From Clostridia bacterium (lineage in GTDB: Bacteria; Bacillota; Clostridia; Oscillospirales; CAG-272): 64,000 bases of DNA. Below are positions 1-64,000 of this stretch, in pieces. The notes beneath the pieces were generated by a model. That model had not been told where the DNA came from. It was given only the letters and a program-made list of their open reading frames with translations, and made no database searches. Both the position numbers and the translations under genes were made by a program. The stretch is from positions 22,187 to 86,186 of the forward strand of contig JAFUOQ010000010.1 of the NCBI GenBank assembly GCA_017472695.1, written 5' to 3'. Position 1 is the stretch's first letter. The number at the start of each line of letters is the position of its first letter.

Positions 1-1
1 G

Positions 2-400
2 GCACTTTTGGCGACACTCGCAGCTATAAAGAAATCGCTTTCCTCAATTGGCGAAGCAAAGGAAACCTTTAAAAAGGAATCAAAATCAAGAGAGGAGAGC
101 TTTAAAAAAGAGAGTGAGCTACTTGCTAAAAAGGCAGAGGAGTTAGAAAAGGTTGCTTCCCTTGTGCCAAAGCTTCAGGAGGAGATTTTGGTGCTTGAAA
201 GGAACACCCAGTCACTAATTTCTGAATGTGCTAATTTGGGCAAAATGATTTCCCTCGGCTTTAGTCAGGACGAAAGAGTGGTTTCAAGTGGAAACGGAAA
301 GAAAATAAGCAAGCTACTAAAAAGCTGTCAGCTCCTTTCCTCAAATGGGACAGAAAAGATAGAAAACGACGAGCAAGCAACAGAGGAAGCACTTATTTAA
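2..400 (+). CDS. Hypothetical coiled-coil protein, 5' end outside window
   Basis: Frame is open from position 2 with no stop before the listed TTG at 8. K/E-rich heptad-like sequence (KESKSREESFKKESELLAKKAEELEK). No catalytic motif recognised. Confidence 0.4.
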   Translation, partial: ALLATLAAIKKSLSSIGEAKETFKKESKSREESFKKESELLAKKAEELEKVASLVPKLQEEILVLERNTQSLISECANLGKMISLGFSQDERVVSSGNGKKISKLLKSCQLLSSNGTEKIENDEQATEEALI

Positions 401-412
401 GGAGGAAAAAAT

Positions 413-820
413 ATGAAAAAAATCAAATTGCCACTCCTTTATATGGCTTCATTTTTGTGTAGCATTCTGCCTGTTTTAGTTTATTTTCTTGTAAATTTCG
501 ACACATATGTAAATACAACGCCCGAAAGATTTAAATTACTTTTTGGCGCTGTATTGGTTGCTGGAATTTTAATTGTCAAGGCGGTAGGGGCTTTGAAAAT
601 CAAGTCGGGCATTGTCTTTTTTGGTGTCGCCTTTATTCTTGCTTACCTACTAGAGAGCGTGGTTAACGATATTTTAATTTTTTCTTTCCTTGCTTTAGTT
701 GGAGAAATTTTATCAGTTATAGTTAGAATTTTTATCAAGCGCGAGAAGGAAAAAATAGCCACACAAAAGGGTGAGGAGCTAATCGAACGCGCGCTTAATA
801 AATCAAGCGGAAGGGTATAA
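413..820 (+). CDS. Small integral membrane protein, unknown function
   Basis: 135-aa ORF with GGAGG at 401-405 upstream of the ATG. Three or four hydrophobic helices followed by a charged tail. Confidence 0.5.
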   Translation: MKKIKLPLLYMASFLCSILPVLVYFLVNFDTYVNTTPERFKLLFGAVLVAGILIVKAVGALKIKSGIVFFGVAFILAYLLESVVNDILIFSFLALVGEILSVIVRIFIKREKEKIATQKGEELIERALNKSSGRV

Positions 821-821
821 A

Positions 822-1697
822 ATGAAAAAGACCAATTTTTTAGAGCTCTTTTATAAAAACGCGGGCTATGTCGCTGTAATTTTAATATCTCTCGCTTATA
901 TAGCGGGTAGCTTTATTATGATTTCCGCAACAGGAAAAACAGTTTATGAAATAATTGCCGGTGGCATTATCAGTATGATTGTAGGGCTACTTATAAACGG
1001 AGTTTTTCGCTCGGTAGGGCTTCGACGAGGGGAAGAGGACGAAAAGACCGTTTCAACAGCTAACCTCTACGCAGAAACTCTTGATGGCGTTGTCCCCCAC
1101 ATAGATAAGCTACAGGATTTTTGTGATGTAGAAAATGTGCGCGCCTTGTCCACTATAAGAAAAAAGATTTTGGCGCGAGCAGGTATGAAATATGATGATT
1201 GCTTTGATGAAAACGGAGTTGTAAGGTGCTTTGACTATGAGCTATATCGCGATGAGCAAATTGAAAATGCAAGCAAAAGGCAAAGACGAAAATACCTAAA
1301 AATAAACAGGCAGAGAAGGCGCGCCTATAATAAAGCGGTAGGGGTGAAAATCAAACAGCTTTCCCCAGCTATTTTAACCTCTGACAATGTCAAGGAAAAT
1401 GACCCCTTTGACTTTGGAAAAAGCAAAAAGGAGTATAGCTCCCAGCAGAATATATCCGATATTGCATCGCGCGTTGTTATGGCAATAATCTTTGGATATT
1501 TCGGTGTTTCCTTGGCTAGTGAAATCAATTTAGCGGTGCTCATTTGGAACACAATGCAAATTGTAATGTACATAGCCTCGGGTGTTGTTCAAATGTATAC
1601 AACCTATACGTGGATAGTCAATGACCACCGAATAGGCGTGATTAAAAAAATCGACTGTTTGCAAAAATTCAAGCTGTGGTCTGAAAAAAGGCTATAA
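822..1697 (+). CDS. Membrane protein with long basic central loop, unknown function
   Basis: 291-aa ORF abutting the previous stop. N-terminal and C-terminal TM pairs flank an R/K-rich soluble segment (KRQRRKYLKINRQRRRAYNK). Confidence 0.5.
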   Translation: MKKTNFLELFYKNAGYVAVILISLAYIAGSFIMISATGKTVYEIIAGGIISMIVGLLINGVFRSVGLRRGEEDEKTVSTANLYAETLDGVVPHIDKLQDFCDVENVRALSTIRKKILARAGMKYDDCFDENGVVRCFDYELYRDEQIENASKRQRRKYLKINRQRRRAYNKAVGVKIKQLSPAILTSDNVKENDPFDFGKSKKEYSSQQNISDIASRVVMAIIFGYFGVSLASEINLAVLIWNTMQIVMYIASGVVQMYTTYTWIVNDHRIGVIKKIDCLQKFKLWSEKRL

Positions 1698-1807
1698 TAC
1701 AAGGGTAAAACCAATAAATAACATTCACTTTATATATAAATAATATTGACATTTTTTTCGCCAAGTGTTAAAATAAATCATATATAATCATCACTCGGAG
1801 GCGGAAG

Positions 1808-2656
1808 ATGGAAAACGAGAAAATTTTAGCCCTTCAAAAAATTGCAACAGAGATTAGGCTCGGCATTGTTGAAGCGGTATTTAATGCAAAATCAGGTCAC
1901 CCAGGTGGAGCACTTTCAAGTGCAGATATTTTGGCGTGCCTATATTTTTCAGAACTAAATGTTGATGTTAATAACCCAAAGGACGAGAATCGTGACCGCT
2001 TTGTTATGTCAAAGGGACATTCCTGCCCAGGACTTTATTCAGCTCTTGCTCTAAAGGGCTATTTCCCAGCCACGGAATTGAAGTCATTTAGACATACAGG
2101 CGCTCTTTTACAGGGTCACCCTGATATGAAGGCGATTAGTGGCGTTGATATGTCAGCAGGCTCACTAGGACAAGGCTTTTCTTGCGCTTGCGGTATGGCA
2201 CTTGCAGCAAAATTAAATGGCAAGGATTATAGAACCTATGCTCTTGTTGGTGATGGTGAGAGCCAAGAGGGACAGGTTTGGGAGGCGATTATGTTCGCAG
2301 CTCACTACAAGCTTGATAACCTCTGCTTGATAATTGATAATAACGGGCTCCAAATCGACGGACGTGTCTCTGATGTTATGAACACAATGCCTTATGAAAG
2401 CAAGCTAGAGGCGTTCGGCTGGAATGTTATTACAATTGACGGACACAATATTGAAGAAATTTTAGACGCATTCAAAAAGGCAAAGCGGGTAAAGGGTAAG
2501 CCAACTGCAATAGTTGCAAAAACTGTAAAGGGTAAGGGCGTTTCCTTTATGGAGGACCAAGCATCCTGGCATGGTAAAGCACCTAACGAGGAGCAATATA
2601 ACCAAGCAATGGCAGAGCTTACTGCCTACAAAAATTCTTTAGGGGGTAACAACTAA
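1808..2656 (+). CDS. Transketolase, N-terminal (TPP-binding) subunit
   Basis: 282 aa with GHPGGALSSADIL and GDGESQEG motifs. RBS GGAGG lies upstream. The gene abuts the C-terminal subunit gene (split tkt). Confidence 0.9.
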   Translation: MENEKILALQKIATEIRLGIVEAVFNAKSGHPGGALSSADILACLYFSELNVDVNNPKDENRDRFVMSKGHSCPGLYSALALKGYFPATELKSFRHTGALLQGHPDMKAISGVDMSAGSLGQGFSCACGMALAAKLNGKDYRTYALVGDGESQEGQVWEAIMFAAHYKLDNLCLIIDNNGLQIDGRVSDVMNTMPYESKLEAFGWNVITIDGHNIEEILDAFKKAKRVKGKPTAIVAKTVKGKGVSFMEDQASWHGKAPNEEQYNQAMAELTAYKNSLGGNN

Positions 2657-3600
2657 TGGCAGATAAGATAGCAACAAGAGAAGCCTATGGCAATGCCTTG
2701 GCAGAGCTGGGCGAGATAAATAAGGACATTGTTGTTTTGGATGCGGACTTGGCAGAGGCAACAAAAACCTGTATCTTTAAAAAGAAATTTCCCGAGAGAT
2801 TTATTGACTGTGGTATTGCAGAAAATAATATGTTTTCAGTAGCTGCAGGTCTTTCTACCTGTGGTAAAATTCCTTTTGCAAGCACATTTGCTATGTTTGC
2901 AGCAGGACGTAGCTTTGACCAAGTTAGAAACTCAATAGGTTACCCACACTTAAACGTTAAAATTTGTGCAACTCACGCAGGTATTTCAGTAGGCGAGGAC
3001 GGTGCAACCCACCAATGCAACGAGGATATCGCGCTTATGCGTACAATTCCAGGTATGGTTGTTATCAACCCAAGTGATGGTGTTGAGGCTCGTGCAGCAG
3101 TTATGGCAGCGGTTGAATATAACGGCCCTGTATATATTCGCTTTGGCAGACTTGCACTTCCTATTATCAACAATAACGAGGGCTATAAATTTGAAATTGG
3201 CAAGGCTATTAAAATGGCAGAGGGCACAGATGTTACTATTGTTGCTAACGGTATGATGGTATCAGAAGCACTTGAGGCTAAAAAAATCCTTGCTGAGGAG
3301 GGTATCTCCGCTTCAGTTATCAACGCGCATACAGTTAAGCCACTTGATGTCGAAACCATAGTAAGCGACGCAAAGAAAACAGGCGCAGTAGTGGTTAGTG
3401 AGGAGCACAATATTATCGGAGGCCTATGCTCAGCAGTTGCCGAGGCAATAGGCGAAAATTATCCGGTTCCTGTTGTGCGCCACGGCGTTGAGGATGTATT
3501 CGGTAAGAGCGGCCCTGCAAAGGAGCTTATCGAATACTACGGACTAAACGCAAAGGGAATAGTAGAGAAGGCAAAGAAGGCAATAAGCTTAAAGAAATAA
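2656..3600 (+). CDS. Transketolase, C-terminal (pyrimidine-binding) subunit
   Basis: 314 aa. The start overlaps the upstream stop (TAATG). Typical tkt C-half sequence (GIAENNM, THAGISVGEDGATHQ). Confidence 0.9.
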   Translation: MADKIATREAYGNALAELGEINKDIVVLDADLAEATKTCIFKKKFPERFIDCGIAENNMFSVAAGLSTCGKIPFASTFAMFAAGRSFDQVRNSIGYPHLNVKICATHAGISVGEDGATHQCNEDIALMRTIPGMVVINPSDGVEARAAVMAAVEYNGPVYIRFGRLALPIINNNEGYKFEIGKAIKMAEGTDVTIVANGMMVSEALEAKKILAEEGISASVINAHTVKPLDVETIVSDAKKTGAVVVSEEHNIIGGLCSAVAEAIGENYPVPVVRHGVEDVFGKSGPAKELIEYYGLNAKGIVEKAKKAISLKK

Positions 3601-3610
3601 CATAATTAAA

Positions 3611-3640
3611 GGGTGCACCAAATAGGCGCACCCTTTGTTG
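3611..3640 (+). terminator. Intrinsic terminator of the tkt operon
   Basis: GGGTGC-N10-GCACCC hairpin followed by TTTGTTG. Confidence 0.7.
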
Positions 3641-3961
3641 TAAATGTAGGGGACACATTGACACTCGAAAACTTGTTTTCGTTAGTGGAAAGCGTACAAG
3701 GGAGTACGGCGACTCGTAGGGGCTGCTCCTCCCAAAAGCTTTTTAGATCCATTCGACTCGCGTTCGCTCGCTCAGGATGACGTAACTTACAACGTCATTC
3801 CGAGCCTGTCGAGGAATCTAAAAAGGGAAAATAATATAATAAATTGTAGGAGAGGGCTTGCTCCTTTCGAAAATAATGAAACAATCAAACAAAACGGGAG
3901 GATGATATCCTCCCCTACAAAAAACACAAAAGAATGTAGGGGAGGCAATCTGCCTCCCTTT
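3641..3961. repeat. REP/BIME-like cluster of hairpin modules (C, D, A+B palindromic unit, E, F, G)
   Basis: Seven modules make up this cluster, each with a copy at 21545-21950:
- C: GTAGGGGACACATTGACACTC at 3647
- D: CGTTAGTGGAAAGCGTACAAGGGAG at 3680
- A: TAGATCCATTCGACTCGC..CTCAGGATGACGTA at 3744-3784
- B: ACGTCATTCCGAGCCTGTCGAGGAATCT at 3792-3819
- E: ATTGTAGGAGAGGGCTTGCTCC at 3843
- F: GGGAGGATGATATCCTCCCCTACA at 3896-3919
- G: GTAGGGGAGGCAATCTGCCTCCC at 3936-3958. Confidence 0.9.
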
Positions 3962-4456
3962 TTAATTCAATTTTATCGCCTCTATCACAATATCAAACTC
4001 GTATTTATCAGAGAAGATTTCTATTCTTTTTGGTAAATCGTTTTCACCTATTGTGATTTTATATGTGCCGAGTGTATTATTAAATTCCATACAGGCGCTG
4101 GATTTGTCAGGGGTGGCAGAGGCAAGGCTACTTTCCTCCAAGGAAAACATAGCAAGGATTGCCGAAACCCCGCTTAAATTATCGCTATCAAACGGAATTT
4201 CAACCTCGCCTGCACGCCCAATGATTTTTCCGTCAGTCTCTATAAAGGAAACAGAAGAAAGCTCCTCGGGATATAAAAACTGCAAGGAGCGAACACCCTC
4301 TTTTTTTGATACTGCCAGCTTATATTCGCCATTGAGAGAGCACTCTGCGTAAATGTCACCCTCTTGATACGATAAAATTCCATAGCTTTGTCCATGGCAC
4401 GAGGAAAGCACCAAGGAAAAAAGCAAAATAGACATAAAAATAGCAACCTTTTTCAT
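3962..4456 (-). CDS. Putative lipoprotein, unknown function
   Basis: 164 aa. Signal peptide with lipobox-like LSSC (MKKVAIFMSILLFSLVLSSCHG). Confidence 0.6.
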   Translation of the reverse strand: MKKVAIFMSILLFSLVLSSCHGQSYGILSYQEGDIYAECSLNGEYKLAVSKKEGVRSLQFLYPEELSSVSFIETDGKIIGRAGEVEIPFDSDNLSGVSAILAMFSLEESSLASATPDKSSACMEFNNTLGTYKITIGENDLPKRIEIFSDKYEFDIVIEAIKLN

Positions 4457-4496
4457 ATTTTCACCTCATAAAAACTATATGAGGCAAAAAATAGAT

Positions 4497-6806
4497 TTAT
4501 TCAAAAAGAATAACTATAACGCTTGTATCATCATTTGATTTATTATGAATTTTTGCAAGCTCTAAAATCTCGTTAGCAATTTTCTCGGTGTCTTGTGACT
4601 CTGTTTCCATCAGATAATTGTTTAGCCAATGGGTGTCACCCTTGCCGGATGCCACACCATCACTTAACATAACGCAAATATCCCCCTTTTCAAAATAGAA
4701 CGAGAGTCTTTCTGCATCTAGGCTTCTCATAATTCCGATAGGTGCAGTTTTGGAAAGGAGCTTAAATACCTTTTCGCCTCGTTTAATAAACGATGGAGAT
4801 GCGCCACTCTTTAAAAAGCTTGCACCCCTGCCGATAAGGTCAATTTCTAATAGGTCAACACTTGACGAGCACTCCATATTTTTTGAGCGCACAAAGTTAT
4901 TAAGGATAGAGAGGGCAACCTCCTTTTCACTTGAAACCTTTAATATTTTTTCAAGGAAGCTGGTACACATTTCCGAGGTTAATCGCGCCTCGTCACCTGT
5001 GCCCATACCGTCGCAAATTAAGAAGTATTCCTTATCATTTATTCCCTTAAAGGTTATAACGCTATCTCCGTTTGGCTCCTTGCCGGCAGAGAGGGATTTT
5101 ATGGTGCTTTTTGTTTTATATGCGGCTGTGCCATTTATTTCAAGAGAGTAGTGTCCTAAATGCTCGCTAATAATTGGACTTTCTAAAGGAATACCAAGCT
5201 CGCTTTCTAATTTTGCGCGTAGCTCCTCCTTTGTACAGCCTGTCCTTTTTGTGTCAACGCCTGTTGCTATAATATGCTTTTTAGCCCCACCCTTGACCTC
5301 AATTTTTTCATAAACAAGACCAAGCGAGGAGGCAACACGCATAGCTGTGTCGCAATACCTTGAATTTTCCTCGTCGTTTTCCTCGTTTCCTGCAAAAATT
5401 GCATTTAGCATTTTGGAGGTCAATTCAAAATTGCTTGCGCTAATGCTTAAACGGTCGTTTTTAATGCTATCTCTCACTATATTTTTTGATTTTTTAGAAA
5501 TGTCCTCGGTGATTTTTTCGACGTTTGGACAACGGTGTATAAACTTTTCCTCAAGTGCGCGATATTCTACCTCGTTTTTTAAAAGTGCCTCGTCGCTCAT
5601 TTTTAAAATGTTTGTTTTTGTCGTTTCAACATCACGCGTCCAGCATATTTCGTTTTTTGGACAGGAGTAGCAATAGCCCTCGCATACCTCAAAGCACATT
5701 TTTTCAAAGCCCTTTCTTGTTGGATTTTTTGTTTTGCTTGCAATCTCGTAAAGCATTTTTGAAATATCCTCAAACGATTCAGACATATTCTTTAGGCTTG
5801 TTCTCGTTTTTTCGTCTTGTCGTTCGAGCACTATTTCGCTAACTGTTTTTGATTTGCTTTCAAGCCTTAAAAATGAAGGGCGTGGCAAAAGCTCAAATCT
5901 CAAGACAGGATACATAATGAGTGAAGCACCCAGAATTTCTGGTGCTAAATATGCTATTGCCTCGTATCCGCTTGTGAAAATTCCGTATCCCATAACCACG
6001 ATAAAAGCGCACATAATGGCAAGATATGAGGATAATTTAAAAATAAGCCCTGCCACAATTCCCCCAAGTGCAAAAACAGGAGCAAAGGTGACATTAGCGC
6101 AAAGCCCTAAAATAGCGCCCAAGGTGGCAGATGCACCAAGCGAAAGATTTTTAGATGCGTACAAAACCAGCGCATAGGAAATGACTATTGAAAAATCAAT
6201 ACCACCAATTTCTTTGCCTCTTAAAAGATATATAATAGCAAACGCGAAGGTGCAAAAGGAAATTAAATATCCCTTGTCACGCTTGCCCTCAAAGGCACCG
6301 GAAAAGCCGTAGGAAATAAGGGGCGAAATAGCAGAGAAGAAAACAAGTGCGAAAATGTCATAAAACATATATCCATTTACAATTACATAATAAATCCCAA
6401 CGCCAAAGGAAACAGCCAAGGAAATAAAAATACGTGCGCTGATGTTTTCTTCAAACAAGCCATTGAAAATATTTCGGTGCTGGCGCTGATCGAGTAGTGG
6501 TGCACCCTCGTTTTCTGGCTTTTTAATTAAAGAGGCAATAAGCCTTAAAACTAAAATTACCGATAATGCAATGATATAAACGAGGTCGCTATCCATAAAA
6601 AAGAAAACAGATAAAATAGCGCCCGCGTATGCAAAAATTGTGTATTTTGTAGTTGCACACAAAAGCGCAATCCCAAAGGGATAAATTCCAAGGGCAAAGC
6701 GCAACGGGGTTAAGAAAAAGCCCAGAGCAAAGCAGAGGCACTCCCATAAAACCATTTTAACCTCGTTTGTTAATTTAATCTTTTTAAGTATGTTTATTTT
6801 TTGCAT
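4497..6806 (-). CDS. spoIIE: Stage II sporulation protein E (PP2C-type phosphatase with polytopic N-terminus)
   Basis: 769 aa with about 10 N-terminal TM helices. C-terminal PP2C block (FLICDGMGTGDEA ... MLSDGV ... NDDTSVIV). Confidence 0.85.
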   Translation of the reverse strand: MQKINILKKIKLTNEVKMVLWECLCFALGFFLTPLRFALGIYPFGIALLCATTKYTIFAYAGAILSVFFFMDSDLVYIIALSVILVLRLIASLIKKPENEGAPLLDQRQHRNIFNGLFEENISARIFISLAVSFGVGIYYVIVNGYMFYDIFALVFFSAISPLISYGFSGAFEGKRDKGYLISFCTFAFAIIYLLRGKEIGGIDFSIVISYALVLYASKNLSLGASATLGAILGLCANVTFAPVFALGGIVAGLIFKLSSYLAIMCAFIVVMGYGIFTSGYEAIAYLAPEILGASLIMYPVLRFELLPRPSFLRLESKSKTVSEIVLERQDEKTRTSLKNMSESFEDISKMLYEIASKTKNPTRKGFEKMCFEVCEGYCYSCPKNEICWTRDVETTKTNILKMSDEALLKNEVEYRALEEKFIHRCPNVEKITEDISKKSKNIVRDSIKNDRLSISASNFELTSKMLNAIFAGNEENDEENSRYCDTAMRVASSLGLVYEKIEVKGGAKKHIIATGVDTKRTGCTKEELRAKLESELGIPLESPIISEHLGHYSLEINGTAAYKTKSTIKSLSAGKEPNGDSVITFKGINDKEYFLICDGMGTGDEARLTSEMCTSFLEKILKVSSEKEVALSILNNFVRSKNMECSSSVDLLEIDLIGRGASFLKSGASPSFIKRGEKVFKLLSKTAPIGIMRSLDAERLSFYFEKGDICVMLSDGVASGKGDTHWLNNYLMETESQDTEKIANEILELAKIHNKSNDDTSVIVILFE

Positions 6807-6860
6807 AATACCTCCCTAAAGTATTTTTCTTTCATTATAGCTACTTTAAATGGAGCATTT

Positions 6861-6960
6861 TGTCACTGTGTAGTGTCAAAAAAGAGTGAAAAACAAAGCA
6901 AAATGCGAGTATTGGCAAAAAGAAATATTTTAAGGTGTCAAAATGTCAAGACAGGTCGAT
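6861..6960. promoter_or_regulatory. Cluster of TGTCA(A/C)-type boxes upstream of spoIIE (possible Spo0A boxes)
   Basis: TGTCACT at 6861, TGTCAAA at 6874, TGTCAAA at 6936, TGTCAAG at 6944, GGTCGAT at 6954. They resemble the 0A box TGNCGAA. spoIIE is Spo0A-dependent in Bacillus. Confidence 0.25.
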
Positions 6961-7075
6961 GAAAAAATACATAAATTATATGAAATACGCATAGATTATT
7001 TCGATATTTTTATTGTATTTGGATTTTAAAGATGATATAATTTAATTGTTGCATATAGCACCAAAGGAGAAATCA

Positions 7076-7561
7076 ATGTCAAGAGAAATTACATGCTGCT
7101 TCACAGGTCACAGGCATCTAGGGAGCGATTTTAAAAAAGAAAATTTAAAGGGCGCAATAGAAAATTTGATTGAAAAGGGCGTCAAGATTTTTATAGCAGG
7201 TGGTGCGCTTGGGTTTGATACCGAGGCTGCGCTTGAGGTCCTTCGCCAAAAAAAGGCAGGCAAGGACGTTGCGCTTCATATATATGCACCCTGTAATAAT
7301 CAGGCAGTGCGCTTTTCGTTTAAAGAAAAGTGGATATATAAAAAGATTTTAAAGCATGCCGACTATGTGGATATGCCACCTCAACCATATTTCAATGGCT
7401 GTATGAAGATAAGAAACTATAAAATGGTAGATGCTTCCAGCTATGTAATTGCTTATTACACAGGAGAATTTAAAAGTGGCACAGGTCAAACAGTGAGATA
7501 CGCACAAAGGTCTGGGCTTGAAATAACCAATCTTTGTACTAACCTAAAAGAGGATTTTTAA
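7076..7561 (+). CDS. DUF1273/YpsA-like SLOG-family protein
   Basis: ATG at 7076 is preceded by AAAGGAGA; the listed TTG at 7046 is rejected. Motifs ITCCFTGHR and FIAGGALGFDT. Confidence 0.6.
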   Translation: MSREITCCFTGHRHLGSDFKKENLKGAIENLIEKGVKIFIAGGALGFDTEAALEVLRQKKAGKDVALHIYAPCNNQAVRFSFKEKWIYKKILKHADYVDMPPQPYFNGCMKIRNYKMVDASSYVIAYYTGEFKSGTGQTVRYAQRSGLEITNLCTNLKEDF

Positions 7562-7562
7562 T

Positions 7563-8153
7563 ATGGAAAAAATCAGTTGGCGCGGTGGGGCTTTGGTTGC
7601 TCCTGTCCCTGCTGTTATGGTGTCACTTGGAGATATGGAAAGGTCGAATATAATTACTGTTGCGTGGTGTGGTATTACTAATACTGTTCCACCAAAAACA
7701 TATATTTCCGTTCGTCCCGAAAGGCATTCATATAATATACTAAAGGAAAGAAAGGAATTTGTTATAAATCTGACACCTGCTAATTTAACTAAAAAAGCAG
7801 ACTTTTGTGGAATGTACACAGGCAGAAGGATTGACAAATTCAAGGAGTGTGGCTTTACAAAGGAAAAGGCGACAAAAATAGATGCCCCAATGATAGGGGA
7901 GTGCCCAATTTCAATAGAGTGTAGGGTTACTGATATAATCAAGCTCGGCTCACACGATATGTTCCTTGCCGACATTTTGGCAGTCAATGTTGAAAAAGCA
8001 CTTTTAGAGGGCAACAAGCTTTGTATAAATCGCGCACACCTATGTGCATTTGCTCACGGTGAGTATTATAAATTAGGCGAAAGAATAGGCAAATTTGGAT
8101 TTTCAGTAAAAAAGAAAAAACCTATAAACAAAAAGCAATCCCCCACCTACTAA
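7563..8153 (+). CDS. Flavin reductase-like FMN-binding protein; C-terminus rewritten by repeat insertion
   Basis: 196 aa. Split-barrel flavin reductase-like N-terminus (NIITVAWCGITNTVPPKTYISVRPERHSY..EFVINL). The last 10 codons are encoded by an inserted element (8123-8153). Confidence 0.7.
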   Translation: MEKISWRGGALVAPVPAVMVSLGDMERSNIITVAWCGITNTVPPKTYISVRPERHSYNILKERKEFVINLTPANLTKKADFCGMYTGRRIDKFKECGFTKEKATKIDAPMIGECPISIECRVTDIIKLGSHDMFLADILAVNVEKALLEGNKLCINRAHLCAFAHGEYYKLGERIGKFGFSVKKKKPINKKQSPTY

Positions 8154-8231
8154 CGTAGGAGCCCCCTTTGCACAAGGGAGCCAAGGCGAAAGAATAGGCA
8201 AATTTGGATTTTCAGTAAAAAAGAAAAAACC
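8075..8231 (+). repeat. 61-bp double-hairpin element (8123-8183) flanked by a perfect ~48-bp direct duplication of the host CDS 3' end (8075-8122 and 8184-8231)
   Basis: AGGCGAAAGAATAGGCAAATTTGGATTTTCAGTAAAAAAGAAAAAACC occurs twice. Between the copies lies TATAAACAAAAAG-CAATCCC-CCACCTAC TAAC GTAGG-AGCCCCCTTTGCACAAGGGAGCCA. Reading through the second copy gives an alternative end ..KKKKPQQKKK-TAA at 8250. Confidence 0.9.
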
Positions 8232-8255
8232 ACAACAAAAGAAAAAATAAAATAA

Positions 8256-8365
8256 GCCTTCTCCAGTGGGCGATTCCCCTGCGAGGGGAAATGTCGCAAT
8301 GCGACAAAAGGGTTGCCGTCCTGCAAGGAAAGGTGGATTTTGCAAAGCAAAAGACGGATGAGGTG
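8256..8365. repeat. REP-like hairpin modules (includes module H)
   Basis: TTCCCCT-GCG-AGGGGAA at 8274-8290. TGTCGCA-A-TGCGACA at 8292-8306. GGTGGATTTTGCAAAGCAAAAGACGGATGAGG at 8332-8363 matches 21787-21815. Confidence 0.8.
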
Positions 8366-8404
8366 TCTTGTCCGTTAAAAATAATAAACAAGGAGAAAAC
8401 AAAA

Positions 8405-9058
8405 ATGATTTTTCAAAATGGAGAAACAATAGTATTTGCAGGAGATTCAGTTACTGACTGTGGTAGAAAGCGCCCATATGGTATGGGACTTTGGGAGGGA
8501 CTTGGCAACGGATACGTTCGTATGGTTGATACAAGCCTTGCAATTGACTATCCCGAAAGAATGCTTCGCATTATAAACGTAGGTGAGAGCGGTGCTGCCA
8601 GCAAGGACATGCTTGCACATTGGGAGCAAAATGTTGAAAAGTGCAATCCTGACTGGGTGTTTGTTATGATAGGCGCAAATGACGTTTGGCGCCAATTTGA
8701 TGAGCCAAATCTTGATAATAGTCTTTTAATGCCCGACTGCTATCGCGCAAACTTAGAGGCTGTTTGTGAAAGAACACTTCCAAACGTAAAGGGTATGTTT
8801 ATTATCAGCCCATTCTATATGGAAGCAAACGATAACGACCCAATGAAAAAGCGTATGGTAGAGTACGCAGGTATCTGTAAAGAAGTAGTAGAAAAGTACG
8901 CAGAGAAATACAACATTAAATACATAGACGTACAAGAGGACTTCGATAACCACCTAAAATATCGCTATCCATCATATATCTCATGGGATAGAGTTCATCC
9001 AAACTGGGTGGGTGGAATGATGATTGCACGTAAGATTTTAAAGGCAATAGAGGCATAA
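8405..9058 (+). CDS. SGNH/GDSL-family hydrolase
   Basis: ATG at 8405 follows AAGGAGAAAAC. GDS block (VFAGDSVTDCG) and C-terminal DRVHPN block. The listed upstream extension (8291-8404) only translates repeat modules. Confidence 0.75.
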   Translation: MIFQNGETIVFAGDSVTDCGRKRPYGMGLWEGLGNGYVRMVDTSLAIDYPERMLRIINVGESGAASKDMLAHWEQNVEKCNPDWVFVMIGANDVWRQFDEPNLDNSLLMPDCYRANLEAVCERTLPNVKGMFIISPFYMEANDNDPMKKRMVEYAGICKEVVEKYAEKYNIKYIDVQEDFDNHLKYRYPSYISWDRVHPNWVGGMMIARKILKAIEA

Positions 9059-9065
9059 AAAACAA

Positions 9066-9099
9066 GAAAAAGTCTGAATTTTTTCAGACTTTTTCTTTT
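9066..9099 (+). terminator. Intrinsic terminator
   Basis: AGTCTGA-ATTTTT-TCAGACT hairpin followed by TTTTCTTTT. Confidence 0.8.
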
Positions 9100-9172
9100 G
9101 GATCTTGATTTTATTCGAGAAATAGAATATAATGAAAAAAGAGAATATAATTGAAATTAAAGAGGATTGATT

Positions 9173-10255
9173 ATGATTCAATATATGTCTGCGCGTCAAG
9201 CTGCCGAAAAATGGAATATATCACAACGTAGAGTATCTGTTTTGTGTGCTGAAAACCGTATACCAGAAGCTGCAATGCTTGGTAATATGTGGATTATTCC
9301 TATAGATGCAACAAAGCCTGACGATGCTCGTAAAAACAATGGAGCTAAGATGAAAGAAAATGCACGTCCGTTTGTTAAATGGGCTGGAGGAAAAGGGCAA
9401 CTTGTGGATGTTTTAAAAATGAGTTTGCCCATTGGCTTTGGAAAAACAATAACTAAATATGCGGAGCCGTTTGTTGGTGGTGGCGCATTTCTTTTTACTA
9501 TACTAAACGAATATGAATTACAAGAGGTTTACATAAGCGATAACAACAAAGAATTAATAAACGTTTACGAGATAATAAAAAGAGATGTTGTTCTTTTAGT
9601 AAATTCATTGCAACTTTTGCAGGTTGAATATGACATGTGCAATATGGATGAAAAAGAACAGTATTATTATCATAAAAGAGAATTGTTTAATAATATGTCG
9701 CTTTGCAAAGAGACAAAAATTGAAAAGGCGGCACTATTTATCTTTCTAAACAAGACGTGTTTTAATGGACTTTATCGAGTAAATAAAAAAGGAAAATTCA
9801 ATGTTCCATTTGGTAAGCAGTCAACACCTACGATTTGCGACCAAGATAACTTGTTGAAAATTTCAAGAAAATTGCAAAATGTTAGTATTAATGCTTGTGA
9901 TTATCACAATGTAATTGATTTCGCAGATGACTCTACGTTGGTTTATTTTGATCCTCCGTATAGACCGTTAAATGCCACATCGGCTTTTACCTCTTATACA
10001 GAAAATCAATTCAATGATAATGATCAAATTGAGCTTGCTAACTTTTATAAGACGCTTTCTAGCAAGGGTGCAAAATTAATGCTAAGCAATTCCGATCCTC
10101 AAAATGTAAATCCAAACGACAAATTCTTTGAAGAATTATATTGGGATTTTGAAATCCATCATATTAAAGCATATCGAATGATTAATAGTAAGGGTTCATC
10201 AAGAGGAGCAATTCAAGAACTTTTAATTACAAATTATAAGGAGTGTATAAAATGA
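9173..10255 (+). CDS. Type II DNA adenine-N6 methyltransferase, Dam/D12 class, with N-terminal HTH domain
   Basis: ATG at 9173 lies 7 nt after AGAGGA. N-terminal HTH-like segment (SARQAAEKWNISQRRVSVLCAENRIPEA). Then FVKWAGGKGQL, FVGGGAFLF and VYFDPPYRP motifs. Confidence 0.85.
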   Translation: MIQYMSARQAAEKWNISQRRVSVLCAENRIPEAAMLGNMWIIPIDATKPDDARKNNGAKMKENARPFVKWAGGKGQLVDVLKMSLPIGFGKTITKYAEPFVGGGAFLFTILNEYELQEVYISDNNKELINVYEIIKRDVVLLVNSLQLLQVEYDMCNMDEKEQYYYHKRELFNNMSLCKETKIEKAALFIFLNKTCFNGLYRVNKKGKFNVPFGKQSTPTICDQDNLLKISRKLQNVSINACDYHNVIDFADDSTLVYFDPPYRPLNATSAFTSYTENQFNDNDQIELANFYKTLSSKGAKLMLSNSDPQNVNPNDKFFEELYWDFEIHHIKAYRMINSKGSSRGAIQELLITNYKECIK

Positions 10256-10791
10256 TAAAAAGTGGAAAAGGTGGAGGCAACACAAGAACAGGACTTGTGT
10301 TTGAAGGAAAAACCGATTTGTCAACATTTTTAGCAGAACAACCACACTATAGTTTGGTCGGAAATGATGTGTATTATGATAACAAAAAGGTAGCCGAGGT
10401 TTATAAAAAGTATAAGTTTTATAGTGTTTTTCTTGCCAAGCTTGGAATAGATTGGAAACAATATATTTCTAAAAGATTACTGCCTGATGATAGTATTTTT
10501 GTTTTGCTTAACAACGTGCTATTTATTATTGAATGTAAGCACCAAGAGGTTGCCGGTTCAGTAGATGAAAAGTTGCAAACATGCGATTTTAAAAAGAAAC
10601 AATACAAAAAGCTTATGGCTTCTGCAAATATTGATGTTGAGTATATATATTTGCTCGATGATTGGTTTAGACAAGAGCAATATACAGATGTTTTGAATTA
10701 CATACATTCTGTTGGATGTGACTATTATTTTGAATATATTCCGCTGCATAGATTAGGATTGCCAGTTCCACCAGAGCTTGTAAAAGATTAA
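10252..10791 (+). CDS. Putative type II restriction endonuclease (PD-(D/E)XK fold)
   Basis: ATGA overlap with the MTase stop, and AGGAG upstream. Candidate catalytic motif LPDDSIFV..(13)..IIECKHQ. The gene is sandwiched between two MTase genes. Confidence 0.55.
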   Translation: MIKSGKGGGNTRTGLVFEGKTDLSTFLAEQPHYSLVGNDVYYDNKKVAEVYKKYKFYSVFLAKLGIDWKQYISKRLLPDDSIFVLLNNVLFIIECKHQEVAGSVDEKLQTCDFKKKQYKKLMASANIDVEYIYLLDDWFRQEQYTDVLNYIHSVGCDYYFEYIPLHRLGLPVPPELVKD

Positions 10792-10792
10792 G

Positions 10793-11530
10793 ATGACGAA
10801 GAAAATACCATTACAACCAGAAAATTTTGAACTTGAAACAAACACTGTTTGGAGCTTTCCAAACAGAGGGAAATGGGCAACACACGATGCTAAATATCGT
10901 GGAAATTGGTCGCCATACATTCCAAGAAATGTGATTTTAAGATATTCAAACGAAGGAGACACGATTCTCGATCAGTTCGTTGGCGGTGGCACAACCATGG
11001 TTGAAGCCAAACTTACAAACAGAAATGCAATAGGAGTTGATATAAATCCTGTCGCGATAGAATTGACAAAGAAAAAATGCGAATTTTCTTGTGAAACAAA
11101 CTCAAAAATTGAAATTGTTCAAGGCGATGCTCGTTATCTTGACATTGAAGATGAGTTTGTTGACCTTATATGTACTCACCCCCCATATGCAGATATTATT
11201 CAGTATAGTGAAGATATTAAAGGGGATTTGTCGCATTTAAAAATCAAAGATTTTCTAACTGAGATGGACAAGGTCGCGCAAGAATGTTATAGAGTTTTAA
11301 AAAAAGATAAATTTTGCGCTGTATTAATGGGCGACACGCGTAAAAAAGGAATGGTTCAGCCACTTGCTTTTGAAACGATGCGATTGTTTGAATTGGTTGG
11401 ATTTAAAACCAAAGAAATAATAATAAAAGAACAACACAACTGTAAAGCCACAGGCTTTTGGAAAACAAATAGTGTAAAACATAATTTTTTGTTGTTGGCA
11501 CATGAATATTTGTTCATTTTTAAAAAATAG
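10793..11530 (+). CDS. Second DNA methyltransferase (N6A/N4C type, motif I before motif IV, unusual T-H-P-P-Y)
   Basis: 245 aa. TVWSFPN..HDAKYRGNWSPYIPRNVILRYSNEGDTILDQFVGGGTT (AdoMet motif) followed by LICTHPPYADII. The start lies 1 nt after the nuclease stop. Confidence 0.75.
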   Translation: MTKKIPLQPENFELETNTVWSFPNRGKWATHDAKYRGNWSPYIPRNVILRYSNEGDTILDQFVGGGTTMVEAKLTNRNAIGVDINPVAIELTKKKCEFSCETNSKIEIVQGDARYLDIEDEFVDLICTHPPYADIIQYSEDIKGDLSHLKIKDFLTEMDKVAQECYRVLKKDKFCAVLMGDTRKKGMVQPLAFETMRLFELVGFKTKEIIIKEQHNCKATGFWKTNSVKHNFLLLAHEYLFIFKK

Positions 11531-11549
11531 TATAACATTGAGGTAAATT

Positions 11550-13097
11550 ATGGTAAGCATAGCATACAGTGCGGGGCTTTTTGGCATTGACGGATATTTG
11601 GTGACAGTTGAGTGCCACTCGGCTAGGCGCTTGTCCCTTTTTGAGATAGTGGGACTTCCTGACAATGCAATAAAAGAGGCAAAGGAGAGGGTTAGGGCGG
11701 CTGCTATTAACTCGGGCTTGCCATTTCCACAAAATGAAATAATAGTAAATTTAGCCCCTGCTGACAAAAGAAAAGAGGGCTCGTCCTTTGACCTTGCAAT
11801 TCTTATCAGTATTCTTTTAAGTGGCGAGGTGTTTGCAAAGCCACAAGAGCTTGAGGATGCTTGCTTTATAGGGGAATTATCGCTATCCGGAGAGGTGCGC
11901 CGAGTAAACGGTGCACTTTGTATGGCAGTTGCCGCAAAAAACGCAGGTAAAAAGAAGCTTTTTGTACCCTTTGAAAATGCAAAGGAAGCAAGTGTAGTTG
12001 AGGGACTTACAGTTTATGGAGTTAAGAATGTAAACGAAATAGTTAACCACTTTAACGGAGTTAAGGTGCTAGAACCACAAGCTCCAGTGCCTTTTGAAAG
12101 AGAAGAAAATTTAAATTATCCGGATTTTGCAGATGTTATGGGGCAATTTGCCGTGAAGCGTGCAGTTGAAATTGCAGCAGCTGGTGGACACAATATTTTG
12201 CTAATAGGCCCACCGGGTACAGGTAAATCAATGATAGCCAAGAGAATCCCATCTATCTTGCCCGAAATGACCTTTGACGAGTCGATAGAAACAACAAAAA
12301 TTCATTCAGTTTCTGGCATTTTGCCCGACGATGTTTCACTTATAAAGGAAAGACCATTCCGTTCTCCTCACCACACAATGTCAGCGCCATCTTTAGTTGG
12401 TGGTGGCAAAATTCCACAGCCTGGAGAGGTTTCACTAGCTAACAATGGCGTTTTGTTCCTTGACGAATTGCCAGAATTTAACCGCCTAGTTACAGAGTCA
12501 CTCCGTCAACCACTTGAGGACGGAAAAATCACAATAACAAGAACAGCTGGCAGAATTACATACCCTTGCTCATTCATGCTTGTTGCCGCTATGAACCCTT
12601 GTAAATGTGGCTACTATGGTCACCCCACCCACGAGTGTACTTGTAAAAAAGAGGACATAAAGAAATATATTTCAAAAATCAGTGGGCCACTCCTTGATAG
12701 AGTAGATATTCAAATTGAGGTGCCGTCACTCAACTATTCCGAAATTGCCGAGCGTAAAAAAGCAGAGCCGTCAAGCGAAATTCGTGCCAGAGTGAATAAG
12801 GCGCGACAAATTATGCAAGCTCGCTTTGAAAATGATGAAACTGAAAACGGTGTGAAAATCACAAGAAACGCGCAAATGGAGTCAAAGCATTTGCGCAAAT
12901 ACTGCACCTTGAGCCAAGAGTGCTCAGCTCTTATGGAAAGAGCATTTAAGGCTCTTGGGCTTTCCGCACGTGGCCACGATAGAATTCTACGCCTGGCAAG
13001 AACCATTGCCGACCTTGCAGGAAGTGATGAGATAAAACCAAACCATATAGCGGAGGCAATAGGGCTTCGCTCACTCGACAAAAAATATTTTAACTAA
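11550..13097 (+). CDS. YifB/ComM-family Mg-chelatase-like AAA+ ATPase
   Basis: 515 aa. N-terminal Lon-like domain, Walker A GPPGTGKSM, Cys cluster CKCGYYGHPTHECTC. Confidence 0.85.
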   Translation: MVSIAYSAGLFGIDGYLVTVECHSARRLSLFEIVGLPDNAIKEAKERVRAAAINSGLPFPQNEIIVNLAPADKRKEGSSFDLAILISILLSGEVFAKPQELEDACFIGELSLSGEVRRVNGALCMAVAAKNAGKKKLFVPFENAKEASVVEGLTVYGVKNVNEIVNHFNGVKVLEPQAPVPFEREENLNYPDFADVMGQFAVKRAVEIAAAGGHNILLIGPPGTGKSMIAKRIPSILPEMTFDESIETTKIHSVSGILPDDVSLIKERPFRSPHHTMSAPSLVGGGKIPQPGEVSLANNGVLFLDELPEFNRLVTESLRQPLEDGKITITRTAGRITYPCSFMLVAAMNPCKCGYYGHPTHECTCKKEDIKKYISKISGPLLDRVDIQIEVPSLNYSEIAERKKAEPSSEIRARVNKARQIMQARFENDETENGVKITRNAQMESKHLRKYCTLSQECSALMERAFKALGLSARGHDRILRLARTIADLAGSDEIKPNHIAEAIGLRSLDKKYFN

Positions 13098-13318
13098 TGG
13101 TAAAAAATATGAAAAAGAACAAGATTTTAAAAATCAAATTAAGCGAGGATGTGGCAAAGAAATTTGCCATCGTCGCAGAAAACGAAAAAATGACACTCCA
13201 AAATGAAATCATTTCTATGATTCGCCAAAAAATTTCATATTACGAAAGAGTAAAGGGCAATATCAAAAGAGAAGCCCTCGACTCCGCCAATATGAGCGAA
13301 TATTCAGACGAGGAATGA
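13097..13318 (+). CDS. Small hypothetical protein (possible ribbon-helix-helix-like)
   Basis: 73 aa. TAATG overlap with the yifB-like stop. No motif recognised. Confidence 0.4.
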   Translation: MVKNMKKNKILKIKLSEDVAKKFAIVAENEKMTLQNEIISMIRQKISYYERVKGNIKREALDSANMSEYSDEE

Positions 13319-13627
13319 TGGAAAACAAGGATTTGCCAAAACGAAAACCGAATAGATTGAGATGCTTTGACTATAGCATGCCAAAAGGCTATTTTATAAC
13401 AATTTGCACAGAAAATAGAAGCAAGCCCCTCCCCTACAATATCAGATATTGTTTGTGCGTTTAAATCACAATGCGTGCGAAATTGTAGGAAAACAGGCTT
13501 TGAGGGAAAGCTTTTCCAACGCTCGTTCCACGATCACATAATAAGAAACCGAGACGACTATGAAGAAATCTCAAAATACATTTACGAAAACCCTATAAAC
13601 CGGGAGACGGATGAATTTTATAATTAA
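13315..13627 (+). pseudogene. Decayed REP-associated tyrosine transposase (RAYT/IS200-Y1-like) gene
   Basis: N-terminal piece MENKDLPKRKPNRLRCFDYSMPKGYFITICTENRSK ends in a stop at about 13460. The C-terminal piece, in another frame, is ..IVCAFKSQCVRNCRKTGFEGKLFQRSFHDHIIRNRDDYEEISKYIYENPINRE. The middle, where the HUH motif is expected, is missing. The junction carries CCCCTCCCCTACAAT, which is a GTAGGGGAGGGG REP head on the other strand. Confidence 0.6.
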
Positions 13628-13655
13628 AAGCCCGAGCTTGACTTGGGCTTTTTCT
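13628..13655 (+). terminator. Intrinsic terminator
   Basis: GCCCGAG-CTTGA-CTTGGGC hairpin followed by TTTTTC. Confidence 0.6.
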
Positions 13656-13854
13656 GTTTTCTACACAAAGGATGAAAAATTATGCATAAATCTATTTAAA
13701 TATTACAAAATTTTAAAAAATAAGTCATAACTATTGAAATTTTTATTAAAAAGTGATATTATTACTATGAACGTGCATACGCGCGTGGTTTTTTCGCGCC
13801 TATTTCTATTATGGCGCATCTAAGTTAGCAAAAAATAAAACTGGAGGGTTTTTT

Positions 13855-16800
13855 ATGATAACAAGAAAGAAACAGTCAATGGACGGTAATACCGCTGCCG
13901 CTACTGTCAGCTATGCGTTTACAGAGGTTGCTGCGATTTACCCAATCACACCATCAAGTGTTATGGCTGAGCTCACAGACTCATGGAGTGCTACAGGCTT
14001 AAAGAACATTTTTGGTGAACAAGTAAAGGTTACAGAGATGCAATCCGAGGCCGGTGCTGCTGGTACAGTACATGGCTCACTTGCTGCTGGTGCCCTTACA
14101 ACTACTTACACAGCATCACAAGGCTTGCTCCTTATGATTCCTAACATGTACAAGATCGCTGGTGAGCTTCTTCCAAACGTTATTCACGTTTCAGCTCGTT
14201 GCGTAGCTTCACATGCTCTTAACATTTTCGGAGACCACTCCGACGTATACGCTTGCCGTCAAACAGGTTATGCTATGATGGCTTGCACAAACCCACAAGA
14301 GGTTATGGACCTTGGTGCAGTTGCACACTTGTCCACAATCAAGGGTAGAGTTCCTGTTCTTAACTTCTTTGACGGATTCCGTACATCACACGAAATTCAA
14401 AAGATTGAGGTTTGGGATTACAAGGATCTTGAAGAAATGGTTGACAAGGATGCTATTCAAGCATTCCGTGCTCGTTCAATCAACCCAGAGCACCCAGTTC
14501 TCCGTGGCTCTGCAGAAAACGGCGACATCTTCTTCCAACACAGAGAAGCTTGTAACCAATATTATAATGCTTTCCCAGCAATCGTAGAAAACTACATGAA
14601 TAAAGTAAACGAGAAAATCGGTACTGACTATAAGCTCTTTAACTACTACGGAGCCCCTGATGCTGAAAGAGTTATCGTTGCTATGGGTTCTGTATGTGAC
14701 GTTTGTGAAGAGGTTATTGATTACCTAACAGCAAAGGGCGAAAAGGTTGGTCTTGTTAAGGTTAGACTTTACCGTCCATTCGTTGCAGACAAGTTTGTTG
14801 AGGCTATCCCTGCAACAGCAAAGAAGGTTGCAGTTCTTGATAGAACAAAGGAGCCAGGCTCACTTGGTGAACCACTTTACCTCGATGTTGTTTCATCACT
14901 CGCTATTAAGGGTGTAAACGCTAAGGTTGTTGGTGGACGTTATGGTCTTGGTTCAAAGGACACAACACCTGCATCAATCTTCGCAGTATATGAGAACTTG
15001 AATCTCGATGAACCAAAGGCTAACTTCACAATCGGTATCGTTGACGACGTTACAGGTCTTTCACTTCCTGAAACCACAAACGTTGACACCAGTGCAAAGG
15101 GAACAATCTCTTGCAAGTTCTGGGGTCTTGGCGGTGACGGTACAGTTGGTGCTAACAAGAACTCAATCAAGATTATCGGTGACTACACAGATAAGTTTAT
15201 TCAAGCTTATTTCCAATATGACTCAAAGAAAACAGGAGGTATTACAATTTCTCACCTTCGTTTCGGCGATTCAGTTATTAAGAGCCCATACTACATAACA
15301 AAGGCTGACTTTGTTGCATGTCACAACCCTTCATACATGCTCAAGGGCTACAAGATTGTTAATGACGTTAAGCCAGGTGGTACATTCCTACTCAACTGCC
15401 AATGGACAGTAGATGAGCTTGATGCTCACTTGCCAGCAGAGGTTAAGAAGTACATCGCTGAAAACAATATTCAATTCTACATTGTAAACGCTATTGACAA
15501 GGCTATTGAAATCGGTATGGGTAAGAGAACAAACACAATTCTCCAATCCGCTTTCTTTGCTCTTGCTAACATTATGCCTATCGATGAGGCAATCGAAAAG
15601 ATGAAGTATATGGCTAAGAAGTCATACCTCAAGAAGGGCGAAGCAGTAGTTGAAATGAACTACAAGGCTATCGATGCTGGTAAGGAGGCTCTCGTTAAGG
15701 TTGAGGTTCCTGCTTCTTGGAAGAATGTAGATGTAGTAGAGGCTAAGGAAACAGTTAAGGGCAAGCGTCCAGAGCTCGTTAAGTATGTTGAAAACGTACT
15801 TCTCCCTGTATCAAAGATGGAGGGTGATAAGCTCCCAGTTTCTGCATTTGTTGATTACGTTGACGGTACATTCCCACAAGGTGCTGCTGCATACGAAAAG
15901 CGTGGTGTTGCAGTTACTGTTCCAGAGTGGATTCCAGAAAACTGTATCCAATGTAACCAATGCTCATATGTATGTCCACACGCAACAATCCGTCCATTCG
16001 CTATGAACGCTGATGAGGCAGCTAACGCTCCAGAGTCAACAAAGTTCGCAGCAAAGATGATTGGTAAGGGATGCGAGGACTACAAGTTCACAATCGCTAT
16101 CAGCCCACTTGACTGTATGGGTTGCGGTCTTTGTGTTAACGTTTGTCCAGTAGCTCTTAAGGCTAAGGCAAACGGCACTCCGGAAAAGACACCAATTAGA
16201 ATGGTATCACAAGCTAGCCAGCTCGATCAACAAGCAGCATTTGACTATGCAGTTGCTAATGTATCAAAGAAGGAGCTTCCATTCCAAGAGGTTTCCGTTA
16301 AGGGTAGCCAATTCAACCAACCATTACTTGAGTTCTCTGGCTCATGTGCAGGTTGTGCTGAAACATCATATGCACGTCTTATCACACAGCTCTTTGGTGA
16401 GAGAATGTACATTTCTAACGCAACAGGCTGTTCATCCATTTGGGGTGGTTCAGCTCCTGCAACACCATACACAGTAAACAAGGATTCTCTCCGTGGTCCA
16501 GCTTGGGCTAACTCACTATTTGAGGACAACGCAGAGCATGGTCTTGGTATGTACCTCGGTCAAAAGACTCTCCGTGAAAAGCTAATCCGAAAGGTTGCTG
16601 AAATGGCAGAGAGCGACAAGGCTTCAGACGAATTCAAGGCGGCTGCAAAGGCTTACCTTGACACAGTTGACGATGGTAAGGCAAATGAGGGCGCAACAAA
16701 GGCTCTTATCGTTGAGCTCGAAAAGGCAGAGGCACAAGGTTGCCCAGTAGCTAAAGAGGTTCTCGCTGATAAGAACTACCTCTCAAAGAAATCCGTATGG

Positions 16801-17442
16801 ATCTTCGGTGGTGACGGTTGGGCTTACGATATCGGATTTGGTGGTCTTGACCATGTACTTGCTTCTGGTGAAGATGTAAACGTAATGGTATTCGATACAG
16901 AGGTATATTCAAACACAGGTGGTCAAGCTTCAAAGGCTTCTAACCTCGGTCAGGTTGCACAATTTGCTGCAGCTGGTAAGGCTATCGGTAAGAAGAACCT
17001 TGCTGAAATTGCTATGTCTTATGGTTATGTATATGTAGCACAAATCGCTATGGGTGCAGACCCAGCTCAAACAATCAAGGCTATTGCTGAGGCTGAGGCT
17101 TATAAGGGTCCATCACTTATCATCGGTTATGCTCCATGTGAAATGCATGGTCTTAAGGGTGGTATGACAAACTGTCAAGGCGAAATGAAGAAGGCTGTTG
17201 AGGCTGGTTATTGGGATCTATTCAGATACAACCCATCACTCAAGGCAGAGGGCAAGAACCCATTCTCACTCGACTCCAAGGAGCCAACAGGCGACTACCG
17301 TGCATTCTTGACAAACGAAACACGTTACAGCCGTCTTGCTCAACAATTCCCAGACAGAGCGGAAAAGCTCTTCACAGCAAGCGAAGAGGCTGCAAAGGCT
17401 AAGTACGAAAGACTTAAGAGATTCATTGAGCTCTACAAGTGA
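13855..17442 (+). CDS. nifJ: Pyruvate:ferredoxin (flavodoxin) oxidoreductase, single-chain
   Basis: 1195 aa. MDGNTAAA..AIYPITPSS N-terminus. Two 4Fe-4S motifs (CIQCNQCSYVCPH, CMGCGLCVNVCP). TPP block GGDGWAYDIG. Confidence 0.95.
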   Translation: MITRKKQSMDGNTAAATVSYAFTEVAAIYPITPSSVMAELTDSWSATGLKNIFGEQVKVTEMQSEAGAAGTVHGSLAAGALTTTYTASQGLLLMIPNMYKIAGELLPNVIHVSARCVASHALNIFGDHSDVYACRQTGYAMMACTNPQEVMDLGAVAHLSTIKGRVPVLNFFDGFRTSHEIQKIEVWDYKDLEEMVDKDAIQAFRARSINPEHPVLRGSAENGDIFFQHREACNQYYNAFPAIVENYMNKVNEKIGTDYKLFNYYGAPDAERVIVAMGSVCDVCEEVIDYLTAKGEKVGLVKVRLYRPFVADKFVEAIPATAKKVAVLDRTKEPGSLGEPLYLDVVSSLAIKGVNAKVVGGRYGLGSKDTTPASIFAVYENLNLDEPKANFTIGIVDDVTGLSLPETTNVDTSAKGTISCKFWGLGGDGTVGANKNSIKIIGDYTDKFIQAYFQYDSKKTGGITISHLRFGDSVIKSPYYITKADFVACHNPSYMLKGYKIVNDVKPGGTFLLNCQWTVDELDAHLPAEVKKYIAENNIQFYIVNAIDKAIEIGMGKRTNTILQSAFFALANIMPIDEAIEKMKYMAKKSYLKKGEAVVEMNYKAIDAGKEALVKVEVPASWKNVDVVEAKETVKGKRPELVKYVENVLLPVSKMEGDKLPVSAFVDYVDGTFPQGAAAYEKRGVAVTVPEWIPENCIQCNQCSYVCPHATIRPFAMNADEAANAPESTKFAAKMIGKGCEDYKFTIAISPLDCMGCGLCVNVCPVALKAKANGTPEKTPIRMVSQASQLDQQAAFDYAVANVSKKELPFQEVSVKGSQFNQPLLEFSGSCAGCAETSYARLITQLFGERMYISNATGCSSIWGGSAPATPYTVNKDSLRGPAWANSLFEDNAEHGLGMYLGQKTLREKLIRKVAEMAESDKASDEFKAAAKAYLDTVDDGKANEGATKALIVELEKAEAQGCPVAKEVLADKNYLSKKSVWIFGGDGWAYDIGFGGLDHVLASGEDVNVMVFDTEVYSNTGGQASKASNLGQVAQFAAAGKAIGKKNLAEIAMSYGYVYVAQIAMGADPAQTIKAIAEAEAYKGPSLIIGYAPCEMHGLKGGMTNCQGEMKKAVEAGYWDLFRYNPSLKAEGKNPFSLDSKEPTGDYRAFLTNETRYSRLAQQFPDRAEKLFTASEEAAKAKYERLKRFIELYK

Positions 17443-17463
17443 TTTGTATAAACTAAATAAACA

Positions 17464-17491
17464 AAAAGCCACGAGCAATCGTGGCTTTTTT
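17464..17491 (+). terminator. Intrinsic terminator fused to palindromic repeat unit
   Basis: GCCACG-AGCAAT-CGTGGC hairpin followed by TTTTTT. Same design as 21516-21544, with compensatory stem changes. Confidence 0.85.
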
Positions 17492-17610
17492 AGATCCTTC
17501 GACTCGCTTCGTTCGCTCAGGATGACGTAGCGATTAGACCCATTCGACTGCGCTCAGGGTGACATGCAAATGTATCTTAATACGTCATTCCGAGCTTGCC
17601 GAGGAATCTC
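17491..17610. repeat. Palindromic unit A+B with nested extra left arm
   Basis: TAGATCCTTCGACTCGCTTCGTTCGCTCAGGATGACGTA at 17491-17529. Variant AGACCCATTCGACTGCGCTCAGGGTGACA at 17536-17564. ACGTCATTCCGAGCTTGCCGAGGAATCT at 17582-17609. Confidence 0.9.
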
Positions 17611-17960
17611 TTGTATGGAATGGCGCCCTCAATATCACGAAAACAATCAATGCGTATCGCAAAAATGTGAATCTCAGGTGTTTTTCTCAAGATTGACAAA
17701 AATAACTTTTTTTGATATAATAAAAATGTTAACGATAGTGAAATAATTTTTTCAAAATATGTAAAAGTTAAGGCTCTTTTTTGTTTTTGCGATATATAAT
17801 TAATTACATTAATACGGTTTAAAATTTATAAAATTTTATATGTCAAAATATTTGTGAAATCGGAGGATGCGCCAATGGAAAAAATCGTTTGATGTGATGC
17901 CAAGTTTTCTTGTGTTATCACAAAAATTATTCAGAATACAAATGTGAAAAGAAGAAAATT

Positions 17961-20428
17961 ATGAAAAAATTTGTGGCAATATTTTTATCAACAATATTAT
18001 TACTGACACCGATAATGTTTTTTACAGTGGGGGCAACATCAAAAGATATAAACGAACAAAAGATAACTGATGAATTAAAAAACACTATAGCCAAAAAAAT
18101 GATAATGACTATATTTCTATATACATATGGCTTTATGATTTAGGCGAAGATGCTGTATATTCTCACCTATCAAGCAAATTAGGCGTAACTTTAAATAAAA
18201 ATAACGAAGATTTATTCATTGAAGAAAAAACAAGGAGTAAGGTTGAAAAATATAACAAGAAGCAAAATGATAAAAATCAAAAAAGTCAACATTTTGATGT
18301 TTCAATATTTAGAAGTAAAGCAGAAATATCTGAAATTTTAACAGATCAAGAGATAAAAGATTGTATTGATGAAGGCAAGACACCGAAGCAGGTCATAAAA
18401 CTGTCAGAACAATATCAATATTTATCGGATTTTCGCGATAGTAGAGCATATGTTAATATGGCTGTAAATGATTTGTTTGAAAAAAGTTTAGATAAAAATA
18501 GATGTAAAAATGTAAAAATTGATCCATTGTTGACTTATGTCACAATGGATTGTGAAAAAAACTATATTTTTATGCTTTCTTCGATGGATATAGTTAAGGA
18601 AATTGGGATTGTAAATACAGATAACGAAATAGAAATCCAAGAAACGATTTTTGTAGAAGAAAGTGAAACGGAACAAACAACAAACGATAAATATATCGTT
18701 CAACCGCCAAACGTATCCAATAATTCAGGAAGCGGAATAAAAATAGGTGTTATAGAAGGCGATGCATATAACCCCGATGCTACACATTTGAAAGGATTGA
18801 ATATAATAAACTATATTAGCGGAACTTCAACTTCGCATAATCATGCTACTGAGGTTTTAAGCATATTATGTGGCACATCCCAATCAAAAGATGGAATACA
18901 ATATGGGGGAATAGCGCCTGCCGCGACAATATTTTTTGTAAATACAGAAGGTTACTATCCAAAGCATGATGTGTTTCATTGGCTTATAGTAGAAAAAGAT
19001 GTATCTATAATAAATATGAGTTTTAAAAAAAATAATGAATACGGAGGATATAATGAATCGGATAGATACCTTGATTGCTTAACATTACAATATCGAGTTG
19101 CATTTGTGAAATCAGCAGGAAACACTGGCGCTAGTGTAACAGCTCCTGGAATGGCATACAATGTAATTACTGTTGGAAATATTTGCAATGAAAAAGATGA
19201 AAATGGTAGATATTTAGTTGATTCAAGCAGTTCTTATTACGAAAACTCATGGTTAACAAATAAACCAGACGTTTGCGCTTTTGGAACAAATATTTATATG
19301 TTACATAACGGCGAAGAAACCAATTTTGGTTCGGGAACAAGTTTTTCTACTCCAATGGTATCAGGTGCGATTGCTCTTATGATGGCAGAGAATAATAATT
19401 TAATAGGTAAACCAGATGCAATAAAAGCAATTTTAATTAATACTGCTAATTCCGAAATTGTTTCACAAGATGGTAATAATAGTGTCTATGATGATCTTAA
19501 TTTAGCATCAGTCTGCCAAATGAGAGAGAAAAGTGGAGCAGGACTTTTGAATATTGAGGGCGCGGTTAGTATGGCGAGATCCAATTTGATACATAGATAC
19601 GCTATACCACGCACAAGTACTCTTGCAAATGCAACAAAAACTACCGGTGAATACTATTTTGAAGAAGGACAAGTGATTGAATTTACATTGGTTTTTGAAA
19701 AGCCGTTTGATAATAAAATAGCTTCGCTTGATGATGTTAATGTGGATTTTGAAATAGAATTATATAGATATGATGAGTGCGTAATGTCAAGTGAATCAGA
19801 TGTAAACAATGTTGAGTCATTTAAAGTAACCATCGAAGAAAGCGGATATTATTATTTTAGAATAAGGTGCGACAAATTGAATTCAGCAACAGAATCGGAC
19901 TTTAAGGATGAAAATGAAAATTCTTTGCCTCATACGTCACACAATTACTTCTATGTTTCTTTTGTGTTATCTTGCGGTTGTGATTTGCCTAGTGTTGAAT
20001 TTGATGAAGCCTATGCACATAGTAAATATGGACATAATTTAAAATGTGGTAATTGCAACAGTAGATTTTATGAAGAGCATGATTATAAATCAATAACACA
20101 ACACTATGACGAGGCAGATGTGACTTATGGTGTTTATTACAAGGTGCATCCACTTAGTGTTAGCAATAGTGAAAGTTATCCTGTATCGGTTTGTGTCTAC
20201 AGAGATGATTTAACACCAACAGTAGAGACAACCAATTCTGAAAATACAGCAATAGCTATTTTAAATTCCAGTTATATAGAATATCAAAATGAGAAGTATT
20301 GGGAGCTTTTAAGTTATGAAATAATAGTGTTGTCTCCTACAAATGAGACAGTTGCAAGCTACATTTCAACTGTATATGTAAATATTTACTACGAAACAGG
20401 AGATTGTAATTTTGATCCATCTGTATAA
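17961..20428 (+). pseudogene. Secreted subtilisin-like (S8) serine protease, reading frame broken at an A7 tract
   Basis: Signal peptide ORF (MKKFVAIFLSTILLLTPIMFF) runs in frame 0 from 17961. The rest runs in frame 2, open from 18074 through the listed ORF 18458..20428. Frames are joined by one extra A in CCAAAAAAAT (A7 at 18093-18099). Catalytic D (IGVIEGD), H (HNHATEV) and S (GSGTSFSTPMVSG) are present. Confidence 0.65.
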
Positions 20429-20449
20429 TTAATGAAAGGAGTTGTTTAT

Positions 20450-21496
20450 ATGAAAAAGAGATTGTTAATTATTTTAACAGCGGTGCTTTTAATCTTCATG
20501 CTCTTTTCTTGTGGGAAAACAAGCACGGAAACTGACACACAGAGAGCGACAGACACAAAAACCGACATACAGAGCGAAACAAATACAGAAACTGACACAC
20601 AAACTACTGATACAAATGTGAGCGAGGATAAAGAAAACAATAACGTAATAACAGATTCCATCGCCAATATGACCATTGTAAGCAAGGAGCATAGCTACTA
20701 TACAACTCTAAATGAGATGGAATATAAAGGTGAGGATTTCCCGAACGAGCGTGGCACATATATCAAGTTGATAAAAACGGCAGAAGAATTTAAGACTTGC
20801 TTTGAATGTGAAAATGTTGAAAAAACAGTTCTTGAAAACAACTATATTCTTGCTTTAAAAATACACGAGGATATCACACTTTATAGCTACAAAATGATAG
20901 GATGTCATAATTTGGAATATAAAGACGGAGAATATCAAATAAGCTTGGATTATTACAGACAAGTGGTTGGAGATAATGAAAAAGATAGAATATATCCAGA
21001 AATTGCAGAAGAAATAAGTGTTGTTAAATTTTTTGTTTTACCAAAAACGGAAGTTGAAGCCTTTGATAACGTCCAAAATGTAAAAATCAATAAAAATTTA
21101 ATTGATAATACATTTTCATCAAGGAGCTATGCCAAGCATTACGGTTGTTCAGATGCTCCTAAAAGCTCAACAGCTTGGCTCATAACGGAAGAAAACAGAA
21201 CAAATTTGATTGAATCATTTAATCTACATAAAAACATTGAAAAAGGGGATTTGTTAGTGTATTTTCCGTTTGAAATGCGTGGAGATATAAGTCTTGTCAA
21301 AGCGGAAATGAATGGAAGTATGTTAAATGTGGTATTTGAAAATTATACGCATGTTGAAAATGAATATGTAGCAAAAAATGATGCAAGATATTTTTTGATA
21401 GACAATTTTCAAGCTTATCAAAATGTACCTGATGATTATGAAGTAAGTATTACGATAAATGTCATATATATTCCTTGTATAACCATATACGAATGA
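20450..21496 (+). CDS. Lipoprotein with T/D/Q-rich linker, unknown function
   Basis: ATG at 20450 lies 8 nt after AGGAG. Lipobox LFSCGK. TETDTQ-type low-complexity linker. Confidence 0.6.
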   Translation: MKKRLLIILTAVLLIFMLFSCGKTSTETDTQRATDTKTDIQSETNTETDTQTTDTNVSEDKENNNVITDSIANMTIVSKEHSYYTTLNEMEYKGEDFPNERGTYIKLIKTAEEFKTCFECENVEKTVLENNYILALKIHEDITLYSYKMIGCHNLEYKDGEYQISLDYYRQVVGDNEKDRIYPEIAEEISVVKFFVLPKTEVEAFDNVQNVKINKNLIDNTFSSRSYAKHYGCSDAPKSSTAWLITEENRTNLIESFNLHKNIEKGDLLVYFPFEMRGDISLVKAEMNGSMLNVVFENYTHVENEYVAKNDARYFLIDNFQAYQNVPDDYEVSITINVIYIPCITIYE

Positions 21497-21515
21497 TATT
21501 ATTTAAAATCAATGC

Positions 21516-21544
21516 AAAAATCCCCGAGCAATCGGGGATTTTTT
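21516..21544 (+). terminator. Intrinsic terminator fused to palindromic repeat unit
   Basis: TCCCCG-AGCAAT-CGGGGA hairpin followed by TTTTTT. Confidence 0.85.
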
Positions 21545-21950
21545 AGATCCTTCGACTCGCATTCGCTCGCTCAGGATGACGTAGCTTTTGCGCTTCACAA
21601 CGTCATTCCGAGCTTGTCGAGGAATCTATTAGCAGGAGGATTTAAAATTGTAGAGGAAGGGCTTGCTCCTCCCGAAAAATAAAGGATGAAGCAAACGGGA
21701 GGATGATATCCTCCCCTACATAGAACAATATTGATACATCGTAGGGGACACATTGACACTCAAAAACTGCCTCCATCCTTGAGGGAGGTGGATTTTGCGG
21801 AGCAAAAGACGGAAGGAGTATCGTTAGTGGAAAGCGTACAAGGGAGCGTAGCGAGTCGTAGGCAATCTGCCTCCCGAAAATATTTTTAGATCCATTCGAC
21901 TCGCTTTGCTTCGCTCAGGATGACGTAGGGGCGAACATTGTTCGTCCGCC
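21545..21950. repeat. Large REP/BIME-like cluster (modules A, B, E, F, C, H, D, G, A, I)
   Basis: Same module set as 3641-3961 but in a different order, with module H (also at 8332) inserted between C and D. It ends with GTAGGGGCGAACATTGTTCGTCCGCC, which is also present at 54663. Confidence 0.9.
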
Positions 21951-22116
21951 AAAATAATACGACAAAACAGGAGGGTTTTCCCCACCCGTTATTTTTAAAA
22001 ATTTACACATTTTTAATAAAAAAGTGATATACTAAAATTTAGGTTACTTAATATACAGTTAATATTTAAGTATTAATATAATATGATGTATTAGATTCAA
22101 AGGAGGGCAGAGAGGT

Positions 22117-25100
22117 ATGGAATTTTATCGTGTTGGTATTGACATTGGTTCAACTACTGTAAAAATAGTAGCTATTGACAAAAATGACGAAATAGTTTTT
22201 GGCAAATATGAAAGACACCTTTCTCACACTAAAGAGAAGCTCTGTCAGCTTTTGGGCGAGCTTAAAAATGAGCTTGGCGAGATTAAAATAAAGGCGAAAA
22301 TCACAGGCTCTGGCTCTATTAACTTGGGCAAAGCGCTTGGTATTGGCTTTGTGCAGGAGGTTAGTGCCGTTGCCGAGGCACTAAAAAAATTAGCACCAAA
22401 AACCGACGTGGCTATTGAGCTTGGTGGCGAGGATGCGAAAATAATCTACTTCGATGGTAACAATATCGAAGAGAGAATGAATGGTATTTGTGCGGGAGGA
22501 ACCGGCTCATTTATTGACCAAATGGCAGCGCTTTTGCAGACAGATGCCAAGGGCTTAAATGAGGAAGCCAAGAATTACGAAAGAATTTACCCAATTGCGG
22601 CGCGCTGTGGCGTGTTTGCAAAAACTGATATTCAACCGCTTATAAACGAGGGCGCAACAAGGGCAGACCTGTCAGCCTCAATTTTCCAAGCGGTAGTAAA
22701 CCAAACGGTTTCTGGTCTTGCTTGTGGTAAGCCAATACGCGGTACGGTTGCATTCCTTGGTGGTCCACTCCATTTTTTGACCGAGCTAAAGGCTTCATTT
22801 ATTAGAACCTTAAAATTAACACCCGAAACAACTGTTGACCCAGACAACTCACACCTTTTTGCCGCATTTGGCTCGGCTCTTGAGTCGGATGATGCCGAGG
22901 AGCTTCTTTTGAGCGCGCTTCTTGCTAAACTAGACGCAGGGGTAGAGATGCGCTTTGAATTAAAAAGACTCCCAGCACTCTTTGAAAATGAAGAGGAGTA
23001 TAAAGAGTTCTCATCTCGTCACGAAAAGGCAAAGGTAAAAAGAGCAGAGATAAAGGATTACAGGGGAAATACATATTTAGGAATTGACGCAGGCTCAACA
23101 ACCACAAAATTGGCGCTTATCGGCGAAAATGGTGAGCTTTTATATTCCTTCTACTCAAATAATCAAGGCTCACCCATAAACACGGCAAAAAGAGCTATAA
23201 AAGAGCTTTCCTTGGTTATGCCAAAGGAAGCAACTATTAAATATGCTTGCTCCACAGGATATGGAGAAAAGCTTTTAAAATCAGCATTCAATTTAGATAT
23301 GGGCGAGGTTGAAACCATTGCCCACTGTACCGCCGCATCATTCTTTGACCCACAGGTTGACTGTGTTCTTGATATTGGTGGACAGGATATGAAATGCATA
23401 AAAATCAAAAACGGCTCGGTAGATAACATTCTTTTAAATGAGGCTTGTTCATCTGGTTGTGGCTCGTTTATTGAGTCCTTTGCAAATTCTCTTGGTTATC
23501 AAGCAAAGGATTTTGCACGCGAGGCAATTTACGCAAAGAATCCAATTGACCTTGGCACTCGCTGTACTGTTTTTATGAACTCAAATGTTAAGCAAGCGCA
23601 AAAGGAAGGCGCATCCGTGCCCGATATTTCCGCAGGTCTTGCGTATTCTGTCATTAAAAACGCAATGTTTAAGGTAATTAAATTAAATACCGCCTCTGAC
23701 CTTGGTAGCCATGTGGTTGTACAGGGCGGAACATTCTATAACCACGCAGTTTTGCGCGCACTTGAAAAAATTTCGGGTGTACTTGTTACTTGCCCTGATA
23801 TTTCAGGCATTATGGGTGCTTTCGGCGCTGCACTTTTGGCGCGCCAAAACGCAATAGGCACAAAAAGCTCTATGCTCTCGTTTGAGGAGATTGAGGCACT
23901 CACCTACACAAGCGCAACAGTGAGATGCAAGGGCTGTTCAAATAGCTGTATTTTGACTGTAAATACCTTTGAGGGTGGCAGAAGATACATAACAGGCAAC
24001 AGATGTGAAAAGGGCGGAGAGGAAAAAGGCTCAACCCCAAAGGGAGAGAACCTTGTCGCTTACAAGCTAGAAAGAATTTTCGGCTATGAGCCACTCTCCG
24101 AGGGAAAAGCAAAATTTGGAAAAATTGGTATTCCAAGAGTGCTTAATATTTATGAAAATTATCCATTTTGGGCGACCTTCTTCCGTGAGCTAGGCTTTAG
24201 CGTAGTTCTTTCACCTAAATCGACCAAAAAAATATACGAGCTTGGTATGGAAACAATCCCGTCAGAATCGGAATGCTATCCTGCCAAAATGGCGCACGGC
24301 CACATAAAATGGCTAATTGAAAACGGAGTAGACACAATATTCTACCCCTGTATTTTCCTAGAAAATCAAGAATCATGCGTGGCACAAAACCACTATAACT
24401 GCCCAATTGTTGTTTCCTGCTCGGAAAATATTAAAAACAATGTAGAGGAAATAGTTGAGGGCAAAATCAATTATTTAAGACCTTTTATCGCATTCACAAG
24501 CGAAAAAACAGTTGCCGACCGCTTGGCTAGATATTTCTGCCACGAAAAGGGATATGACCTAACTGAAAAAGCGGTTAGACGCGCAGTTAAACTCGCATGG
24601 CGCGAGCAAAAGGAAGCAAAAGAGGATATAAGACGCAAGGGCAAAGAGGTTTTAGAGGAGCTTGAAAAGACAGGTGGACGTGGCATTGTTTTGGCGGGTA
24701 GACCTTACCATATCGACCCTGAAATTAACCACGGAATACCAGAGCTAATAGCATCTTATGGCTTTGCAGTCCTCACCGAGGACTCGCTCCCAGAGGTTTA
24801 TGAGGAGATTGAGAATTTAAGGGTTAACGACCAATGGGTTTACCACTCACGTCTATATAATGCCGCTGCTTACGTGCGCTCACGTGAGCACTTGGAGCTA
24901 ATTCAGTTAAACTCCTTTGGCTGTGGAATTGACGCAGTAACAACCGACCAAGTGTCTGAAATTTTAGATGGCTCGGGCAAATTATATACTGCACTTAAAA
25001 TTGACGAGGTTAACAACCTAGGTGCAATTAGAATTCGTGTTCGCAGTCTTATTAGCGCTATGAATATGCGTAGGAAAAAATGCATAGCCCCTCACGAAGC

Positions 25101-26379
25101 GCCTATAAATTACAAGCGCACAGAATTTACAAAGAAAATGTACGACGAGAAATATACAATTTTAGCACCACAAATGTCGCCTATACATTTTGACCTTATT
25201 GAGCCACTCTTTAAATTCTATGGCTTTAATTTGGAGATTCTTTCAAATGCAACAAAGGATGCAATCGACACAGGCTTGAAATATGTAAATAACGATGCGT
25301 GTTTCCCATCTATCACTATGGTAGGACAGATTATGGAGGCGGTCTTGTCGGGCAGATACGACACTCATAAGCTAGCAATTATAATGACTCAAACAGGTGG
25401 CTGTTGCCGTGCTAGTAACTATGTCGGCTTTATCCGTCGCGCACTTGACAAGGTTGGTATGTCATATATTCCTGTAATTTCCCTTAATATGTCAGGAATG
25501 GAGAAGAATGAGGGCTTTAAAATCCCACTCCCTGCGCTCTTTAAGGCTGTAAAGGCTGTTGTATATGGCGATCTTATGATGAAATGTCTATATCGCACCC
25601 GTCCTTACGAAAAGGAAAAGGGCTCGGCAGAGGCATTATGGCAAAAATGGAAAAATATATGCGTTGCAAGCCTTCTTGGCAAAAAAGGCAAAATGTCATA
25701 CAAGAAAATTTGTCGTGGAATTGTCGAGGATTTTGACAATTTACCACTGAACGAGGAGCTAAAAAAGCCTCGTGTTGGAATAGTTGGAGAGATTCTTGTT
25801 AAGTATATGCCTTTAGCCAACAATCACCTTGTTGACCTCTTGGAAAGTGAGGGTGCAGAGGTAAAAGTTCCAGATTTCCTTGACTTTTTCAGCTACTGCG
25901 TGTATAATTCAGAGTATAAGCATAAATTCTTTGGCTTTAAGCTAACCAGTCTTTTAATTGCCAAGGTCGGTGTCGGCGCTATCGAAAAATTGCGTTCTCC
26001 TGCCACAAAGGCACTCAAAAGGAGTAAGCACTTTGATGCACCAACCGATATAAGAAAGGTGGCAAAAATGGCAAAGCCGTTTTTGTCAATCGGCAACCAA
26101 TATGGTGAGGGATGGTTCCTAGCAGGCGAAATGCTTGAGCTTATCGAGCAAGGCGCTCCAAATATAGTTTGCATTCAGCCGTTTGCTTGCTTACCTAACC
26201 ACGTTGTTGGTAAGGGAGTAATCAAGCGTATCCGTGGAGCACATCCAGAGGCAAATATAGTAGCTATTGACTACGACCCTGGCGCATCCGAGGTAAATCA
26301 GCTCAACAGAATTAAGCTTATGCTATCAGTGGCAAAGAAAAATATAAAGGATGATGAAAAATCCGAACAATTAAAATAA
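22117..26379 (+). CDS. Fusion protein: two BcrAD/BadFG-type activase ATPase domains + 2-hydroxyacyl-CoA-dehydratase-like domains
   Basis: 1420 aa. Two acetate/sugar-kinase-fold ATPase starts (GIDIGSTTVKIV at aa 8, GIDAGSTTTKLAL at about aa 322). A long C-terminal region follows, typical of 'CoA-substrate-specific enzyme activase' fusions. Confidence 0.75.
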   Translation: MEFYRVGIDIGSTTVKIVAIDKNDEIVFGKYERHLSHTKEKLCQLLGELKNELGEIKIKAKITGSGSINLGKALGIGFVQEVSAVAEALKKLAPKTDVAIELGGEDAKIIYFDGNNIEERMNGICAGGTGSFIDQMAALLQTDAKGLNEEAKNYERIYPIAARCGVFAKTDIQPLINEGATRADLSASIFQAVVNQTVSGLACGKPIRGTVAFLGGPLHFLTELKASFIRTLKLTPETTVDPDNSHLFAAFGSALESDDAEELLLSALLAKLDAGVEMRFELKRLPALFENEEEYKEFSSRHEKAKVKRAEIKDYRGNTYLGIDAGSTTTKLALIGENGELLYSFYSNNQGSPINTAKRAIKELSLVMPKEATIKYACSTGYGEKLLKSAFNLDMGEVETIAHCTAASFFDPQVDCVLDIGGQDMKCIKIKNGSVDNILLNEACSSGCGSFIESFANSLGYQAKDFAREAIYAKNPIDLGTRCTVFMNSNVKQAQKEGASVPDISAGLAYSVIKNAMFKVIKLNTASDLGSHVVVQGGTFYNHAVLRALEKISGVLVTCPDISGIMGAFGAALLARQNAIGTKSSMLSFEEIEALTYTSATVRCKGCSNSCILTVNTFEGGRRYITGNRCEKGGEEKGSTPKGENLVAYKLERIFGYEPLSEGKAKFGKIGIPRVLNIYENYPFWATFFRELGFSVVLSPKSTKKIYELGMETIPSESECYPAKMAHGHIKWLIENGVDTIFYPCIFLENQESCVAQNHYNCPIVVSCSENIKNNVEEIVEGKINYLRPFIAFTSEKTVADRLARYFCHEKGYDLTEKAVRRAVKLAWREQKEAKEDIRRKGKEVLEELEKTGGRGIVLAGRPYHIDPEINHGIPELIASYGFAVLTEDSLPEVYEEIENLRVNDQWVYHSRLYNAAAYVRSREHLELIQLNSFGCGIDAVTTDQVSEILDGSGKLYTALKIDEVNNLGAIRIRVRSLISAMNMRRKKCIAPHEAPINYKRTEFTKKMYDEKYTILAPQMSPIHFDLIEPLFKFYGFNLEILSNATKDAIDTGLKYVNNDACFPSITMVGQIMEAVLSGRYDTHKLAIIMTQTGGCCRASNYVGFIRRALDKVGMSYIPVISLNMSGMEKNEGFKIPLPALFKAVKAVVYGDLMMKCLYRTRPYEKEKGSAEALWQKWKNICVASLLGKKGKMSYKKICRGIVEDFDNLPLNEELKKPRVGIVGEILVKYMPLANNHLVDLLESEGAEVKVPDFLDFFSYCVYNSEYKHKFFGFKLTSLLIAKVGVGAIEKLRSPATKALKRSKHFDAPTDIRKVAKMAKPFLSIGNQYGEGWFLAGEMLELIEQGAPNIVCIQPFACLPNHVVGKGVIKRIRGAHPEANIVAIDYDPGASEVNQLNRIKLMLSVAKKNIKDDEKSEQLK

Positions 26380-26388
26380 GGAGAATTT

Positions 26389-27441
26389 ATGAAAAACAAG
26401 GCATTAAAAATCTCACTTGTAATTTTAGTATCGCTTGTGCTTTTTGTAGTATTAGTTCTTTCCTTGGTTAAGATAGGAGAAAGGGCAATTTTTGCACCAT
26501 TCTTTGCAAATTCAGAAACAGAATTTAAGGTTCCCGGCATTGCGGATGGCTTTATTCAACAGGGCTTTGATTATTACGAGGGTGACACGACAACCGACGA
26601 GGACGATAGGTTCTTGGTTTCTGGCTATATGAAGGATGACTCCTCATCAAGAGTTTATGTTCTTGATAAGGATGGCAATGCTTTGAGCTTTATCAAGTTG
26701 AGAGATAAAAATGGCAAACGATACACAGGTCACTGTGGTGGAATTGCGCACAACGGTAGCTATGTGTATATTTCAAACGACAATGAAAAAAATGAAGATG
26801 GCTCAATAGATGTATTTTCTCTTAACGAAATTCTAGCGGGAGAAAGCTATACAACAAATATGCTCGGCTCTATTTATGTATATTTGAAGCCAGCCTTTTG
26901 TTATGTAAATGGAGGCAAGCTATATACAGGAAACTTCCATAAGGATGAACACGAGCAGTATAAATCACCAGAGGATTTTATAATTGGTGAAAATAATACC
27001 GCTATTATGCTATCATTCGATTTGATTACTGACGAAACCAATTTTGGCGTGGCTACCGAGCCAAGCTCTGCTTATTCAATCACAAGCCAAGTACAGGGCA
27101 TGTGCATAGCAGACGATAAGCTAGTTCTTTCCACCTCTTGGGGATTAAGTCCATCACATCTATATATTTATGATTGGGAAAAGTCAAATAAGGAGTTTGT
27201 TTACTCTGCTATCTTCACAAATAAAGAAGTATATGGCGACAAGGCTATGAGCAAGCCTATTCCTCTTTATATAATCAACGACGAGGCACTGCAGAAGAAT
27301 GTTACAGCACCACCAATGGCTGAGGAGCTTGTGTATATAGACGGCAAGGTGCTCGTTATGAATGAGTCCGCCTCTGCAAAATACATATTTGGTAGATTTA
27401 CCAGTGGTAATAATGTTTACGGATATATAGTTAATGACTAA
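26389..27441 (+). CDS. Membrane-anchored extracytoplasmic protein, unknown function
   Basis: 350 aa. Single N-terminal TM. The start lies 9 nt after the fusion-protein stop, with GGAG RBS. No motif recognised. Confidence 0.5.
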   Translation: MKNKALKISLVILVSLVLFVVLVLSLVKIGERAIFAPFFANSETEFKVPGIADGFIQQGFDYYEGDTTTDEDDRFLVSGYMKDDSSSRVYVLDKDGNALSFIKLRDKNGKRYTGHCGGIAHNGSYVYISNDNEKNEDGSIDVFSLNEILAGESYTTNMLGSIYVYLKPAFCYVNGGKLYTGNFHKDEHEQYKSPEDFIIGENNTAIMLSFDLITDETNFGVATEPSSAYSITSQVQGMCIADDKLVLSTSWGLSPSHLYIYDWEKSNKEFVYSAIFTNKEVYGDKAMSKPIPLYIINDEALQKNVTAPPMAEELVYIDGKVLVMNESASAKYIFGRFTSGNNVYGYIVND

Positions 27442-27442
27442 C

Positions 27443-27477
27443 AAAAAAGGTGTACCATTTCGGTACACCTTTTGCTT
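27443..27477. terminator. Bidirectional terminator between convergent genes
   Basis: AAAAAA-GGTGTACC-ATTTC-GGTACACC-TTTTGCTTTT. Confidence 0.8.
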
Positions 27478-27487
27478 TTAAGTCAAT

Positions 27488-27883
27488 TTATACACTTAAA
27501 GCAATAGTCTTTATTATTTTGCTGACCTTTTTACGAATACTCTCCTCGCTAAAGCCAAGCTCAAGCCCTATTTTCCAATAAGGCTCGCCGTTTATGTAGG
27601 TATCTAAAATAATGCTCTTGTCGACAGGATCAAGGGCTAAAATTGCGTGCATATATTTTTCTTCTATATGTCTTGCATTGTCAATTTCCTCACATAGCTT
27701 AATAGAGTCAAGCAGTGATTCCTCTTTTTTAATAAGCTCTCTTGTTTTTTCGGAGTCCTTCATTCTTTTGAGCATTTTGATTCTAGCCTCATGAGTCGAT
27801 ACTACCTTTTGTAGGCGCTCTATTGCGTGTGCGTGCTTTTTTAAATTCTTTAAGTCCTTTTTTACCTCGTTTAATTCCTTCAT
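27488..27883 (-). CDS. Small sigma-70 region-4-like HTH protein (DUF1492/ArpU-like, phage-type regulator)
   Basis: 131 aa. N-terminal coiled coil. C-terminal HTH (DKSIILDTYINGEPYWKIGLELGFSEESIRKKVSKIIKTI). Confidence 0.4.
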   Translation of the reverse strand: MKELNEVKKDLKNLKKHAHAIERLQKVVSTHEARIKMLKRMKDSEKTRELIKKEESLLDSIKLCEEIDNARHIEEKYMHAILALDPVDKSIILDTYINGEPYWKIGLELGFSEESIRKKVSKIIKTIALSV

Positions 27884-27961
27884 TTTCTCGCTTCCTATTT
27901 AAATGCATCCGTGTGAATATAAATAGCTGATGATAAAAGTCAAGGTGGAGAAGAATTACGC

Positions 27962-27990
27962 TTGACTTTTCTTAAATTCAACCCTATAAT
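27962..27990 (+). promoter_or_regulatory. Sigma-A-type promoter for the ybaK-like gene
   Basis: TTGACT (27962-27967), 17-nt spacer, TATAAT (27985-27990). The leader before the ATG at 28224 is about 230 nt. Confidence 0.6.
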
Positions 27991-28223
27991 AATTATTATA
28001 AGGCGAGTCGTGGGAATATTTTGTCAAAATCTGTCAGTAAATCAAATAAATTTGGAAAATTTGACAAAAAAGGGCTAACGGGGGAGCGCCCTATAAAAAA
28101 TCGCCCTTGCGACACTTATATTTTAATATAAGTGAGGGCTTGTGTCAATCGCGTTTGACCTCAAAAAGATACTCACGAGCCAATCGTCACAAATTTTGCA
28201 CAAAAGAAAAGGATTTTAAAAAA

Positions 28224-28778
28224 ATGCAGGTATATATAGGACGTCCAAAAAATGAAGAGGGTAGACTTCCAAAGGAAATAAGAGTTTACGACTTTTTAGA
28301 TAAGCTAGGGGTTGAATATTATCGCATTGACCATAACGAGGCTGATACAATGGAGGAATGTGAGAAGATAGAGAAGGAATTGAATACAGTAATTTGCAAG
28401 AATCTATTCCTTTGCAACAGGCAAAAAACAGCCTTTTATCTTCTTATGATGCCAGGAAACAAGACCTTCAAAACCAAGGATTTTTCGCCACTTGTCGGCT
28501 CGTCTCGTCTTTCCTTTGCCGGGGAGGACGATATGAAAAAATATCTAGATGTCACACCTGGCTCGGTTAGTATAATGGGATTGATCAACGACAAGGATTC
28601 AGTTGTCCACCTCGCTATTGACGAGGAGGTTTTAAAGCCTGATTTTATAGGCTGTCACCCTTGCATTAATACATCAAGCCTAAAAATCAAAACAAGTGAT
28701 TTACTTGAGAAGTATCTGCCAGCGACAAAGCACAAACTACAAATTGTATCCTTGCCAAGATACGAAGAAAATAATTAA
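28224..28778 (+). CDS. YbaK/ProX-type aminoacyl-tRNA deacylase (prolyl-tRNA-synthetase-associated domain)
   Basis: ATG at 28224; the listed upstream extension is rejected. VICKNLFLCNRQKTAFYLLMMPGNKTFKTKD ... TPGSVSIMGLIND pattern. Confidence 0.65.
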   Translation: MQVYIGRPKNEEGRLPKEIRVYDFLDKLGVEYYRIDHNEADTMEECEKIEKELNTVICKNLFLCNRQKTAFYLLMMPGNKTFKTKDFSPLVGSSRLSFAGEDDMKKYLDVTPGSVSIMGLINDKDSVVHLAIDEEVLKPDFIGCHPCINTSSLKIKTSDLLEKYLPATKHKLQIVSLPRYEENN

Positions 28779-28790
28779 TTGGAGCAAAAA

Positions 28791-29009
28791 ATGTCAGTAT
28801 TTGAGAAAGCAAAATGGATATGGATAGATGATAAAAGCGAGATAAATACATATGGTGAGTTTTATTCTAGCCTTTTTGCCGATTCAAGCGCAAAAATAAA
28901 TATAAGCTGTGATGGAGATTACACGCTTTTTGTGAACGGAAAATATGTTGGTAGCCTTTGCCATGGATGGAGTGCGATACCAATATATTACTATTGGGAG
29001 CTACTTTAG
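28791..29009 (+). pseudogene. N-terminal fragment of a glycoside-hydrolase-like protein (rhamnosidase-type N-terminal sandwich), truncated
   Basis: MSVFEKAKWIWIDD..NTYGEFYSSLF..AKINISCDGDYTLFVNGKYVG, then unrelated residues and a stop after about 72 aa. No continuation in any frame. Confidence 0.4.
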
Positions 29010-29089
29010 GGCTGTTGCAATGGCACAGACCAAAAACAGACAATTTTTAAATAGCAATTAACCTATTTAAGCTTATAACCGTTAATGTT

Positions 29090-29127
29090 GAGAACTTGCA
29101 ATATAACTGCAAGCTCTCTTCTTTTTT
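29090..29127 (+). terminator. Terminator-like hairpin
   Basis: GAGAACTTGCA-ATATAA-CTGCAAGCTCTC followed by TTCTTTTTT. Confidence 0.55.
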
Positions 29128-29176
29128 GTGTCTGTTTTTGAAAATTAAGAACTACGAGCATAGCGAAGGCGAAGGA

Positions 29177-29210
29177 AAATACGAGAACATTTCGGTGTTT
29201 CTCGTATTTT
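29177..29210 (+). terminator. Terminator-like hairpin
   Basis: AAAATACGAGAACA-TTTCGG-TGTTTCTCGTATTTTT. Confidence 0.6.
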
Positions 29211-29221
29211 TCTTTGCAAAA

Positions 29222-29297
29222 TTCACAAAGATTTCACAAATTCGGAACGAGGATGGAACAGTTGTGGAACAGATGCGGAACATGGTGTGAGTATAAT
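29222..29297 (+). promoter_or_regulatory. Six 11-bp-phased direct repeats ending 4 nt before a TATAAT -10; activator-type promoter of the FAS operon
   Basis: Six repeat units, each 11 bp:
- TTCACAAAGAT at 29222
- TTCACAAATTC at 29233
- GGAACGAGGAT at 29244
- GGAACAGTTGT at 29255
- GGAACAGATGC at 29266
- GGAACATGGTG at 29277
These are followed by TGAG and then TATAAT at 29292-29297. There is no TTGACA-like -35. Confidence 0.6.
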
Positions 29298-29360
29298 AAA
29301 TGCCAACGGACAACGTGCGAGTTAAGCACGCTGTTCAAAAATTTTTGGAGGTATTTTACC

Positions 29361-29585
29361 ATGTATTTTAACGCTATTGCAAAAGTTATCGCAGAAAGAA
29401 CCGATTGCGACATTTCCACCATCAAGCCCGAGAGCACATTCGTAGAGCTTGGTATCGATTCTCTTGATACCGTAGAGCTTCTGATGAGTCTTGAGGACGA
29501 GATCGGCGTGGAGATTGAGCTTGACAAGAAGGTTGAGACGGTTGGCGATCTTGACAAATTTATTCAAAGCAAGGTTCAGGGCTAA
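29361..29585 (+). CDS. acpP: Acyl carrier protein
   Basis: 74 aa from the ATG at 29361, with GGAGG at 29347-29351. Phosphopantetheine site LGIDSLDTVEL. Confidence 0.85.
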   Translation: MYFNAIAKVIAERTDCDISTIKPESTFVELGIDSLDTVELLMSLEDEIGVEIELDKKVETVGDLDKFIQSKVQG

Positions 29586-29588
29586 AAG

Positions 29589-30533
29589 ATGATTAAATCG
29601 AAGATCTGTGAGATACTTGGCATCAAGTATCCCGTATTTCAAGGCGGTATGGCTTGGATCGCGGATGGAAGATTGGCGGCGGCTGTATCTGAGGGCGGTG
29701 GTCTTGGCATTATTGCCGCAGGAAACGCGCCTGCCTCCTATGTTCGTGAGCAGATAGGAATCGCACGCTCGCTGACTTCGAAGCCCATCGGGGTCAACAT
29801 TATGCTTATGAGCCCGTATGCAGATGAAGTTGCTGCTGTTGTCGTAGAAGAAAATGTGGAAGTTGTTACAACAGGTGCGGGCAATCCGTCCAAGTATATG
29901 AAGGAGTGGAAAGCTGCCGATATCAAGGTCATTCCCGTTGTAGCATCTGTGGCTATGGCGAAGATCATGACAAGGTCAGGCGCGACCGCACTGATTGCGG
30001 AAGGCGGCGAGAGTGGTGGACACGTGGGTGAGCTTACCACAATGGTGCTCGTTCCGCAGGTGTGCGATGCTACCGAGCTTCCCGTAATTGCCGCAGGCGG
30101 TATTGCCGATGGACGTGGTGTTGCGGCGGCATTGATGCTTGGAGCCGAGGGAGTTCAACTTGGAACACGCTTCCTTTCCGCTTGTGAGTGTTCTATACAC
30201 CCCACTTATAAGGAAAAGATACTGAAGGCGACAGATCTTTGCACGATGGTGACGGGTAAAAGGCTTGGTCACCCCGTTCGTAGCCTGCGCACCAAATTCG
30301 CGCAAAATTATTCCAAAGCCGAATACAGCGGTATGCCCGACGAGGAGCTTGAAAATCTTGCGGTCGGCGCACTCCGTCTTGCCGTCAAGGAGGGTGACCT
30401 TGAAAAGGGCTGCTTCCTTGCAGGTCAGATCGCGGCAATGGTCAAAAAAGAACAGAGCGCCGCAGAGATCGTAAAAGAGATTATGGATGAGGCGGAGCCT
30501 ATCCTGAAAGGAGCATCAAGATGGGTAGAATAG
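29589..30533 (+). CDS. fabK: Enoyl-ACP reductase II (FMN-dependent, FabK/NMO family)
   Basis: 314 aa. YPVFQGGMAWI, GGESGGHVG and AAGGIADGRG motifs. Confidence 0.85.
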   Translation: MIKSKICEILGIKYPVFQGGMAWIADGRLAAAVSEGGGLGIIAAGNAPASYVREQIGIARSLTSKPIGVNIMLMSPYADEVAAVVVEENVEVVTTGAGNPSKYMKEWKAADIKVIPVVASVAMAKIMTRSGATALIAEGGESGGHVGELTTMVLVPQVCDATELPVIAAGGIADGRGVAAALMLGAEGVQLGTRFLSACECSIHPTYKEKILKATDLCTMVTGKRLGHPVRSLRTKFAQNYSKAEYSGMPDEELENLAVGALRLAVKEGDLEKGCFLAGQIAAMVKKEQSAAEIVKEIMDEAEPILKGASRWVE

Positions 30534-31429
30534 CATTTGTTTTTTCCGGGCAGGGAGACCAATTTTCCGGAATGGGAAAGGAACTGTATGAAAATTACAT
30601 ATGGGCAAAAAAGATATTTGATGCCTGTGATGAGATTCGTCCCAACACCTCCCGTCAATGCTTTGAGGGAACAGAAGAAGAATTAAAGGAAACCAAAAAT
30701 ACACAGCCCTGCCTTTTTGCTATGGAGCTTGCCGCCGCAAACGTTCTTGTGGAACGCGGTATCAAGCCATATGCGGTCGCGGGATTTTCTCTCGGAGAGG
30801 TTGTGGCTTGTGCGTTTTCAGGCATTGTTGATTGGGAAACGGGCTTTCGTTTGGTATGCCGTCGCGGTGAGTTGATGCAGGAAGCGGCAGAAAAGCAGGA
30901 TACGTCAATGGTGGCGGTAGTAAAGCTCGACAATGAAATAGTAAAGGGGATTTGCGCAAAATATTCTGCCGTATATCCCGTAAACTTCAATTGTCCGGGA
31001 CAGGTTTCCGTTGCAGGTCTTACCTCGCAGATGGCGGATTTTTCCGCAGACGTAAAGGCTGCGGGCGGCAGAGCGCTTCCCATCAAGGTTAAGGGTGGTT
31101 TTCATTCTCCTTTCATGAATGAAGCAGCTGCACTATTTGCAAAGGAGCTTTCAAAGGTTCAGTTCAATCAAGGAAATGCCGTTCTCTATTCCAACAAAAC
31201 TGCAAAGCCTTATACAAATGGAACTGTCGATCTTCTTTCGTCACAGATATGCAATCCTGTTTTGTGGGAGGAGCTGATACGAAATATGATCGCAGAAGGA
31301 ATTGATACCTTTATCGAAATCGGCCCCGGTAAAACGCTGACCAATATGATCAAAAAAATTAGTAACGAGGTGAACGTATATTCGGTCTTCGATCTTGATA
31401 CGGTGCTTTCGGAGGTGGCTGAATGTTGA
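30521..31429 (+). CDS. fabD: Malonyl-CoA:ACP transacylase
   Basis: 302 aa. FVFSGQGDQ and GFSLGE active-site serine motifs. Confidence 0.9.
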   Translation: MGRIAFVFSGQGDQFSGMGKELYENYIWAKKIFDACDEIRPNTSRQCFEGTEEELKETKNTQPCLFAMELAAANVLVERGIKPYAVAGFSLGEVVACAFSGIVDWETGFRLVCRRGELMQEAAEKQDTSMVAVVKLDNEIVKGICAKYSAVYPVNFNCPGQVSVAGLTSQMADFSADVKAAGGRALPIKVKGGFHSPFMNEAAALFAKELSKVQFNQGNAVLYSNKTAKPYTNGTVDLLSSQICNPVLWEELIRNMIAEGIDTFIEIGPGKTLTNMIKKISNEVNVYSVFDLDTVLSEVAEC

Positions 31430-32151
31430 ACGGAAAAGTAGCCATCATCACGGGCGGCTCACGTGGGATCGGTGCGGCGATTACATATAAGCTTGCCTCT
31501 CTCGGTGCTGACGTTGCTGTGATTTACGCAGGCAACAAGGACGCAGCTGAAGCGGTATGTGACAGATGCAAAGCAGAATTCGGAGTTAAAGCCGAAGCCT
31601 ATCTTTGTGACGTGTCCGATTTTGGTGCCGTAAAGGAAACCGTTGTTAGGATAAAAGCAGACTTTGGCGCGGCTCATATCCTTGTAAACAATGCGGGTGT
31701 AACGCGTGACGGGCTTGCGGCGATGATGAGGGAAGAGGATTTTGACAAGGTCGTTGATACAAACCTAAAGGGCGCATTCAATATGATCCGCCACGTCACC
31801 CCCTTGCTTTTAAGAAGTAAAGAGGGTTGTATTATCAATATCAGCTCGGTTTCGGGTTTGATGGGAAATGCAGGTCAAAGCAATTATTCTGCTTCAAAGG
31901 CGGGATTGATCGGACTGACAAAGTCGGTCGCCAAGGAGTATGCTGCCAAGGGAATTCGCTGTAATGCGATTGCTCCCGGTTTTATTAAGACCGATATGAC
32001 CGAAGCACACGCTGATAATCCGCTTCTATCCATGATTCCTCTTGGAAAAATGGGGGACGTTGAGGATGTTGCTGAAGCGGTTGCCTATTTGATAGGCGCA
32101 AAATACGTAACAGGCGAGGTCCTCCGAGTTGACGGCGGGATCGCCATGTAA
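31423..32151 (+). CDS. fabG: 3-oxoacyl-ACP reductase (SDR)
   Basis: 242 aa. TGGSRGIG, NNAG and YSASKAG motifs. Confidence 0.9.
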   Translation: MLNGKVAIITGGSRGIGAAITYKLASLGADVAVIYAGNKDAAEAVCDRCKAEFGVKAEAYLCDVSDFGAVKETVVRIKADFGAAHILVNNAGVTRDGLAAMMREEDFDKVVDTNLKGAFNMIRHVTPLLLRSKEGCIINISSVSGLMGNAGQSNYSASKAGLIGLTKSVAKEYAAKGIRCNAIAPGFIKTDMTEAHADNPLLSMIPLGKMGDVEDVAEAVAYLIGAKYVTGEVLRVDGGIAM

Positions 32152-32162
32152 GGAGAAAAAAG

Positions 32163-33410
32163 ATGAATGAGAATACAAAGCGTGTCGTAGTAACGGGAAT
32201 CGGCGCGATCACACCTGTTGGAAAGACGACAGCCGAGACTTGGGGAGCGCTCAAGTCTGGCAAAAACGGAATCGCGCCGATCACCTTATTTGATACGACC
32301 GATTATAAAGCAAAGCTTGGGGCACAGGTCAAGGACTTTAACGCTCTTGATTATATGGAAAAATCCGAAACGCTCCGTACCGACCGTTACACACAGTTTG
32401 CGCTCATCGCCGCACAGCAGGCGGTGGAGGAAAGCGGTATTGTGGGCAATGTCACCCCCGAGCGCTTCGGCGTTTATTTGGGGGTCGGTATTGGCGGTAT
32501 CGGTACGTTAGAGACCGAGCATACGAAGCTGATGGAAAAAGGTCCTCGCAGAGTTTCCTCTCTGCTTGTGCCTATGATGATCCCAAATATGGCGGCAGGC
32601 ATGATCGCCATAAAATATGATTGCAGAGGTTCTGCTATGCCTGCGGTTACGGCTTGTGCATCGGGCTCTAACGCCATTGGTGAAGCTATGCGACTGATAC
32701 GCCACGGATACGCCGATGCTGTGATAACAGGTGGAGCAGAAGCGGCAATCTGTCCCTCTGCCGTTGCGGGCTTTGTTAATATGCACGCGCTTTCCACAGC
32801 CGAGGATGCAAATGCGGCATCCTTGCCCTTTGACAGCAGACGCACAGGCTTTGTGATCGGTGAGGGCGCAGTTTGCCTTGTGCTTGAGGAATACGAGCAC
32901 GCAAAGGCGCGCGGTGCAAAGATCTATGCCGAGGTATGCGGATATGGCTCTACCTGCGACGCAAATCACATCACAGCCCCACATCCCGAGGCGCGCGGAG
33001 GAGCACAGGCAATGATGGATGCGATGCGTGAGGCGAGGTACACCGAAAAGGATACCGTGTATATTAACGCTCACGGTACGGGAACGCCGATGAACGATAA
33101 GCTGGAGACTATGGCAATCAAAAAAGCACTTGGTGAGGAGGCGGCAAGACGCGCCTTTGTCAGCTCCACAAAGTCTATGACGGGTCATATGCTTGGAGCA
33201 GCGGGCGCTATTGAAGCCCTTGCATGTATTTTTGCGTTGAACGAAGATATCATTCCCCCTACCATCAATCTTAACGAGCAGGATGCAGAATGCGATTTGA
33301 ACTATGTTCCCGAAGTTGCCATTCAGCAAAAGATCGACCTAGCTCTTTCCAATTCTCTTGGGTTTGGCGGACACAATGCGTGTCTTGCATTCAGAAAGGT
33401 GTCAACATGA
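32163..33410 (+). CDS. fabF: 3-oxoacyl-ACP synthase II
   Basis: 415 aa. Active-site ACASGS, HGTGTP and GFGGHNA motifs. Confidence 0.9.
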
Positions 33411-33841
33411 ACGAGAAGGATATTCGCAAATATGCACAGCTTATGAAGGAGCTTGATCTGACTGGTCTTGAGATCACGGAAGACAATAAGGTGGTTCGCT
33501 TGGAACGTACACAGCCTATAACCACCCGCGAGCCGATGGTCATTCAAACTGCCGTTGCCCCTGTTTCGGCGGAGCAATCGCAGGTAAGTGAAGCAAACGA
33601 CGGCTGTATCAGAATTACTTCCTCCATTGTTGGCGTGTTTTACGCTGCCCCTGCCGAAAATGCAGAGCCCTTTGTAAAGATTGGTGACCGTGTGGAAAAG
33701 GGACAGACACTTTGTATTATTGAGGCAATGAAGCTGATGAACGAGATTGCAGCAGAGGAAAGCGGCATCATTGAAAAAATTGGAGTAACAAACGGTCAGG
33801 TCGTTGAATTCGGAACCGAGCTGTTTCGTATCAGGAGATGA
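33407..33841 (+). CDS. accB: Biotin carboxyl carrier protein
   Basis: ATGA overlap with the fabF stop; the listed start 33290 is rejected. Biotinylation motif EAMKLMNEI. Confidence 0.85.
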
Positions 33842-33844
33842 GCT

Positions 33845-34261
33845 ATGATAAAAGAAGAAATCAAAAATATGTTGCCTCACAGAGAGCCAATGCTTCTGCT
33901 CGATGACGTGGAAAACAGGGACGGCTGTGCCATTGGGCATTATAAGGTCAAGGGAGATGAATTTTTTTTACAGGGACATTTTCCAAATAACCCAATCGTC
34001 CCCGGTGTGATCCTTTGTGAGATTTTGGCACAATCGGCTTGCATTTTGATGGTTGACGTGATGACGGACGGTAAGCTTCCCGTATATACGGGACTCAATA
34101 ATGTAAAGTTTCGTCATTCCGTCCGCCCCGGAGATCTGATCGAAACCAAATGCTCAATCAAAAGGGCGAAGCATCCCTTCTATTTTGCAGAAGGAACAGT
34201 AAATGTGGATGGCAAGGTCTGTGTCAGCGCAGAATTTTCCTTTGCCATCGTTGGAGAATGA
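33845..34261 (+). CDS. fabZ: 3-hydroxyacyl-ACP dehydratase
   Basis: 138 aa. LPHREPMLLLD and GHFPNNPIVPGV motifs. Confidence 0.9.
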   Translation: MIKEEIKNMLPHREPMLLLDDVENRDGCAIGHYKVKGDEFFLQGHFPNNPIVPGVILCEILAQSACILMVDVMTDGKLPVYTGLNNVKFRHSVRPGDLIETKCSIKRAKHPFYFAEGTVNVDGKVCVSAEFSFAIVGE

Positions 34262-34264
34262 TCT

Positions 34265-35572
34265 ATGTTTTCAAAGATATTGATTGCCAATCGCGGCGAG
34301 ATTGCCGTTAGAATTATCAGAGCCTGCAAGGAAATGGGTGTTGCTACCGTAGCGGTATATTCGGAAGCCGATAAAAACGCACTTCACGTGGCACTTGCCG
34401 ACGAAAGCTACTGCATTGGACGCGCGGAAGCCTCGGAAAGCTACCTGAATGAAAATCAGATCATCAGCACAGCTCTTCTTGCAGGAGCGCAGGCGATCCA
34501 TCCCGGGTATGGCTTTTTGTCAGAAAATGCTCATTTTGCAAGAGCGTGTCGCAAGAACGGCATCGTATTTATAGGTCCCGATCCCGAGGATATGGAACGT
34601 TTGAGTGATAAAGCCATATTAAAAGAGTTGATGAGCAATGCAGGGCTTACCGTGATTCCGGGTACCAAAGCCGTAGCATCGCTCACAGAAGCAAAAAAAG
34701 CAGCCGAAAGGATCGGATATCCCGTGATGATGAAGGCGTGCGCGGGTGGTGGCGGACGAGGAATTCGTCTGATCAGACAAGAAAATGAAATCGACGATGC
34801 ATATATGCAAGCAACAGCCGAGGCGTTAAGCGCCTTCGGTGACGGCTCGGTATATCTCGAAAAATATATTTTCCCTGCAAAACATATTGAATTGCAGATC
34901 CTCGCTGATGAGGCAGGAAACGTAGTATGCCTTGGCGAAAGAGATTGCTCCTTACAGAGAAGAAATCAAAAATTGATCGAGGAAACACCTTCCCCTGCCG
35001 TATCGGAGAATCAGCGTAATAAAATTATGGAAACAGCCATCAAGGCGGTGAAAAAGATCGGTTATGTTGGCGCCGGAACGCTTGAATTTCTCTATGATCA
35101 GCAAGGTAATTTCTGGTTTATGGAAATGAATGTGCGTCTTCAGGTGGAGCATTGTGTGACAGAGATGCTGACAGGCTTTGATCTTGTTAAATGGCAAATT
35201 CGTATTGCCGCAGGCATTCCGCTGAACTTCACGCAGAGCGACGTCAGGATCGTAGGGGCGGCGATCGAGTGCAGAATCAATGCGTCAAGCTGCGGAACGC
35301 TGAAAATGCTTCACGTTTCCGGCGGTCCCGCGGTACGTTTTGATACTTGCCTTGTGGAAGGAACTGTTGTTTCGCCTTATTATGATTCCTTGCTTGGAAA
35401 GCTGATTGTGTATGCGAAAACAAGGGAGGAGACCTTGCGCAAGCTCAGAGCGGCTCTTTGCGAGCTTGTGATCGACGGCATCCCCACAAACGTGGAGGAG
35501 CAGCTTCGTATCGTTTCCGATAAGCGCTTTGCATCGGGCGATTATGATTTAACTTTTATGGGTAGTAGGTGA
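34265..35572 (+). CDS. accC: Biotin carboxylase
   Basis: 435 aa. ATP-grasp fold (KILIANRGEIAVRIIRA, GGGGRGIR, EMNVRLQVEH). Confidence 0.9.
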   Translation: MFSKILIANRGEIAVRIIRACKEMGVATVAVYSEADKNALHVALADESYCIGRAEASESYLNENQIISTALLAGAQAIHPGYGFLSENAHFARACRKNGIVFIGPDPEDMERLSDKAILKELMSNAGLTVIPGTKAVASLTEAKKAAERIGYPVMMKACAGGGGRGIRLIRQENEIDDAYMQATAEALSAFGDGSVYLEKYIFPAKHIELQILADEAGNVVCLGERDCSLQRRNQKLIEETPSPAVSENQRNKIMETAIKAVKKIGYVGAGTLEFLYDQQGNFWFMEMNVRLQVEHCVTEMLTGFDLVKWQIRIAAGIPLNFTQSDVRIVGAAIECRINASSCGTLKMLHVSGGPAVRFDTCLVEGTVVSPYYDSLLGKLIVYAKTREETLRKLRAALCELVIDGIPTNVEEQLRIVSDKRFASGDYDLTFMGSR

Positions 35573-35576
35573 TACG

Positions 35577-36437
35577 ATGGCATTACTGAATTTCTTAAAA
35601 CCTAAAAACAATCTGGAGGAGGGCGGTCGCACGTCCGCTCCTGTTCATAGTGATGTGGGCGAGCCCGAAAAAAACTGTCCCAATTGTCACAAGGATATTC
35701 CCATGAGCCGTCTGTGGGCAAATCAGTTGGTCTGTTCTTGCGGATATCATTTCAGAATGAAAGCGCGTCAGCGTATCAGCATGATAAGCGACAAAAACAG
35801 CTTTCGGGAATTGTTTGTGAGCGTGAGGTCATGTAATCCTCTCGGATTTCCCGGCTACCGTGAAAAGCTTGAAACCTCAAAGACCGCAAGCGAGGAAGAA
35901 GAAGCTGTTGTTTGCGGTACCGCCTCTATCGGTAAACAACAGTGCTGTATTTTTGCTATGGAGTCCACATTTATGATGGGCAGTATGGGAAGCGCGGTCG
36001 GAGAGAAGATCACATCACTTTTTGAATACGCTACGCAACATCGCTTGCCTGTCATCGGCTTTACCGTATCGGGAGGTGCCAGAATGCAGGAAGGACTGCT
36101 GTCTCTTATGCAAATGGCAAAAACAAGCGCTGCTGTGAAGCAACATAGCGACGTGGGGCTTTTGTATATCGCCGTCCTGACAGATCCTACGACAGGAGGC
36201 GTAACGGCAAGCTTTGCAATGGAAGCCGATATCATTTTGGCAGAGCCGAGTGCTACGGTTGGATTCGCAGGCAAGCGTGTGATTGAACAAACAACAAAGC
36301 AGAGCTTACCGAAGGAATTTCAATCTGCCGAATTTGTGTTGGAGCACGGATTTATTGACAAAATTGCTGTCAGAAAGGATCAGAGAAAGCTTCTGGCAGA
36401 GCTTCTTAAAATGCATAACGGAGGAGAAAGCGTATGA
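35577..36437 (+). CDS. accD: Acetyl-CoA carboxylase carboxyltransferase beta subunit
   Basis: 286 aa. N-terminal Zn ribbon CPNC..CSCG, then a carboxyltransferase domain. Confidence 0.85.
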   Translation: MALLNFLKPKNNLEEGGRTSAPVHSDVGEPEKNCPNCHKDIPMSRLWANQLVCSCGYHFRMKARQRISMISDKNSFRELFVSVRSCNPLGFPGYREKLETSKTASEEEEAVVCGTASIGKQQCCIFAMESTFMMGSMGSAVGEKITSLFEYATQHRLPVIGFTVSGGARMQEGLLSLMQMAKTSAAVKQHSDVGLLYIAVLTDPTTGGVTASFAMEADIILAEPSATVGFAGKRVIEQTTKQSLPKEFQSAEFVLEHGFIDKIAVRKDQRKLLAELLKMHNGGESV

Positions 36438-37228
36438 GTGAGATGCCCTATGACAGAGTAAAGCTTGCAAGAGACAACAAGCGTCCCACGGGACAGGACT
36501 ATATCAAAAACATTTTCAAGAATTTTATCGAGCTTCACGGAGACAGACGATATGCAGATGATAAAGCCGTTATTGCCGGTATCGCGCGTCTCGACGGTTT
36601 ACCCGTAACGGTCATTGCTATTGAAAAAGGACATTCCTCCAAAGAGCGTGTGGAGCGTAATTTCGGCGCACCTCACCCCGAGGGTTATCGAAAAGCATTG
36701 CGTTTGATGAAGCAAGCCGAGAAATTCGGCAGACCGATTATTTGTTTTGTGGACACGTCGGGTGCATATTGCGGCATTGGTGCGGAGGAGCGCGGGCAAG
36801 GTCAGGCGATTGCCGAGAATTTGATGGAAATGAGCACGCTTTGCGTTCCCGTTATCTCGATTTTGATCGGAGAAGGAGGGAGCGGAGGTGCGTTGGCACT
36901 TGCCGTGGCAGACCGCGTTTGGATGCTTGAGAATGCGGTGTATTCCGTGATCTCTCCCGAGGGATGCGCAAGTATTTTATGGAAGGATTCCGGCAAGGCA
37001 GACATTGCGGCGGCAAGTCTAAAGCTGACTGCCGAGGATGCCAAAAGTCTCGGCGTGATTGAGCGAATCCTTTCTGAGAATGAAATGGGTCAAAAGGAAT
37101 ATTACGAGCGTATTCGCACATTACTCGGCGAGGAAATTCAAGCACTTACGAAGGATCCCGATCTTTTGCAAAAACGATACGACCGTTTCCGCAGGATCGG
37201 AATGACCGATACAGAGCAGATGCTTTAA
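36434..37228 (+). CDS. accA: Acetyl-CoA carboxylase carboxyltransferase alpha subunit
   Basis: 264 aa. Overlaps the accD stop. FVDTSGAYCG and GEGGSGGALA motifs. Confidence 0.85.
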   Translation: MSEMPYDRVKLARDNKRPTGQDYIKNIFKNFIELHGDRRYADDKAVIAGIARLDGLPVTVIAIEKGHSSKERVERNFGAPHPEGYRKALRLMKQAEKFGRPIICFVDTSGAYCGIGAEERGQGQAIAENLMEMSTLCVPVISILIGEGGSGGALALAVADRVWMLENAVYSVISPEGCASILWKDSGKADIAAASLKLTAEDAKSLGVIERILSENEMGQKEYYERIRTLLGEEIQALTKDPDLLQKRYDRFRRIGMTDTEQML

Positions 37229-37242
37229 CAAAGGAAGAATCT

Positions 37243-38880
37243 ATGAGTATATATAAAAAATATTGCCGTGAGTCTTTTGACAAGGACGGCAAGCTGATCA
37301 ATTTTGAAATAGAATATCCGAAGGACTTCAATTTTGGTTACGATGTGGTGGACGTATATGCGGAAACCGAACCGAATAAAAAGGCTCTCGTTTGGTGTAA
37401 CACTAAAAACGAGGAGCACATTTTTACCTTTGCGGATATCAAAAAATACAGTAACCGAATTGCGAATACGCTTGCAGATGCGGGTGTAACAAAAGGCAGC
37501 CGTGTGCTGGTGATATTAAAGCGGCACTACGAGTATTGGTTTGTTGCGGTTGCCTTGCACAAGCTTGGTGCTGTGATGATTCCTGCCACGCATATGTTGA
37601 CGGTTAAGGACTTGGAATACCGCATAAATGTCTCACACGCCGATGCGATCATTTGCACACCGCAGGATGATGTACCAAGCAATATCAAAGCTGCTTTAGA
37701 ATCGACAGAGACAGTTCCCATGCTTTGGTGCGTGCAGGAGAGCGTGGAGGGCTTTTGCAATCTGACTGAAGAAATGAAGCTTGCAAACGAAGAATTGGAG
37801 CGTATCCCAACGCTCGCCACCGATCATATGCTGATGTACTTTACCTCAGGCACAACGGGAAATCCCAAAGGCGTGATTCATGATTTTACTTATCCCTTGG
37901 CACATATTGTAACAGCAAAATATTGGCAACAAGCCGAGGAGGATGGACTGCATTTTACGGTTGCCGAAACGGGATGGGCTAAGGCTTCTTGGGGAAAGAT
38001 CTACGGTCAGTGGCTTGTCGGCTCCGCCGTAATGGTATATGACTTTGATAATTTTGAACCGAAACAGTTGACGAATATTATCAACCGTTACGGAGTGACC
38101 TCGTTTTGCGCGCCGCCAACCGTTTACCGATATCTTGTCCGCAAGGGCGTTCCTAAAATGCCGAAGCTTCGCCATGCATCGACTGCGGGAGAAAAGCTTG
38201 CTCCAGATGTGTTTCAAACATTTACCGAGCAAACGGGACTTGTGCTTTGCGAGGGTTACGGACAAACTGAAACGACCTTGCTGATGGGAAATATGAAGAA
38301 CTATACACCCGTCGAGGGCTCTATGGGGATCGTATCTCCGATGTATCACATCGAGCTTCAGGATAAAAAAGGAAACGCAGTACCCCAAGGAGAAATCGGA
38401 GAGGTTGTCATCGTTCCGCCTGAAAACGGAAAACAGATCGGCGTTTTCTGCGGTTATCTCGATAACGAAAAGCAATACGAGCACGTATGGCGCGGAGGCG
38501 TGTATCATACGGGAGACGCGGCTTGGCAGGATGAAAACGGACTGTATTGGTTTCACGGTCGCTTTGACGATATTATCAAAACGGGAGGCTTTCGTGTTGG
38601 TCCCTATGAGATCGAAAACGTGCTGATGGAACATCCTGCAGTCACCGAATGCAGTGTGATTGGCGTCCCCGATGCTTTGCGCGGTCAAGCAATCAAAGCC
38701 GTTGTGATCCTTCAAAATGGCTTTGTTCCAACCAAAGAGCTTGAAAAGGATATCAAGGATTTCTGTAACGCAAAGCTCGCGGAATATAAATGGATCCGTA
38801 TCGTTGAATTTGTCACAGAAATGCCCAAAACCATCATCAGCGGTAAGATCAAGAAAACAGAGCTTCGCAAAAGAGCTTGA
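37243..38880 (+). CDS. AMP-forming acyl-CoA synthetase (medium-chain ACSM/MACS-like)
   Basis: 545 aa, starting 14 nt after the accA stop. AMP-binding motifs YFTSGTTGNPKG, GYGQTET, YHTGD and ISGKIKK. Confidence 0.8.
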   Translation: MSIYKKYCRESFDKDGKLINFEIEYPKDFNFGYDVVDVYAETEPNKKALVWCNTKNEEHIFTFADIKKYSNRIANTLADAGVTKGSRVLVILKRHYEYWFVAVALHKLGAVMIPATHMLTVKDLEYRINVSHADAIICTPQDDVPSNIKAALESTETVPMLWCVQESVEGFCNLTEEMKLANEELERIPTLATDHMLMYFTSGTTGNPKGVIHDFTYPLAHIVTAKYWQQAEEDGLHFTVAETGWAKASWGKIYGQWLVGSAVMVYDFDNFEPKQLTNIINRYGVTSFCAPPTVYRYLVRKGVPKMPKLRHASTAGEKLAPDVFQTFTEQTGLVLCEGYGQTETTLLMGNMKNYTPVEGSMGIVSPMYHIELQDKKGNAVPQGEIGEVVIVPPENGKQIGVFCGYLDNEKQYEHVWRGGVYHTGDAAWQDENGLYWFHGRFDDIIKTGGFRVGPYEIENVLMEHPAVTECSVIGVPDALRGQAIKAVVILQNGFVPTKELEKDIKDFCNAKLAEYKWIRIVEFVTEMPKTIISGKIKKTELRKRA

Positions 38881-38883
38881 AGA

Positions 38884-39230
38884 TGCTATGAGCGGCGACA
38901 ATGCACCTTCCAAAATTCTTCGTGGGGTGCTTTGTGCTGTTGAAGAAACAGATGTTCACTTCACCTTGCTGGAAATAAGAGTGAAATTGCAAGAATCTCT
39001 AAAGAAATAGGGTTAAGCTTGGAAAGCATTGAGATCATTCATGCGTTATAGAAATGGAGGATGATCCAATCTCTGCTTTTGATCGAAAGAAGGACTCGTC
39101 CATGATGACGGGGCTTAAATTGCTTGCTGACGGACAGGGCGATGCTTCAAGCGGTTCAATATGTACAAAGCGGTGTCTCAAACAAAATCAGGCACGTAGA
39201 GTAGGCAACGGTTACATCCGAACATACACG
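38884..39230 (+). pseudogene. plsX: Remnant of plsX (phosphate:acyl-ACP acyltransferase), frameshifted and truncated
   Basis: DAMSGDNAPSKILRGVLCAVEETDVHFTLL..KLQESLKK (frame of listed ORF 38717..39010). Then, in another frame, MEDDPISAFDRKKDSSMMTGLKLLADGQGDA (listed ORF 39054..39326). These match the PlsX N-terminal pattern DAMGGDNAP...KKDSSM...G.ADA. The remaining two thirds or so of the gene are absent. Confidence 0.55.
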
Positions 39231-39252
39231 GTATTCATTCGGCTCGAATCGA

Positions 39253-39281
39253 TTGACGAAGGTGAAAATATATGGTATAAT
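39253..39281 (+). promoter_or_regulatory. Sigma-A-type promoter of the PAS-wHTH regulator gene
   Basis: TTGACG (39253-39258), 17-nt spacer, TATAAT (39276-39281). Confidence 0.6.
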
Positions 39282-39347
39282 ATATTGTCAATGATGTATT
39301 TCTATGGAGAGCGAGATTGGATATGAGAGGTATATAGAGGAGATAGA

Positions 39348-41345
39348 ATGAACTTTCAATTAGAAAACAATACGGAAATACTGGATCAGTATATCAGCGG
39401 TTTCCGTCAATATATATTCGGAGAGTCGGTATTGCCGACCTTCATCAGTAGCAATTTTTGTAATATGGTGGGATATACCAAGGAAGAACTGGAGAGTAGC
39501 ACTGCTGATCTTTATGCGGAATTGGTGTATCAGGCAGATAGACATACATACGAGGATTTTTTGAACGGGATTGCACAGAACCGAGCATCTGACACTACGG
39601 AGTACAGACTCGTAAAAAAGGACGGTTCTGTTGTATTCGTCAGAGATACTATGACGGTGAAAGAATCCGAAGATCACAGCTTGGTCGGTTATTCCGTACT
39701 AACTGACATTACGGCAGTAAAAGCCGAAAATGAAAACCTTCGTTTTTTAAATGATACCGTTCCTTGCGGTATGCTCAAATACACCTGTGAGAAAAATCCC
39801 AAAATCACGTTTGTGAATAGGCAAATGCTTGAAATGATGCGCTTTCCCGATTCAAAGGACGGAGAGATCGATTACTTGGAGCTCTATAAGGACAATATCT
39901 ATTTGATGATTCCCATGGAGGAGCGGCGTAAGTTCTCACATTTTTTGAATCAGGTCTATACAAGCGGTTCACCAATTGCCGGAGAACTATCTGTACTCCG
40001 TTGCGACGGAACAAAAGCGCATTTGTACGGTTGGGTGACAAAGGTCACGAATACCGACGGTACAGAGGAATTTCAAAGCGTATGTATGGATGTGACCAAG
40101 CGGTATTATACCAAGAGAGCAACTGCTACCGAGCGGTATCTGAAAGCTCTTTCGGATGTATATGAAAAGATATTTGAGTACGATTTTGCAAACGGAACGG
40201 TAAAATACGTTTCGGGCGGTTCTGATACGTTCAGCAGAATTCGAAATCTGCCGATGCACATGGAGGAGGCGACCGAACAATGGATTGAGCATAGCGTATA
40301 CTCCGATGACCGCACTCTCATGCATGAATTCTTCTCAAACGTCTTTATGCAAAACACATCAAGCGGAATCCGCCCGCCGCAGATACAATACAGGGTAATA
40401 AAGAACGGCAAAATTCAGTATTATGCAGGTATCTTTTTGAAAATCGATTCCGGTGTTTCCTTGTTCTGCTGTCGAAAGTTACAGAACGATGGCGAGTCGG
40501 AGGCGTTGCGCAACGAAAACATTTCCTTGAAGAACAGAAATGAGAATATACAGGAAATGATCATGCGATATACAGACGGTCTCGCCGCATTTGAGATTAC
40601 CGATGACTGCGTTACTCCTTTGTATGCAAGTGATAATGTTTGCGAATTTTTTGGCTTTACAAAGGAAGAGTGGCTGCCGCTGATGAAGCAAAGCACCACG
40701 ATCAGAGAATTCGTTTCAAGAAGCGCGGTTGATTACGAAAAGTTCTCTGAGCTTCTGCGAACAGGAGAAGCTGAATTTACCTATTACGACATCGATGCAG
40801 ATACTGAAAAGCGTATTAAGGCGATCTGCTCACAGAAGCAGGCAGACATAACATCCCCTCGTTATGTTATGCTTTACAAAATGGATTCTTCGGAGCAGAA
40901 AAACGCAAATGTAGAGCAACCGAAGATCTATATCCGTACTTTTGGATATTTTGATATTTTTGTAAATGACAAGCCAATTGCTTTCCGCAATAAAAAAGCA
41001 AAGGAGCTATTGGCTTTGCTTGTTGACCGTCGTGGAGGATATGTGACGAGCGAGCAAGCCATTGGATATTTGTGGGAAAACGACTCAGCCAACACGGTAA
41101 CCTTGGCAAGATACCGTAAGGAGGCACTCCGCCTCAAAAACACTTTGGAGGAATACGGTATCGGGCATATTATAGAATCGGTGGACGGAAAGAGACGCAT
41201 CATTCCCGAACACATTGAATGTGATCTTTATAATTACCTTTCGGGTAAGGAGGAATTTACGGGACTTTTCAAAGGAAGCTATCTTACCGATTATGCTTGG
41301 GGGGAAATGACACTTGGTGAGCTTATGAATGATGCTATGAATTGA
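39348..41345 (+). CDS. One-component regulator: multiple PAS-like sensor domains + C-terminal SARP/OmpR-type winged-helix DNA-binding domain
   Basis: 665 aa. PAS-like blocks (e.g. FCNMVGYTKEELES..EYRLVKKDGSVVFVRD; MLEMMRFPDS..VLRCDGTKAHLYG). The C-terminus IYIRTFGYFDIFVNDKPIAFRNKKAKELLALLVDRRGGYVTSEQAIGYLW..CDLYNYL matches the SARP/BTAD N-terminal wHTH pattern. No receiver domain. Confidence 0.65.
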   Translation: MNFQLENNTEILDQYISGFRQYIFGESVLPTFISSNFCNMVGYTKEELESSTADLYAELVYQADRHTYEDFLNGIAQNRASDTTEYRLVKKDGSVVFVRDTMTVKESEDHSLVGYSVLTDITAVKAENENLRFLNDTVPCGMLKYTCEKNPKITFVNRQMLEMMRFPDSKDGEIDYLELYKDNIYLMIPMEERRKFSHFLNQVYTSGSPIAGELSVLRCDGTKAHLYGWVTKVTNTDGTEEFQSVCMDVTKRYYTKRATATERYLKALSDVYEKIFEYDFANGTVKYVSGGSDTFSRIRNLPMHMEEATEQWIEHSVYSDDRTLMHEFFSNVFMQNTSSGIRPPQIQYRVIKNGKIQYYAGIFLKIDSGVSLFCCRKLQNDGESEALRNENISLKNRNENIQEMIMRYTDGLAAFEITDDCVTPLYASDNVCEFFGFTKEEWLPLMKQSTTIREFVSRSAVDYEKFSELLRTGEAEFTYYDIDADTEKRIKAICSQKQADITSPRYVMLYKMDSSEQKNANVEQPKIYIRTFGYFDIFVNDKPIAFRNKKAKELLALLVDRRGGYVTSEQAIGYLWENDSANTVTLARYRKEALRLKNTLEEYGIGHIIESVDGKRRIIPEHIECDLYNYLSGKEEFTGLFKGSYLTDYAWGEMTLGELMNDAMN

Positions 41346-41353
41346 GAAAAAAT

Positions 41354-41791
41354 ATGGAAACAAGAACATACGATTATATTCGAAAAGTAAACTATTATGA
41401 AACCGATAAAATGGGGATCACACACCACTCCAACTATGTTCGTTGGATGGAAGAGGCTCGCACTGCGTTCCTTAATCATTTCGGTTGTGGGTATGCCAAA
41501 TTTGAAGAATACGGTGTTATATCCCCTGTTCTGTCCGTTAATTGTGAGTATAAGCACACAACCACATTTGAAGATGAGATTATCATTCACGTTGCTGTAG
41601 AGAAATACACAGGGGTCAAGCTGACATTCAGATATATTATGGAAAATTTTAAAACGGGTTCAACAGTTATGCTTGGTAAAAGCGAGCATTGCTTTCTTGA
41701 TGAAAAGCATATTCCCGTTATTGTGAGAAAGAGATTCCCAAAATTTGATGCAATACTCAAAGGCTTGGTTGCTAAAATTGACGAAAACTAA
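41354..41791 (+). CDS. Acyl-CoA thioesterase, 4HBT/YbgC family (hot-dog fold)
   Basis: ATG at 41354. VNYYETDKMGITHHSNYVRWMEEAR motif. Confidence 0.75.
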   Translation: METRTYDYIRKVNYYETDKMGITHHSNYVRWMEEARTAFLNHFGCGYAKFEEYGVISPVLSVNCEYKHTTTFEDEIIIHVAVEKYTGVKLTFRYIMENFKTGSTVMLGKSEHCFLDEKHIPVIVRKRFPKFDAILKGLVAKIDEN

Positions 41792-41804
41792 GAAGCGGTA
41801 TAGT

Positions 41805-41850
41805 AAAAAACAAAGAGGGTTCGTGCACTTACGAATCCTCTTTGTTTTAT
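41805..41850. terminator. Bidirectional terminator (thioesterase / MATE convergent pair)
   Basis: AAAAAA-CAAAGAGGGTTCGT-GCACTT-ACGAATCCTCTTTG-TTTTATTTT. Confidence 0.8.
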
Positions 41851-41864
41851 TTTATGAATTCACC

Positions 41865-43280
41865 TTACTGAACCGCCTTCTCTTGCTTGGCGTGGTCGAG
41901 CTGTCTATATGTTCTTACAATCAAAATAGCAGATATCACCGCCGTGAGAATATCCGATACGGGCATCGAGTAAAGCACACCGTCAAGACCGAAGAACAGA
42001 GGAAGGATCAACGCAAAACCCACTCCAAACACGATCTCACGCACCATAGATAGCATTGTGGATTCCACCGCCTTACCCATAGCCTGCAAGAAAATGAAGG
42101 TCGCCTTGTTCACACAGGCAAAGATCATCATACAGAGATAAATGCGGAATGCTTTAATTGCAAAATCTGTGTAATATACGCTCTCGTTTGACGCACCGAA
42201 GATTTGGATCAGCAGGTTCGGGAAGAACTCCACGATGACAAGTGCTACAGCACCAACGATTGCCTCAGCAATAATGAGCTTTGAAAAGAGCTTCTTTACT
42301 CGGTCAAACATCTTTGCTCCCATATTGAATCCAACTATTGGAATACAGCCTGCCGCCATACCGATGACGATAGAAATAACGATCTGGAAGAACTTCATGA
42401 CAATGCCGACCACCGCCATAGGAATCTGCGCAAATTGCTCTTGTCCAAAGATGGCATCCATTGCACCGTACTTGCGGATCATATTGTTGATTGCCGCCAT
42501 TGCAGCTACAAGAGAGATTTGAGCAAGAAAGCTACACAGACCAAGCGAAAGCGTTTTGCCAACGATCTTGCCTTTGAGTTTAAAATCGAGCTTTGTGGGC
42601 TTGATGATCTTGGCACGGAGCAGATACCACACTGCCAAAACCGCCGTTGCGATCTGCCCGATAACGGTAGCAACTGCCGCACCCATCATCCCCCATTTGC
42701 ATCCGAAAATAAAGATAGGGTCGAGGATAATATTGATTACTGCACCCGTAAGCGTGGAAATCATAGCAAATTTAGGATTTCCATCCGCGCGGATAATGGG
42801 ATTCATTGCCTGACCGAACATATAAAACGGAATACCAAGCGTAATCCAAAAGAAATATTCCTTAGAGAGCGCAAAAGTCTCGGCGTTGACCTTGCCGCCG
42901 AAAGCAGTAAGGATCGGATCGGCAAAGATCAGATAGATAACCGTAAGTACGATACTTGAAATTACACAGAGAAGAACCGAGTTGCCCACGCTCCTTGTGG
43001 CATTTTCGGGCTTCTTTTCTCCAAGCGAGATGCTAACAAACGCACAGCAGCCGTCACCAATCATAACGGCAATACCGAGAGCGATGACAGTTAAAGGAAA
43101 CACAACGGTGTTGGCGGCATTTCCGTATGAGCCGAGATAGTCGGCGTTTGCAATAAATATCTGGTCAACGATGTTATATAAAGCACCGACCAAAAGTGAG
43201 ATGATACAGGGCACTGCGTACTTGCCCATGAGCTTGCCAACGTTCTCCGTGGCAAGATAGCTTTGATTTTCTTTTTCCAT
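41865..43280 (-). CDS. MATE-family efflux transporter
   Basis: 471 aa with about 12 TM helices. MATE-like N-terminus (GKLMGKYAVPCIISLLVGALYNIVDQIFI). Confidence 0.8.
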   Translation of the reverse strand: MEKENQSYLATENVGKLMGKYAVPCIISLLVGALYNIVDQIFIANADYLGSYGNAANTVVFPLTVIALGIAVMIGDGCCAFVSISLGEKKPENATRSVGNSVLLCVISSIVLTVIYLIFADPILTAFGGKVNAETFALSKEYFFWITLGIPFYMFGQAMNPIIRADGNPKFAMISTLTGAVINIILDPIFIFGCKWGMMGAAVATVIGQIATAVLAVWYLLRAKIIKPTKLDFKLKGKIVGKTLSLGLCSFLAQISLVAAMAAINNMIRKYGAMDAIFGQEQFAQIPMAVVGIVMKFFQIVISIVIGMAAGCIPIVGFNMGAKMFDRVKKLFSKLIIAEAIVGAVALVIVEFFPNLLIQIFGASNESVYYTDFAIKAFRIYLCMMIFACVNKATFIFLQAMGKAVESTMLSMVREIVFGVGFALILPLFFGLDGVLYSMPVSDILTAVISAILIVRTYRQLDHAKQEKAVQ

Positions 43281-43590
43281 TTCTAATACCTCCTATAAAG
43301 CAAAGAAAAGGCGTAAGTCCTTCAAGCTGGACTTACGCCTTTTGGCTACGCACTATTGATATTATACCACAAAATTTTAAAAATTGCAAGTGGATTTTTT
43401 GCCGAAAAATCCTCTGACGAAGCAGCCATCTTCGAATACACCTTCCGCATCGGAGTGCGTTTAACAGTCGAAGCACTTAACGAATAAGCCTTGGATGGCA
43501 AGTACTCCAAAATGCTTGCCATCCTATATTATTTCAAACTGATTTCACGTTCGCCACCTATAATACCTACGATAAAATGGAGGGCTGCTT

Positions 43591-43686
43591 ATGATAAAAT
43601 GCAATACTCAATTTTACATAGGCATACTTTCCCATTATGAAAACAAGCTCCGTGAAATGATGGAAGAAATCCGTAGATCCGCGTAA
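43591..43686 (+). CDS. Candidate 31-aa small ORF
   Basis: GGAGGG lies 7 nt upstream of the ATG, and TATAAT at about 43557 upstream. Sequence MIKCNTQFYIGILSHYENKLREMMEEIRRSA. No homology can be judged. Confidence 0.2.
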   Translation: MIKCNTQFYIGILSHYENKLREMMEEIRRSA

Positions 43687-43691
43687 GGAGT

Positions 43692-43736
43692 AAAAAAGCA
43701 AAAATACGGCATACCTCTTTCAAGATATGCCGTATT
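43692..43736 (-). terminator. Intrinsic terminator of the 43795..45501 gene
   Basis: AATACGGCATA-N12-TATGCCGTATT hairpin with a T-run on the minus strand (plus-strand AAAAAAGCAAAA at 43692-43703). Confidence 0.7.
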
Positions 43737-43794
43737 CTTGCAGAACTATCCTTTAGGGTAGACCCTAATGCAACAGTCTTTTTTAGTGATTTAA

Positions 43795-45501
43795 TTATTC
43801 CTCGTCGTCCTTTGCCTTTGAAGACTTAACGATAACTGAGCTATCAGCCTCGAGAGCCTTAACAAGCTTGCGAGCGAGAAGGTCCTCTGTTTCTGCATAT
43901 GGATATTCAGCCACATAGTCAACCTTTTTAGCCTTTGGATCTGGCTCAATACCAAATTTAGCCATTACGATATCAACGATTTCCTTTGCCTTACGTAGAC
44001 CAAGACCACTCTTAATCTTTAGGAGCATTGGAACCTCTGCGAAAATCTTTGCATCGATAGCATCGTGGTGGTATTTTGACTTGTCAAATTCTTCTGGATT
44101 AAGTGCGCAGTATACACAAACAGTCTTACCACGGAGCTTAATCTTAAAGAGCTGATCCCTACCTCTGTTGTAGCTATCAAACTTCCAGCTAATCTTCGAT
44201 TTAGTACCCTTATATGAAAGAATATGGTTCTTCAATTGACTGTAGTAATCCTTAACTGTTTCGTCACTTTGGATTAGGTTAGCAGTAAAGCTACGGCTGT
44301 ACTTGATTTCAATCTTGTTACCTTCGTTATCAAAGTATGTAGGAATGATAGTAGGAACAACCTCGCCAACCTCTTCAACAACAGTTTCCTCAACTGGAGC
44401 ATCGTCCTCAACGATAGGAGCAACCTCGTCAGCTACATCCTCAACAACTGCCTCTTCAACAGCTACGTCCTCAACAGCTGCTTCCTCAACAACTGTTTCT
44501 TCAACAGCTACGTCTTCAGCAACTGTTTCTTCAACAGCTACGTCTTCAGCAACTGTTTCTTCGGTAGCCTTTGGCATTGGCTCTTCAATGATTTCCTCTT
44601 GAATGTATACCTCGGTAGCTTCAACAGGAGCTTCGGTTTCATCTTCAACGGCAGGAGCAACCTCGTCAGCTATCTCTTCGTTATTTTCAATAGCGGAGTA
44701 AAGTTGAATTGTAAATACGGAATCTGTATCGCCCCTTTCGATAATAGCCTCACCGTTTGGCTCTACACCCCAACCAACAAAGGATTGGTTACCTGCGTAG
44801 GTGTCTGGTGCACAAAGGTTAACATAATGAGATTCCTTGTAGATGAATTTATCTGTGTTACTGTCAAGGAAGAGAAGCTCAACAACAGCAGTTTCATTAA
44901 ATTCCTCGTTGCTTGGCTTTGCGTTTTCGTCAAAAATAGGATATAGATTAATAGCAAATACTGCGCTAACCTCGTCACCCTCAAGAACAATCTCGCCACC
45001 CTTTTCAAAGCTCCATCCGCTTGCTTTTACTGGAACATCTTGGTTTTCTGGCAAAATAGCATTAATTTTAGTTGTATTAGCTTTAATGATGTTTTCACAT
45101 TCAGCATCTAAATAATTGAGCTGAACAAAAACACCCTCTGCCTTCTTCTTTGCCTCTGCAATCTCATCCTCGTCTGCCCAAACAGCATAGAGAACAACTG
45201 TGTGAGTGAGAAGAAATTCAGGCTCGGAGATAATGTTTTCACCTTCTGGATCTAGACTCCAGCCGATAAACACTCTGCCTTCCTTAATTGCTGGGCGAAC
45301 AACTGCTTTTGAGAGCCAAGGCTTTTTCTCATACTCAATTTCATAATCGCCCTCGGTGTCAACGTAAACAACTTGACAACGAATAACAGCTGCGAGAATA
45401 GCACAGATGATACAAACCGCTGCAACTATAGCGCAACCAACGACGCTAACATTGAAAATATCAAATCCAGCGCCAAAAAGAATTGTGTTTACAAATTCCA
45501 T
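43795..45501 (-). CDS. Membrane-anchored surface protein with Listeria/Bacteroides-type repeats, acidic V/E/A linker and conserved C-terminal domain
   Basis: 568 aa with an N-terminal TM. Three repeats of the F(I/V)GW..(P/E).G..I pattern. Linker VAEDVAVEETVAEDVAVEETVVEE. Confidence 0.55.
   Translation of the reverse strand: MEFVNTILFGAGFDIFNVSVVGCAIVAAVCIICAILAAVIRCQVVYVDTEGDYEIEYEKKPWLSKAVVRPAIKEGRVFIGWSLDPEGENIISEPEFLLTHTVVLYAVWADEDEIAEAKKKAEGVFVQLNYLDAECENIIKANTTKINAILPENQDVPVKASGWSFEKGGEIVLEGDEVSAVFAINLYPIFDENAKPSNEEFNETAVVELLFLDSNTDKFIYKESHYVNLCAPDTYAGNQSFVGWGVEPNGEAIIERGDTDSVFTIQLYSAIENNEEIADEVAPAVEDETEAPVEATEVYIQEEIIEEPMPKATEETVAEDVAVEETVAEDVAVEETVVEEAAVEDVAVEEAVVEDVADEVAPIVEDDAPVEETVVEEVGEVVPTIIPTYFDNEGNKIEIKYSRSFTANLIQSDETVKDYYSQLKNHILSYKGTKSKISWKFDSYNRGRDQLFKIKLRGKTVCVYCALNPEEFDKSKYHHDAIDAKIFAEVPMLLKIKSGLGLRKAKEIVDIVMAKFGIEPDPKAKKVDYVAEYPYAETEDLLARKLVKALEADSSVIVKSSKAKDDEE
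44431..44565 (-). repeat. In-frame 30-bp tandem repeat encoding the acidic linker
   Basis: AACTGTTTCTTCAACAGCTACGTCTTCAGC is perfect at 44491-44520 and 44521-44550. Degenerate copies lie on both sides. Confidence 0.85.
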
Positions 45502-45694
45502 TCAAAAATCCTCCGTATGTAATTATATTTTGATAACTTTATTATACAGTAGTAATTTTTTTTTGTCAATGATTTTTTTCCTTTTTTTGAAAAAAATCGT
45601 ACACTCTGTGGCACTTTTTACACTTTTTCAGCCCAATAACAAAAAAATTAGCGCTGGGGAGTGTCAAAAATTCTTTAGCGCGATAAAATTTATG

Positions 45695-45739
45695 TTGATT
45701 TTAATCGCAAATTAATGTATAATTGAAATATGAATTTCA
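45695..45739 (+). promoter_or_regulatory. glyA promoter with abutting 6-4-6 palindrome
   Basis: TTGATT (45695-45700), 17-nt spacer, TATAAT (45718-45723). TGAAAT-ATGA-ATTTCA follows immediately at 45724-45739. Confidence 0.5.
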
Positions 45740-45755
45740 TATTTTGGAGGCAAAA

Positions 45756-46997
45756 ATGGTAAATAGTATTATTGAAAAGCTTGGCACATATGATAAGGAC
45801 GTTGCTGATGCAGTAGCTGCCGAGCTAAAAAGACAAAGACGCGGACTTGAGCTTATCGCATCTGAAAACCTAGTTTCAGAGGCTGTAATGATAGCAATGG
45901 GCACTCCTCTTACAAACAAATATGCAGAGGGATATCCAGGAAAAAGATATTATGGTGGATGTGAGTGCGTTGACGTGGTTGAAAAAATCGCAATTGAGCG
46001 GGCGTGTAAGCTTTTCGGTGCTGACCATGCAAATGTTCAGCCACACAGTGGTGCACAAGCAAACACAGCAGTGTATTTTGCACTTTTAAAGCCAGGTGAT
46101 ACTGTTCTTGGTATGAATCTTGCTCATGGTGGACACTTAACACACGGTAGCCCAGTTAATATGTCAGGCTCATACTTTAACTTCGTTCCTTATGGAGTTA
46201 ATGACGACGGCTTTATTGATTATGACGAGCTTGAGAAAATCGCAAAGGAAGCAAATCCAAAGCTCATAGTTGCCGGCGCTTCTGCTTATCCAAGAGTGAT
46301 TGATTTTGAGAGAATTTCTAAAATCGCAAAAGAGGTTGGCGCTATCTTTATGGTAGATATGGCTCATATTGCAGGCTTGGTTGCTACAGGACTTCACCCA
46401 TCTCCAGTGCCATATGCAGATATCGTTACAACAACCACACATAAAACCTTGAGAGGGCCTCGTGGTGGACTTATCCTTTGCCGTGAGGAATATGCAAAGG
46501 CAATTGATAAGGCGATCTTCCCAGGTACACAGGGTGGACCGCTTATGCACACAATTGCATCAAAGGCTGTTTGCTTTGGTGAGGCATTAAAGCCGGAATT
46601 CAAGGCATATCAAGAACAAATTGTTAAGAATGCAAAGGCTCTTGCTGATACTCTCTTGGCAGAGGGCTTTGACCTCGTTTCCGGTGGAACAGATAACCAC
46701 CTTATGCTTCTTGACCTTCGCCCATTTAAAATTACAGGTAAGGAGCTTGAAAAGCGCCTTGACGAATGCTATATCACAGTTAATAAAAACGCAATTCCTA
46801 ACGACCCGGAGAAGCCATTTGTTACAAGCGGTGTAAGAATCGGTACTCCGGCGGTTACATCACGTGGACTTGTTGAAGAGGATATGGTTAAGCTGGGCAA
46901 GCTCATTAAGCTTTGCGCAACAGAATTTGAAGCAAAGGCTGACTACATTCGCGAGGAAGTTACAAAAATCTGCGAGAAGTATCCAATTTACGAATAA
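45756..46997 (+). CDS. glyA: Serine hydroxymethyltransferase
   Basis: ATG at 45756 follows [13 protein letters not shown] and PLP-lysine block [14 protein letters not shown]. Confidence 0.95.
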
Positions 46998-47446
46998 TGA
47001 AGCAGGAATATTCTACAAAGCAGAGAGGTGTTATTCTCGAATTTCTGCGTGAAAGCTCGACACACACCTCTGCCAAGGATATTTTAGCTTACCTTAATAG
47101 CAAAAATATCAAAATTTCGACTGCCACAGTTTATAGAACTCTTGATAAGTTTGAAAAAGAGGGATTAATCAAAAAAATGACAATCGGTGAAGGGGTTGGT
47201 GCATGCTATCAGTATGTTGACAGTGCCTCGTGCCAGGGGCATTTTCACCTGAAATGCATTGAATGTGGCGAGCTTATCCATTTGAGCTGTGAATTTCTTG
47301 ACAAAATGGAAAAGCATATTTTTGACGAGCACTCGTTTACTATCAGCTCTGGAAAAACTGTGATTTATGGCAGATGTGCCAAATGCTCTGGCATAAAAGA
47401 GGATGGCTGTAAATGCCACGGTCACAAGGAGCACGATTGTAAGTAA
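46997..47446 (+). CDS. Fur-family metalloregulator (Fur/Zur/PerR type)
   Basis: 149 aa. TAATG overlap with the glyA stop. wHTH (ISTATVYRTLDKFEKEGLI), HFHLKCIECG and CAKC metal sites. Confidence 0.8.
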   Translation: MKQEYSTKQRGVILEFLRESSTHTSAKDILAYLNSKNIKISTATVYRTLDKFEKEGLIKKMTIGEGVGACYQYVDSASCQGHFHLKCIECGELIHLSCEFLDKMEKHIFDEHSFTISSGKTVIYGRCAKCSGIKEDGCKCHGHKEHDCK

Positions 47447-47609
47447 GAAAAAAAGAGCCTTAAAAACATTTTTTAAAAAAATTATTTTTAGTATTGATTT
47501 TTTGAAATGTTTATGTTATAATGTCATTCGCTTATGATTATAACAAATATTTAAAAATTTGCTTTTATGCCTGTTTTCTTGGCGTTTTGGCAAATGATAG
47601 GAGGATTTT

Positions 47610-47909
47610 ATGGAAGGAATGGATATATTCTACCTAGTTGCTAGTATAGTATTACTTATTGGCGCTATTGTTCTAGTGGTTATTATTCTTATTCAAAGCA
47701 ATGCTTCAAAGGGCTTGTCGGGTACTATTGCGGGAGGCGCTGAAACCTTCTATGGCAAAAACAAGAAAAAGTCGGCAGAGAAGAAGCTTTTGGTTGCTAC
47801 AATAGTAGTTACTGTTATTTTCGCAATTTTGGCTCTCGTTGTTTATGCAATGACAGCAACTGACAGTATGTATGGCTTGTATAAGCAAATTTTCGAGCTC
47901 TATAACTAA
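47610..47909 (+). CDS. secG: Preprotein translocase subunit SecG
   Basis: 99 aa with two TM helices. LIQSNASKGLSGTIAGGAE motif. Confidence 0.8.
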   Translation: MEGMDIFYLVASIVLLIGAIVLVVIILIQSNASKGLSGTIAGGAETFYGKNKKKSAEKKLLVATIVVTVIFAILALVVYAMTATDSMYGLYKQIFELYN

Positions 47910-47931
47910 TTTTAGCATTTAATAATACATC

Positions 47932-47969
47932 AAACCGCTTTGGAAATACTAATCCAAGGCGGTTTTTTG
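47932..47969 (+). terminator. Intrinsic terminator
   Basis: AACCGCTTTGGA-N8-TCCAAGGCGGTT hairpin followed by TTTTTG. Confidence 0.8.
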
Positions 47970-48047
47970 TAAATATACTATAAATTGAAATCATTTTGTG
48001 CTATAATATTAATGTAAATGAATGTGTACGAAGGGAGGCTCTCCAAA

Positions 48048-50324
48048 ATGGATATAAAAAGGCTTGTTATAGACGAAATAAATTCGCAAAATTATGTTCC
48101 ACTTTTACCTTATGAGCTTTTTGAATGCTTGTCCTCACATGGGATAGAGGAGGGCGACTTTTGGCGCGCAATCTCTACACTTGAGAGTGAATATGATATT
48201 CAATTTACCAAAAAAGGTAAAATTGCAAGCGCAAGAGAAATGGGATACCTAAAGGGAGAGTTTTCTGCCTCCTCAAAGGGTGGCTTTGGCTTTGTTATGA
48301 CCGAGGATGGTGACTTTTTCATTCCTCCTAAATTTACAAACGGAGCATACCACGGCGATAAGGTGGTAATCAAAAGAATAGATTGCTTCTCAAAATACTA
48401 CGGCAAGGGCAACGAGGCGGAAATAGTTGCTATAACGGAGTTTGGCATAAAAACACTGATAGGCACGCTCACCATTTATTTAAATGGACGCAGACCTGTT
48501 GCATATGTCACCCCAGACAACGAAAGAATTCATTTTAAGGTAAAAATACCATATAAAGCTCTGGGAGATGCCACAGACGGCGACAAGGTTGCCTGCAAGG
48601 TTAACCTCTATCCAAAGGATGATAACGATTTTGCAAGTGGAGAAATTCTGGAGGTGCTTGGCAGAGCTGATTCCTTGGAGGGCAACTATAAGGCGATTCT
48701 CCATTCTAACGGGATAAGCGTTTCCTTCCCACAGGCGGTGCTTGACGAGGCGGATGCTGTTAGCCAAGAGAAAATAGATATATCAGGCAGAGCTGATTTA
48801 AGAGATGAAATAATATTTACAATAGATTCAGCCGATGCAAAGGACCTCGACGATGCAATATCCTTAAGGGTGACAGAGAATGGTTATGTTTTAGGCGTTC
48901 ATATTGCTGATGTTTCACACTATGTCCGTCAAGGCTCGCTTCTTGATAAGGAAGCAATTGAAAGAGGAACAAGCATATATTTCACCGACAAGGTGGTTCC
49001 AATGCTACCAAAGGCTCTTTCAAACGGTATCTGCTCACTGAATGGTGGCGTTGACCGCTTGACTCTTTCTGCGTTTGTCACTCTTGATAAAAGTGGAACT
49101 ATATTGTCCTGTGAAATTAAGGAGTCGGTTATTAACTCCAAAATGCGCGGAGTGTATGCTGAATTTAACGATATTTTAGAAAAAGGCGAGGGTAGTGAAT
49201 TTTATACAAAATACAGACACGTTCTCGACGATTTCTATCAAATGATGGAGCTATACAGAATCTTAAAGCAAAAGAGTGAGCAAAAGGGCGCGATGGAGCT
49301 TGAGAGTGAGGAGCCCAAAATCATTTTAGATAGTGACGGACACCCAATTGAAATTATTAAGCGTGAACGAGGAGAAAGCGAAAGACTTATTGAGCAGTTT
49401 ATGCTCACCGCTAACGAGGGCGTTGCCACTTATATGTACAATGCAGGCATCCCTTGTGTATATCGTGTGCACGAGGAGCCGGACAAGGATAAAATTGATA
49501 GCTTTGCCTTGTTTGCAAGAAATTTAGGAGTTGATACAAGCCCTTTAAGAGCCAAAAATACAATAACTCCAATGCAGCTATCAAAAATACTTGAAAGCTC
49601 AAAGGAAAAGGGGCATTTTTCCATAGTTTCAAGTATACTTTTACGTTCACTTATGAAGGCAAAATATTCGTCACTTCAAAGGTCACACTTTGGCTTGAAC
49701 ACCGAGTATTATTGTCACTTTACATCTCCTATTAGAAGATATCCGGACCTTTCTGTTCACCGAATTTTAAAAGCGTTTTTACACGGCGAAGTTTCCGAGA
49801 AATCTATTGAGAAGTATGAGAGATTTGCAAATTTATCGGCAGAGCTTTCGAGCGAAAATGAGATAAAGGCAGTTCACGCAGAGAGGGACATTGAGGAGCT
49901 TTATAAGTGCGTTTATATGGCTGACCGTATAGGCGAGGAATATGACGCAGTTATATGCTCGGTTACCTCATTTGGATTTTTTGCAAAAACGGACAACCTA
50001 TGTGAGGGCTTGGTTTCACTTGATTCTCTTGGCAGTGGCTTTTACTATGATAAGGATAATTACACCTTGTCACGCGGAAGGACAAGCTATCGCCTTGGAA
50101 TGAATGTCAAAATCCGAGTTAGTGACGTTGATATCGCTTTAAGACAGGTTAATTTTGAGCTTGTAAGAGAGGGCAAGGAGCGAAAGAACGAGACCTTTGA
50201 TAGCGGAAGCGAGCAACCAAAAGGAAAAGAAGGCACACGCTCGCTTGAAAAAGCTCTAGGCAAAAGGCGCAAGCATAGCCGTGACAAATATCAACGAAAA
50301 ACTCATTCAAAGAGAAGAAGATAA
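48048..50324 (+). CDS. rnr: Ribonuclease R
   Basis: ATG at 48048 lies 9 nt after GGAGG. RNB catalytic block (FTIDSADAKDLDDAIS), C-terminal S1 domain and basic tail. Confidence 0.9.
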   Translation: MDIKRLVIDEINSQNYVPLLPYELFECLSSHGIEEGDFWRAISTLESEYDIQFTKKGKIASAREMGYLKGEFSASSKGGFGFVMTEDGDFFIPPKFTNGAYHGDKVVIKRIDCFSKYYGKGNEAEIVAITEFGIKTLIGTLTIYLNGRRPVAYVTPDNERIHFKVKIPYKALGDATDGDKVACKVNLYPKDDNDFASGEILEVLGRADSLEGNYKAILHSNGISVSFPQAVLDEADAVSQEKIDISGRADLRDEIIFTIDSADAKDLDDAISLRVTENGYVLGVHIADVSHYVRQGSLLDKEAIERGTSIYFTDKVVPMLPKALSNGICSLNGGVDRLTLSAFVTLDKSGTILSCEIKESVINSKMRGVYAEFNDILEKGEGSEFYTKYRHVLDDFYQMMELYRILKQKSEQKGAMELESEEPKIILDSDGHPIEIIKRERGESERLIEQFMLTANEGVATYMYNAGIPCVYRVHEEPDKDKIDSFALFARNLGVDTSPLRAKNTITPMQLSKILESSKEKGHFSIVSSILLRSLMKAKYSSLQRSHFGLNTEYYCHFTSPIRRYPDLSVHRILKAFLHGEVSEKSIEKYERFANLSAELSSENEIKAVHAERDIEELYKCVYMADRIGEEYDAVICSVTSFGFFAKTDNLCEGLVSLDSLGSGFYYDKDNYTLSRGRTSYRLGMNVKIRVSDVDIALRQVNFELVREGKERKNETFDSGSEQPKGKEGTRSLEKALGKRRKHSRDKYQRKTHSKRRR

Positions 50325-50333
50325 GGGGTATAT

Positions 50334-51389
50334 ATGATAAAAACTAAAAAAGGATTGATTTTCTCACTTACTATTGCTCTTGCCCTGTGCTTTAGCTTGG
50401 CTTTTGCTATTTGTGTGGAGGCAACACAAACAACAGTTGAAAAACCAGCGCAGGACACAACCTCGTTTGTATATAGCGGAGAGGAGCAGGTTTATACCAT
50501 CGCAGAAAGTGAATATTATACTGTATCAAACAATAAAAGAACTAATTTTGGCGTTCAAACTGTTAAAATTTCGCTAAACGATAAAGAAAAGTATGCGTGG
50601 TCTGACGGTACAACAGACGATTTAGAATATACCTTTAATATCCAAAAGGCGACATATTCAATGAAGGATGTTTCGTTTAAGAGCCAAGCTGTTATTTACG
50701 ATGGAAATGAGCATTCCTTGGAAATAGAGGGCGAGCTCCCCGAGGGAATAACCGTTTCTTATAATCAAAACGTGTTTACCGAGCCGGGAATATATACAAT
50801 AATTGCTTCCTTCGTTGGTGGAAACGAAAATTATAATTCCATTGCCCCAAAGCAGGCACAGCTGACTATAAGAAAAGCATCTCTTTCCTTTGATATTGAT
50901 GAGGACGAGAAGGACGATGTAATAATTTCTTCAAGCGAGGGAATTAAGCCTACAATCAATCTTTCTGTCAAGGAGACTGATGTATCGGACAACGACGAGG
51001 TGCTTGAGCTACTAGAAAAATACGATAAAATAGCTTATGCGTATGACATAAAGCTTATGATAAACGAGGTTTCTGTTCAGCCCGAGAATACAATAGAGAT
51101 AAAAATAAGGCTCTCAAAGGATATAAAAGGCAAGGATATCAGAGTTTTACATATAGGCAGTGAGTCAATAGATGAGCTTGATGCTGAAAAGAATGGGGAA
51201 TATATAACTGTCGAGGTTGAGCATCTTTCAAGCTTTGTCGTAGTTTATGATGATTCTCCTGTGTTCCTTTGGCTTTGGATTGTGCTTATTGCTGTTGCGG
51301 TATTAGGAGTTGGTGGAGTAATATTAATTATGATGCTAAAGGTAGGCAAGGGCGAAATGGTTGAACAAGAGGAGCAGGAAAAGAAATAA
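50334..51389 (+). CDS. Surface protein with MBG-like repeats and C-terminal TM anchor
   Basis: 351 aa with a signal peptide. Repeats of the pattern ..YTFNIQKATY..VIYDGNEHS.. . C-terminal hydrophobic anchor VFLWLWIVLIAVAVLGVGGVILIMML. Confidence 0.5.
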   Translation: MIKTKKGLIFSLTIALALCFSLAFAICVEATQTTVEKPAQDTTSFVYSGEEQVYTIAESEYYTVSNNKRTNFGVQTVKISLNDKEKYAWSDGTTDDLEYTFNIQKATYSMKDVSFKSQAVIYDGNEHSLEIEGELPEGITVSYNQNVFTEPGIYTIIASFVGGNENYNSIAPKQAQLTIRKASLSFDIDEDEKDDVIISSSEGIKPTINLSVKETDVSDNDEVLELLEKYDKIAYAYDIKLMINEVSVQPENTIEIKIRLSKDIKGKDIRVLHIGSESIDELDAEKNGEYITVEVEHLSSFVVVYDDSPVFLWLWIVLIAVAVLGVGGVILIMMLKVGKGEMVEQEEQEKK

Positions 51390-51393
51390 AATT

Positions 51394-51428
51394 TAGCGAG
51401 CGAAGCATAAAAATTCGCTCGCTTTTTA
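51394..51428 (+). terminator. Intrinsic terminator
   Basis: AGCGAGCGAA-N9-TTCGCTCGCT hairpin followed by TTTTTAAT. Confidence 0.8.
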
Positions 51429-51634
51429 ATTAAACTATACAAAAAAGAATCAAAACAATTTTCAATTATAAGTAAAATCATAAAAAAATTAAATAATTAG
51501 AAAAAAATTCAAAAAAATATTCCATTTTTTTAATTATTATGTTATAATAACAATGTGCGCGCTTAAGACGCGTAAACAATTGTGCGCCATTGCGCACCCC
51601 AAAGATAGTCAAATTATTTATGGAGGTACCTTAA

Positions 51635-54271
51635 ATGAGTACAAAGAAGTATGTTTACCTTTTCTCAGAGGGTAACGCAAAAATGAGAGAAATTCTCGGT
51701 GGTAAGGGTGCTAACCTTGCTGAAATGACAAGCATTGGACTTCCAGTTCCACAAGGCTTTACAATTTCAACAGAGGCTTGCACACAATACTACGAGGACG
51801 GCAGACAAATCAACGATGAAATCCAAGCACAAATCATGGAATACATCGGTAAAATGGAAGAAATCACAGGTAAAAAGTTTGGCGATAAGGAGAATCCACT
51901 CCTCGTTTCCGTTCGTTCAGGTGCTCGTGCATCAATGCCTGGTATGATGGACACAATTCTTAACCTCGGTCTTAACGAAGAGGTTGTTAACGTAATCGCT
52001 GAAAAGTCCGGTAACGCTCGTTGGGCTTGGGACTGCTACAGAAGATTTATCCAAATGTACTCCGACGTTGTTATGGAGGTTGGTAAGAAGTACTTTGAAG
52101 AGCTTATCGACAAAATGAAGGAAGAAAAGGGAGTTACACTTGACGTTGAGCTTTCAGCTGAAGACTTAAAGGAACTCGCTTCTCAATTCAAGGCAGAGTA
52201 CAAGGGCAAGATTGGTAAGGACTTCCCAACCGATCCAAAGGAACAGCTCATGGGCGCTGTAAAGGCAGTATTCCGTTCATGGGATAACCCACGTGCTAAC
52301 TACTACAGAATGCAAAATGAAATCCCTTACTCATGGGGTACAGCCGTAAACGTACAAGCTATGGCGTTCGGTAACATGGGTGATGACTGTGGTACTGGTG
52401 TTGCATTTACTCGTGACCCAGCTACAGGTGAAAAGAAGCTTATGGGTGAATTCCTTACAAACGCACAAGGTGAAGACGTTGTTGCTGGTGTTCGTACTCC
52501 AATGCCAATCGCTCAAATGGAAGAAAAGTTCCCAGAGGCTTACAAGCAATTCGTAGAGGTTTGCGGTATTCTTGAGAACCACTACAGAGATATGCAGGAT
52601 ATGGAATTTACTGTTGAACACGGTAAGCTCTATATGCTCCAAACAAGAAACGGTAAGAGAACAGCAGCTGCTGCTCTTAAGATTGCTGTTGACCTTGTTA
52701 ACGAGGGTATGATCACAAAGGAGCAAGCTATCCTTATGATCGATCCAAAGCAACTTGACGCACTCCTTCACCCACAATTCGACGCAAAGGCACTTAAGGC
52801 TGCTAAGCCAGTTGCTCATGCTCTTCCAGCATCTCCTGGAGCTGCTTGTGGTAAGGTTGTATTCACAGCTGAAGACGCAGTTGAGCAAGGTAAGAAGGGC
52901 GAGAAGGTTATCCTTGTTCGTCTTGAAACATCACCAGAGGATATTGAGGGTATGCACTATGCACAAGGTATCCTTACAGTTCGTGGCGGTATGACATCAC
53001 ACGCAGCCGTTGTTGCTCGTGGTATGGGTACATGCTGTGTATCTGGTTGTGGCGACATTAAGATGGACGAAGAAAACAAGAAGTTCGTTCTCGCTGGCAA
53101 AACATACGTTGAGGGTGATTACATCTCACTTGACGGTTCAACAGGTAACATCTATGGCGAGGCTATTCCTACTGTTCCTGCTACTATCGGTGGCGAGTTC
53201 GGTACAATCATGGCTTGGGCTGATGAATATAGACAACTAAAGGTAAGAACAAATGCAGATACACCAAAGGATGCAAAGCAAGCAAGAGCATTCGGTGCTG
53301 AGGGTATCGGTCTTTGCCGTACAGAGCATATGTTCTTCGAGCCAGAAAGAATTGGCGCATTCCGTGAAATGATCTGTGCTGACACAGTTGAGGAAAGAGA
53401 AGCTGCACTTGAGAAGATTCTTCCAATGCAACAAGGTGACTTTGAGAAGCTTTATGAGGCTCTTGAGGGTAACCCTGTTACAATTCGTTTCCTTGATCCA
53501 CCACTTCACGAGTTCGTTCCAACAACTGAAGAGGATATCGCTGCACTTGCAGAAGCACAAGGCAAGACAGTTGACGATATTAAGAATATCATCGCTTCAC
53601 TTCACGAGTTCAACCCAATGATGGGTCACCGTGGATGCCGTCTAACAGTAACATATCCTGAAATTGCAGTAATGCAAACAAGAGCTGTTATTCGTGCGGC
53701 TATCGCAGTTAAAAAGAACCATCCAGACTGGGACATCGTTCCTGAAATTATGATTCCACTTGTTGGTGAATCTAAAGAGTTTGTATTCTGCAAGAAGCTC
53801 GTTGTTGCAGCTGCTGATGAGGAAATCTCAAATGCAGGCGTTGAGCTCAAGTATGAAGTAGGTACAATGATGGAAATTCCACGTGCTTGCTTAACAGCTG
53901 ACGAAATTGCAAAGGATGCTGAATTCTTCTGCTTCGGTACAAACGACCTTACACAAATGACATTCGGCTTCAGCCGTGATGACGCTGGTAAGTTCCTAAC
54001 AGCTTACTATGAGAGCAAGATTTATGAAAACGATCCATTTGCTAGAATTGACCAAAACGGCGTTGGTAAGCTTATGGATATGGCAGTTGGTATGGGTAAG
54101 ACAGTTCGTCCTGACATGCACATCGGTATCTGCGGTGAGCACGGCGGTGACCCAACATCTGTTGAATTCTGCCACAGAATCGGCCTTTCCTACGTATCAT
54201 GCTCACCATTCAGAGTTCCAATTGCTAGACTTGCTGCTGCGCAAGCTGCTATTAAGAACCCACGCAGATAA
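51635..54271 (+). CDS. ppdK: Pyruvate, phosphate dikinase
   Basis: 878 aa. ATP-grasp N-terminus, phosphohistidine motif GGMTSHAAVVARG, PEP-utilising C-terminal CRTEHMF. Confidence 0.95.
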   Translation: MSTKKYVYLFSEGNAKMREILGGKGANLAEMTSIGLPVPQGFTISTEACTQYYEDGRQINDEIQAQIMEYIGKMEEITGKKFGDKENPLLVSVRSGARASMPGMMDTILNLGLNEEVVNVIAEKSGNARWAWDCYRRFIQMYSDVVMEVGKKYFEELIDKMKEEKGVTLDVELSAEDLKELASQFKAEYKGKIGKDFPTDPKEQLMGAVKAVFRSWDNPRANYYRMQNEIPYSWGTAVNVQAMAFGNMGDDCGTGVAFTRDPATGEKKLMGEFLTNAQGEDVVAGVRTPMPIAQMEEKFPEAYKQFVEVCGILENHYRDMQDMEFTVEHGKLYMLQTRNGKRTAAAALKIAVDLVNEGMITKEQAILMIDPKQLDALLHPQFDAKALKAAKPVAHALPASPGAACGKVVFTAEDAVEQGKKGEKVILVRLETSPEDIEGMHYAQGILTVRGGMTSHAAVVARGMGTCCVSGCGDIKMDEENKKFVLAGKTYVEGDYISLDGSTGNIYGEAIPTVPATIGGEFGTIMAWADEYRQLKVRTNADTPKDAKQARAFGAEGIGLCRTEHMFFEPERIGAFREMICADTVEEREAALEKILPMQQGDFEKLYEALEGNPVTIRFLDPPLHEFVPTTEEDIAALAEAQGKTVDDIKNIIASLHEFNPMMGHRGCRLTVTYPEIAVMQTRAVIRAAIAVKKNHPDWDIVPEIMIPLVGESKEFVFCKKLVVAAADEEISNAGVELKYEVGTMMEIPRACLTADEIAKDAEFFCFGTNDLTQMTFGFSRDDAGKFLTAYYESKIYENDPFARIDQNGVGKLMDMAVGMGKTVRPDMHIGICGEHGGDPTSVEFCHRIGLSYVSCSPFRVPIARLAAAQAAIKNPRR

Positions 54272-54326
54272 TAGTAGAGCCTGTCAATAGCTGTGAAACC
54301 AAAATCACACGATAAAGTTTAATAAA

Positions 54327-54357
54327 ATAAGGAGAGGACTTGTTCCTCTCCTTTTTC
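54327..54357 (+). terminator. Intrinsic terminator
   Basis: AGGAGAGGA-CTTGT-TCCTCTCCT hairpin followed by TTTTTC. Confidence 0.85.
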
Positions 54358-54538
54358 AATGCAGTAAATTTTTAAGGAAGAAAAGAGGGCATTACCCACT
54401 TTTCAATGTGTGATTTTTACACACGACCGAGTCCTCTGTCGTACACCAGTACGCCGACGTTGACTCGCTCGTGCATTTTCCCTACCTCTTGAAGGCTCTA
54501 ATCAAAATTGGTGCGTATTGTCAGAAATAGTAATATTT

Positions 54539-54712
54539 TAGGGGGGAGGCTTGCTCCTCCCGATTTTATGTCAGGTGTAAAATTGTACGTGTGACCATTG
54601 ATCACCATAAAAAAGAGACTCGGTAAGGCGGACTTCTCATAAGGATGTTTACCTGACACACGGTAGGGGCGAACTGCGTTCGCCCGCGTGAGACCACAGT
54701 TCCCCCTACGAA
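54539..54712. repeat. REP-like module cluster
   Basis: TAGGGGGGAGGCTTGCTCCTCCC at 54539 (module E type). AAAAAAGAGACTCGGTAAGG..CTTCTCATAAGGA at 54609, related to 56127-56170 on the opposite strand. GTAGGGGCGAACTGCGTTCGCCC at 54663 (module I). An inverted head GTTCCCCCTAC at 54699. Confidence 0.8.
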
Positions 54713-54734
54713 CAAGAAAAAATTGTTCCGCAGA

Positions 54735-54780
54735 AAACAAATAATTATCCCCGACAGACTTTAAAAAATCTGTCGGGGAT
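54735..54780 (-). terminator. Terminator of the GNAT gene
   Basis: ATCCCCGACAGA-N10-TCTGTCGGGGAT hairpin with T-rich flanks on both strands. Confidence 0.7.
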
Positions 54781-54790
54781 TATTATATTT

Positions 54791-55318
54791 TTATAACAAA
54801 AACTCCATATATCTGTCTTGTTTGGTATCTACATATTCAGGAATGATTTCCAAGGCATCTTTACACCCAATATTAAAATAAAAACTCACTGTTTCAACAG
54901 AGGGTATTGCAGAAATGAAAATTTTGTCTGCCTTCAATAGCCTTGCACAGTTACAAATTTCAAAAAACAGTTTTTTTCCAATACCTTTTCTTTTATATCT
55001 ATCATCTACAAACAGCATGGTCATATTGGCATATTTTGCTGTTTTCCCTAATAAGCATCCATCTATAGAACAGAACCCAATTAAAATATCTTCATCAAAC
55101 GCCGCAACAACAAAGCCGCCTCGTTCGATTTGTTGTTGCAAATATTGCGATATCCATTTCTTTTTTTCGAGGCTCCATTCACGCAGAATATGTGTATCGG
55201 TCGTTTTCCACTCGTTGTTGTCATGTATATATGTTTTCGTTATTACTTGATGATGACAAAAATCAAATAACAGTTCAGACACAATATTTTCAATAGTTAA
55301 AGTTATAATCTTTACCAT
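54791..55318 (-). CDS. GNAT-family N-acetyltransferase
   Basis: 175 aa. Acetyl-CoA motif A: VDDRYKRKGIGKKLF. Confidence 0.75.
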   Translation of the reverse strand: MVKIITLTIENIVSELLFDFCHHQVITKTYIHDNNEWKTTDTHILREWSLEKKKWISQYLQQQIERGGFVVAAFDEDILIGFCSIDGCLLGKTAKYANMTMLFVDDRYKRKGIGKKLFFEICNCARLLKADKIFISAIPSVETVSFYFNIGCKDALEIIPEYVDTKQDRYMEFLL

Positions 55319-55379
55319 ATATGCATCCTTCGAATAAGTTGTTTTATCGCCAGTTTCGCCTTTGTATTACAAAGGCATA

Positions 55380-55550
55380 GGGCAAAGCCCATACCCCTAA
55401 AGATGCACGAGCCCTGAGGCTCCCTCCGGGAGGGAGCTGGCGCCGTAGGCGACTGAGGGAGAGCGCGTTACAATGAAGTTAGCGCAAAACTAAAGTCACG
55501 CAGGCTCCTTCCACCGCTAACGCGGTCCCCCTCCCTCTCGGAGGGAGGCT
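55380..55550. repeat. GC-rich hairpin repeat cluster overlapping the DUF559 gene 3' end
   Basis: Perfect palindrome GCTCCCTCC-G-GGAGGGAGC at 55419-55437. GTAGGCGACTGAGGGAGAGCG at 55444. CCTCCCTCTCGGAGGGAGG at 55528-55548, inside the last 14 codons of the DUF559 ORF. Confidence 0.8.
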
Positions 55551-55894
55551 TTTACGGTGGCATCAATATACTCGCAGACACCCCGAAAATTCGTGTTGAT
55601 TTGTTGGTTTGTAAACCGCAAGATTTTCAGATCATACCCTTCAAGTATTTCCGTGCGGAATTCATCCTTTTGCCTGCCTTCTTCGGTATAATGCTGTGAC
55701 CCATCAATTTCTATGATTAGTTTGGCTTTGTGACAGTAAAAATCCGCAATAAAATTGTCTATGGCTTTTTGCCTTTGAAATCTAATTTCATATTTTGATA
55801 GGAAATCGTACCACAAATGATTTTCCTGCGGTGTTGCATTTTTACGAAGATTTCTTGCAAGAGTAATATTCTTTTCGTTGTAATCCAGCGACAT
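55517..55894 (-). CDS. DUF559 (Vsr-like endonuclease fold) domain protein
   Basis: 125 aa. ARNLRKNATPQENHLWYDFL..RFQRQKAIDNFIADFYCHKAKLIIEIDGSQH pattern typical of DUF559. The C-terminal tail (ASLREGGGPR) is encoded by a repeat hairpin. Confidence 0.75.
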   Translation of the reverse strand: MSLDYNEKNITLARNLRKNATPQENHLWYDFLSKYEIRFQRQKAIDNFIADFYCHKAKLIIEIDGSQHYTEEGRQKDEFRTEILEGYDLKILRFTNQQINTNFRGVCEYIDATVKASLREGGGPR

Positions 55895-55953
55895 ACTTAC
55901 TCCTCCAAAATTTTATCGTTTCCATTATATCACAAATCGGCAGAGAAAGCAAA

Positions 55954-56153
55954 AGTTATATTCCGACTGCGTCGGAGTGATATTATCGCTTACGCAATAG
56001 TGATATTGAAGCCTTACGGCTTCAGTGATATTTTATTCGCCTTCAAAACTCGCGAAGCGAATACCACTCGGCGCAAGCCGAATATCACTGCGAAGCAATA
56101 TCACTCGCCGCAAGGCGAATAAAACTGCCCAACTTCCTTATGAGAAGTTGGGC
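55954..56153. repeat. Mirror-symmetric array of eight 9-mer boxes (AGTGATATT x4 then AATATCACT x4) separated by mini-hairpins
   Basis: Left boxes at 55954 (AGTTATATT), 55976, 55999 and 56024. Right boxes at 56060 (AATACCACT), 56081, 56097 and 56118 (AATAAAACT). The hairpin spacers are:
- CCGAC-TGC-GTCGG
- GAAGCC-TTAC-GGCTTC
- CGGC-GCAA-GCCG
- GC-GAA-GC
- CGCC-GCAA-GGCG
- final GCCCAACTTC-N7-GAAGTTGGGC at 56127-56153. Confidence 0.85.
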
Positions 56154-56172
56154 AAACGAGTCTCTTTTTTTA

Positions 56173-56424
56173 TTATTTAACAGTAACAACCTTATAGTCT
56201 TTCCATCCTTAAAGTCTTAAGCCTCCTTTGTGCAAAGGGAGGTGGGTTGCGATAGCAACTCGGAGGGATTGATTATTTAACTACTACAGATACCTTGTGT
56301 GTCTTTCGATCCTTAAAGTCTTAAGCCTCCTTTGTGCAAAGGGAGGTGGGTTGCGATAGCAACTCGGAGGGATTGATTATTTAACTACTACAGATACCTT
56401 GTGTGTCTTTCCATCCTTAAAGTC
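56173..56424 (-). repeat. 104-bp tandem unit: 48-bp copy of the GH94-like CDS 3' end + 56-bp double-hairpin element; 2 units plus a diverged third CDS-end copy
   Basis: CDS-end copies at 56377-56424 (functional), 56273-56320 (1 mismatch) and 56173-56216 (diverged, 4 nt shorter). Identical elements at 56321-56376 and 56217-56272 (TTAAGCCTCCTTTGTGCAAAGGGAGGTGGGTTGCGATAGCAACTCGGAGGGATTGA). Confidence 0.9.
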
Positions 56425-58716
56425 AGGAACGATAGTGCCATCAATTGCTTTTCCATCAACAGTAATATCAAGAGCGTCAGCCTTATATTTGCCGTTTGGA
56501 TTTGAAATTGAAATTTCGTATGTAGCACCACGGAACTCACGTGTCATTGATGCCTTATCAAATGGAAGATGTGGGTCAACTTGAAGTCCCTCATATGTTG
56601 GACGAAGACCAACAAGATAGTTTTCCATAGTGTTTGTGTACCAAGCAACAGAGCCTGTAATCCAGCTGTATTCCATTTGATAAGCACTGTTTTTGTGCTC
56701 TGGACCAAAGTAACAGTTAGAGAACATATATGGTAGGCACTTGTTTTTAATTTCTGTATTATCGCCGATGATGTAGCCAGGTGCAATCTTCTTAAATAGC
56801 TCATAAGCCAGGTCAGCCTTGCCGTACTTAAGAAGTCCTAGAATCATCCAAATATTTGTGTGCGAGTAGATTGTTCCGTTTTCGCAAATACCTGGCTCCA
56901 TAGAGGAGATACGACCGATGGTTGGGTCGAATTCCTTATAGGAAGGAGTGAGTAGTAGGTAACCAACAGGAGTTGCCATATGCTCATTCATAGCATTAAT
57001 AATTGTATTAGCGCGTTCTTCAGATGCAACACCGGAAATAAGTGACCAGCATTGTGGCTCCATAAACATCTTTGCATACTTGTTTTCCTTTGAGCCAAGA
57101 GGTGAGCCGTTGTCTGTGTAACAGCGTCTGTACCATTCGCCATCCCAAGCATTATCGTTGATAGCTGTTTTTATAGCCTCTCTACGTGCAAGATAGTTTT
57201 GCTCCTTTTCGGGCATACCAAGGAATTTAGCAAGCTCAGCCATTTCAAGTAGTGCTTGAGCATAAGCGATAGAGAGCCATACACTCTCTCCGCGACCTTC
57301 CTTACCAACGCCGGTTAGTGAGTCATTCCAGTCACCAAACTTGATAAGAAGAAGGTTGTGCTCGCCCTTGTTTGATTCTAGGAAGTCAAGGGCTCTGTCC
57401 ATATGACCAAGAACAGTAGCCTCGCCCTCGTCTCTAAATGGATATACCTCATTTAGGAACTCAACATCGCCTGTCTCGCGGAGATATGCGGTCAATGTAA
57501 ACTCAAGCCAAAGAGCAGAGTCGGAGTATGCCTTTGTATCAACCGGGTTCCAACCACGAACAGCCATACCACTTGCGTATTGGTTTTGAATAGCCTCCTT
57601 TAGAATTTGCTTTGTTCTTTCATTCTTGAAGGAAACAACACCGAAGCCATGTTGAACAATATCGCGATAACCATTATAACCCCAACGGCACCAGGTAGCA
57701 CCAAAGTGTGTTGCGTGCTTGCCCCAGAAGTTGATAAGACGGTCAAAATGCTCGTCATTAGTTGTAATGTGGTTCTTTGAATATAAGTCCTTATAGTATT
57801 TTTTTGTAGCCTCAAAGTACTCGTCTTGTGTGCCGAGGTATTTTTCAGCCATTTTTACGCTATCGTCCTCACATTCGCCTGCACCTAAGATGAGTGAAAT
57901 ATCCTTGTTCTCACCTGCATCAAGTGTAATATCAAAGCGAAGAGAGCAGATTGTAGCATTTGCAGAGCCGATGGAGTTGTAGCTAACGCCATCGCGAACT
58001 ACTTGAGGAGATGCGATTGTGCCGTATTCACCAATAAATACGTTTTGGCAGCCCTCGCTACCTGTAATCTTTTCGTCAGCAACCATAAATGCAGTTAGGT
58101 AGTTGTGAGGCTTAATGAATGGGTGCTTGTTCATATAGAAGGTGTTTCTTCCCTCGTCAAAGCGAGTGCCACGATACATAGTGTCGCCATAGCTATCGAA
58201 GCCCCATTTGAATTTGAATTGGATTTGGCTATATGTAAAGATGGAGTAGGAGCGCTTCTTTGAGCCTTCGTTCTTTACTGATAATTTCCAAATTTCGCAA
58301 GCATCGTTGCCGGTTGGCACAAATAGACGCAATTTTGCCATAGTGTCACAGGTTTTATTCTCAACTATTGTGTAGCCAAGACCTTGTGTACATTTGTAGC
58401 TTTGGTATGGGTGGCAAACAGGCTCCCAGTTGAGAGTCCAAAATTCGCCAGTTTCGTTGTCACGAATAAAAACAAGGCGGTTGTAAAGGTGGTTCTTGCC
58501 AAAAACATCGTAGTCGCAGATACGACCAACGCCTGTGTAAAGCTGAATGCCCTCCGTGCCGTTGATTTGGTAGTCGAAGCAGCCTATACCCGTTTGGTGA
58601 ACATTTGCATAGCACGCATCGTTAAATAAAAAGTTGTCAAATGGACGAGGAGTGTTAGGGGATGTAATTATAAACTCGTCGCCACTTTCGTTAAAATAAC
58701 CGTATTTGTATTCCAT
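56377..58716 (-). CDS. GH94-like glycoside phosphorylase (cellobiose/chitobiose phosphorylase family)
   Basis: 779 aa. (alpha/alpha)6-type catalytic region with KFGDWNDSL and EPGICENGTIYSHTN blocks, resembling GH94 signatures. Confidence 0.6.
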   Translation of the reverse strand: MEYKYGYFNESGDEFIITSPNTPRPFDNFLFNDACYANVHQTGIGCFDYQINGTEGIQLYTGVGRICDYDVFGKNHLYNRLVFIRDNETGEFWTLNWEPVCHPYQSYKCTQGLGYTIVENKTCDTMAKLRLFVPTGNDACEIWKLSVKNEGSKKRSYSIFTYSQIQFKFKWGFDSYGDTMYRGTRFDEGRNTFYMNKHPFIKPHNYLTAFMVADEKITGSEGCQNVFIGEYGTIASPQVVRDGVSYNSIGSANATICSLRFDITLDAGENKDISLILGAGECEDDSVKMAEKYLGTQDEYFEATKKYYKDLYSKNHITTNDEHFDRLINFWGKHATHFGATWCRWGYNGYRDIVQHGFGVVSFKNERTKQILKEAIQNQYASGMAVRGWNPVDTKAYSDSALWLEFTLTAYLRETGDVEFLNEVYPFRDEGEATVLGHMDRALDFLESNKGEHNLLLIKFGDWNDSLTGVGKEGRGESVWLSIAYAQALLEMAELAKFLGMPEKEQNYLARREAIKTAINDNAWDGEWYRRCYTDNGSPLGSKENKYAKMFMEPQCWSLISGVASEERANTIINAMNEHMATPVGYLLLTPSYKEFDPTIGRISSMEPGICENGTIYSHTNIWMILGLLKYGKADLAYELFKKIAPGYIIGDNTEIKNKCLPYMFSNCYFGPEHKNSAYQMEYSWITGSVAWYTNTMENYLVGLRPTYEGLQVDPHLPFDKASMTREFRGATYEISISNPNGKYKADALDITVDGKAIDGTIVPDFKDGKTHKVSVVVK

Positions 58717-58733
58717 AATAAAGGTCCTTCCTT

Positions 58734-60518
58734 TTATAATAGTTGATCATCAGGTGTTACTCTCTCGCCAGAAAGCAACTTGTCAATAGCTAAATAAACC
58801 TTGCGGAGCTGGGTCATTGATGCGGTGTAGTCATAAATTGGCTCCTTCCAAGTAACGCTTCCGTCCTCGTTTAGATTACCGCTTTCAGCCTTCTCAAAGG
58901 CAAAGTTTACATCAATTTTATAATATGTGTATCGCACTACAACACCATCATTTCTAAATGCGGTAATTGAGTACACTATATTATCGTCTTTTTCGTAGAC
59001 TGCCATTTCCTCACTCGTCATAGTATTAAAATCGTCTATGAATGGGTAGTAAAGGAAATAAACATACAGGTTTCTGAACCAGTTTTTGTCATAAGAAATT
59101 TCAGCATTAGGATTATCTACAAATGAAAGCCCAGAATTTTGTGCCTTGACAGACAAAATCTCGTCAGTTTCGTTGTAGGTGAGAATAAAGGTTTCTTCAT
59201 TGTGTTCGCCTGTGTCCTCATTCTTTAAAGACTTTATAATGATTTTATTAAGACCGGGCGCATCCTCCTTTGCGTTTTTACAAAGGGTTTCATAAAAGCC
59301 CGAGGTAATAGAGGCTTTATCTGTCCATTTTATAAGAGAATAGGAGTCCTCCTTTAAAAATGGCATATTATCTCCCTTAACCTTAACTATTAAGTCGTCG
59401 CTGAAGTACTTGGATAAAACATAATAGTAGCCGTCAATCTCTTGACTGACGTAAAGTGCAGGCTCCTTTTGCTTGTATGCAGGAGAGGCAAAGGCTGCGT
59501 TTTCTGCAAATTTTGCGTTGATTAGATATTTTCTATCGCCATCGCTAAGACCAAATTTAGCCAAGTCCTCTGCAGTTGGAGATATAGCCACAACCTCGTC
59601 GCCGGAAAAAGCGGTGTAGAGGAGTGTGAAAACATCATTTATATAAGAGGTGGATGCAACGGTTGTCATAACCTTGCCAGCCTCATTTTTGGGATAAACA
59701 GCCTCAAAGCTTACCTCTGTGCCCTCCTTTTCCTTTACCCTAATTGTAATAATAGAAGAAAGGAGCGAGTCCTTTGAAGAATAAATTTCAAAGCTATCTA
59801 TTCCTAAAAGTGCCGCAGTTGAATCAACAAAAAATGTGTTTATAGAAGGGGAGAGATATTGAAGCATCGACATTGTAGAATAGGACTGCAAGTCGGAGGC
59901 GAGCTTATAAACGTGGTTGCGCCCCTCAATATATGCGTAGTATGTGTTGTCGGAGGAGTTGGTTTTATTACCAATCCTTACAGTATAGGATTTTTCCTCA
60001 CCCTTTTCTTTGAAATGAAGAGTGTATTTGGTTTTACAGCTACTGTCAACGCCATAATCAGCTAGCTCCTCATCGGGCACCTCTCTTATAGGGTCCTTTG
60101 TCGTTACAGTACATAGATACATACGAAGCATTTCAAAGCTAGTTGCGTTTATGGAAATATTTTTGTGCCCATCAATGCGCCAAACGTATTTTGCATTGCC
60201 CTCATCCCATACAGGCGTAAAGGAATAGCTACCTGTTTCGTTTTGAATATCTATTCTTAAAACATCTTGGTTTTCTATGAGAGGATAGGCAAGATGTGCA
60301 GCATTTCCAAAGACATCCTCGCCTTCCCAAACGTCGAAAGCGGGCTCATCCTCGTCGTCGCGAGAGGTCAGTATAACAATAAGCACAAGGCTGCCGATAA
60401 GCGACAGTAGAACCACACCTAAAATTACAAATGTGACAATTGTTTTTGTTGCGACCGAAGAGCCGGACTTGACGGTGGCTTTTGCATCTGTGGTTTTTAT
60501 TTGTTGGTTTTTACTCAT
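58734..60518 (-). CDS. DUF4340-like membrane-anchored protein (partner of GldG-type ABC systems)
   Basis: 594 aa with a single N-terminal TM. The call is positional: the gene directly follows a GldG-like gene, the usual arrangement for DUF4340. Confidence 0.45.
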   Translation of the reverse strand: MSKNQQIKTTDAKATVKSGSSVATKTIVTFVILGVVLLSLIGSLVLIVILTSRDDEDEPAFDVWEGEDVFGNAAHLAYPLIENQDVLRIDIQNETGSYSFTPVWDEGNAKYVWRIDGHKNISINATSFEMLRMYLCTVTTKDPIREVPDEELADYGVDSSCKTKYTLHFKEKGEEKSYTVRIGNKTNSSDNTYYAYIEGRNHVYKLASDLQSYSTMSMLQYLSPSINTFFVDSTAALLGIDSFEIYSSKDSLLSSIITIRVKEKEGTEVSFEAVYPKNEAGKVMTTVASTSYINDVFTLLYTAFSGDEVVAISPTAEDLAKFGLSDGDRKYLINAKFAENAAFASPAYKQKEPALYVSQEIDGYYYVLSKYFSDDLIVKVKGDNMPFLKEDSYSLIKWTDKASITSGFYETLCKNAKEDAPGLNKIIIKSLKNEDTGEHNEETFILTYNETDEILSVKAQNSGLSFVDNPNAEISYDKNWFRNLYVYFLYYPFIDDFNTMTSEEMAVYEKDDNIVYSITAFRNDGVVVRYTYYKIDVNFAFEKAESGNLNEDGSVTWKEPIYDYTASMTQLRKVYLAIDKLLSGERVTPDDQLL

Positions 60519-62275
60519 CTGCGCTTTCTCCTAAATATAACGATAAAGCCGATAATAAGAGAGATAGCAGGTAGGATAGTCATAGAAGAGACGAAAATAG
60601 AGATTGATTCCGAGGAGTTGATATCTAGGTCATAGCTATTAAACACCTTGAATTCAACATCAGTAGGATAAATCTGCTGACTTGTAGTTGCGCGAATTAG
60701 TGAACGTAAAATTTGAGTGTTTACAGAGCAGTTGACAATATGGTCGTCATCTGCAAAATCACCACCGGCACAAACCATAAGGTATGAGCTGAAGTCGACA
60801 TTACCTTGGTTTCCACCACCTTGGTTAGCAACAGTATTAACCGTGTTTGTAACAGACATTAAGGTCGCATTTTTAACGGATGCAAGGTTGGTGGTTTTGA
60901 TTATTGATTCGGTTTGAGTAAAGGTTTGGTCACCGGTATTTGCGTTTTCTGGTAGCTTTTCTGCATCTATTGTCAAGTAGATGGAATTATTATATACAGG
61001 CTTGTTGCTTGATGCGGGAAGAGAAGGGAAATATGCGCTTGTAGCCTCGTTGCTTGGTACACTTGCCTCATATCCGTCGGAAACTGAATTATATGCATCA
61101 GTAACTCTTTGCGTGTGAACATTTACACCGCCCCAGTTCTTCAAAAAGCCGTAGAAATTGTTCATTTCACCATATGAAAGGTTGGAATCAAGGAAGGTCA
61201 TAATAGTTCCATCCGTTGAAAGATAGCCCTCAAGCAAACGAATTTCGCTCTCCTCAAAATCAAATTGTGGCTCGTAGATAACAAGAGCACGAGCGTCAGA
61301 TGGGAGCTTCACTCTCTTTTCTAGCTGGCTCAAGTATACATTTGAAGCTTTATTATCGCAATCAAGAGCACTGCATTCAAAGCTGATAGGCAAGCGTATT
61401 TGTTTGTTGCCAAACGCATCTACAACCTCGGTGAGCTTTGTCTGCTCGCTATTTATATCAATGCCCCAATCCCACATAGGACTGTATTGCTCTCCACATT
61501 CATTACAAATATATATTTTTTCAGAAAGGTCAATTGCACGATATTTGTAGCCTGCATTTATGTATAGCTGTGCAAGATTTGTAATAGTAACTGCTTGAGC
61601 TGGCTCGCCCTCACTGGTTATAACATTGTCAAAGCCCTCGTCGTGGTTTACAACAAAATAAACAGTAGGCTCGTCGTCAGAGGTTAAACGGATTGACGCC
61701 TCGACTAGCTTCACCTCTCCATTATAAGCAAAAAGTGAGTAGTTGGAGTCGGCAATATAAAAGTCACCAGCCTTTAAAAGCTCGAATTGAGTGAGCTTCT
61801 CACCCTCTGGCACCTCAACGTCAGTACGCATAACGATAACGCAATTGTCAGTGATTCGTTGGTCGCCTGAAGCTAGCTTGAATTGGTTCAAGAATTTATT
61901 ATCGTCGCTTGAATGGTAGGAAACAGTGATATTGTCTAGCTTTTCTGCAAGCTGTGTTGCAGTTTGGTGAACATAAGCAAGACCAACTGCACCATCGACA
62001 GAGGAGTAGTCGCTCTCTATCTTATCCTTTGCCGCTAAAAAGACGATTTCAATTTCAGCATTTTTGTTTATTTGCTCCATAGCTGAAATAAACTCGTCAG
62101 ATGCAGAGTAAATTTGCTCGTCAGTCATATCGAAATACCAGTTAAAGCGCTCGGCAAGAACTGAAACTAGCGCATTAAATACAAGAATGATAGCAATAAG
62201 AATTGCTAAAAAGCCCGCTAAAACTGCACCGTATTTCATTTTTCTTTTGTTTGAAAATTTCTTTAAAAAGTCCAT
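60515..62275 (-). CDS. GldG-like ABC-transporter auxiliary protein
   Basis: 586 aa. TM helices at both termini with a large extracytoplasmic domain. Overlaps the downstream gene by 4 nt and follows an ABC-2 permease gene. Confidence 0.55.
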   Translation of the reverse strand: MDFLKKFSNKRKMKYGAVLAGFLAILIAIILVFNALVSVLAERFNWYFDMTDEQIYSASDEFISAMEQINKNAEIEIVFLAAKDKIESDYSSVDGAVGLAYVHQTATQLAEKLDNITVSYHSSDDNKFLNQFKLASGDQRITDNCVIVMRTDVEVPEGEKLTQFELLKAGDFYIADSNYSLFAYNGEVKLVEASIRLTSDDEPTVYFVVNHDEGFDNVITSEGEPAQAVTITNLAQLYINAGYKYRAIDLSEKIYICNECGEQYSPMWDWGIDINSEQTKLTEVVDAFGNKQIRLPISFECSALDCDNKASNVYLSQLEKRVKLPSDARALVIYEPQFDFEESEIRLLEGYLSTDGTIMTFLDSNLSYGEMNNFYGFLKNWGGVNVHTQRVTDAYNSVSDGYEASVPSNEATSAYFPSLPASSNKPVYNNSIYLTIDAEKLPENANTGDQTFTQTESIIKTTNLASVKNATLMSVTNTVNTVANQGGGNQGNVDFSSYLMVCAGGDFADDDHIVNCSVNTQILRSLIRATTSQQIYPTDVEFKVFNSYDLDINSSESISIFVSSMTILPAISLIIGFIVIFRRKRR

Positions 62276-62289
62276 TGTAGCACCCCCTT

Positions 62290-63030
62290 TTATGATAGAC
62301 GGCGCGCTTGGAACACACGCTCGCTCAAAAATAGGAAAATGCCTGTTACGGAGATATAATAGATTAGTGCGCTTATGTCAAAATATCCGTAAACAAACGC
62401 ATCAAATCTAGAAAAAATTGATAGCCAGTCGATTATGTATCTCACAGCATAAAGGCTGTCTGCATTTAAAAGATTGCCAATACCATTTATAACAAGAAGA
62501 CCAAATAAAGCACCAACAGTTAAAACGGCAGAGGCAAACATATTTTCAGTCAATGTGGAAATAAATATGCCTATCGCAATAAAGCACATGCCAACCAAAA
62601 TTAGAGCAATTAGGTTACCTATAAGCATAGCAACATTAGGCCCACTTGCACCATCTGGAGTGAAGGTAGGCAAGAAAAGAATGATAAAGTTAAGGCAGGA
62701 GAGGGCAAGATAAATAATAAACATAGTGAAAGCGCCCAAGAACTTGCCTATAACTATTGAAAATATCGAGTTAGGAGATGTCAAAATAAGCTGATCAGTC
62801 TTTGTCCTTCTTTCATCGCTAAAGCTGCGCATAGTAAGAATAGGTAAAAAGATTATCATAAGGAAAAGAATGATAGAGAAGTAGCTTGACGTGTCAGAGG
62901 TTGGCTCGTCCGCTAAAATTGTAGTGATGGAAAAAACAAAGCTCGATATAACAAGTGCAACAGCAAGAAAAATATAGCCTGTTACAGTTGTAAAATATGA
63001 GTGCATTTCCTTTTTGTATATTGCAAGCAC
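62290..63030 (-). CDS. ABC-2-type transporter permease (GldF-like)
   Basis: 246 aa with about 6 TM helices. The start overlaps the ATPase stop. Confidence 0.7.
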   Translation of the reverse strand: MLAIYKKEMHSYFTTVTGYIFLAVALVISSFVFSITTILADEPTSDTSSYFSIILFLMIIFLPILTMRSFSDERRTKTDQLILTSPNSIFSIVIGKFLGAFTMFIIYLALSCLNFIILFLPTFTPDGASGPNVAMLIGNLIALILVGMCFIAIGIFISTLTENMFASAVLTVGALFGLLVINGIGNLLNADSLYAVRYIIDWLSIFSRFDAFVYGYFDISALIYYISVTGIFLFLSERVFQARRLS

Positions 63031-63977
63031 TACTTGTTTTCTCCTTTCTGTTCGTCAATAAGCTTGATAAATAGATCCTCAAGTGTAATTTCAACGCCCT
63101 CCATAGCCATAATAGGCCAGCCCTTTTCAGCGAGAGCACGGAAAAGCATTTTTCTTATGTCAACCGAGCCTGAATACTCAATTATGTAGTTGAAGGCATC
63201 GCCCTCGCGTGTGCCATCCTGCGTTACGCGAGTAACACTGTGAATACTCTTTAATAGATTTATAACCTCCTTGTTAGGACCGGAAATCTTAACACGGAAG
63301 CGATTGTTTTGACCAAGAGTTTGGTTGATTTGAGAGGTTTTTTGGTCTGCGATAATTTTACCCTCATTAATTATAAGGATTCTGTCACAAATAGCTTGAA
63401 CCTCTGGCAAAATGTGAGTTGAAAGAATAACCGTATGCTCCTTACCAAGAGAACGGATAAGGTTTCTCATCTCAATTATTTGCTTTGGGTCAAGTCCGAC
63501 AGTTGGCTCGTCAAAAATAATAACCTCGGGGTTGCCAATGATAGCACCAGCAATTCCAACCCTTTGCTTATAACCCTTTGAAAGATTTTTTATAAGACGA
63601 TTTTTAACATCGTAAATCTTTACAAGCTCACAAATTTCTGTAAGGTGTGCCTTTTTGTTGAAGTCACAGCCCTTTAAATCAAAAACAAAGGAAAGATATT
63701 CCCAAACGGTCATATCAATATATAATGGTGGTTGCTCCGGCAAAAAGCCTATTTTCCTTTTCACCTTCATAGGCTCTAAAAACACATCAATTCCGTCAAC
63801 TAAAACAGTACCGGAGGTTGGGGAGATATAGCCTGTTATAATGTTCATTGTAGTCGATTTACCGGCACCGTTAGGGCCAAGAAAGCCGACTATCTCTCCT
63901 TTTTTGATAGAAAAGGAAACATCGTCAAGAGCATATTTGTCACCGAATTTTCTAACTAAATTATTGATTTCTATCAT
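63030..63977 (-). CDS. ABC transporter ATP-binding protein
   Basis: 315 aa. Walker A GPNGAGKSTT, signature LSKGYKQRVGIA, Walker B IIFDEPTVGLD. Confidence 0.9.
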   Translation of the reverse strand: MIEINNLVRKFGDKYALDDVSFSIKKGEIVGFLGPNGAGKSTTMNIITGYISPTSGTVLVDGIDVFLEPMKVKRKIGFLPEQPPLYIDMTVWEYLSFVFDLKGCDFNKKAHLTEICELVKIYDVKNRLIKNLSKGYKQRVGIAGAIIGNPEVIIFDEPTVGLDPKQIIEMRNLIRSLGKEHTVILSTHILPEVQAICDRILIINEGKIIADQKTSQINQTLGQNNRFRVKISGPNKEVINLLKSIHSVTRVTQDGTREGDAFNYIIEYSGSVDIRKMLFRALAEKGWPIMAMEGVEITLEDLFIKLIDEQKGENK

Positions 63978-64000
63978 GATTTCTCCTAAATCATGCGTAT

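Follow-up and report, generated by a model that had tools for sequence, protein, structure and literature searches.

Gene content of the locus

The window (the whole stretch of DNA analysed, 64 kb) carries acpP-fabK-fabD-fabG-fabF-accB-fabZ-accC-accD-accA at 29361-37228 according to Pfam profile calls, and accA is followed by an acyl-CoA synthetase, a plsX pseudogene, a PAS regulator, a YbgC-type thioesterase and a MATE gene, in that order (Table 1). The FAS II gene order from acpP to accA had been proposed in an earlier note on this DNA and is confirmed by Pfam and, for FabF and FabK, by NCBIfam scores above the equivalog cut-offs. The note was also correct that the synthetase begins 14 nt past accA (37228 to 37243), that no regulator of the FabT or FapR type adjoins the operon, that fabH is absent from the locus (no match in the window by tblastn with E. 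coli FabH, a query validated against PDB), and that a thioesterase (TIGR00051) and a MATE transporter (PF01554, TIGR00797) are present. FabF is the sole condensing enzyme of the cassette. All 13 cassette genes are intact and under purifying selection, with dN/dS of 0.02-0.14 against the closest cassette, L085.

Table 1. Coordinates of features in and around the FAS II cassette
Feature	Position	Strand	Evidence or detail
Rhamnosidase-like glycosidase remnant (host gene)	28779..29141	+	Sister loci; blastn breakpoints; terminator scan
Inserted segment, ~14.65 kb	29142..43791	.	Empty site in two sisters; codon signature
Core cassette common with L085	29213..41786	+	90.7% nucleotide identity
A/T-rich upstream element, two TTCACAAA copies 11 bp apart	29222..29240	+	Sequence
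Four GGAAC direct repeats, 11-bp phase, in -35 region	29244..29281	+	29244, 29255, 29266, 29277
-10 hexamer TATAAT	29292..29297	+	10 nt past last GGAAC
acpP leader (5'-UTR) stem-loop	29308..29336	+	-13.8 kcal/mol, z -1.9
acpP, acyl carrier protein, 74 aa	29361..29585	+	PF00550; NCBIfam ACP models just under cut-offs
fabK, FMN enoyl-ACP reductase II	29589..30533	+	TIGR03151 461.5 bits (cut-off 453.1)
fabD, malonyl-CoA:ACP transacylase	30521..31429	+	PF00698
fabG, 3-oxoacyl-ACP reductase	31423..32151	+	PF00106/PF13561
fabF, 3-oxoacyl-ACP synthase II	32163..33410	+	TIGR03150 574 bits (cut-off 494)
accB, biotin carboxyl carrier protein	33407..33841	+	PF00364
fabZ, 3-hydroxyacyl-ACP dehydratase	33845..34261	+	PF07977
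accC, biotin carboxylase	34265..35572	+	PF02786/PF00289/PF02785
accD, carboxyltransferase beta	35577..36437	+	PF01039
accA, carboxyltransferase alpha	36434..37228	+	PF03255
Acyl-CoA synthetase, MacS/MbcS/ACSM type, operon gene 11	37243..38880	+	3ETC (MacsMa) E 4e-166
plsX pseudogene, frameshifted, ~630 bp deleted	38882..39326	+	Relatives' PlsX; PF02504 E 0.041
Regulator, PAS + winged helix	39348..41345	+	Domain searches, structure model; locus member in 58/64 relatives
Hot-dog thioesterase, YbgC/FadM family	41354..41791	+	TIGR00051 77.6 bits (cut-off 68.7); PDB relatives
Intrinsic terminator, strong, 19-bp stem, cassette end	41807..41848	+	Terminator scan
MATE efflux transporter	41865..43280	-	PF01554; TIGR00797

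PlsX is the link from acyl-ACP to phospholipid synthesis. The remnant noted earlier is genuine: the PlsX proteins of relatives align to 38882-39190 across three reading frames, with part of the interior missing (E 5e-17), and L005, L007, L008, L085, L089 and L091 carry the gene intact. The thioesterase gene has an alternative TTG start at 41342 that overlaps the regulator stop.

The cassette was found in at least 594 species-level genome matches, and together with the promoter repeats described below in at least 80 species. FAS gene order is identical among the relatives' loci, and a FAS gene (accA or fabZ) directly precedes the synthetase in all 74 testable loci. The exact synthetase protein occurs on nine contigs, and in two independent assemblies every tested cassette protein is identical in amino acid sequence (100%). 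The synthetase and the PAS regulator are standard cassette architecture and no peculiarity of this genome; cassettes of this kind are the norm in many Clostridia of gut and rumen and are not exotic.

Insertion into the host chromosome

Two sister species (L087 and L088, whose SHMT is 97-98% identical to that of the window) share the gene order of the window to the left and right of the site and have no FAS genes at it. They carry an intact rhamnosidase-like gene (Bac_rhamnosid6H, 634-647 aa) where the window has a remnant in which the 5' part of the gene (~57 codons, ending at 28948) runs into its 3' end and terminator (28950-29141), so the truncated glycosidase placed earlier at the left edge is real. 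As to the two terminators reported there, our scan detected one (29095-29113); the second hairpin, with its T-run, is visible in the sequence at ~29176-29212, its loop exceeding the length that the scanner accepts. Comparison with the sisters by blastn sets the breakpoints at 28948/29141 and ~43792, the right edge being approximate (43.7-43.8 kb). The core cassette is collinear with that of L085 with a single interruption, the ~630-bp deletion inside plsX, and the flanks of L085 are unrelated to those of the window (48-49% GC compared to 40% here). The core has the same left and right limits in L089, L091, L006 and L008. The dS of the cassette against L085 is 0.22-0.49, compared to 0.9-2.2 for ordinary host genes against the nearest sister.

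Windowed GC, GC3 and codon usage all set the block apart, with edges that are sharp at the gene level. Between 29 and 39 kb, GC per 1-kb window is 0.445-0.532, and a single one of the 54 windows outside (0.467) exceeds 0.461; GC3 is 0.44-0.54 in the block and 0.22-0.43 in the flanks. The earlier claim of a shift in composition holds for bulk GC, GC3, GCG (share 0.27 in the block, 0.09 in the flanks) and CCC (0.46 and 0.04) but not for GGC, which is not enriched (0.30 and 0.35). ACG (0.28 and 0.03) and CAG (0.58 and 0.18) are raised as well, and C-ending two-fold codons are rarer in the block than in flanking housekeeping genes. Across species, the GC of the FAS genes follows that of the host flanks (r = 0.84), and part of the bulk excess is a general property of FAS genes, since the block is GC-richer than its own flanks in 38 of 45 species. 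The codon signature is a much sharper marker: per-gene scores are 0.24-0.39 inside the insertion and mostly 0.02-0.18 outside, with edges exactly at ybaK|fabK and MATE|orf568. The MATE gene scores as foreign (0.34), the thioesterase gene is without the signature (0.16), and acpP (75 codons) falls in the range of the flanks. Because of this foreign codon usage and the sister sites that lack FAS genes and retain an intact rhamnosidase-like gene, we conclude that ~29142-43791 is a horizontally acquired insertion in a gut Clostridium.

Promoter and regulator

GGAAC-N6-GGAAC-N17-GGAAC lies upstream of acpP in 51 of 58 loci and has no other site in the 1.44 Mb searched (chance expectation 0). In 52 promoters the -10 hexamer is TATAAT in 37, there is no conserved -35 hexamer, and the last GGAAC is separated from the -10 by 10 nt (44 loci) or 11 nt (8 loci), equivalent to 8-9 bp after the heptamer unit. 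The TTCACAAA copies are in phase with the array and partly conserved among relatives, the 24 positions before the first repeat (-24 to -1) having an information content of up to 0.8 bit; the A/T-rich element is a candidate UP element or accessory site. The leader stem-loop has weak comparative support (four consensus pairs, each with a compensatory change in at least one sequence, 33 species).

In the regulator, four PAS-like domains (about residues 1-125, 140-250, 260-380 and 410-512) precede a C-terminal winged helix for DNA binding (527-625), and a short helical tail of ~40 residues ends the protein. The earlier description of a SARP-like sensor-regulator is upheld: the modelled C-terminal region (pLDDT 75) has the fold of the SARP DNA-binding domain, with AfsR (8k60, 8hvr) and EmbR (2ff4) as best structural matches (TM 0.51-0.63 over 102-121 columns) and OmpR/PhoB domains (PhoB, ArlR, VanR) ranking next, and the promoter array matches. 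The winged helix is below the Pfam threshold (Trans_reg_C E 0.011), and no BTAD domain is recognisable in the regulator. In SARP promoters, direct repeats are spaced by 11 or 22 bp, and 8 bp separate the 3' repeat from the -10 (PMC10936776); the acpP promoter shares this spacing, the proximal heptamer lying 8-9 bp from the -10, and the lack of a -35. The putative recognition helix (R588-N598) is invariant, as are the GGAAC repeats.

Regulator and operator co-vary. Nearly all of the 51 array-bearing loci also contain the PAS gene, and in two other loci (L079 and L083) the place of the regulator is taken by a TetR-family gene and that of the repeats by a TTATCAwTGATAAC palindrome. Three loci (L020, L038, L042) have the array with no PAS regulator within 10 kb. 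We propose that the array is the operator of the PAS/SARP-like protein, which, judged from adjacency, fold, geometry and co-variation, would bind the repeats and activate transcription. Such a regulator appears dedicated to the acpP promoter, since the 1.44 Mb hold no other array. As a sensor-activator it would be of a previously undescribed type: compared to SARPs (AfsR, EmbR, ActII-ORF4, DnrI), its DNA-binding domain is C-terminal rather than N-terminal, the helical tail takes the place of BTAD, four PAS-like domains lie upstream, and it would control primary lipid synthesis, in a Firmicute, rather than an antibiotic cluster.

Acyl-CoA synthetase

The best NCBIfam match of the synthetase is MbcS, at 405 bits far below the equivalog cut-off of 850. 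Like Staphylococcus aureus MbcS and Methanosarcina acetivorans MacsMa, it has a glycine (Gly340) in place of the acetate-pocket tryptophan of Acs and an alternative pocket tryptophan (Trp250, corresponding to Trp259 of MacsMa). It belongs to the same subfamily, and its predicted substrates are short/medium-chain acids, probably branched-chain ones. In the CoA pocket, Arg480 and Tyr515 are kept and invariant, and two of the four tyrosines are replaced (Phe450 and Trp517). MbcS supplies branched FAS II primers from exogenous 2-methylbutyrate and isobutyrate (PMC10026030). Its gene lies elsewhere in the chromosome and is restricted to some staphylococci (PMC13584741); here, the synthetase is fixed in the FAS II operon.

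Discussion

The most probable reading, in our judgement, is that of a housekeeping FAS II carried on a transferable, self-regulated cassette. The earlier note had offered such a transferred FAS II under an unusual regulator as one of two readings; the empty sister sites, the sharp-edged foreign codon usage, the 90.7% identity in an unrelated context and the SARP-like regulator with its matching promoter array give it strong support. The cassette, with ACP, FabK/D/G/F/Z and all four acetyl-CoA carboxylase subunits, would make membrane fatty acids. The synthetase most likely activates short, probably branched environmental acids (isobutyrate, 2-methylbutyrate and the like), which may serve as primers for chain initiation, as with MbcS. 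At a promoter with a good -10 and, instead of a -35, four GGAAC repeats one helical turn apart, the regulator would line up head-to-tail on the DNA and, in the manner of SARPs and PhoB, bring in RNA polymerase, in response to a ligand sensed by its PAS domains. We suggest that plsX arrived with the cassette and then decayed, presumably as redundant with a copy of the host, that the thioesterase is an optional accessory with a probable role in acyl-CoA housekeeping, and that the MATE gene is a passenger.

The note's other reading was a cluster for an exported product, in which the synthetase activates a starter, the thioesterase frees the elongated chain and the MATE protein exports it, under secondary-metabolism-type SARP control. 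The SARP-like domain and the presence of both genes side by side within the same insertion would suit it. However, the MATE gene lies outside the conserved cassette, beyond the DNA common with L085, from which it is missing, and L013 is the only other species with a highly similar MATE gene beside the cassette (next to acpP, 74% nucleotide identity); the thioesterase, of the YbgC/FadM acyl-CoA type, follows the regulator in 16 of 57 loci. With one condensing enzyme, no tailoring genes, a full ACC set, dN/dS values like those of housekeeping enzymes, and relatives that add plsX and acpS (phospholipid and ACP housekeeping genes), we regard this reading as very improbable. Scarcely credible, and already contradicted by the data, is a vertically inherited block lost by the sisters, its composition due to expression level or amino acid content. 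The general GC richness of FAS blocks (GC1 0.56 and GC2 0.41 here) fits that idea, but the presumed highly expressed host genes PFOR, PPDK and GH94 have the opposite codon signature (0.02-0.03 compared to 0.28-0.39), the sisters keep the intact gene, the 90.7% identical cassette has unrelated flanks, and its dS is far below that between host and sister.

Priming with an acyl-CoA normally requires FabH, and in all 80 species fabH is missing from the 10 kb around the operon on either side; ‘fabH-less’ describes the locus, here and in these relatives, rather than whole genomes. This absence, the obligatory presence of the synthetase and the two replaced CoA-pocket tyrosines might instead point to organisms without FabH, in which the synthetase, acting as an acyl-ACP synthetase directly or via a transacylase, loads short acids on the cassette ACP for elongation by FabF; fatty acid synthesis would then depend on environmental short-chain acids. 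However, the closest characterised relatives (MacsMa, ACSM2A, 4-hydroxybutyrate-CoA ligase, MbcS) are all CoA ligases, the match to the Vibrio acyl-ACP synthetase reaches only E 6e-28, and Arg480 and Tyr515 are invariant. Absence from the locus is also weak evidence, because fabH is apart from the fab cluster in some Firmicutes, e.g. Bacillus. FabH-independent initiation does have precedents in MadA (PMC8666670) and in FabB of P. putida (PMC10869286), and we consider it unlikely here. Less likely still is that the array serves another OmpR/PhoB-type regulator encoded elsewhere, the PAS protein controlling something else or acting through protein contacts only. The three array loci without a nearby PAS gene and the suitability of 11-bp direct repeats in place of a -35 for PhoB-type response regulators favour this, but array and PAS gene are otherwise found together, vanish together where the TetR gene holds the slot, and the array has no further site.

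Returning to the housekeeping cassette, its acpP to accA order, FabK reductase and single FabF are those of the streptococcal/clostridial FAS II (fabT-fabH-acpP-fabK-fabD-fabG-fabF-accB-fabZ-accC-accD-accA), in which FabK is paired with FabT in most Clostridia and with FapR in C. difficile (PMC10543012). Here, fabH, MarR-type FabT and FapR are absent from the locus, the synthetase is appended, and control is apparently by an activator-type promoter, not a repressor operator. Positive control by a ligand-sensing regulator is known from FasR (the actinobacterial TetR-type activator of fas/FAS II) and FadR (fabA/fabB), whose protein families, operators and sensor domains are unrelated. We looked for an integrase, att sites or direct repeats at the junctions and other mobility genes flanking the insertion, and found none. 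Genomic islands and xenologous housekeeping operons resemble it in discrete insertion, atypical composition, an empty site and a damaged neighbouring host gene; it differs from genomic islands in having no integrase, tRNA target, direct repeats or conjugation genes, and in its cargo, an essential-pathway operon with its own regulator.

Gene content of the block

The acpP-led block comprises the ten genes of a Firmicute FAS II and ACC operon in a single co-oriented run, followed by an acyl-CoA synthetase and, further on, a PAS regulator, a thioesterase and a MATE transporter (see the table). An earlier note had proposed this gene content and order from the sequence, and the ORF map and the Pfam and NCBIfam scans agree with it. 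Its remarks on what the locus lacks also stood. An E. coli FabH query, checked against the PDB (1HN9, E 1e-207) and also able to detect Gram-positive FabH, found no fabH (KAS III) in the cluster or beside it: there was no tblastn match below E 1e-8 across the 64-kb window or across 1.44 Mb of related loci. No FabT (MarR) or FapR (DeoR) repressor gene adjoins the cluster, the neighbours being ybaK, a glycosidase remnant and the PAS regulator. The plsX remnant suspected in the earlier note is genuine: its similarity to PlsX from relatives is spread over three frames and broken by an internal deletion (E 5e-17). The dN/dS values of 0.02-0.14 show purifying selection on all of the cassette genes, and decay is seen in plsX only. 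TIGR00051 (score 77.6 bits, cut-off 68.7) places the thioesterase in the YbgC/FadM family.

Within the plsX pseudogene, 67 nt ahead of the start of the PAS regulator, is a candidate promoter close to the sigma-70 consensus (TTGACG-17-TATAAT, plus an extended TG). The regulator and thioesterase may have a promoter of their own.

Features of the cassette, of variant cassettes in relatives and of the rest of the window (window positions unless a locus, L0xx, is named)
Feature	Position	Description	Basis
GGAAC repeats	29244, 29255, 29266, 29277	upstream of acpP; TATAAT 10 nt later	
acpP leader stem-loop	29308-29336	5' UTR	
acpP	29361-29585	first gene of FAS operon	ORF map, Pfam/NCBIfam
acpP, fabK, fabD, fabG, fabF, accB, fabZ, accC, accD, accA	to 37228	contiguous, co-oriented	Pfam/NCBIfam
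AMP-binding acyl-CoA synthetase	37243-38880	start 14 nt after accA	
plsX remnant	38882-39190		
Candidate promoter	39253-39281	inside plsX remnant	
PAS protein, 665 aa	39348-41345		
Hot-dog thioesterase	41354-41791		
MATE transporter	41865-43280	strand opposite to operon	
TetR-family regulator, 192/194 aa	L079:10271-10849, L083:11677-12261	after synthetase, replaces PAS regulator	PF00440
acpS (holo-ACP synthase)	L091:12650-13006	between plsX and PAS regulator	PF01648
Transposase-like ORF	L038:12271-13125	directly after synthetase	
Low-GC trio	9167-11530	GC 0.33, GC3 0.26-0.29	
Subtilase	18458-20428	within low-GC stretch 17900-21500	
1420-aa fusion	22117-26379		
568-aa protein	43795-45501 (-)		
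GNAT acetyltransferase	54791-55318	codon score 0.24	
DUF559 endonuclease-like	55517-55894	codon score 0.31	

Insertion and origin of the block

The flanking SHMT gene served as a marker of the host, and its neighbourhood was compared in two sister species (L087 and L088, SHMT 97% and 98% identical). The empty site was reached through these SHMT homologs; a scan of metagenomes with the flank protein orf350 returned one spurious 22-residue match. Both sisters share the window's gene order (activase, orf350, orf131, ybaK, then SHMT, Fur, SecG, RNase R, PPDK and GH94); the interval from ybaK to the orf568 homolog holds nothing but an intact rhamnosidase-like gene of 634/647 aa, the FAS genes being absent there. 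By blastn, host synteny runs up to 28948 and resumes from about 43792, with 28950-29141 representing the 3' end of the glycosidase gene and its terminator. From the intact sister site and these breakpoints we therefore conclude that about 14.65 kb (approximately 29142-43791) was inserted between two convergent host genes; the limits of 29010-43790 given in the earlier note were nearly exact. The window's glycosidase has also lost about 1.7 kb internally. Neither an integrase or transposase ORF within 29142-43791 nor direct repeats of at least 10 nt at the junctions were found.

The inserted DNA differs in composition from its surroundings, as had been claimed from spot counts. GC per 1 kb is 0.445-0.532 over 29-39 kb, and only one of 54 windows outside (0.467) exceeds 0.461; GC3 is 0.44-0.54 in the block versus 0.22-0.43 elsewhere. 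Codon usage is a much sharper discriminator than bulk GC (block versus flanks: Pro CCC 0.46 vs 0.04, Thr ACG 0.28 vs 0.03, Gln CAG 0.58 vs 0.18), and gene-wise codon scores are 0.28-0.39 from fabK through the synthetase, 0.24 for the regulator and 0.34 for MATE, most flank genes scoring 0.02-0.18. Codon bias driven by expression cannot account for the shift, because PFOR, PPDK and GH94, which we take to be highly expressed host genes, show the opposite signature, with the lowest scores of all (0.02-0.03). An empty site in close relatives together with atypical composition is what a horizontally acquired genomic island would show.

The closest relative of the inserted DNA is found in L085 (GCA_965330785.1), at 90.7% nucleotide identity over window 29213-39147 and 39139-41786; beyond 29213-41786 the two loci have no similarity, even at the protein level. 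L085 has other genes around the cassette, with a GC content of 48-49% that is near the cassette's own, and the window's flanks are at 40%. The dS of cassette genes against L085 is 0.22-0.49, that of ordinary host genes against the nearest sister 0.9-2.2. The MATE gene lies within the insertion and has foreign codon usage but is absent from L085; its closest relative in the set adjoins the FAS operon of another locus, L013 (74% nucleotide identity). No close homolog points to a cassette native to the host's lineage: each sits in another context or assembly, and none is linked to the sister assemblies.

Two readings had been offered for the block: a housekeeping FAS II gained by transfer, or a FAS-derived cluster that makes, releases and exports a product. 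The second draws on the presence of a thioesterase and an exporter. Neither gene is conserved among relatives, there is a single FabF and no tailoring genes accompany it, and we reject this reading. The empty sister sites, the foreign codons and the identity to L085 all speak for the first. The best reading is thus that the block is a self-regulated cassette, acquired horizontally and carrying housekeeping FAS II, and not a metabolite cluster. The empty site makes this an unusually clean case of transfer, in which the whole operon of an essential pathway moved between species together with the regulator and promoter that belong to it.

The regulator and its proposed operator

Over one thousand homologs of the PAS protein exist, all unnamed. 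Its AlphaFold model, built with 24 homologs (pLDDT 74.6), places a strand-helix domain (527-625) after four PAS-like domains. A fold search with the full-length model was dominated by tandem-PAS proteins and uninformative on the DNA-binding domain; because these matches swamped the search, the C-terminal domain was modelled alone (pLDDT 75, pTM 0.68). The best PDB matches of this predicted domain in Foldseek are the SARPs AfsR, from structures of transcription initiation complexes (8k60, 8hvr), and EmbR (2ff4), with E values of 8e-5 to 1.8e-4 and TM scores of 0.51-0.63 over 102-121 columns; OmpR/PhoB effector domains come next, at about 85 columns. The model thus has an OmpR-type winged-helix fold, for which the Pfam Trans_reg_C match is sub-threshold (E 0.011). 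In SARPs a BTAD domain follows the DNA-binding domain, whereas the PAS regulator has a short helical tail: the BTAD profile (PF03704) has no Pfam match there, and only some 40 residues (626-665) remain, predicted as helix with low confidence.

The strict pattern GGAAC-N6-GGAAC-N17-GGAAC, for which zero occurrences are expected by chance in the window, precedes acpP in 51 of the 58 loci that could be tested, and neither strand of 1.44 Mb has it anywhere else. The looser GGAAC-N6-GGAAC recurs in the window as one match with one mismatch, inside fabD, which is at chance level. Across the 52 species with the array, the first repeat reads GGAACG throughout, the third is degenerate and the -35 position carries no information. 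Between the end of the last repeat and the -10 hexamer downstream of it there are 10 nt in 44 loci and 11 nt in 8; the hexamer itself reads TATAAT in 37. In the window, transcription is predicted to start near 29304. By a published rule, SARP promoters space their direct repeats by 11 or 22 bp and set the 3' repeat at 8 bp from the -10 (PMC10936776). Taking a heptamer as the repeat unit, the geometry of the array in the 52 species would conform to this rule. Two copies of TTCACAAA at 29222-29240, 11 bp apart, are exactly in phase with the four GGAAC repeats, making six elements at 11-bp spacing, and in several relatives the array is preceded by pairs of like kind (ATTCAYAAA/ATTTACAAA).

Only two loci, L079 and L083, lack the array; they have orthologous TetR-family genes in the regulator's slot; their acpP promoter carries a palindrome, TTATCAwTGATAAC, just after the -10. 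A TetR gene and a palindrome stand in place of the PAS gene and the array, and therefore regulator and operator were swapped together. The pair looks like a second, repressor-type control of the same cassette. Three further loci have the array with no PAS gene within 10 kb. In one of them, L038, the synthetase is followed by a transposase-like gene, which hints at rearrangement. Adjacency, fold, promoter geometry and co-variation lead us to propose the PAS protein as an activator dedicated to the FAS operon.

The acpP leader contains a conserved predicted stem-loop, with compensatory changes at each of its four pairs across 33 species (z -1.9). On this weak signal, it could stabilise the mRNA or act in regulation.

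Searches of the literature yielded nothing relevant on a PAS/SARP regulator of fatty-acid synthesis, and the combination of an operon-embedded MacS-like synthetase, a PAS/SARP-like activator and a GGAAC array appears to be undescribed there. FAS II is an antibiotic target. For Clostridia, the literature searched lists only FabT and FapR, and whether bacteria get round FAS II inhibition by means of host lipids is thought to depend on which of these regulator types is present (PMC10543012). A system built on an activator, apparently the rule among hundreds of uncultured gut Clostridia, would add a third type of control and would alter predictions of how FabK/FabF inhibitors affect the commensal flora. 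It would also extend SARP-type promoter architecture to Firmicutes and to primary metabolism.

The synthetase and chain initiation

The closest solved relative of the synthetase is MacsMa (3ETC, E 4e-166), which prefers 2-methylbutyrate (PMC10455477). The best NCBIfam model, MbcS, gives 405.6 bits, far short of its equivalog cut-off of 850. Aligned to 3ETC, the protein has the AMP-binding fold and the MacS/MbcS pocket: Gly340 occupies the position of the Trp of the Acs acetate pocket, and the alternative pocket Trp (W250) is kept, both invariant in 16 homologs (for the roles of the pocket residues, including W259 of MacsMa, see PMC10455477). Tyr460, Arg490, Tyr525 and Tyr527 of the MacsMa CoA pocket correspond to F450, R480, Y515 and W517, two identities and two aromatic substitutions. 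On the strength of Gly340, we reject an acetyl-CoA synthetase role for this eleventh gene.

The best-supported suggestion, which would fit an isoacid-rich habitat (PMC11171151), is that the synthetase supplies primers for FAS. Such an operon-embedded short-chain enzyme could explain how fibre degraders of the rumen and gut use branched short-chain acids for lipids. The partner lacking for this role is FabH: none of 80 species has fabH within 10 kb of the operon. The literature searched offered nothing relevant on fabH-less Clostridia; FabH-independent initiation is documented in other bacteria (MadA, PMC8666670; FabB of P. putida, PMC10869286). A FabH-free pathway primed by the synthetase remains a live and more novel alternative. 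In its widest form, many gut and rumen Clostridia would be FabH-free, with the synthetase as sole source of primers (environmental short or branched acids, possibly loaded onto ACP), the PAS/SARP-like activator switching the whole pathway on at a lipid or precursor signal, and the module (ACP, in some cases acpS, FAS, ACC, primer enzyme, PlsX and regulator) moving from species to species as a plug-in unit; we consider this whole scheme unlikely.

Distribution and variants of the cassette

A scan in which each species was represented by one genome gave at least 594 relatives of the synthetase; the best 80 were kept, and their loci were compared with all proteins of the window by tblastn. In all 74 loci with enough upstream DNA, the gene directly before the synthetase is accA (70 loci) or, where acc genes are missing, fabZ (4 loci). 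Save for these four, the acpP-accA order is that of the window in every relative with sufficient flank. The PAS regulator is present in 58 of 64 loci, directly adjacent in 43, and the thioesterase follows it in 16 of 57. The shorter, acc-less cassette (L018, L022, L057 and L067) reads acpP-fabK-(fabD)-fabG-fabF-fabZ-synthetase-PAS regulator; L067 is Lachnospiraceae bacterium G41, a cultured isolate and a possible experimental model.

An intact plsX lies between synthetase and regulator in L005, L007, L008, L085, L089 and L091, the closest cassette relatives of the window. L091 and L092 also carry acpS, which makes their version of the cassette even more self-contained. The genomic context differs for each of these loci. 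GC of the FAS block tracks that of the flanks (r = 0.84, 45 species) and is higher in 38, by at most 0.156, a pattern consistent with partly ameliorated, repeatedly exchanged cassettes and with compositional constraint on the proteins.

Other features of the window

Some 1.6 kb at 54625-56269 is absent from the syntenic position in the sister L088 and holds an acetyltransferase and an endonuclease-like gene, both 'foreign' by codon score; it looks like a second small insertion. The low-GC trio (a D12 adenine methyltransferase, a PD-(D/E)XK nuclease-like protein and an N6/N4 methyltransferase) is probably a restriction-modification island. A further low-GC stretch (0.31-0.33) contains the subtilase and an unannotated neighbour of 354 aa. 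The 1420-aa fusion, of the CoA-enzyme activase type, joins two BcrAD/BadFG ATPase modules to a DUF2229 and is conserved in the sisters. The 568-aa protein has an N-terminal hydrophobic segment and an acidic region of VAEDVAVEE-type repeats, with no match in Pfam or NCBIfam; its codon usage is like that of PFOR and PPDK (score 0.03), and it is conserved in both sister species.

Follow-up and report, generated by a model that had tools for sequence, protein, structure and literature searches.

An 11-bp-phased GGAAC array at the promoter of a clostridial fatty-acid synthesis operon, a candidate operator for a PAS–winged-helix regulator

Results

A fatty-acid synthesis cluster with a repeat array at its promoter

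The window (the whole 64-kb stretch of DNA that was analysed) carries a fatty-acid synthesis cluster with an array of short direct repeats at its first promoter and the gene of a 665-aa PAS protein near its end. The features are as follows, with promoter positions given relative to the inferred transcription start site, which is expected about 7 nt after 29297:

29090..29128, +: terminator-like hairpin with a T-run, ending the upstream YbaK-like gene and a small ORF; start of the promoter region
29169..29217, +: second hairpin, 19-nt arms, 89% complementary, followed by T's; abuts the first TTCACAAA
29222..29229, +: upstream repeat U1, TTCACAAA; about -82 to -75
29233..29240, +: upstream repeat U2, TTCACAAA; about -71 to -64
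29244..29250, +: repeat R1, GGAACGA (family consensus GGAACGC); about -60
29255..29261, +: repeat R2, GGAACAG (family GGAACt); about -49
29266..29272, +: repeat R3, GGAACAG, over the nominal -35 position; about -38 to -32
29277..29283, +: repeat R4, GGAACAT, in the -35/-10 spacer; about -27 to -21
29292..29297, +: -10 hexamer TATAAT, without TGn extension and without a -35 partner
29310..29334, +: small 5'-leader hairpin, then an A/T run and a GGAGG ribosome-binding site (29347-29351)
29361..29585, +: acpP (acyl carrier protein), first gene of the operon; Pfam PP-binding and NCBIfam acyl carrier protein
29589..37228, +: fabK-fabD-fabG-fabF-accB-fabZ-accC-accD-accA; profile matches, the FabK equivalog model being passed
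37243..38880, +: acyl-CoA synthetase; best model short/branched-chain MbcS, below its cut-off
39054..39326, +: 90-aa ORF, a probable plsX remnant; relatives have a full PlsX or ACPS at this place
39253..39281, +: regulator promoter, TTGACG, 17 nt, TGnTATAAT; canonical sigma-70-type, 66 nt 5' of the regulator ATG
39348..40919, +: sensor part of the regulator, four PAS-like domains (Pfam/NCBIfam PAS matches, AlphaFold2 model)
40920..41345, +: C-terminal module of the regulator, predicted OmpR/SARP-type winged helix and short helical tail (AlphaFold2/Foldseek)
41342..41791, +: YbgC/FadM-type acyl-CoA thioesterase, last gene of the cluster
41807..41848, +: strong intrinsic terminator with a 19-bp stem, end of the cluster

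By domain and family models, the genes from acpP to accA form a complete type II fatty-acid synthesis operon. The acyl-CoA synthetase that follows is kept at the same position in all relatives. No gene for a FabT- or FapR-type regulator was found in the cluster of the window or in the flanking ORFs scanned, and no other OmpR/SARP-type regulator was found in the conserved neighbourhood. Likewise, no response regulator was conserved in the neighbourhood of the loci compared. MarR genes lie beside the clusters of two relatives (L128 and L252) and were rejected as FabT (39.6 bits against a FabT model cut-off of 200).

Two terminator-like hairpins stand 5' of the array, which therefore lies at the start of a transcription unit. 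In Rfam searches the second of these hairpins gave only sub-threshold noise; the 5'-leader hairpin of acpP matched no Rfam family and its consensus fold was weak. An RNA element in the leader or the upstream hairpin was rejected on these grounds.

Architecture of the array

The initial annotation, made from the sequence alone, had claimed six direct repeats at an exact 11-bp phase, and direct reading bears this out for the window. The six repeats start at 29222-29277, all spaced exactly 11 bp, and the array spans 29222-29283 as two copies of TTCACAAA and four of GGAAC(G/A) in a single register, with GGAACG at 29244 and GGAACA at 29255, 29266 and 29277. The coordinates that had been given for the TTCACAAA pair, the GGAAC repeats and the TATAAT (29292-29297) all held. 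So did the claim that the last heptamer lies about 8 nt from the -10: R4, taken as the heptamer GGAACAT (29277-29283), ends 8 nt before TATAAT, and the distance from the last GGAAC to TATAAT is 10 nt. The absence of a TTGACA-like -35 was confirmed as well. Hexamers 16-18 nt 5' of TATAAT match TTGACA at 0-2 of six positions, and a promoter scan returned no sigma-70 site on the + strand at the acpP promoter.

The array is not expected by chance. Three GGAAC copies at 11-bp spacing, with one mismatch allowed, occur only once in the 64 kb, at the acpP promoter (expectation 0.00 from 100 dinucleotide shuffles). The exact pair TTCACAAA-N3-TTCACAAA is also unique in the window, the expectation being 0.27 with up to two mismatches. 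Tandem Repeats Finder (TRF) detected only 2.6 copies at the array, because the 5-6-nt spacers differ from one another. We conclude that the array consists of phased short cores and is not a satellite.

Conservation of the array in related operons

We compared the array across relatives in a set that was unbiased with respect to the DNA motif, since the operons were fetched by FabZ homology and the motif was not used. The set comprises 10 lineages, namely the window and nine others (L127, L128, L130, L252, L253, L254, L255, L256 and L257), and their FabZ proteins are 64-88% identical to that of the window. One of these lineages, L130, looks Ruminococcus bromii-like, judged only by a neighbouring CBM26 amylase gene.

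The array was present in the same register in all 10 operons. R1 reads GGAACG and R2 reads GGAAC in 10/10, and R4 reads GGAAC in eight. R3 is degenerate, with GGAAC in only two of the ten and variants such as GGTGC, GGAAT, AGAAC and CGGCC, among others, in relatives. The family cores can thus be written as GGAACGC for R1, GGAAC for R2, degenerate for R3 and GGAACA for R4; across species, only R1, R2 and R4 of the six repeats are strongly conserved. U2, like the TTCACAAA pair as such, is missing in about half of the set.

Two pattern scans extended the comparison. A scan of the genome collection for four GGAAC copies at 11-bp spacing gave at least 120 matches, mostly plain tandem repeats. Two Clostridia MAGs among them (L019 and L080) showed the same array at the same distance from TATAAT, with acpP-fabK directly downstream. 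A metagenome scan with a looser pattern also returned at least 120 matches, and the counts from it are lower bounds; 33-35 acpP promoters and 58 tandem repeats were among 120 matches, together with unrelated sequences.

From these we assembled a non-redundant set of 29 promoters less than 80% identical to one another, 26 of them from the metagenome pattern scan and the rest from loci already in hand. At R1 positions that the search pattern had left unfixed, G6 was present in 28/29 promoters and C7 in 22/29; the unfixed G of R4 was kept in 28/29. The gap between the GGAAC of R4 and the -10 was 10 nt in 20 promoters and 11 nt in the other nine. At the U2 position, a TTcAnA element 11 nt upstream of R1, TT was found in 22-23 and A in 21 of the 29 promoters. 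The U1 position, 22 nt upstream of R1, carries a weaker TTyAnAAA that is moderately conserved in relatives. The initial annotation had taken the two repeat types to suggest two bound factors or a composite site. The TTCACAAA pair is real, but as a TTCAnA pair it is only moderately conserved, which leaves six functional repeats and two factors as possibilities only.

Across about 35 lineages the cores of the array are kept while the spacers diverge. This sequence comparison shows that selection acts on the cores and not on the spacers. Among 33 related promoters the -10 is TATAAT in 28 and a TGn is present in one, and in 31 the best match to a -35 reaches at most three of six positions, no better than random. 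With cores conserved and -35 matches at random level, we conclude that the promoter cannot depend on a -35 and has the array as a conserved cis-element.

No array-less control operon was found among the 10 FabZ-fetched operons (nine new ones and that of the window; identity down to 64%). Co-occurrence of array and regulator is therefore confounded by shared ancestry and is not phylogenetically independent. Further arrays were absent elsewhere in the window and in six related loci scanned (~8-22 kb each), and the collection-wide pattern scan, whose counts are lower bounds, yielded no second target promoter. The only signature-like match beyond the acpP promoters (L165) was without genes and was discarded. 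GGAACC arrays and then satellites (L185 and others) were also considered and set aside as lying inside a coding region and unrelated.

A 665-aa protein with PAS-like domains and a predicted C-terminal winged helix

The same cluster had been said to encode, at 39348..41345, PAS sensors fused to a DNA-binding domain of the OmpR/SARP type. Profiles, AlphaFold2 and Foldseek all support this, with the restriction that the protein is SARP-like only. In the full-length AlphaFold2 model, PAS-like domains occupy approximately residues 8-125, 138-250, 270-380 and 410-512, with a long helix at 381-408, and the winged helix follows the four domains at approximately residues 525-620 of 665. A separate AlphaFold2 model of the last 141 aa had pLDDT values of ~76-94 over its residues 1-100. 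The best Foldseek matches of this module were AfsR (8k60/8hvr) and EmbR (2fez), with E values from 3e-5 to 2e-4, followed by the DNA-binding domains of PhoB, ArlR and SaeR.

Sequence profiles were less informative. The Pfam Trans_reg_C match of the regulator was not significant (E=0.038; 14.5 bits against a cut-off of 26.2), and in a profile search of PDB sequences AfsR ranked first, again without significance (E=0.24). The Pfam BTAD model was not reported for the regulator even at E up to 10. In SARPs a BTAD, ~150 aa and all-helical, is expected after the winged helix; here only ~45 residues follow, modelled as two to three helices with pLDDT below 60. Pfam and NCBIfam gave only PAS N-terminal to the winged helix, and no receiver (REC) domain was found. 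With its BTAD undetected and its DNA-binding domain at the C-terminus, we regard the regulator as SARP-like and not as a bona fide SARP. By model prediction, and without binding data, it resembles a direct-repeat binder of the SARP/PhoB type yet fails the membership tests of both families.

More than 1,000 homologues of similar length were found in MAGs of Clostridia, Acutalibacteraceae and Oscillospiraceae, annotated only as 'PAS domain-containing protein'. Among homologues that are 57-91% identical over their full length, the C-terminal module (last 140 residues) is 67-87% identical. A profile search of 1.84 billion representatives returned 2,213 clusters with this module (representatives at 50% identity), and in the 150 best-scoring of these representatives the module was always C-terminal. 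In a sample of 68 family representatives the N-termini contained PAS (42), GGDEF (31) or dCache (4), and Pfam recognised Trans_reg_C (E up to 1e-3) in only three of the 68.

Linkage of array and regulator

The regulator gene adjoins the operon in nine of the 10 lineages of the unbiased set, and it does so also on the L080 contig (via P0019) and in L150. L198 differs in that the genes of synthetase and regulator have been relocated as a pair to just upstream of the array; since the pair moved and still lies beside the array, the linkage has survived rearrangement. Two lineages have the array without an adjacent regulator, namely L255 and the split operon of L140/L153, a statement that holds for the locus only and not for whole genomes. 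The initial annotation had proposed to check whether the array is conserved in relatives that carry the regulator; the array was present in every relative examined, with the regulator nearly always adjacent. A search for other GGAAC arrays, which had also been proposed, gave no second target promoter in the window, the related loci or the collection scan. One array per locus and no other such promoter suggest a dedicated regulator.

The regulator's own promoter has a good -35, in contrast to the acpP promoter, which has none, and TTGACG/TTTACA-17-TATAAT-like sites are also present in at least four relatives (L127, L252, L253 and L254). We read the invariant GGAAC core as a parallel to the unusually conserved DNA-binding domain of the regulator. 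The conserved neighbours (the short/branched acyl-CoA synthetase and the thioesterase, in some lineages also PlsX, ACPS and BirA) suggest a lipid-related signal, which is speculation.

At a further locus (L057) an array adjoins birA and a homologue of the regulator. This homologue is a pseudogene (stop and frameshift) and the array has no -10, so that L057 gives only weak support for a link between site and regulator.

Discussion

A putative activator-dependent promoter

The reading that we favour, as somewhat more likely than not, is that transcription from this sigma-A promoter depends on an activator bound to the array, and that the protein encoded at 39348-41345 is this activator, a one-component regulator dedicated to type II fatty-acid synthesis in Oscillospirales-like Clostridia. 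The architecture of the array, its conservation and its genomic linkage to the regulator are shown by the data above, and the fold of the DNA-binding domain is shown as a model prediction; binding, activation, stoichiometry and ligand are inferred.

In this view, the winged-helix domains of the 4xPAS-wHTH protein, which would be expressed from its own canonical promoter, bind the GGAAC sites as tandem head-to-tail protomers. The R3/R4 pair in the -35/spacer region, where SARP dimers sit, would stand in for the -35, and the protomers bound there would recruit or adapt RNA polymerase via sigma region 4 and the alpha C-terminal domain, as in SARP/PhoB complexes. Further protomers, binding cooperatively, may occupy the distal R1/R2 pair upstream and, where it exists, the TTCAnA pair. 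Oligomerisation or DNA binding would be adjusted by the PAS domains according to an unidentified ligand, lipid-related or metabolic. The promoter would then drive acpP-fabKDGF-accB-fabZ-accCDA and the genes after it.

Several points speak against this model or limit it. Among them are the two lineages with the array and no adjacent regulator, the non-significant sequence matches to Trans_reg_C and AfsR, and the confounding by shared ancestry. The TTCAnA repeats differ in sequence from GGAAC; it is possible that they hold extra low-affinity protomers, or that they bind a second factor. The model is further weakened because the BTAD, the contact of SARPs to RNA polymerase, is missing. Finally, activator-only control of an essential operon is unusual in Firmicutes, where FabT and FapR are repressors.

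Alternative explanations

An unlikely alternative, and the strongest of those considered, is that the PAS-wHTH protein of the cluster does bind the array, in the role of a repressor or of a dual switch. When fatty acids are plentiful, RNA polymerase could for instance be blocked by a ligand-bound form on R4, and basal transcription would come from the strong -10 by itself. The location of R4, between the -35 and -10 positions, is a frequent one for repressors, and a BTAD activation domain is absent from the regulator. The known fatty-acid regulators of Firmicutes, FabT and FapR, also act by repression. However, a usable -35 or an extended -10 is lacking in the lineages compared, which would leave the unassisted promoter very weak for an essential, highly expressed operon. 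The position and phasing of the sites are moreover those of SARP/PhoB activators, which also occupy the spacer (PMC10936776), and sites further upstream, here at -49 and -60, typically serve recruitment and not occlusion.

Slightly less probable still is that another winged-helix protein encoded elsewhere, of the OmpR/PhoB family (PhoP or WalR type), binds the array, and that the PAS protein regulates something else or only part of the site, such as the TTCAnA pair. Phased direct hexamers at 11 bp are generic for the OmpR/PhoB family, WalR/YycF affects fab gene expression in S. pneumoniae (PMC4996995), and L255 and L140 hold the array without an adjacent PAS regulator. TTCACA also fits the B. 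subtilis PhoP half-site TT(A/T/C)ACA. Against this, the linkage of regulator and operon is tight and survived the L198 rearrangement, the DNA-binding domain of the regulator is strongly conserved in parallel with the invariant core, and no response regulator is conserved in the neighbourhood. By inspection, the reverse complement of GGAACG/GGAACT does not fit the WalR consensus TGTWAH. A WalR reading of the array itself was ruled out, as was a sigma-54 reading, by inspecting the core and its variable sixth base.

It remains very unlikely that the GGAAC cores are -35 elements of an ECF-type sigma factor, many of whose promoters have a similar -35, or that the array has no function and is an 11-bp tandem repeat or a bent-DNA element, even though plain tandem repeats of 11 bp with GGAAC in them are widespread in bacteria (most of at least 120 genome-scan matches and 58/120 metagenome-scan matches): both readings are largely refuted by spacing and conservation pattern, because GGAAC lies 10 nt (R4) or 21 nt (R3) and not 16-17 nt from a -10 that is the housekeeping TATAAT and not of the CGT type, and because conserved cores with diverged spacers in ~35 lineages are unlike the product of tandem-repeat drift, with TRF barely detecting a repeat here in contrast to the true tandem arrays in the collection scans.

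Significance

Beyond the activator model preferred above, a bolder reading can be formulated, which we can neither endorse nor dismiss. It holds that the protein belongs to an unrecognised family of one-component regulators in which PAS and often also GGDEF sensors are joined to a divergent C-terminal SARP-like winged helix that Pfam misses, a family of ~2,200 clusters when representatives are taken at 50% identity. In gut and rumen Clostridia of the Oscillospirales type, one orthologous group within it would serve as master activator of type II fatty-acid synthesis. Its members would line up as four to six protomers on the phased GGAAC/TTCAnA sites, in place of a -35, and through their PAS domains would match the synthesis of membrane lipids to a signal that is a lipid or a short-chain acid.

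Control of bacterial fatty-acid synthesis is known through FadR/FabR, DesT, FapR, FabT and FasR/MabR, and none of these was found in the cluster examined or in its relatives. The claim that the locus differs from known fatty-acid paradigms is supported in that we found no description of a regulator or operator of this type in the literature searched. If the activator model is true, a PAS-sensing, SARP-like activator with a conserved and easily recognised operator would be a new paradigm, and SARP-style replacement of the -35 would extend beyond Actinobacteria and beyond secondary metabolism. The locus also opens lipid homeostasis to experiment in gut and rumen Clostridia, which are abundant but genetically intractable: with the operator defined, a probe follows directly from its sequence, and the regulon appears to be a single operon. 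In addition, a large unannotated family of output domains (PAS/GGDEF-wHTH) is flagged for annotation.

Comparison with known regulatory systems

The closest parallels are the SARPs (AfsR, ActII-ORF4 and DnrI; also EmbR). The repeats in SARP targets follow one another at 11 or 22 bp, and 8 bp separate the 3' one from the -10 (PMC10936776). SARPs activate through contacts to sigma region 4 and to the core of RNA polymerase. The candidate site described here, for which there are no binding data, shares the 11-bp direct repeats, the 3' heptamer 8 bp from the -10 and the poor -35, and the regulator shares a winged helix, predicted to be of the OmpR type, that is structurally closest to AfsR and EmbR. 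The proposal in the initial annotation that the layout is that of a SARP/OmpR-type operator thus holds in silico, as it equals the published rule. Under the published SARP rule, the two proximal repeats have their common centre at about -29.5 and the upstream one covers the -35. This overlap is also seen in AfsR, where the repeat located in the spacer, the downstream one, counts more for function (PMC10936776). The conserved R4 in the spacer and the degenerate R3 over the -35 parallel this importance of the downstream repeat.

The differences from SARPs are considerable. No BTAD is detectable in the regulator, and four PAS domains precede its C-terminal DNA-binding domain, whereas the SARP domain is N-terminal with any extras C-terminal to it. 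It occurs in Clostridia and not in Actinobacteria. The array has a GGAAC core and four to six repeats, unlike the TCGAG-like core and the two or three repeats of SARP targets, and the putative target of the regulator is primary lipid metabolism instead of antibiotic clusters.

The PhoB/pho box system and other OmpR-family regulators share the winged-helix fold (PhoB, ArlR and SaeR are among the structural matches) and 11-bp phased repeats that replace the -35. Head-to-tail binding is established for them and proposed here, and an activation complex with six PhoP exists in the PDB (9ji5), a multi-protomer precedent from the OmpR family. In contrast to this family, the regulator has neither a receiver domain nor a partner kinase, its PAS input being in the same polypeptide, and it does not match Pfam Trans_reg_C significantly.

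FabT and FapR act on the same pathway, and the FabT operon is very similar (acpP-fabK-fabD-fabG-fabF-accB-fabZ-accCDA). FabT (MarR family) and FapR (DeoR-type) are dimeric repressors with palindromic operators and sense acyl-ACP or malonyl-CoA; here the repeats are direct, the promoter lacks a -35 and the candidate regulator is a PAS-wHTH protein. FasR, a TetR-family protein of mycobacteria and Streptomyces, activates fas until long-chain acyl-CoA switches it off. Positive control of an essential fatty-acid synthase operon, modulated by a ligand, thus has a precedent, but FasR belongs to an unrelated protein family, has an inverted-repeat operator and regulates FAS I.

Direct fusion of a PAS sensor to a DNA-binding output has a counterpart in the PAS-LuxR regulators PimM and PteF of Streptomyces, which are pathway-specific activators (PMC3367932, PMC9774167). 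Unlike the winged-helix protein described here, they have a LuxR-type HTH, a single PAS domain, and other operators and targets. Taken together, these comparisons place the proposed mechanism in a class that is already known, a winged-helix activator on phased direct repeats. With binding still inferred, what would be new is the domain architecture, the taxon, the target pathway and an operator of four to six repeats.

Promoter and gene neighbourhood of the regulator

Expression of the PAS-winged-helix regulator probably does not depend on the acpP promoter, its proposed target, an inference that we draw from sequence alone. The interval between the fab operon and the regulator gene contains two features:

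Window 39253-39281: near-consensus sigma-70 promoter (TTGACG, 17 nt, TGnTATAAT), located 66 nt 5' of the regulator gene
Window 39054-39326: 90-aa ORF between the acyl-CoA synthetase and regulator genes, matching the PlsX (FA_synthesis) family only weakly

Sites similar to this promoter were found in four related loci (L127, L252, L253 and L254). The position of the 90-aa ORF is occupied in relatives by a full PlsX (L125 and L127) or by ACPS (L123). The ORF resembles a plsX remnant that now houses the predicted promoter of the regulator; this reading is likely, but likewise inferred.

On the other side of the regulator, a MarR-family gene comes next in two relatives:

L128, 17406-17888: MarR-family gene 3' of the PAS regulator; 39.6 bits with the FabT model, far under the 200-bit cut-off
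L252, 17137-17580: MarR-family gene 3' of the PAS regulator; no match at all to the FabT model

In L125 and L127, birA lies immediately 3' of the regulator. The array and a regulator homologue were also encountered near a biotin-protein ligase gene in L057, a Clostridia MAG (4383-6472), in which a GGAACG/GGAACT/GGAACA/GGAACA array directly abuts the start codon of the ligase gene; a shortened regulator homologue, pseudogenised by a stop codon and a frameshift, comes after it.

The C-terminal winged-helix module defines an extensive family of 2,213 clusters (clustered at 50% identity; representative proteins include P0241-P0390), the members of which carry variable N-terminal sensor regions (PAS, GGDEF or dCache). 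Of 68 members sampled, only 3 carry a module that Pfam Trans_reg_C picks up.

Phased arrays and acpP leaders at other loci

The acpP leaders of all relatives share the following arrangement:

Window 29310-29334: small hairpin in the acpP leader, followed by GAAAAATTTT and GGAGG

Covariation in the hairpin was weak, and a search for an Rfam match to it yielded none. The leader is unusually long in one human-gut lineage (L140, about 10600-13677, minus strand, and L153), with the ATG ~180 nt past the last repeat. Here the array precedes a split operon comprising only acpP-fabK-fabD-fabG, followed by cbiQ, truA and rplM.

Several Clostridia contigs (L185, L028, L036, L114, L184, L217 and L226) carry four to five GGAACC repeats at 11-bp spacing, followed by short TATAG/TTAGAG-type satellites. 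One was considered as an acpP-type operator:

L185, 6989-7042, minus strand: GGAACC array

We rejected this candidate as unrelated, coding low-complexity sequence because it lies within a 268-aa ORF. Separately, a GC-rich phased array (GGAACGGCGGGGGAACACGCCGGGAAGTCCGAGGGAACGGCCGCC...) was common to four GC-rich metagenome contigs, L154 (3991-4044), L156, L168 and L251.

Acyl-CoA synthetase at the operon end

Every related fab operon ends with a conserved gene for an AMP-binding enzyme:

Window 37243-38880: AMP-binding enzyme at the end of the fab operon

Its best score was with the short/branched-chain acyl-CoA synthetase MbcS of S. aureus (405 bits, under the cut-off of 850). Judged only by its sequence, the enzyme may convert external short-chain acids into primers for fatty-acid synthesis.

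Follow-up and report, generated by a model that had tools for sequence, protein, structure and literature searches.

In a 64-kb window of a Clostridia bacterium contig (the window being the whole stretch of DNA analysed, 64,000 nucleotides), a small DUF559 gene is preceded by a mirror-symmetric array of short boxes separated by hairpins, located at 55953-56127. The question raised by this locus is what this array is, and whether the nuclease-like gene is its functional partner or a neighbour that has arrived independently.

Composition of the box and hairpin array

A search for the exact box AGTGATATT has revealed 7 copies in the 64-kb window versus 0.69 expected, a number reached by none of 100 shuffled sequences. 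Five of the seven copies were found inside 55976-56105, on the plus strand at 55976, 55999 and 56024 and on the minus strand at 56081 and 56097. The degenerate boxes are AGTTATATT at 55954 and, in reverse complement, those at 56060 (AGTGGTATT) and 56118 (AGTTTTATT). The count of four plus four boxes proposed in the initial annotation holds when these degenerate boxes are included, but not for exact AGTGATATT copies (three plus and two minus). One array was detected in the whole 64-kb window. The boxes occur in two flavours, GTGATAT and GTGAAAT, and the box spacing of 22-26 bp in this type of element lacks helical phasing.

Every inter-box spacer contains a distinct small hairpin, in agreement with those listed previously, and a further hairpin that was absent from that list (ATCGC-TTAC-GCAAT) has a C.A mismatch on the plus strand that corresponds to a G.U pair on the minus strand. 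The description of these mini-hairpins as very stable was overstated, with nearest-neighbour energies, calculated as DNA, of -0.3 to -5.4 kcal/mol. At least four Watson-Crick pairs, counted from both ends, were present in 65% of 98 distinct spacers from 30 related elements, versus 0.6% after shuffling. No two hairpins share a sequence, 167 distinct ones having been counted.

A CRISPR array would have direct repeats about 23-50 nt long, interspersed with unique spacers of comparable length. It was rejected because the boxes measure 7-9 nt and the spacers between them are palindromes of 7-16 nt, the whole forming two inverted sets; the sole match to a CRISPR direct repeat had an E-value of 0.53. 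Likenesses of the box to parS/NBS half-sites, to omega-repressor heptads, to box C/D K-turns and to the 3' end of 16S rRNA are considered coincidental, and they were dropped because none accommodates both the GTGATAT and the GTGAAAT flavour.

Identification of the array as a two-armed Gut-1 element

The mirror array represents an already catalogued motif, the Gut-1 hairpin motif, and not a new kind of repeat. Membership of the Gut-1 RNA family (RF01706) was assigned at covariance-model scores equal to or above the curated gathering score of 50 bits. The right half of the array (56056-56127, minus strand) scored 56.3 bits (E = 1.8e-8 over the whole window), and the model alignment displayed the hallmarks of the family, namely three consecutive hairpins, conserved AU/GU bases and GUGAAAU-type linkers. 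The left half (55953-56036, plus strand) scored 37.4 bits (E = 4e-5), under the gathering score, and therefore it is not by itself a member of RF01706.

The A arm, in the Rfam sense, extends over 56046-56127 on the minus strand, with the RF01706 match and hairpin covariation as evidence. It includes boxes A1 (56118-56126), A2 (56097-56105), A3 (56081-56089) and A4 (56060-56068), and hairpins at 56106-56117, 56090-56096, 56069-56080 and 56051-56059. The B arm, an inverted Gut-1-like copy with the weaker match, occupies 55953-56036 on the plus strand, with boxes at 56024-56032, 55999-56007, 55976-55984 and 55954-55962 and hairpins at 56008-56023, 55985-55998 and 55963-55975; when read on the minus strand it presents AAUAUCACU linkers separating hairpins with GUAA, GUAA and GCA loops. 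The same fixed two-arm layout was found in about 30 related loci, with 4+4 boxes, regular spacings and hairpins that covary, one arm being closed by a long-range helix (P0), and this mirror layout is already visible in rows of the original Gut-1 alignment.

In the window, the 3' strand of P0 (AAGGCGAAUAAAA, minus strand, 56031-56043) is a 13-nt segment fully complementary (100%) to UUUUAUUCGCCUU at 56112-56124, so that hairpins 2-4 of the A arm are enclosed by P0, a pairing that competes with A-arm hairpin 1. All 30 oriented elements have a centre-to-A-end complement of 8-12 nt, 8 nt being the selection limit. In alignment A2, P0 was 99% paired, and one of its pairs was AU in six sequences, UA in five and CG in three.

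Regarding the local hairpins, 91% of the cells in an alignment of 14 elements were paired, versus 78% in shuffled and 32-46% in slid controls. Doubly changed pairs amounted to 28, a value reached in 0 of 500 shuffles, and the strongest covariation was found in the B-arm hairpins (helices 6, 7 and 9). The B-arm boxes themselves are strictly conserved and nearly invariant. Thermodynamically, the best fold is a rod formed by pairing of the A-arm boxes to those of the B arm, yet this pairing lacks covariation (88.3% paired versus 88.0% when shuffled, with zero compensated changes), and it was discarded as a selected structure.

Modules flanking the Gut-1 element

On the minus strand, the Gut-1 element is preceded by the hairpin T1 (GCCCAACTTC...GAAGTTGGGC, 56126-56154), with 11-nt perfect inverted arms, a DNA fold of -9.9 kcal/mol (z = -6.2) and a terminator-like match on the minus strand only. 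As it is followed by UUUUAUU on this strand, T1 is predicted to serve the upstream GH94 gene as an intrinsic terminator. This hairpin is shared ahead of Gut-1 in loci L053, L086 and L282, and its stem shows a compensatory change (GCGAGAC/GTCTCGC) in L288 and L206.

A putative outward-facing promoter (55924-55952, minus strand) begins 2 nt past the last B box and consists of a -35 element TTGCTT (55952-55947), a 17-nt spacer and TGn-TATAAT (55932-55924), with a ribosome-binding site GGAGGAG at 55906-55900. The promoter was read directly from the sequence, and it was missed by the consensus scan because its -35 element matches at only three of six positions. Homologous promoters of the form TTGAC(T/A)-17-TATAAT occupy the equivalent position in PF05635 cassettes, and at least nine other loci have them too.

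The right-end (RE) module (GGGGTATGGGCTTTGCCC..GCCTTTGTAATACAAAGGC GAAACTGGCGATAAAA, minus strand, 55341-55398) is a conserved hairpin module that is also present 3' of the PF05635 stop codons in L272-L300 and in L053, L124 and L013; in L029 it directly follows the B arm, free of cargo. RE was seen in one sub-lineage only and is missing behind the PF05635 genes of L016, L087, L034 and L086.

For the purpose of this analysis, a cassette frame was defined as the collinear arrangement of T1, two-armed Gut-1 and outward promoter on the left and RE on the right. This frame was found in the window block 55341-56154 (minus strand) by the RE motif scan and by alignment A3, which includes the window, the PF05635 loci L288, L282 and L272, and L053, from five gene contexts in which T1, Gut-1 and promoter align, RE aligns and the interior differs. 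The frame of L053 has no ORF and retains the array and the GC-rich tail described below. Visual comparison suggests a likeness of the left end GTTTTATTCGCC to the inverted right end GGCGATAAAAC, which is weak and without covariation between variants, and no target-site duplication was seen, also by eye, at the cassette flanks.

Usual cargo and the DUF559 unit

The full cassette frame was present in five of five sampled relatives of one PF05635 (four-helix-bundle) subfamily, a sample with at least 87% identity, and in six Gut-1 loci recovered by a pattern scan the PF05635 gene is located 30-60 nt past the B arm. In most Gut-1 composites the neighbours are different ones, or a second terminator is present. 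A tblastn search revealed no PF05635 gene anywhere in the 64-kb window, where the cargo slot contains the DUF559 gene and a GC-rich tail instead. An interpretation of the PF05635 genes and a 104-bp repeat as a diversity-generating retroelement (DGR) was rejected because there is no reverse transcriptase nearby; the two copies of this repeat, which differ at a single base (99% identity), also argue against it.

The DUF559 ORF carried as cargo by the window cassette (125 aa, 55517-55894, minus strand) matched PF04480 with an E-value of 2.8e-28 (98.4 bits versus a cutoff of 20.6) and the 'endonuclease-like protein' of PDB entry 3HRL with an E-value of 4e-9, and its product is predicted to have a Vsr-like endonuclease fold. 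Homologues with E < 1e-10 amounted to 6037, many of them 84-97% identical and located on short contigs. The previously noted cluster of GC-rich hairpins is real: it is a MITE-like hairpin element (55417-55556, minus strand) at the 3' end of the DUF559 unit, of which it is the tail. Its inverted arms, 20 nt each, lie at 55417-55436 and 55531-55550, and it overlaps the last codons of the ORF (...SLREGGGPR). The whole unit, gene and tail, spans 55417-55929. The tail accompanies DUF559 where the surrounding genes are different, and L126, L128 and L130 have an additional GC-rich copy upstream of the gene.

Co-occurrence of DUF559 genes and box and hairpin arrays, expected from the initial annotation, was not observed. 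When the array loci were searched by tblastn with the window DUF559 protein, a DUF559 gene was found in one of 120, 2 kb off the array, and box arrays were absent from all 11 close DUF559 loci (88-89% amino acid identity, two other gene contexts), whose DNA homology to the window ends at 55929/55937, short of the array. Arrays and DUF559 genes are thus distributed independently, the outcome that the initial annotation had named as refuting its proposal, and therefore the idea of DUF559 as a second REP-processing enzyme is left without support. DUF559 and its GC-rich tail are a separate multi-copy unit, and since this unit is independent and replaces the usual cargo, DUF559 is a passenger and not the partner of the array. 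The idea of a selfish unit with structured repeats at its borders persists in modified form: DUF559 plus tail is a context-hopping, multi-copy unit, and the whole block is a recurrent modular cassette whose cargo slot is normally occupied by a PF05635 gene.

Genomic context

The A arm was located directly behind a co-oriented tRNA gene in 7 of 27 oriented elements from the genome scan, and tRNA 3'-end fragments adjoin some copies. The upstream gene is groEL in L086 and GH94 in the window, and L071 contains two near-identical copies 2.7 kb apart. Conservation of the block at the orthologous locus was not found: the closest GH94 relatives found (81% amino acid identity) lack the whole block and have a plain terminator downstream. 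No ORF resembling an integrase, transposase or recombinase was noticed in the sequences that flank L071, L016 and L086, and neither a filled/empty site pair nor a mobilising enzyme was found. A phage or plasmid origin is unsupported, with zero matches in plasmid records, short fragments in two phage-labelled contigs only, and 3 of 120 viral pattern matches resembling Gut-1.

Strand preference of the folded element

Folding of the element as a whole is better, in 27 of 30 elements, on the A-first strand, which reads the A arm first and is the minus strand in the window. This strand is also favoured by six conserved U.G pairs at the bases of the A-arm hairpins and by the co-orientation of the B-side gene in 18 of 25 loci. 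Against the minus strand, in 24 of 30 elements it is the opposite strand that gives the better fold of the B arm, each arm preferring to fold in its own sense strand. Wobble pairs were 7 on the A-first strand versus 3 on the other, a count that is not decisive for the strand. The hairpins have few G.U pairs, and on the strand opposite to the Rfam sense of each arm they show C-G-closed GNA/GNNA loops. Stable DNA hairpins typically have loops of this kind as well. A structural role as a single strand, on the minus strand, is favoured for Gut-1.

Proposed organization and alternative explanations

It is well supported that the block 55341-56154 represents a modular intergenic Gut-1 cassette of uncultured gut Clostridia in which the PF05635 cargo has been replaced by a DUF559 unit. 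The order of modules on the minus strand is T1, A arm closed by P0, inverted B arm, sigma-70-type promoter, small ORF and RE. The ORF is, in one large subfamily, a PF05635 four-helix-bundle (Avd/23S-IVS-like) gene, swapped here for the independent multi-copy DUF559 unit with its GC-rich tail. The cassette may multiply as DNA by trans-mobilisation or recombination, and copies are located just behind tRNA or other co-oriented genes. Gut-1 would work as a folded single strand, most likely, with about an even chance, a minus-strand RNA produced by read-through of T1, which could constitute a barrier or processing platform between upstream transcription and the promoter of the cassette. The strictly conserved AAUAUCAC linkers may be recognised by a factor acting in trans, for which the four-helix-bundle protein is a candidate. 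Considered as a whole, cassette identity and working together, this explanation is judged probable. Counting against it are the strict conservation of the B-arm boxes, for which it does not account, the failure to find a mobilising enzyme, target-site duplication or filled/empty site pair, the PF05635 sample from a single subfamily, the restriction of RE to one sub-lineage and the different neighbours of most Gut-1 composites.

A free-standing trans-acting sRNA gene (or two convergent ones), unrelated to its neighbours and with boxes that bind protein or RNA, for example as a sponge, is a doubtful alternative. Gut-1 is classed as a non-cis-regulatory ncRNA by Rfam and by Weinberg et al. (2010, PMC2864571), and the covariation of the hairpins, the best fold of each arm in its own sense strand and a terminator immediately past the B arm in several loci would fit with such a gene; however, the gap from T1 to the A arm is too small for a promoter, there is no consistent promoter ahead of the B arm on the other strand, the A arm is found immediately behind tRNA genes and terminators, and in many contexts an outward promoter and a PF05635 ORF are physically coupled to Gut-1. 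The original description reports the occurrence of Gut-1 in human-gut sequences and nothing further (Weinberg et al. 2010, PMC2864571), and neither a function for Gut-1 nor a link between Gut-1 and PF05635 was found in the literature. The A arm of the window is a bona fide member of RF01706, with three hairpins with AU...GU bases and GA(A/U) linkers, and it shares with this family the occurrence in gut metagenomes and gut Clostridia. Unlike the 77-nt model of a stand-alone sRNA, the element described here has two arms, about 200 nt, P0 and a leading T1, and is the left module of a cassette with promoter, ORF and right end.

It seems rather improbable that the two-armed array serves, in the form of folded single-stranded DNA, as an attC- or REP/BIME-like site of recombination or mobilisation, by which an enzyme encoded elsewhere moves promoter-bearing mini-cassettes behind tRNA genes or terminators. 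The layout as two inverted arms, in which short boxes are conserved and the hairpins change in sequence yet keep their structure, the C-G-closed loops with few G.U pairs, the many contexts with module shuffling between copies and same-contig duplicates, and the tRNA 3'-end fragments are all in favour of such a site. Pairing from arm to arm, however, does not covary and equals that of shuffled sequences, and the flanks without integrase or transposase (L071, L016 and L086), the lack of visible target-site duplications and the plasmid and phage searches also argue against it. Similarly to integron cassettes and their attC sites, Gut-1 is an imperfect palindrome with conserved inverse boxes and a variable interior, beside small exchangeable ORFs; unlike them, arm-to-arm pairing is not conserved, the cassettes bring their own promoter, and neither integrase nor attI was seen in the three flanks mentioned. 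To our knowledge, integrons have not been reported in this bacterial group. Enterobacterial REP/BIME and pneumococcal BOX elements are also small, multi-copy, transposase-free intergenic mosaics of inverted hairpin units behind gene 3' ends, but their architecture is variable, whereas Gut-1 has a fixed 4+4 design, hairpins that all differ in sequence with only the 7-9-nt boxes conserved, and coupling to an outward promoter and a small ORF. A REP/BIME system with a RAYT-type enzyme was rejected because there is no near-identical palindromic unit, the hairpins being different and the array single in the 64-kb window.

That the boxes are double-stranded DNA operators for a regulator of the outward promoter, with incidental hairpins, is very unlikely: the -35 element lies 0-7 nt past the end of the last B box in at least nine loci and the B boxes are nearly invariant, but compensatory changes preserve the spacer palindromes, which binding to a duplex does not need, the box spacing has no helical phasing, and some copies are followed by a terminator in place of the promoter.

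Finally, processing or mobilisation of the flanking repeats by DUF559 in a RAYT/REP-like manner, as initially suggested from an array directly upstream of the gene and hairpins on both sides of it, is scarcely credible, as is its variant of a type III antitoxin-like RNA for DUF559, being contradicted by the distribution of both elements, by the ORF-free locus L053, by the PF05635 gene that occupies the same slot elsewhere, by the promoter between array and ORF, and by the non-identical repeat units. The window resembles type III toxin-antitoxin loci (ToxIN) in having short structured repeats directly upstream of a small nuclease-fold gene; a ToxIN-like locus was rejected because ToxI consists of near-identical 36-nt units co-transcribed with the toxin gene, whereas the units of the window differ, a promoter intervenes, and the ORF is exchangeable, the array preceding PF05635 genes or no ORF in other loci.

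The proposed Gut-1 cassette shares with 23S rRNA intervening sequences, and with the Avd proteins of diversity-generating retroelements, a usual cargo of the same PF05635 family (PMC10053308). As in the intervening sequences, structured nucleic acid surrounds the gene and is itself joined to stable-RNA genes with strong expression, rRNA in that case and tRNA 3' flanks in this one. It differs in being outside rRNA, in having its own promoter and in having no reverse transcriptase or template/variable repeat nearby. A further proposal is that the two-armed Gut-1 is the cis-acting site of a new class of promoter-bearing mini-cassettes, acting either as a site at which the folded strand is recombined or mobilised, so that cassettes dock behind tRNA genes and terminators, or as an RNA that partners the Avd-like four-helix-bundle protein usually encoded by the cassette, with a cargo slot open to selfish genes such as DUF559; this is conceivable and quite unlikely.

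Under the cassette explanation preferred here, the catalogued Gut-1 motif, an orphan since 2010, is here the front end of a small gene cassette present in many copies in gut Clostridia. Its function has become testable, as a two-armed element with a closing helix, located behind tRNA genes and terminators and coupled to a promoter and a PF05635 or DUF559 gene. The locus would also provide a concrete case of how two very abundant 'hitch-hiker' families of gut Firmicutes, PF05635 and DUF559, may be packaged and exchanged.

Identification and architecture of the repeat array

The array of box and hairpin repeats located upstream of the DUF559 ORF (55953-56127) is a known motif. A scan against Rfam matched Gut-1 RNA (RF01706) at 56056-56127 on the minus strand with 56.3 bits (gathering score 50), and a second, inverted match was found at 55953-56036 on the plus strand (37.4 bits, E=4e-5). 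Weinberg et al. (2010) described Gut-1 only from human-gut sequences, as a probable non-cis-regulatory RNA without known function; the mirrored half was already present in rows of their alignment. Because the RF01706 model has three hairpins with A-U and U.G pairs at their bases, joined by GAA-type linkers, the conserved boxes described in the initial annotation correspond to hairpin bases plus linker. The exact 9-mer AGTGATATT was found seven times in the 64 kb versus 0.69 expected (as many copies in 0/100 shuffles), and five of these copies are located between 55976 and 56105, three on the plus strand followed by two on the minus strand. The proposed count of four plus four boxes holds only loosely, with degenerate boxes included (the outermost at 55954 and 56118, the innermost right-hand one at 56060). 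Every inter-box spacer is indeed a different small palindrome, and the hairpins claimed there stand; calling them very stable is an overstatement, as nearest-neighbour energies were modest (-0.3 to -5.4 kcal/mol as DNA).

A pattern scan for three GTGAWAT boxes, using one genome per species, yielded at least 120 loci, and the matches listed belong to many MAGs of Clostridia, Oscillospiraceae, Ruminococcus, Acutalibacteraceae and Christensenellaceae. Plus-strand boxes come first and minus-strand boxes second in every listed array with both orientations. The layout is fixed: a centre of roughly 35 nt separates an A arm of four boxes, spaced 16-22 nt, from a B arm of four boxes, spaced 22-26 nt. 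Only one of the two box flavours, GTGATAT or GTGAAAT, is used per element. The hairpins are real: at least four Watson-Crick pairs counted from both ends were present in 65% of 98 distinct spacers versus 0.6% after shuffling, and in an alignment of 14 elements 91% of cells were paired (78% shuffled, 32-46% slid), with 28 pairs changed on both sides, a number matched by 0/500 shuffles.

The element is not a simple palindrome: a central segment is the complement of the A arm's outer end. In the window this long-range helix (P0) joins 56031-56043 to 56112-56124 with 13/13 complementary positions; it is 99% paired in the alignment, one pair being A-U in six sequences, U-A in five and C-G in three. 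Pairing of boxes between the two arms is the thermodynamic optimum but is without covariation (88.3% paired versus 88.0% shuffled), so it is not for arm-to-arm pairing that the mirror symmetry has been kept.

In two loci of the same MAG (L012, 5800-5900; L015, 3380-3950, two in tandem) the arrays are Gut-1-like but single-armed, with four boxes, long hairpins and other conserved hairpins on their flanks; this appears to be another type of architecture within the family.

The DUF559 unit and its independence of the arrays

The DUF559 ORF (55517-55894, minus strand; PF04480, E=2.8e-28; PDB 3HRL) extends with its last codons into a GC-rich element whose inverted arms are 20 nt long, in agreement with the earlier observation that a hairpin of this cluster encodes the last residues of the protein. 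It had also been speculated that the nuclease could process such repeats, as a REP-processing enzyme, with the co-occurrence of arrays and DUF559 genes as the test. By that test the idea fails, since the arrays are distributed independently of DUF559: such a gene was found by tblastn in 1 of the 120 array loci listed (L054, 47% identity, 2 kb from the array).

All exact copies of the protein that were found come from other contigs of this species and sit at this one locus. Homologues with 88-89% identity have one of two other settings: they follow a MalK-type ABC transporter gene or adjoin P-II/DUF1538 genes, and no boxes were found near them in either. DNA homology of these loci to the window extends from 55929/55937 to 55417 only (to 55527 in locus L125), comprising the -10 region, the ORF and the GC-rich tail. 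The DUF559 family is very large and its members are often on short, assembly-breaking contigs. Because of these box-free contexts, the limit of homology at 55929/55937 and the large family on short contigs, DUF559 and its GC-rich tail can be regarded as an autonomous multi-copy unit.

In loci L126 and L128 the DUF559 unit is located between direct repeats of more than 300 bp (GC-rich tail plus spacer), which suggests tandem arrays of units or assembly wrap-around.

A cassette with conserved ends and exchangeable cargo

Locus L053, which comes from another MAG and has other neighbouring genes, aligns with the window at 56171-55922 (90%) and 55553-55342 (84-100%). The hairpin/terminator T1 (56126-56154, minus strand), the two arms and the promoter lie within the match, as do the GC-rich tail and 60 nt more; the DUF559 ORF is missing. 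In six pattern-scan loci (L016, L030, L034, L060, where it is frameshifted, L086 and L087), from at least four different contexts, the co-oriented gene 30-60 nt after the B arm encodes a PF05635 '23S rRNA intervening sequence' four-helix-bundle protein. A search with this PF05635 protein gave 7306 homologues with E<1e-15, mostly on short contigs, and a common frame was found in 5/5 homologues whose contigs were examined. These represent at least five contexts, including after GH31, after a tRNA-like end beside an ECF-S component gene and after isocitrate dehydrogenase. The frame consists of T1 and a complete two-armed Gut-1 immediately upstream, a TTGAC(T/A)-17-TATAAT promoter and the module GGGTATGGGCTTTGCCC..GCCTTTGTAATACAAAGGCGAAACTGGCGATAAA directly after the stop codon. 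This right-end module is present at 55341-55398 (minus strand) in the window, and also in L053, L124, L013 and L029; in L029 it directly follows the B arm with no cargo between. A five-way alignment revealed conserved left and right modules and an exchangeable interior, and the T1 stems carry compensatory differences between copies. In loci L295 and L296 the same ORF is combined with another T1 or another right end, so modules are shuffled between cassettes. These alignments give good support for the block in the window (55341-56154, minus strand) as a cassette of this kind, with DUF559 as replacement cargo.

The L053 copy carries an extra insertion of about 45 nt in the GC-rich tail (6866-6910, tgcggggttccccaaaacgaatgaaatgagttttgggggttctcgc), which is itself a hairpin.

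The whole block is absent from relatives with an 81% identical GH94. Locus L071 contains two nearly identical copies of T1 plus two-armed Gut-1 (90-480 and 2830-3260), 2.7 kb apart, and no recombinase is present; the first copy directly follows tRNA-Asn, and the intervening genes encode a histidine phosphatase, a 129-aa ORF of unknown family and a methyltransferase. In L013 (4740-4951) another Gut-1 array begins about 60 nt beyond the right-end module, and contig BAAZ01000130.1 of the Weinberg alignment has four Gut-1 hits spaced 240 nt; cassettes or cargo-less elements can thus occur in tandem.

Genomic position

When elements were oriented by P0, with the A arm read first, this arm directly followed a co-oriented tRNA gene plus terminator in 7/27 oriented genome-scan elements, and also in five further arrays; the upstream gene is groEL in L086 and GH94 in the window. 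T1 qualifies as a good terminator on the minus strand but not on the plus strand. A promoter starts 0-7 nt after the last B-side box in at least nine loci, a second terminator follows the B side in at least seven others, and the B-side gene is co-oriented in 18/25 loci by naive ORF calling.

Fragments resembling tRNA 3' ends (...CCCGCTCCA, ...GGCGCCTCCA) precede T1 in the A-side flanks of L087 and L102, where ARAGORN called no full tRNA gene. They are either tRNA ends carried along with the element or decayed tRNA genes.

Other repeats in the window

The 3'-terminal 48 nt of the GH94 gene, stop codon included, are present three times at 56169-56424, separated by a 56-nt GC-rich insert. Two copies form a 104-bp tandem repeat (56197-56300 and 56301-56404, 99% identical) and the third is more diverged. 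This repeat, absent from the GH94 relatives L136 and L137, looks like a small GC-rich element inserted with, or duplicated together with, the GH94 3' end. Other GC-rich intergenic repeat families and GGGAGG..CCTCCC hairpins were found at 3679-3974, 17462-17609 and 21515-21930, with 54531-54563 resembling 21643-21675, and several unrelated kinds of small structured repeat seem to be abundant in the genome. A 28-nt inverted repeat just downstream of a GNAT gene (54735-54792, 86% complementary, 2-nt loop) probably serves as a terminator in both directions; the weak miRNA/sRNA matches from Rfam in this region were dismissed as chance matches.

Possible function of the element

The compensatory evolution of the hairpins and P0 implies that a single-stranded state is required. 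The A-first strand (minus here) is favoured by better folding of the whole element in 27/30 cases (mean 4.7 kcal/mol), by six conserved U.G pairs at A-arm hairpin bases, which would be C.A mismatches on the other strand, and by co-orientation of the element with both neighbouring genes. We favour, at roughly even chances, an RNA-level barrier or processing platform that would separate a highly transcribed unit upstream from the promoter of the cassette, and whose linkers would be occupied by a trans factor. Several findings argue against a simple RNA reading: for the B arm, folding is better on the opposite strand in 24/30 cases; wobble pairs are scarce; the loops are GNA/GNNA on the strand opposite the Rfam sense of each arm, which stable DNA hairpins fit too; and the boxes of the B arm hardly vary though unpaired on the minus strand, which points to a putative sequence-specific partner. 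The element may instead be a folded-ssDNA mobilisation site; Gut-1 may also be a free-standing sRNA.

In a literature search, no description was found of a two-armed Gut-1, of its tRNA/terminator position or of its coupling to PF05635 cassettes. New for this motif are its two-armed architecture with P0, its site behind tRNA genes and terminators, and its coupling to a cassette of promoter plus PF05635 gene, in which DUF559 is the substitute cargo in the window.
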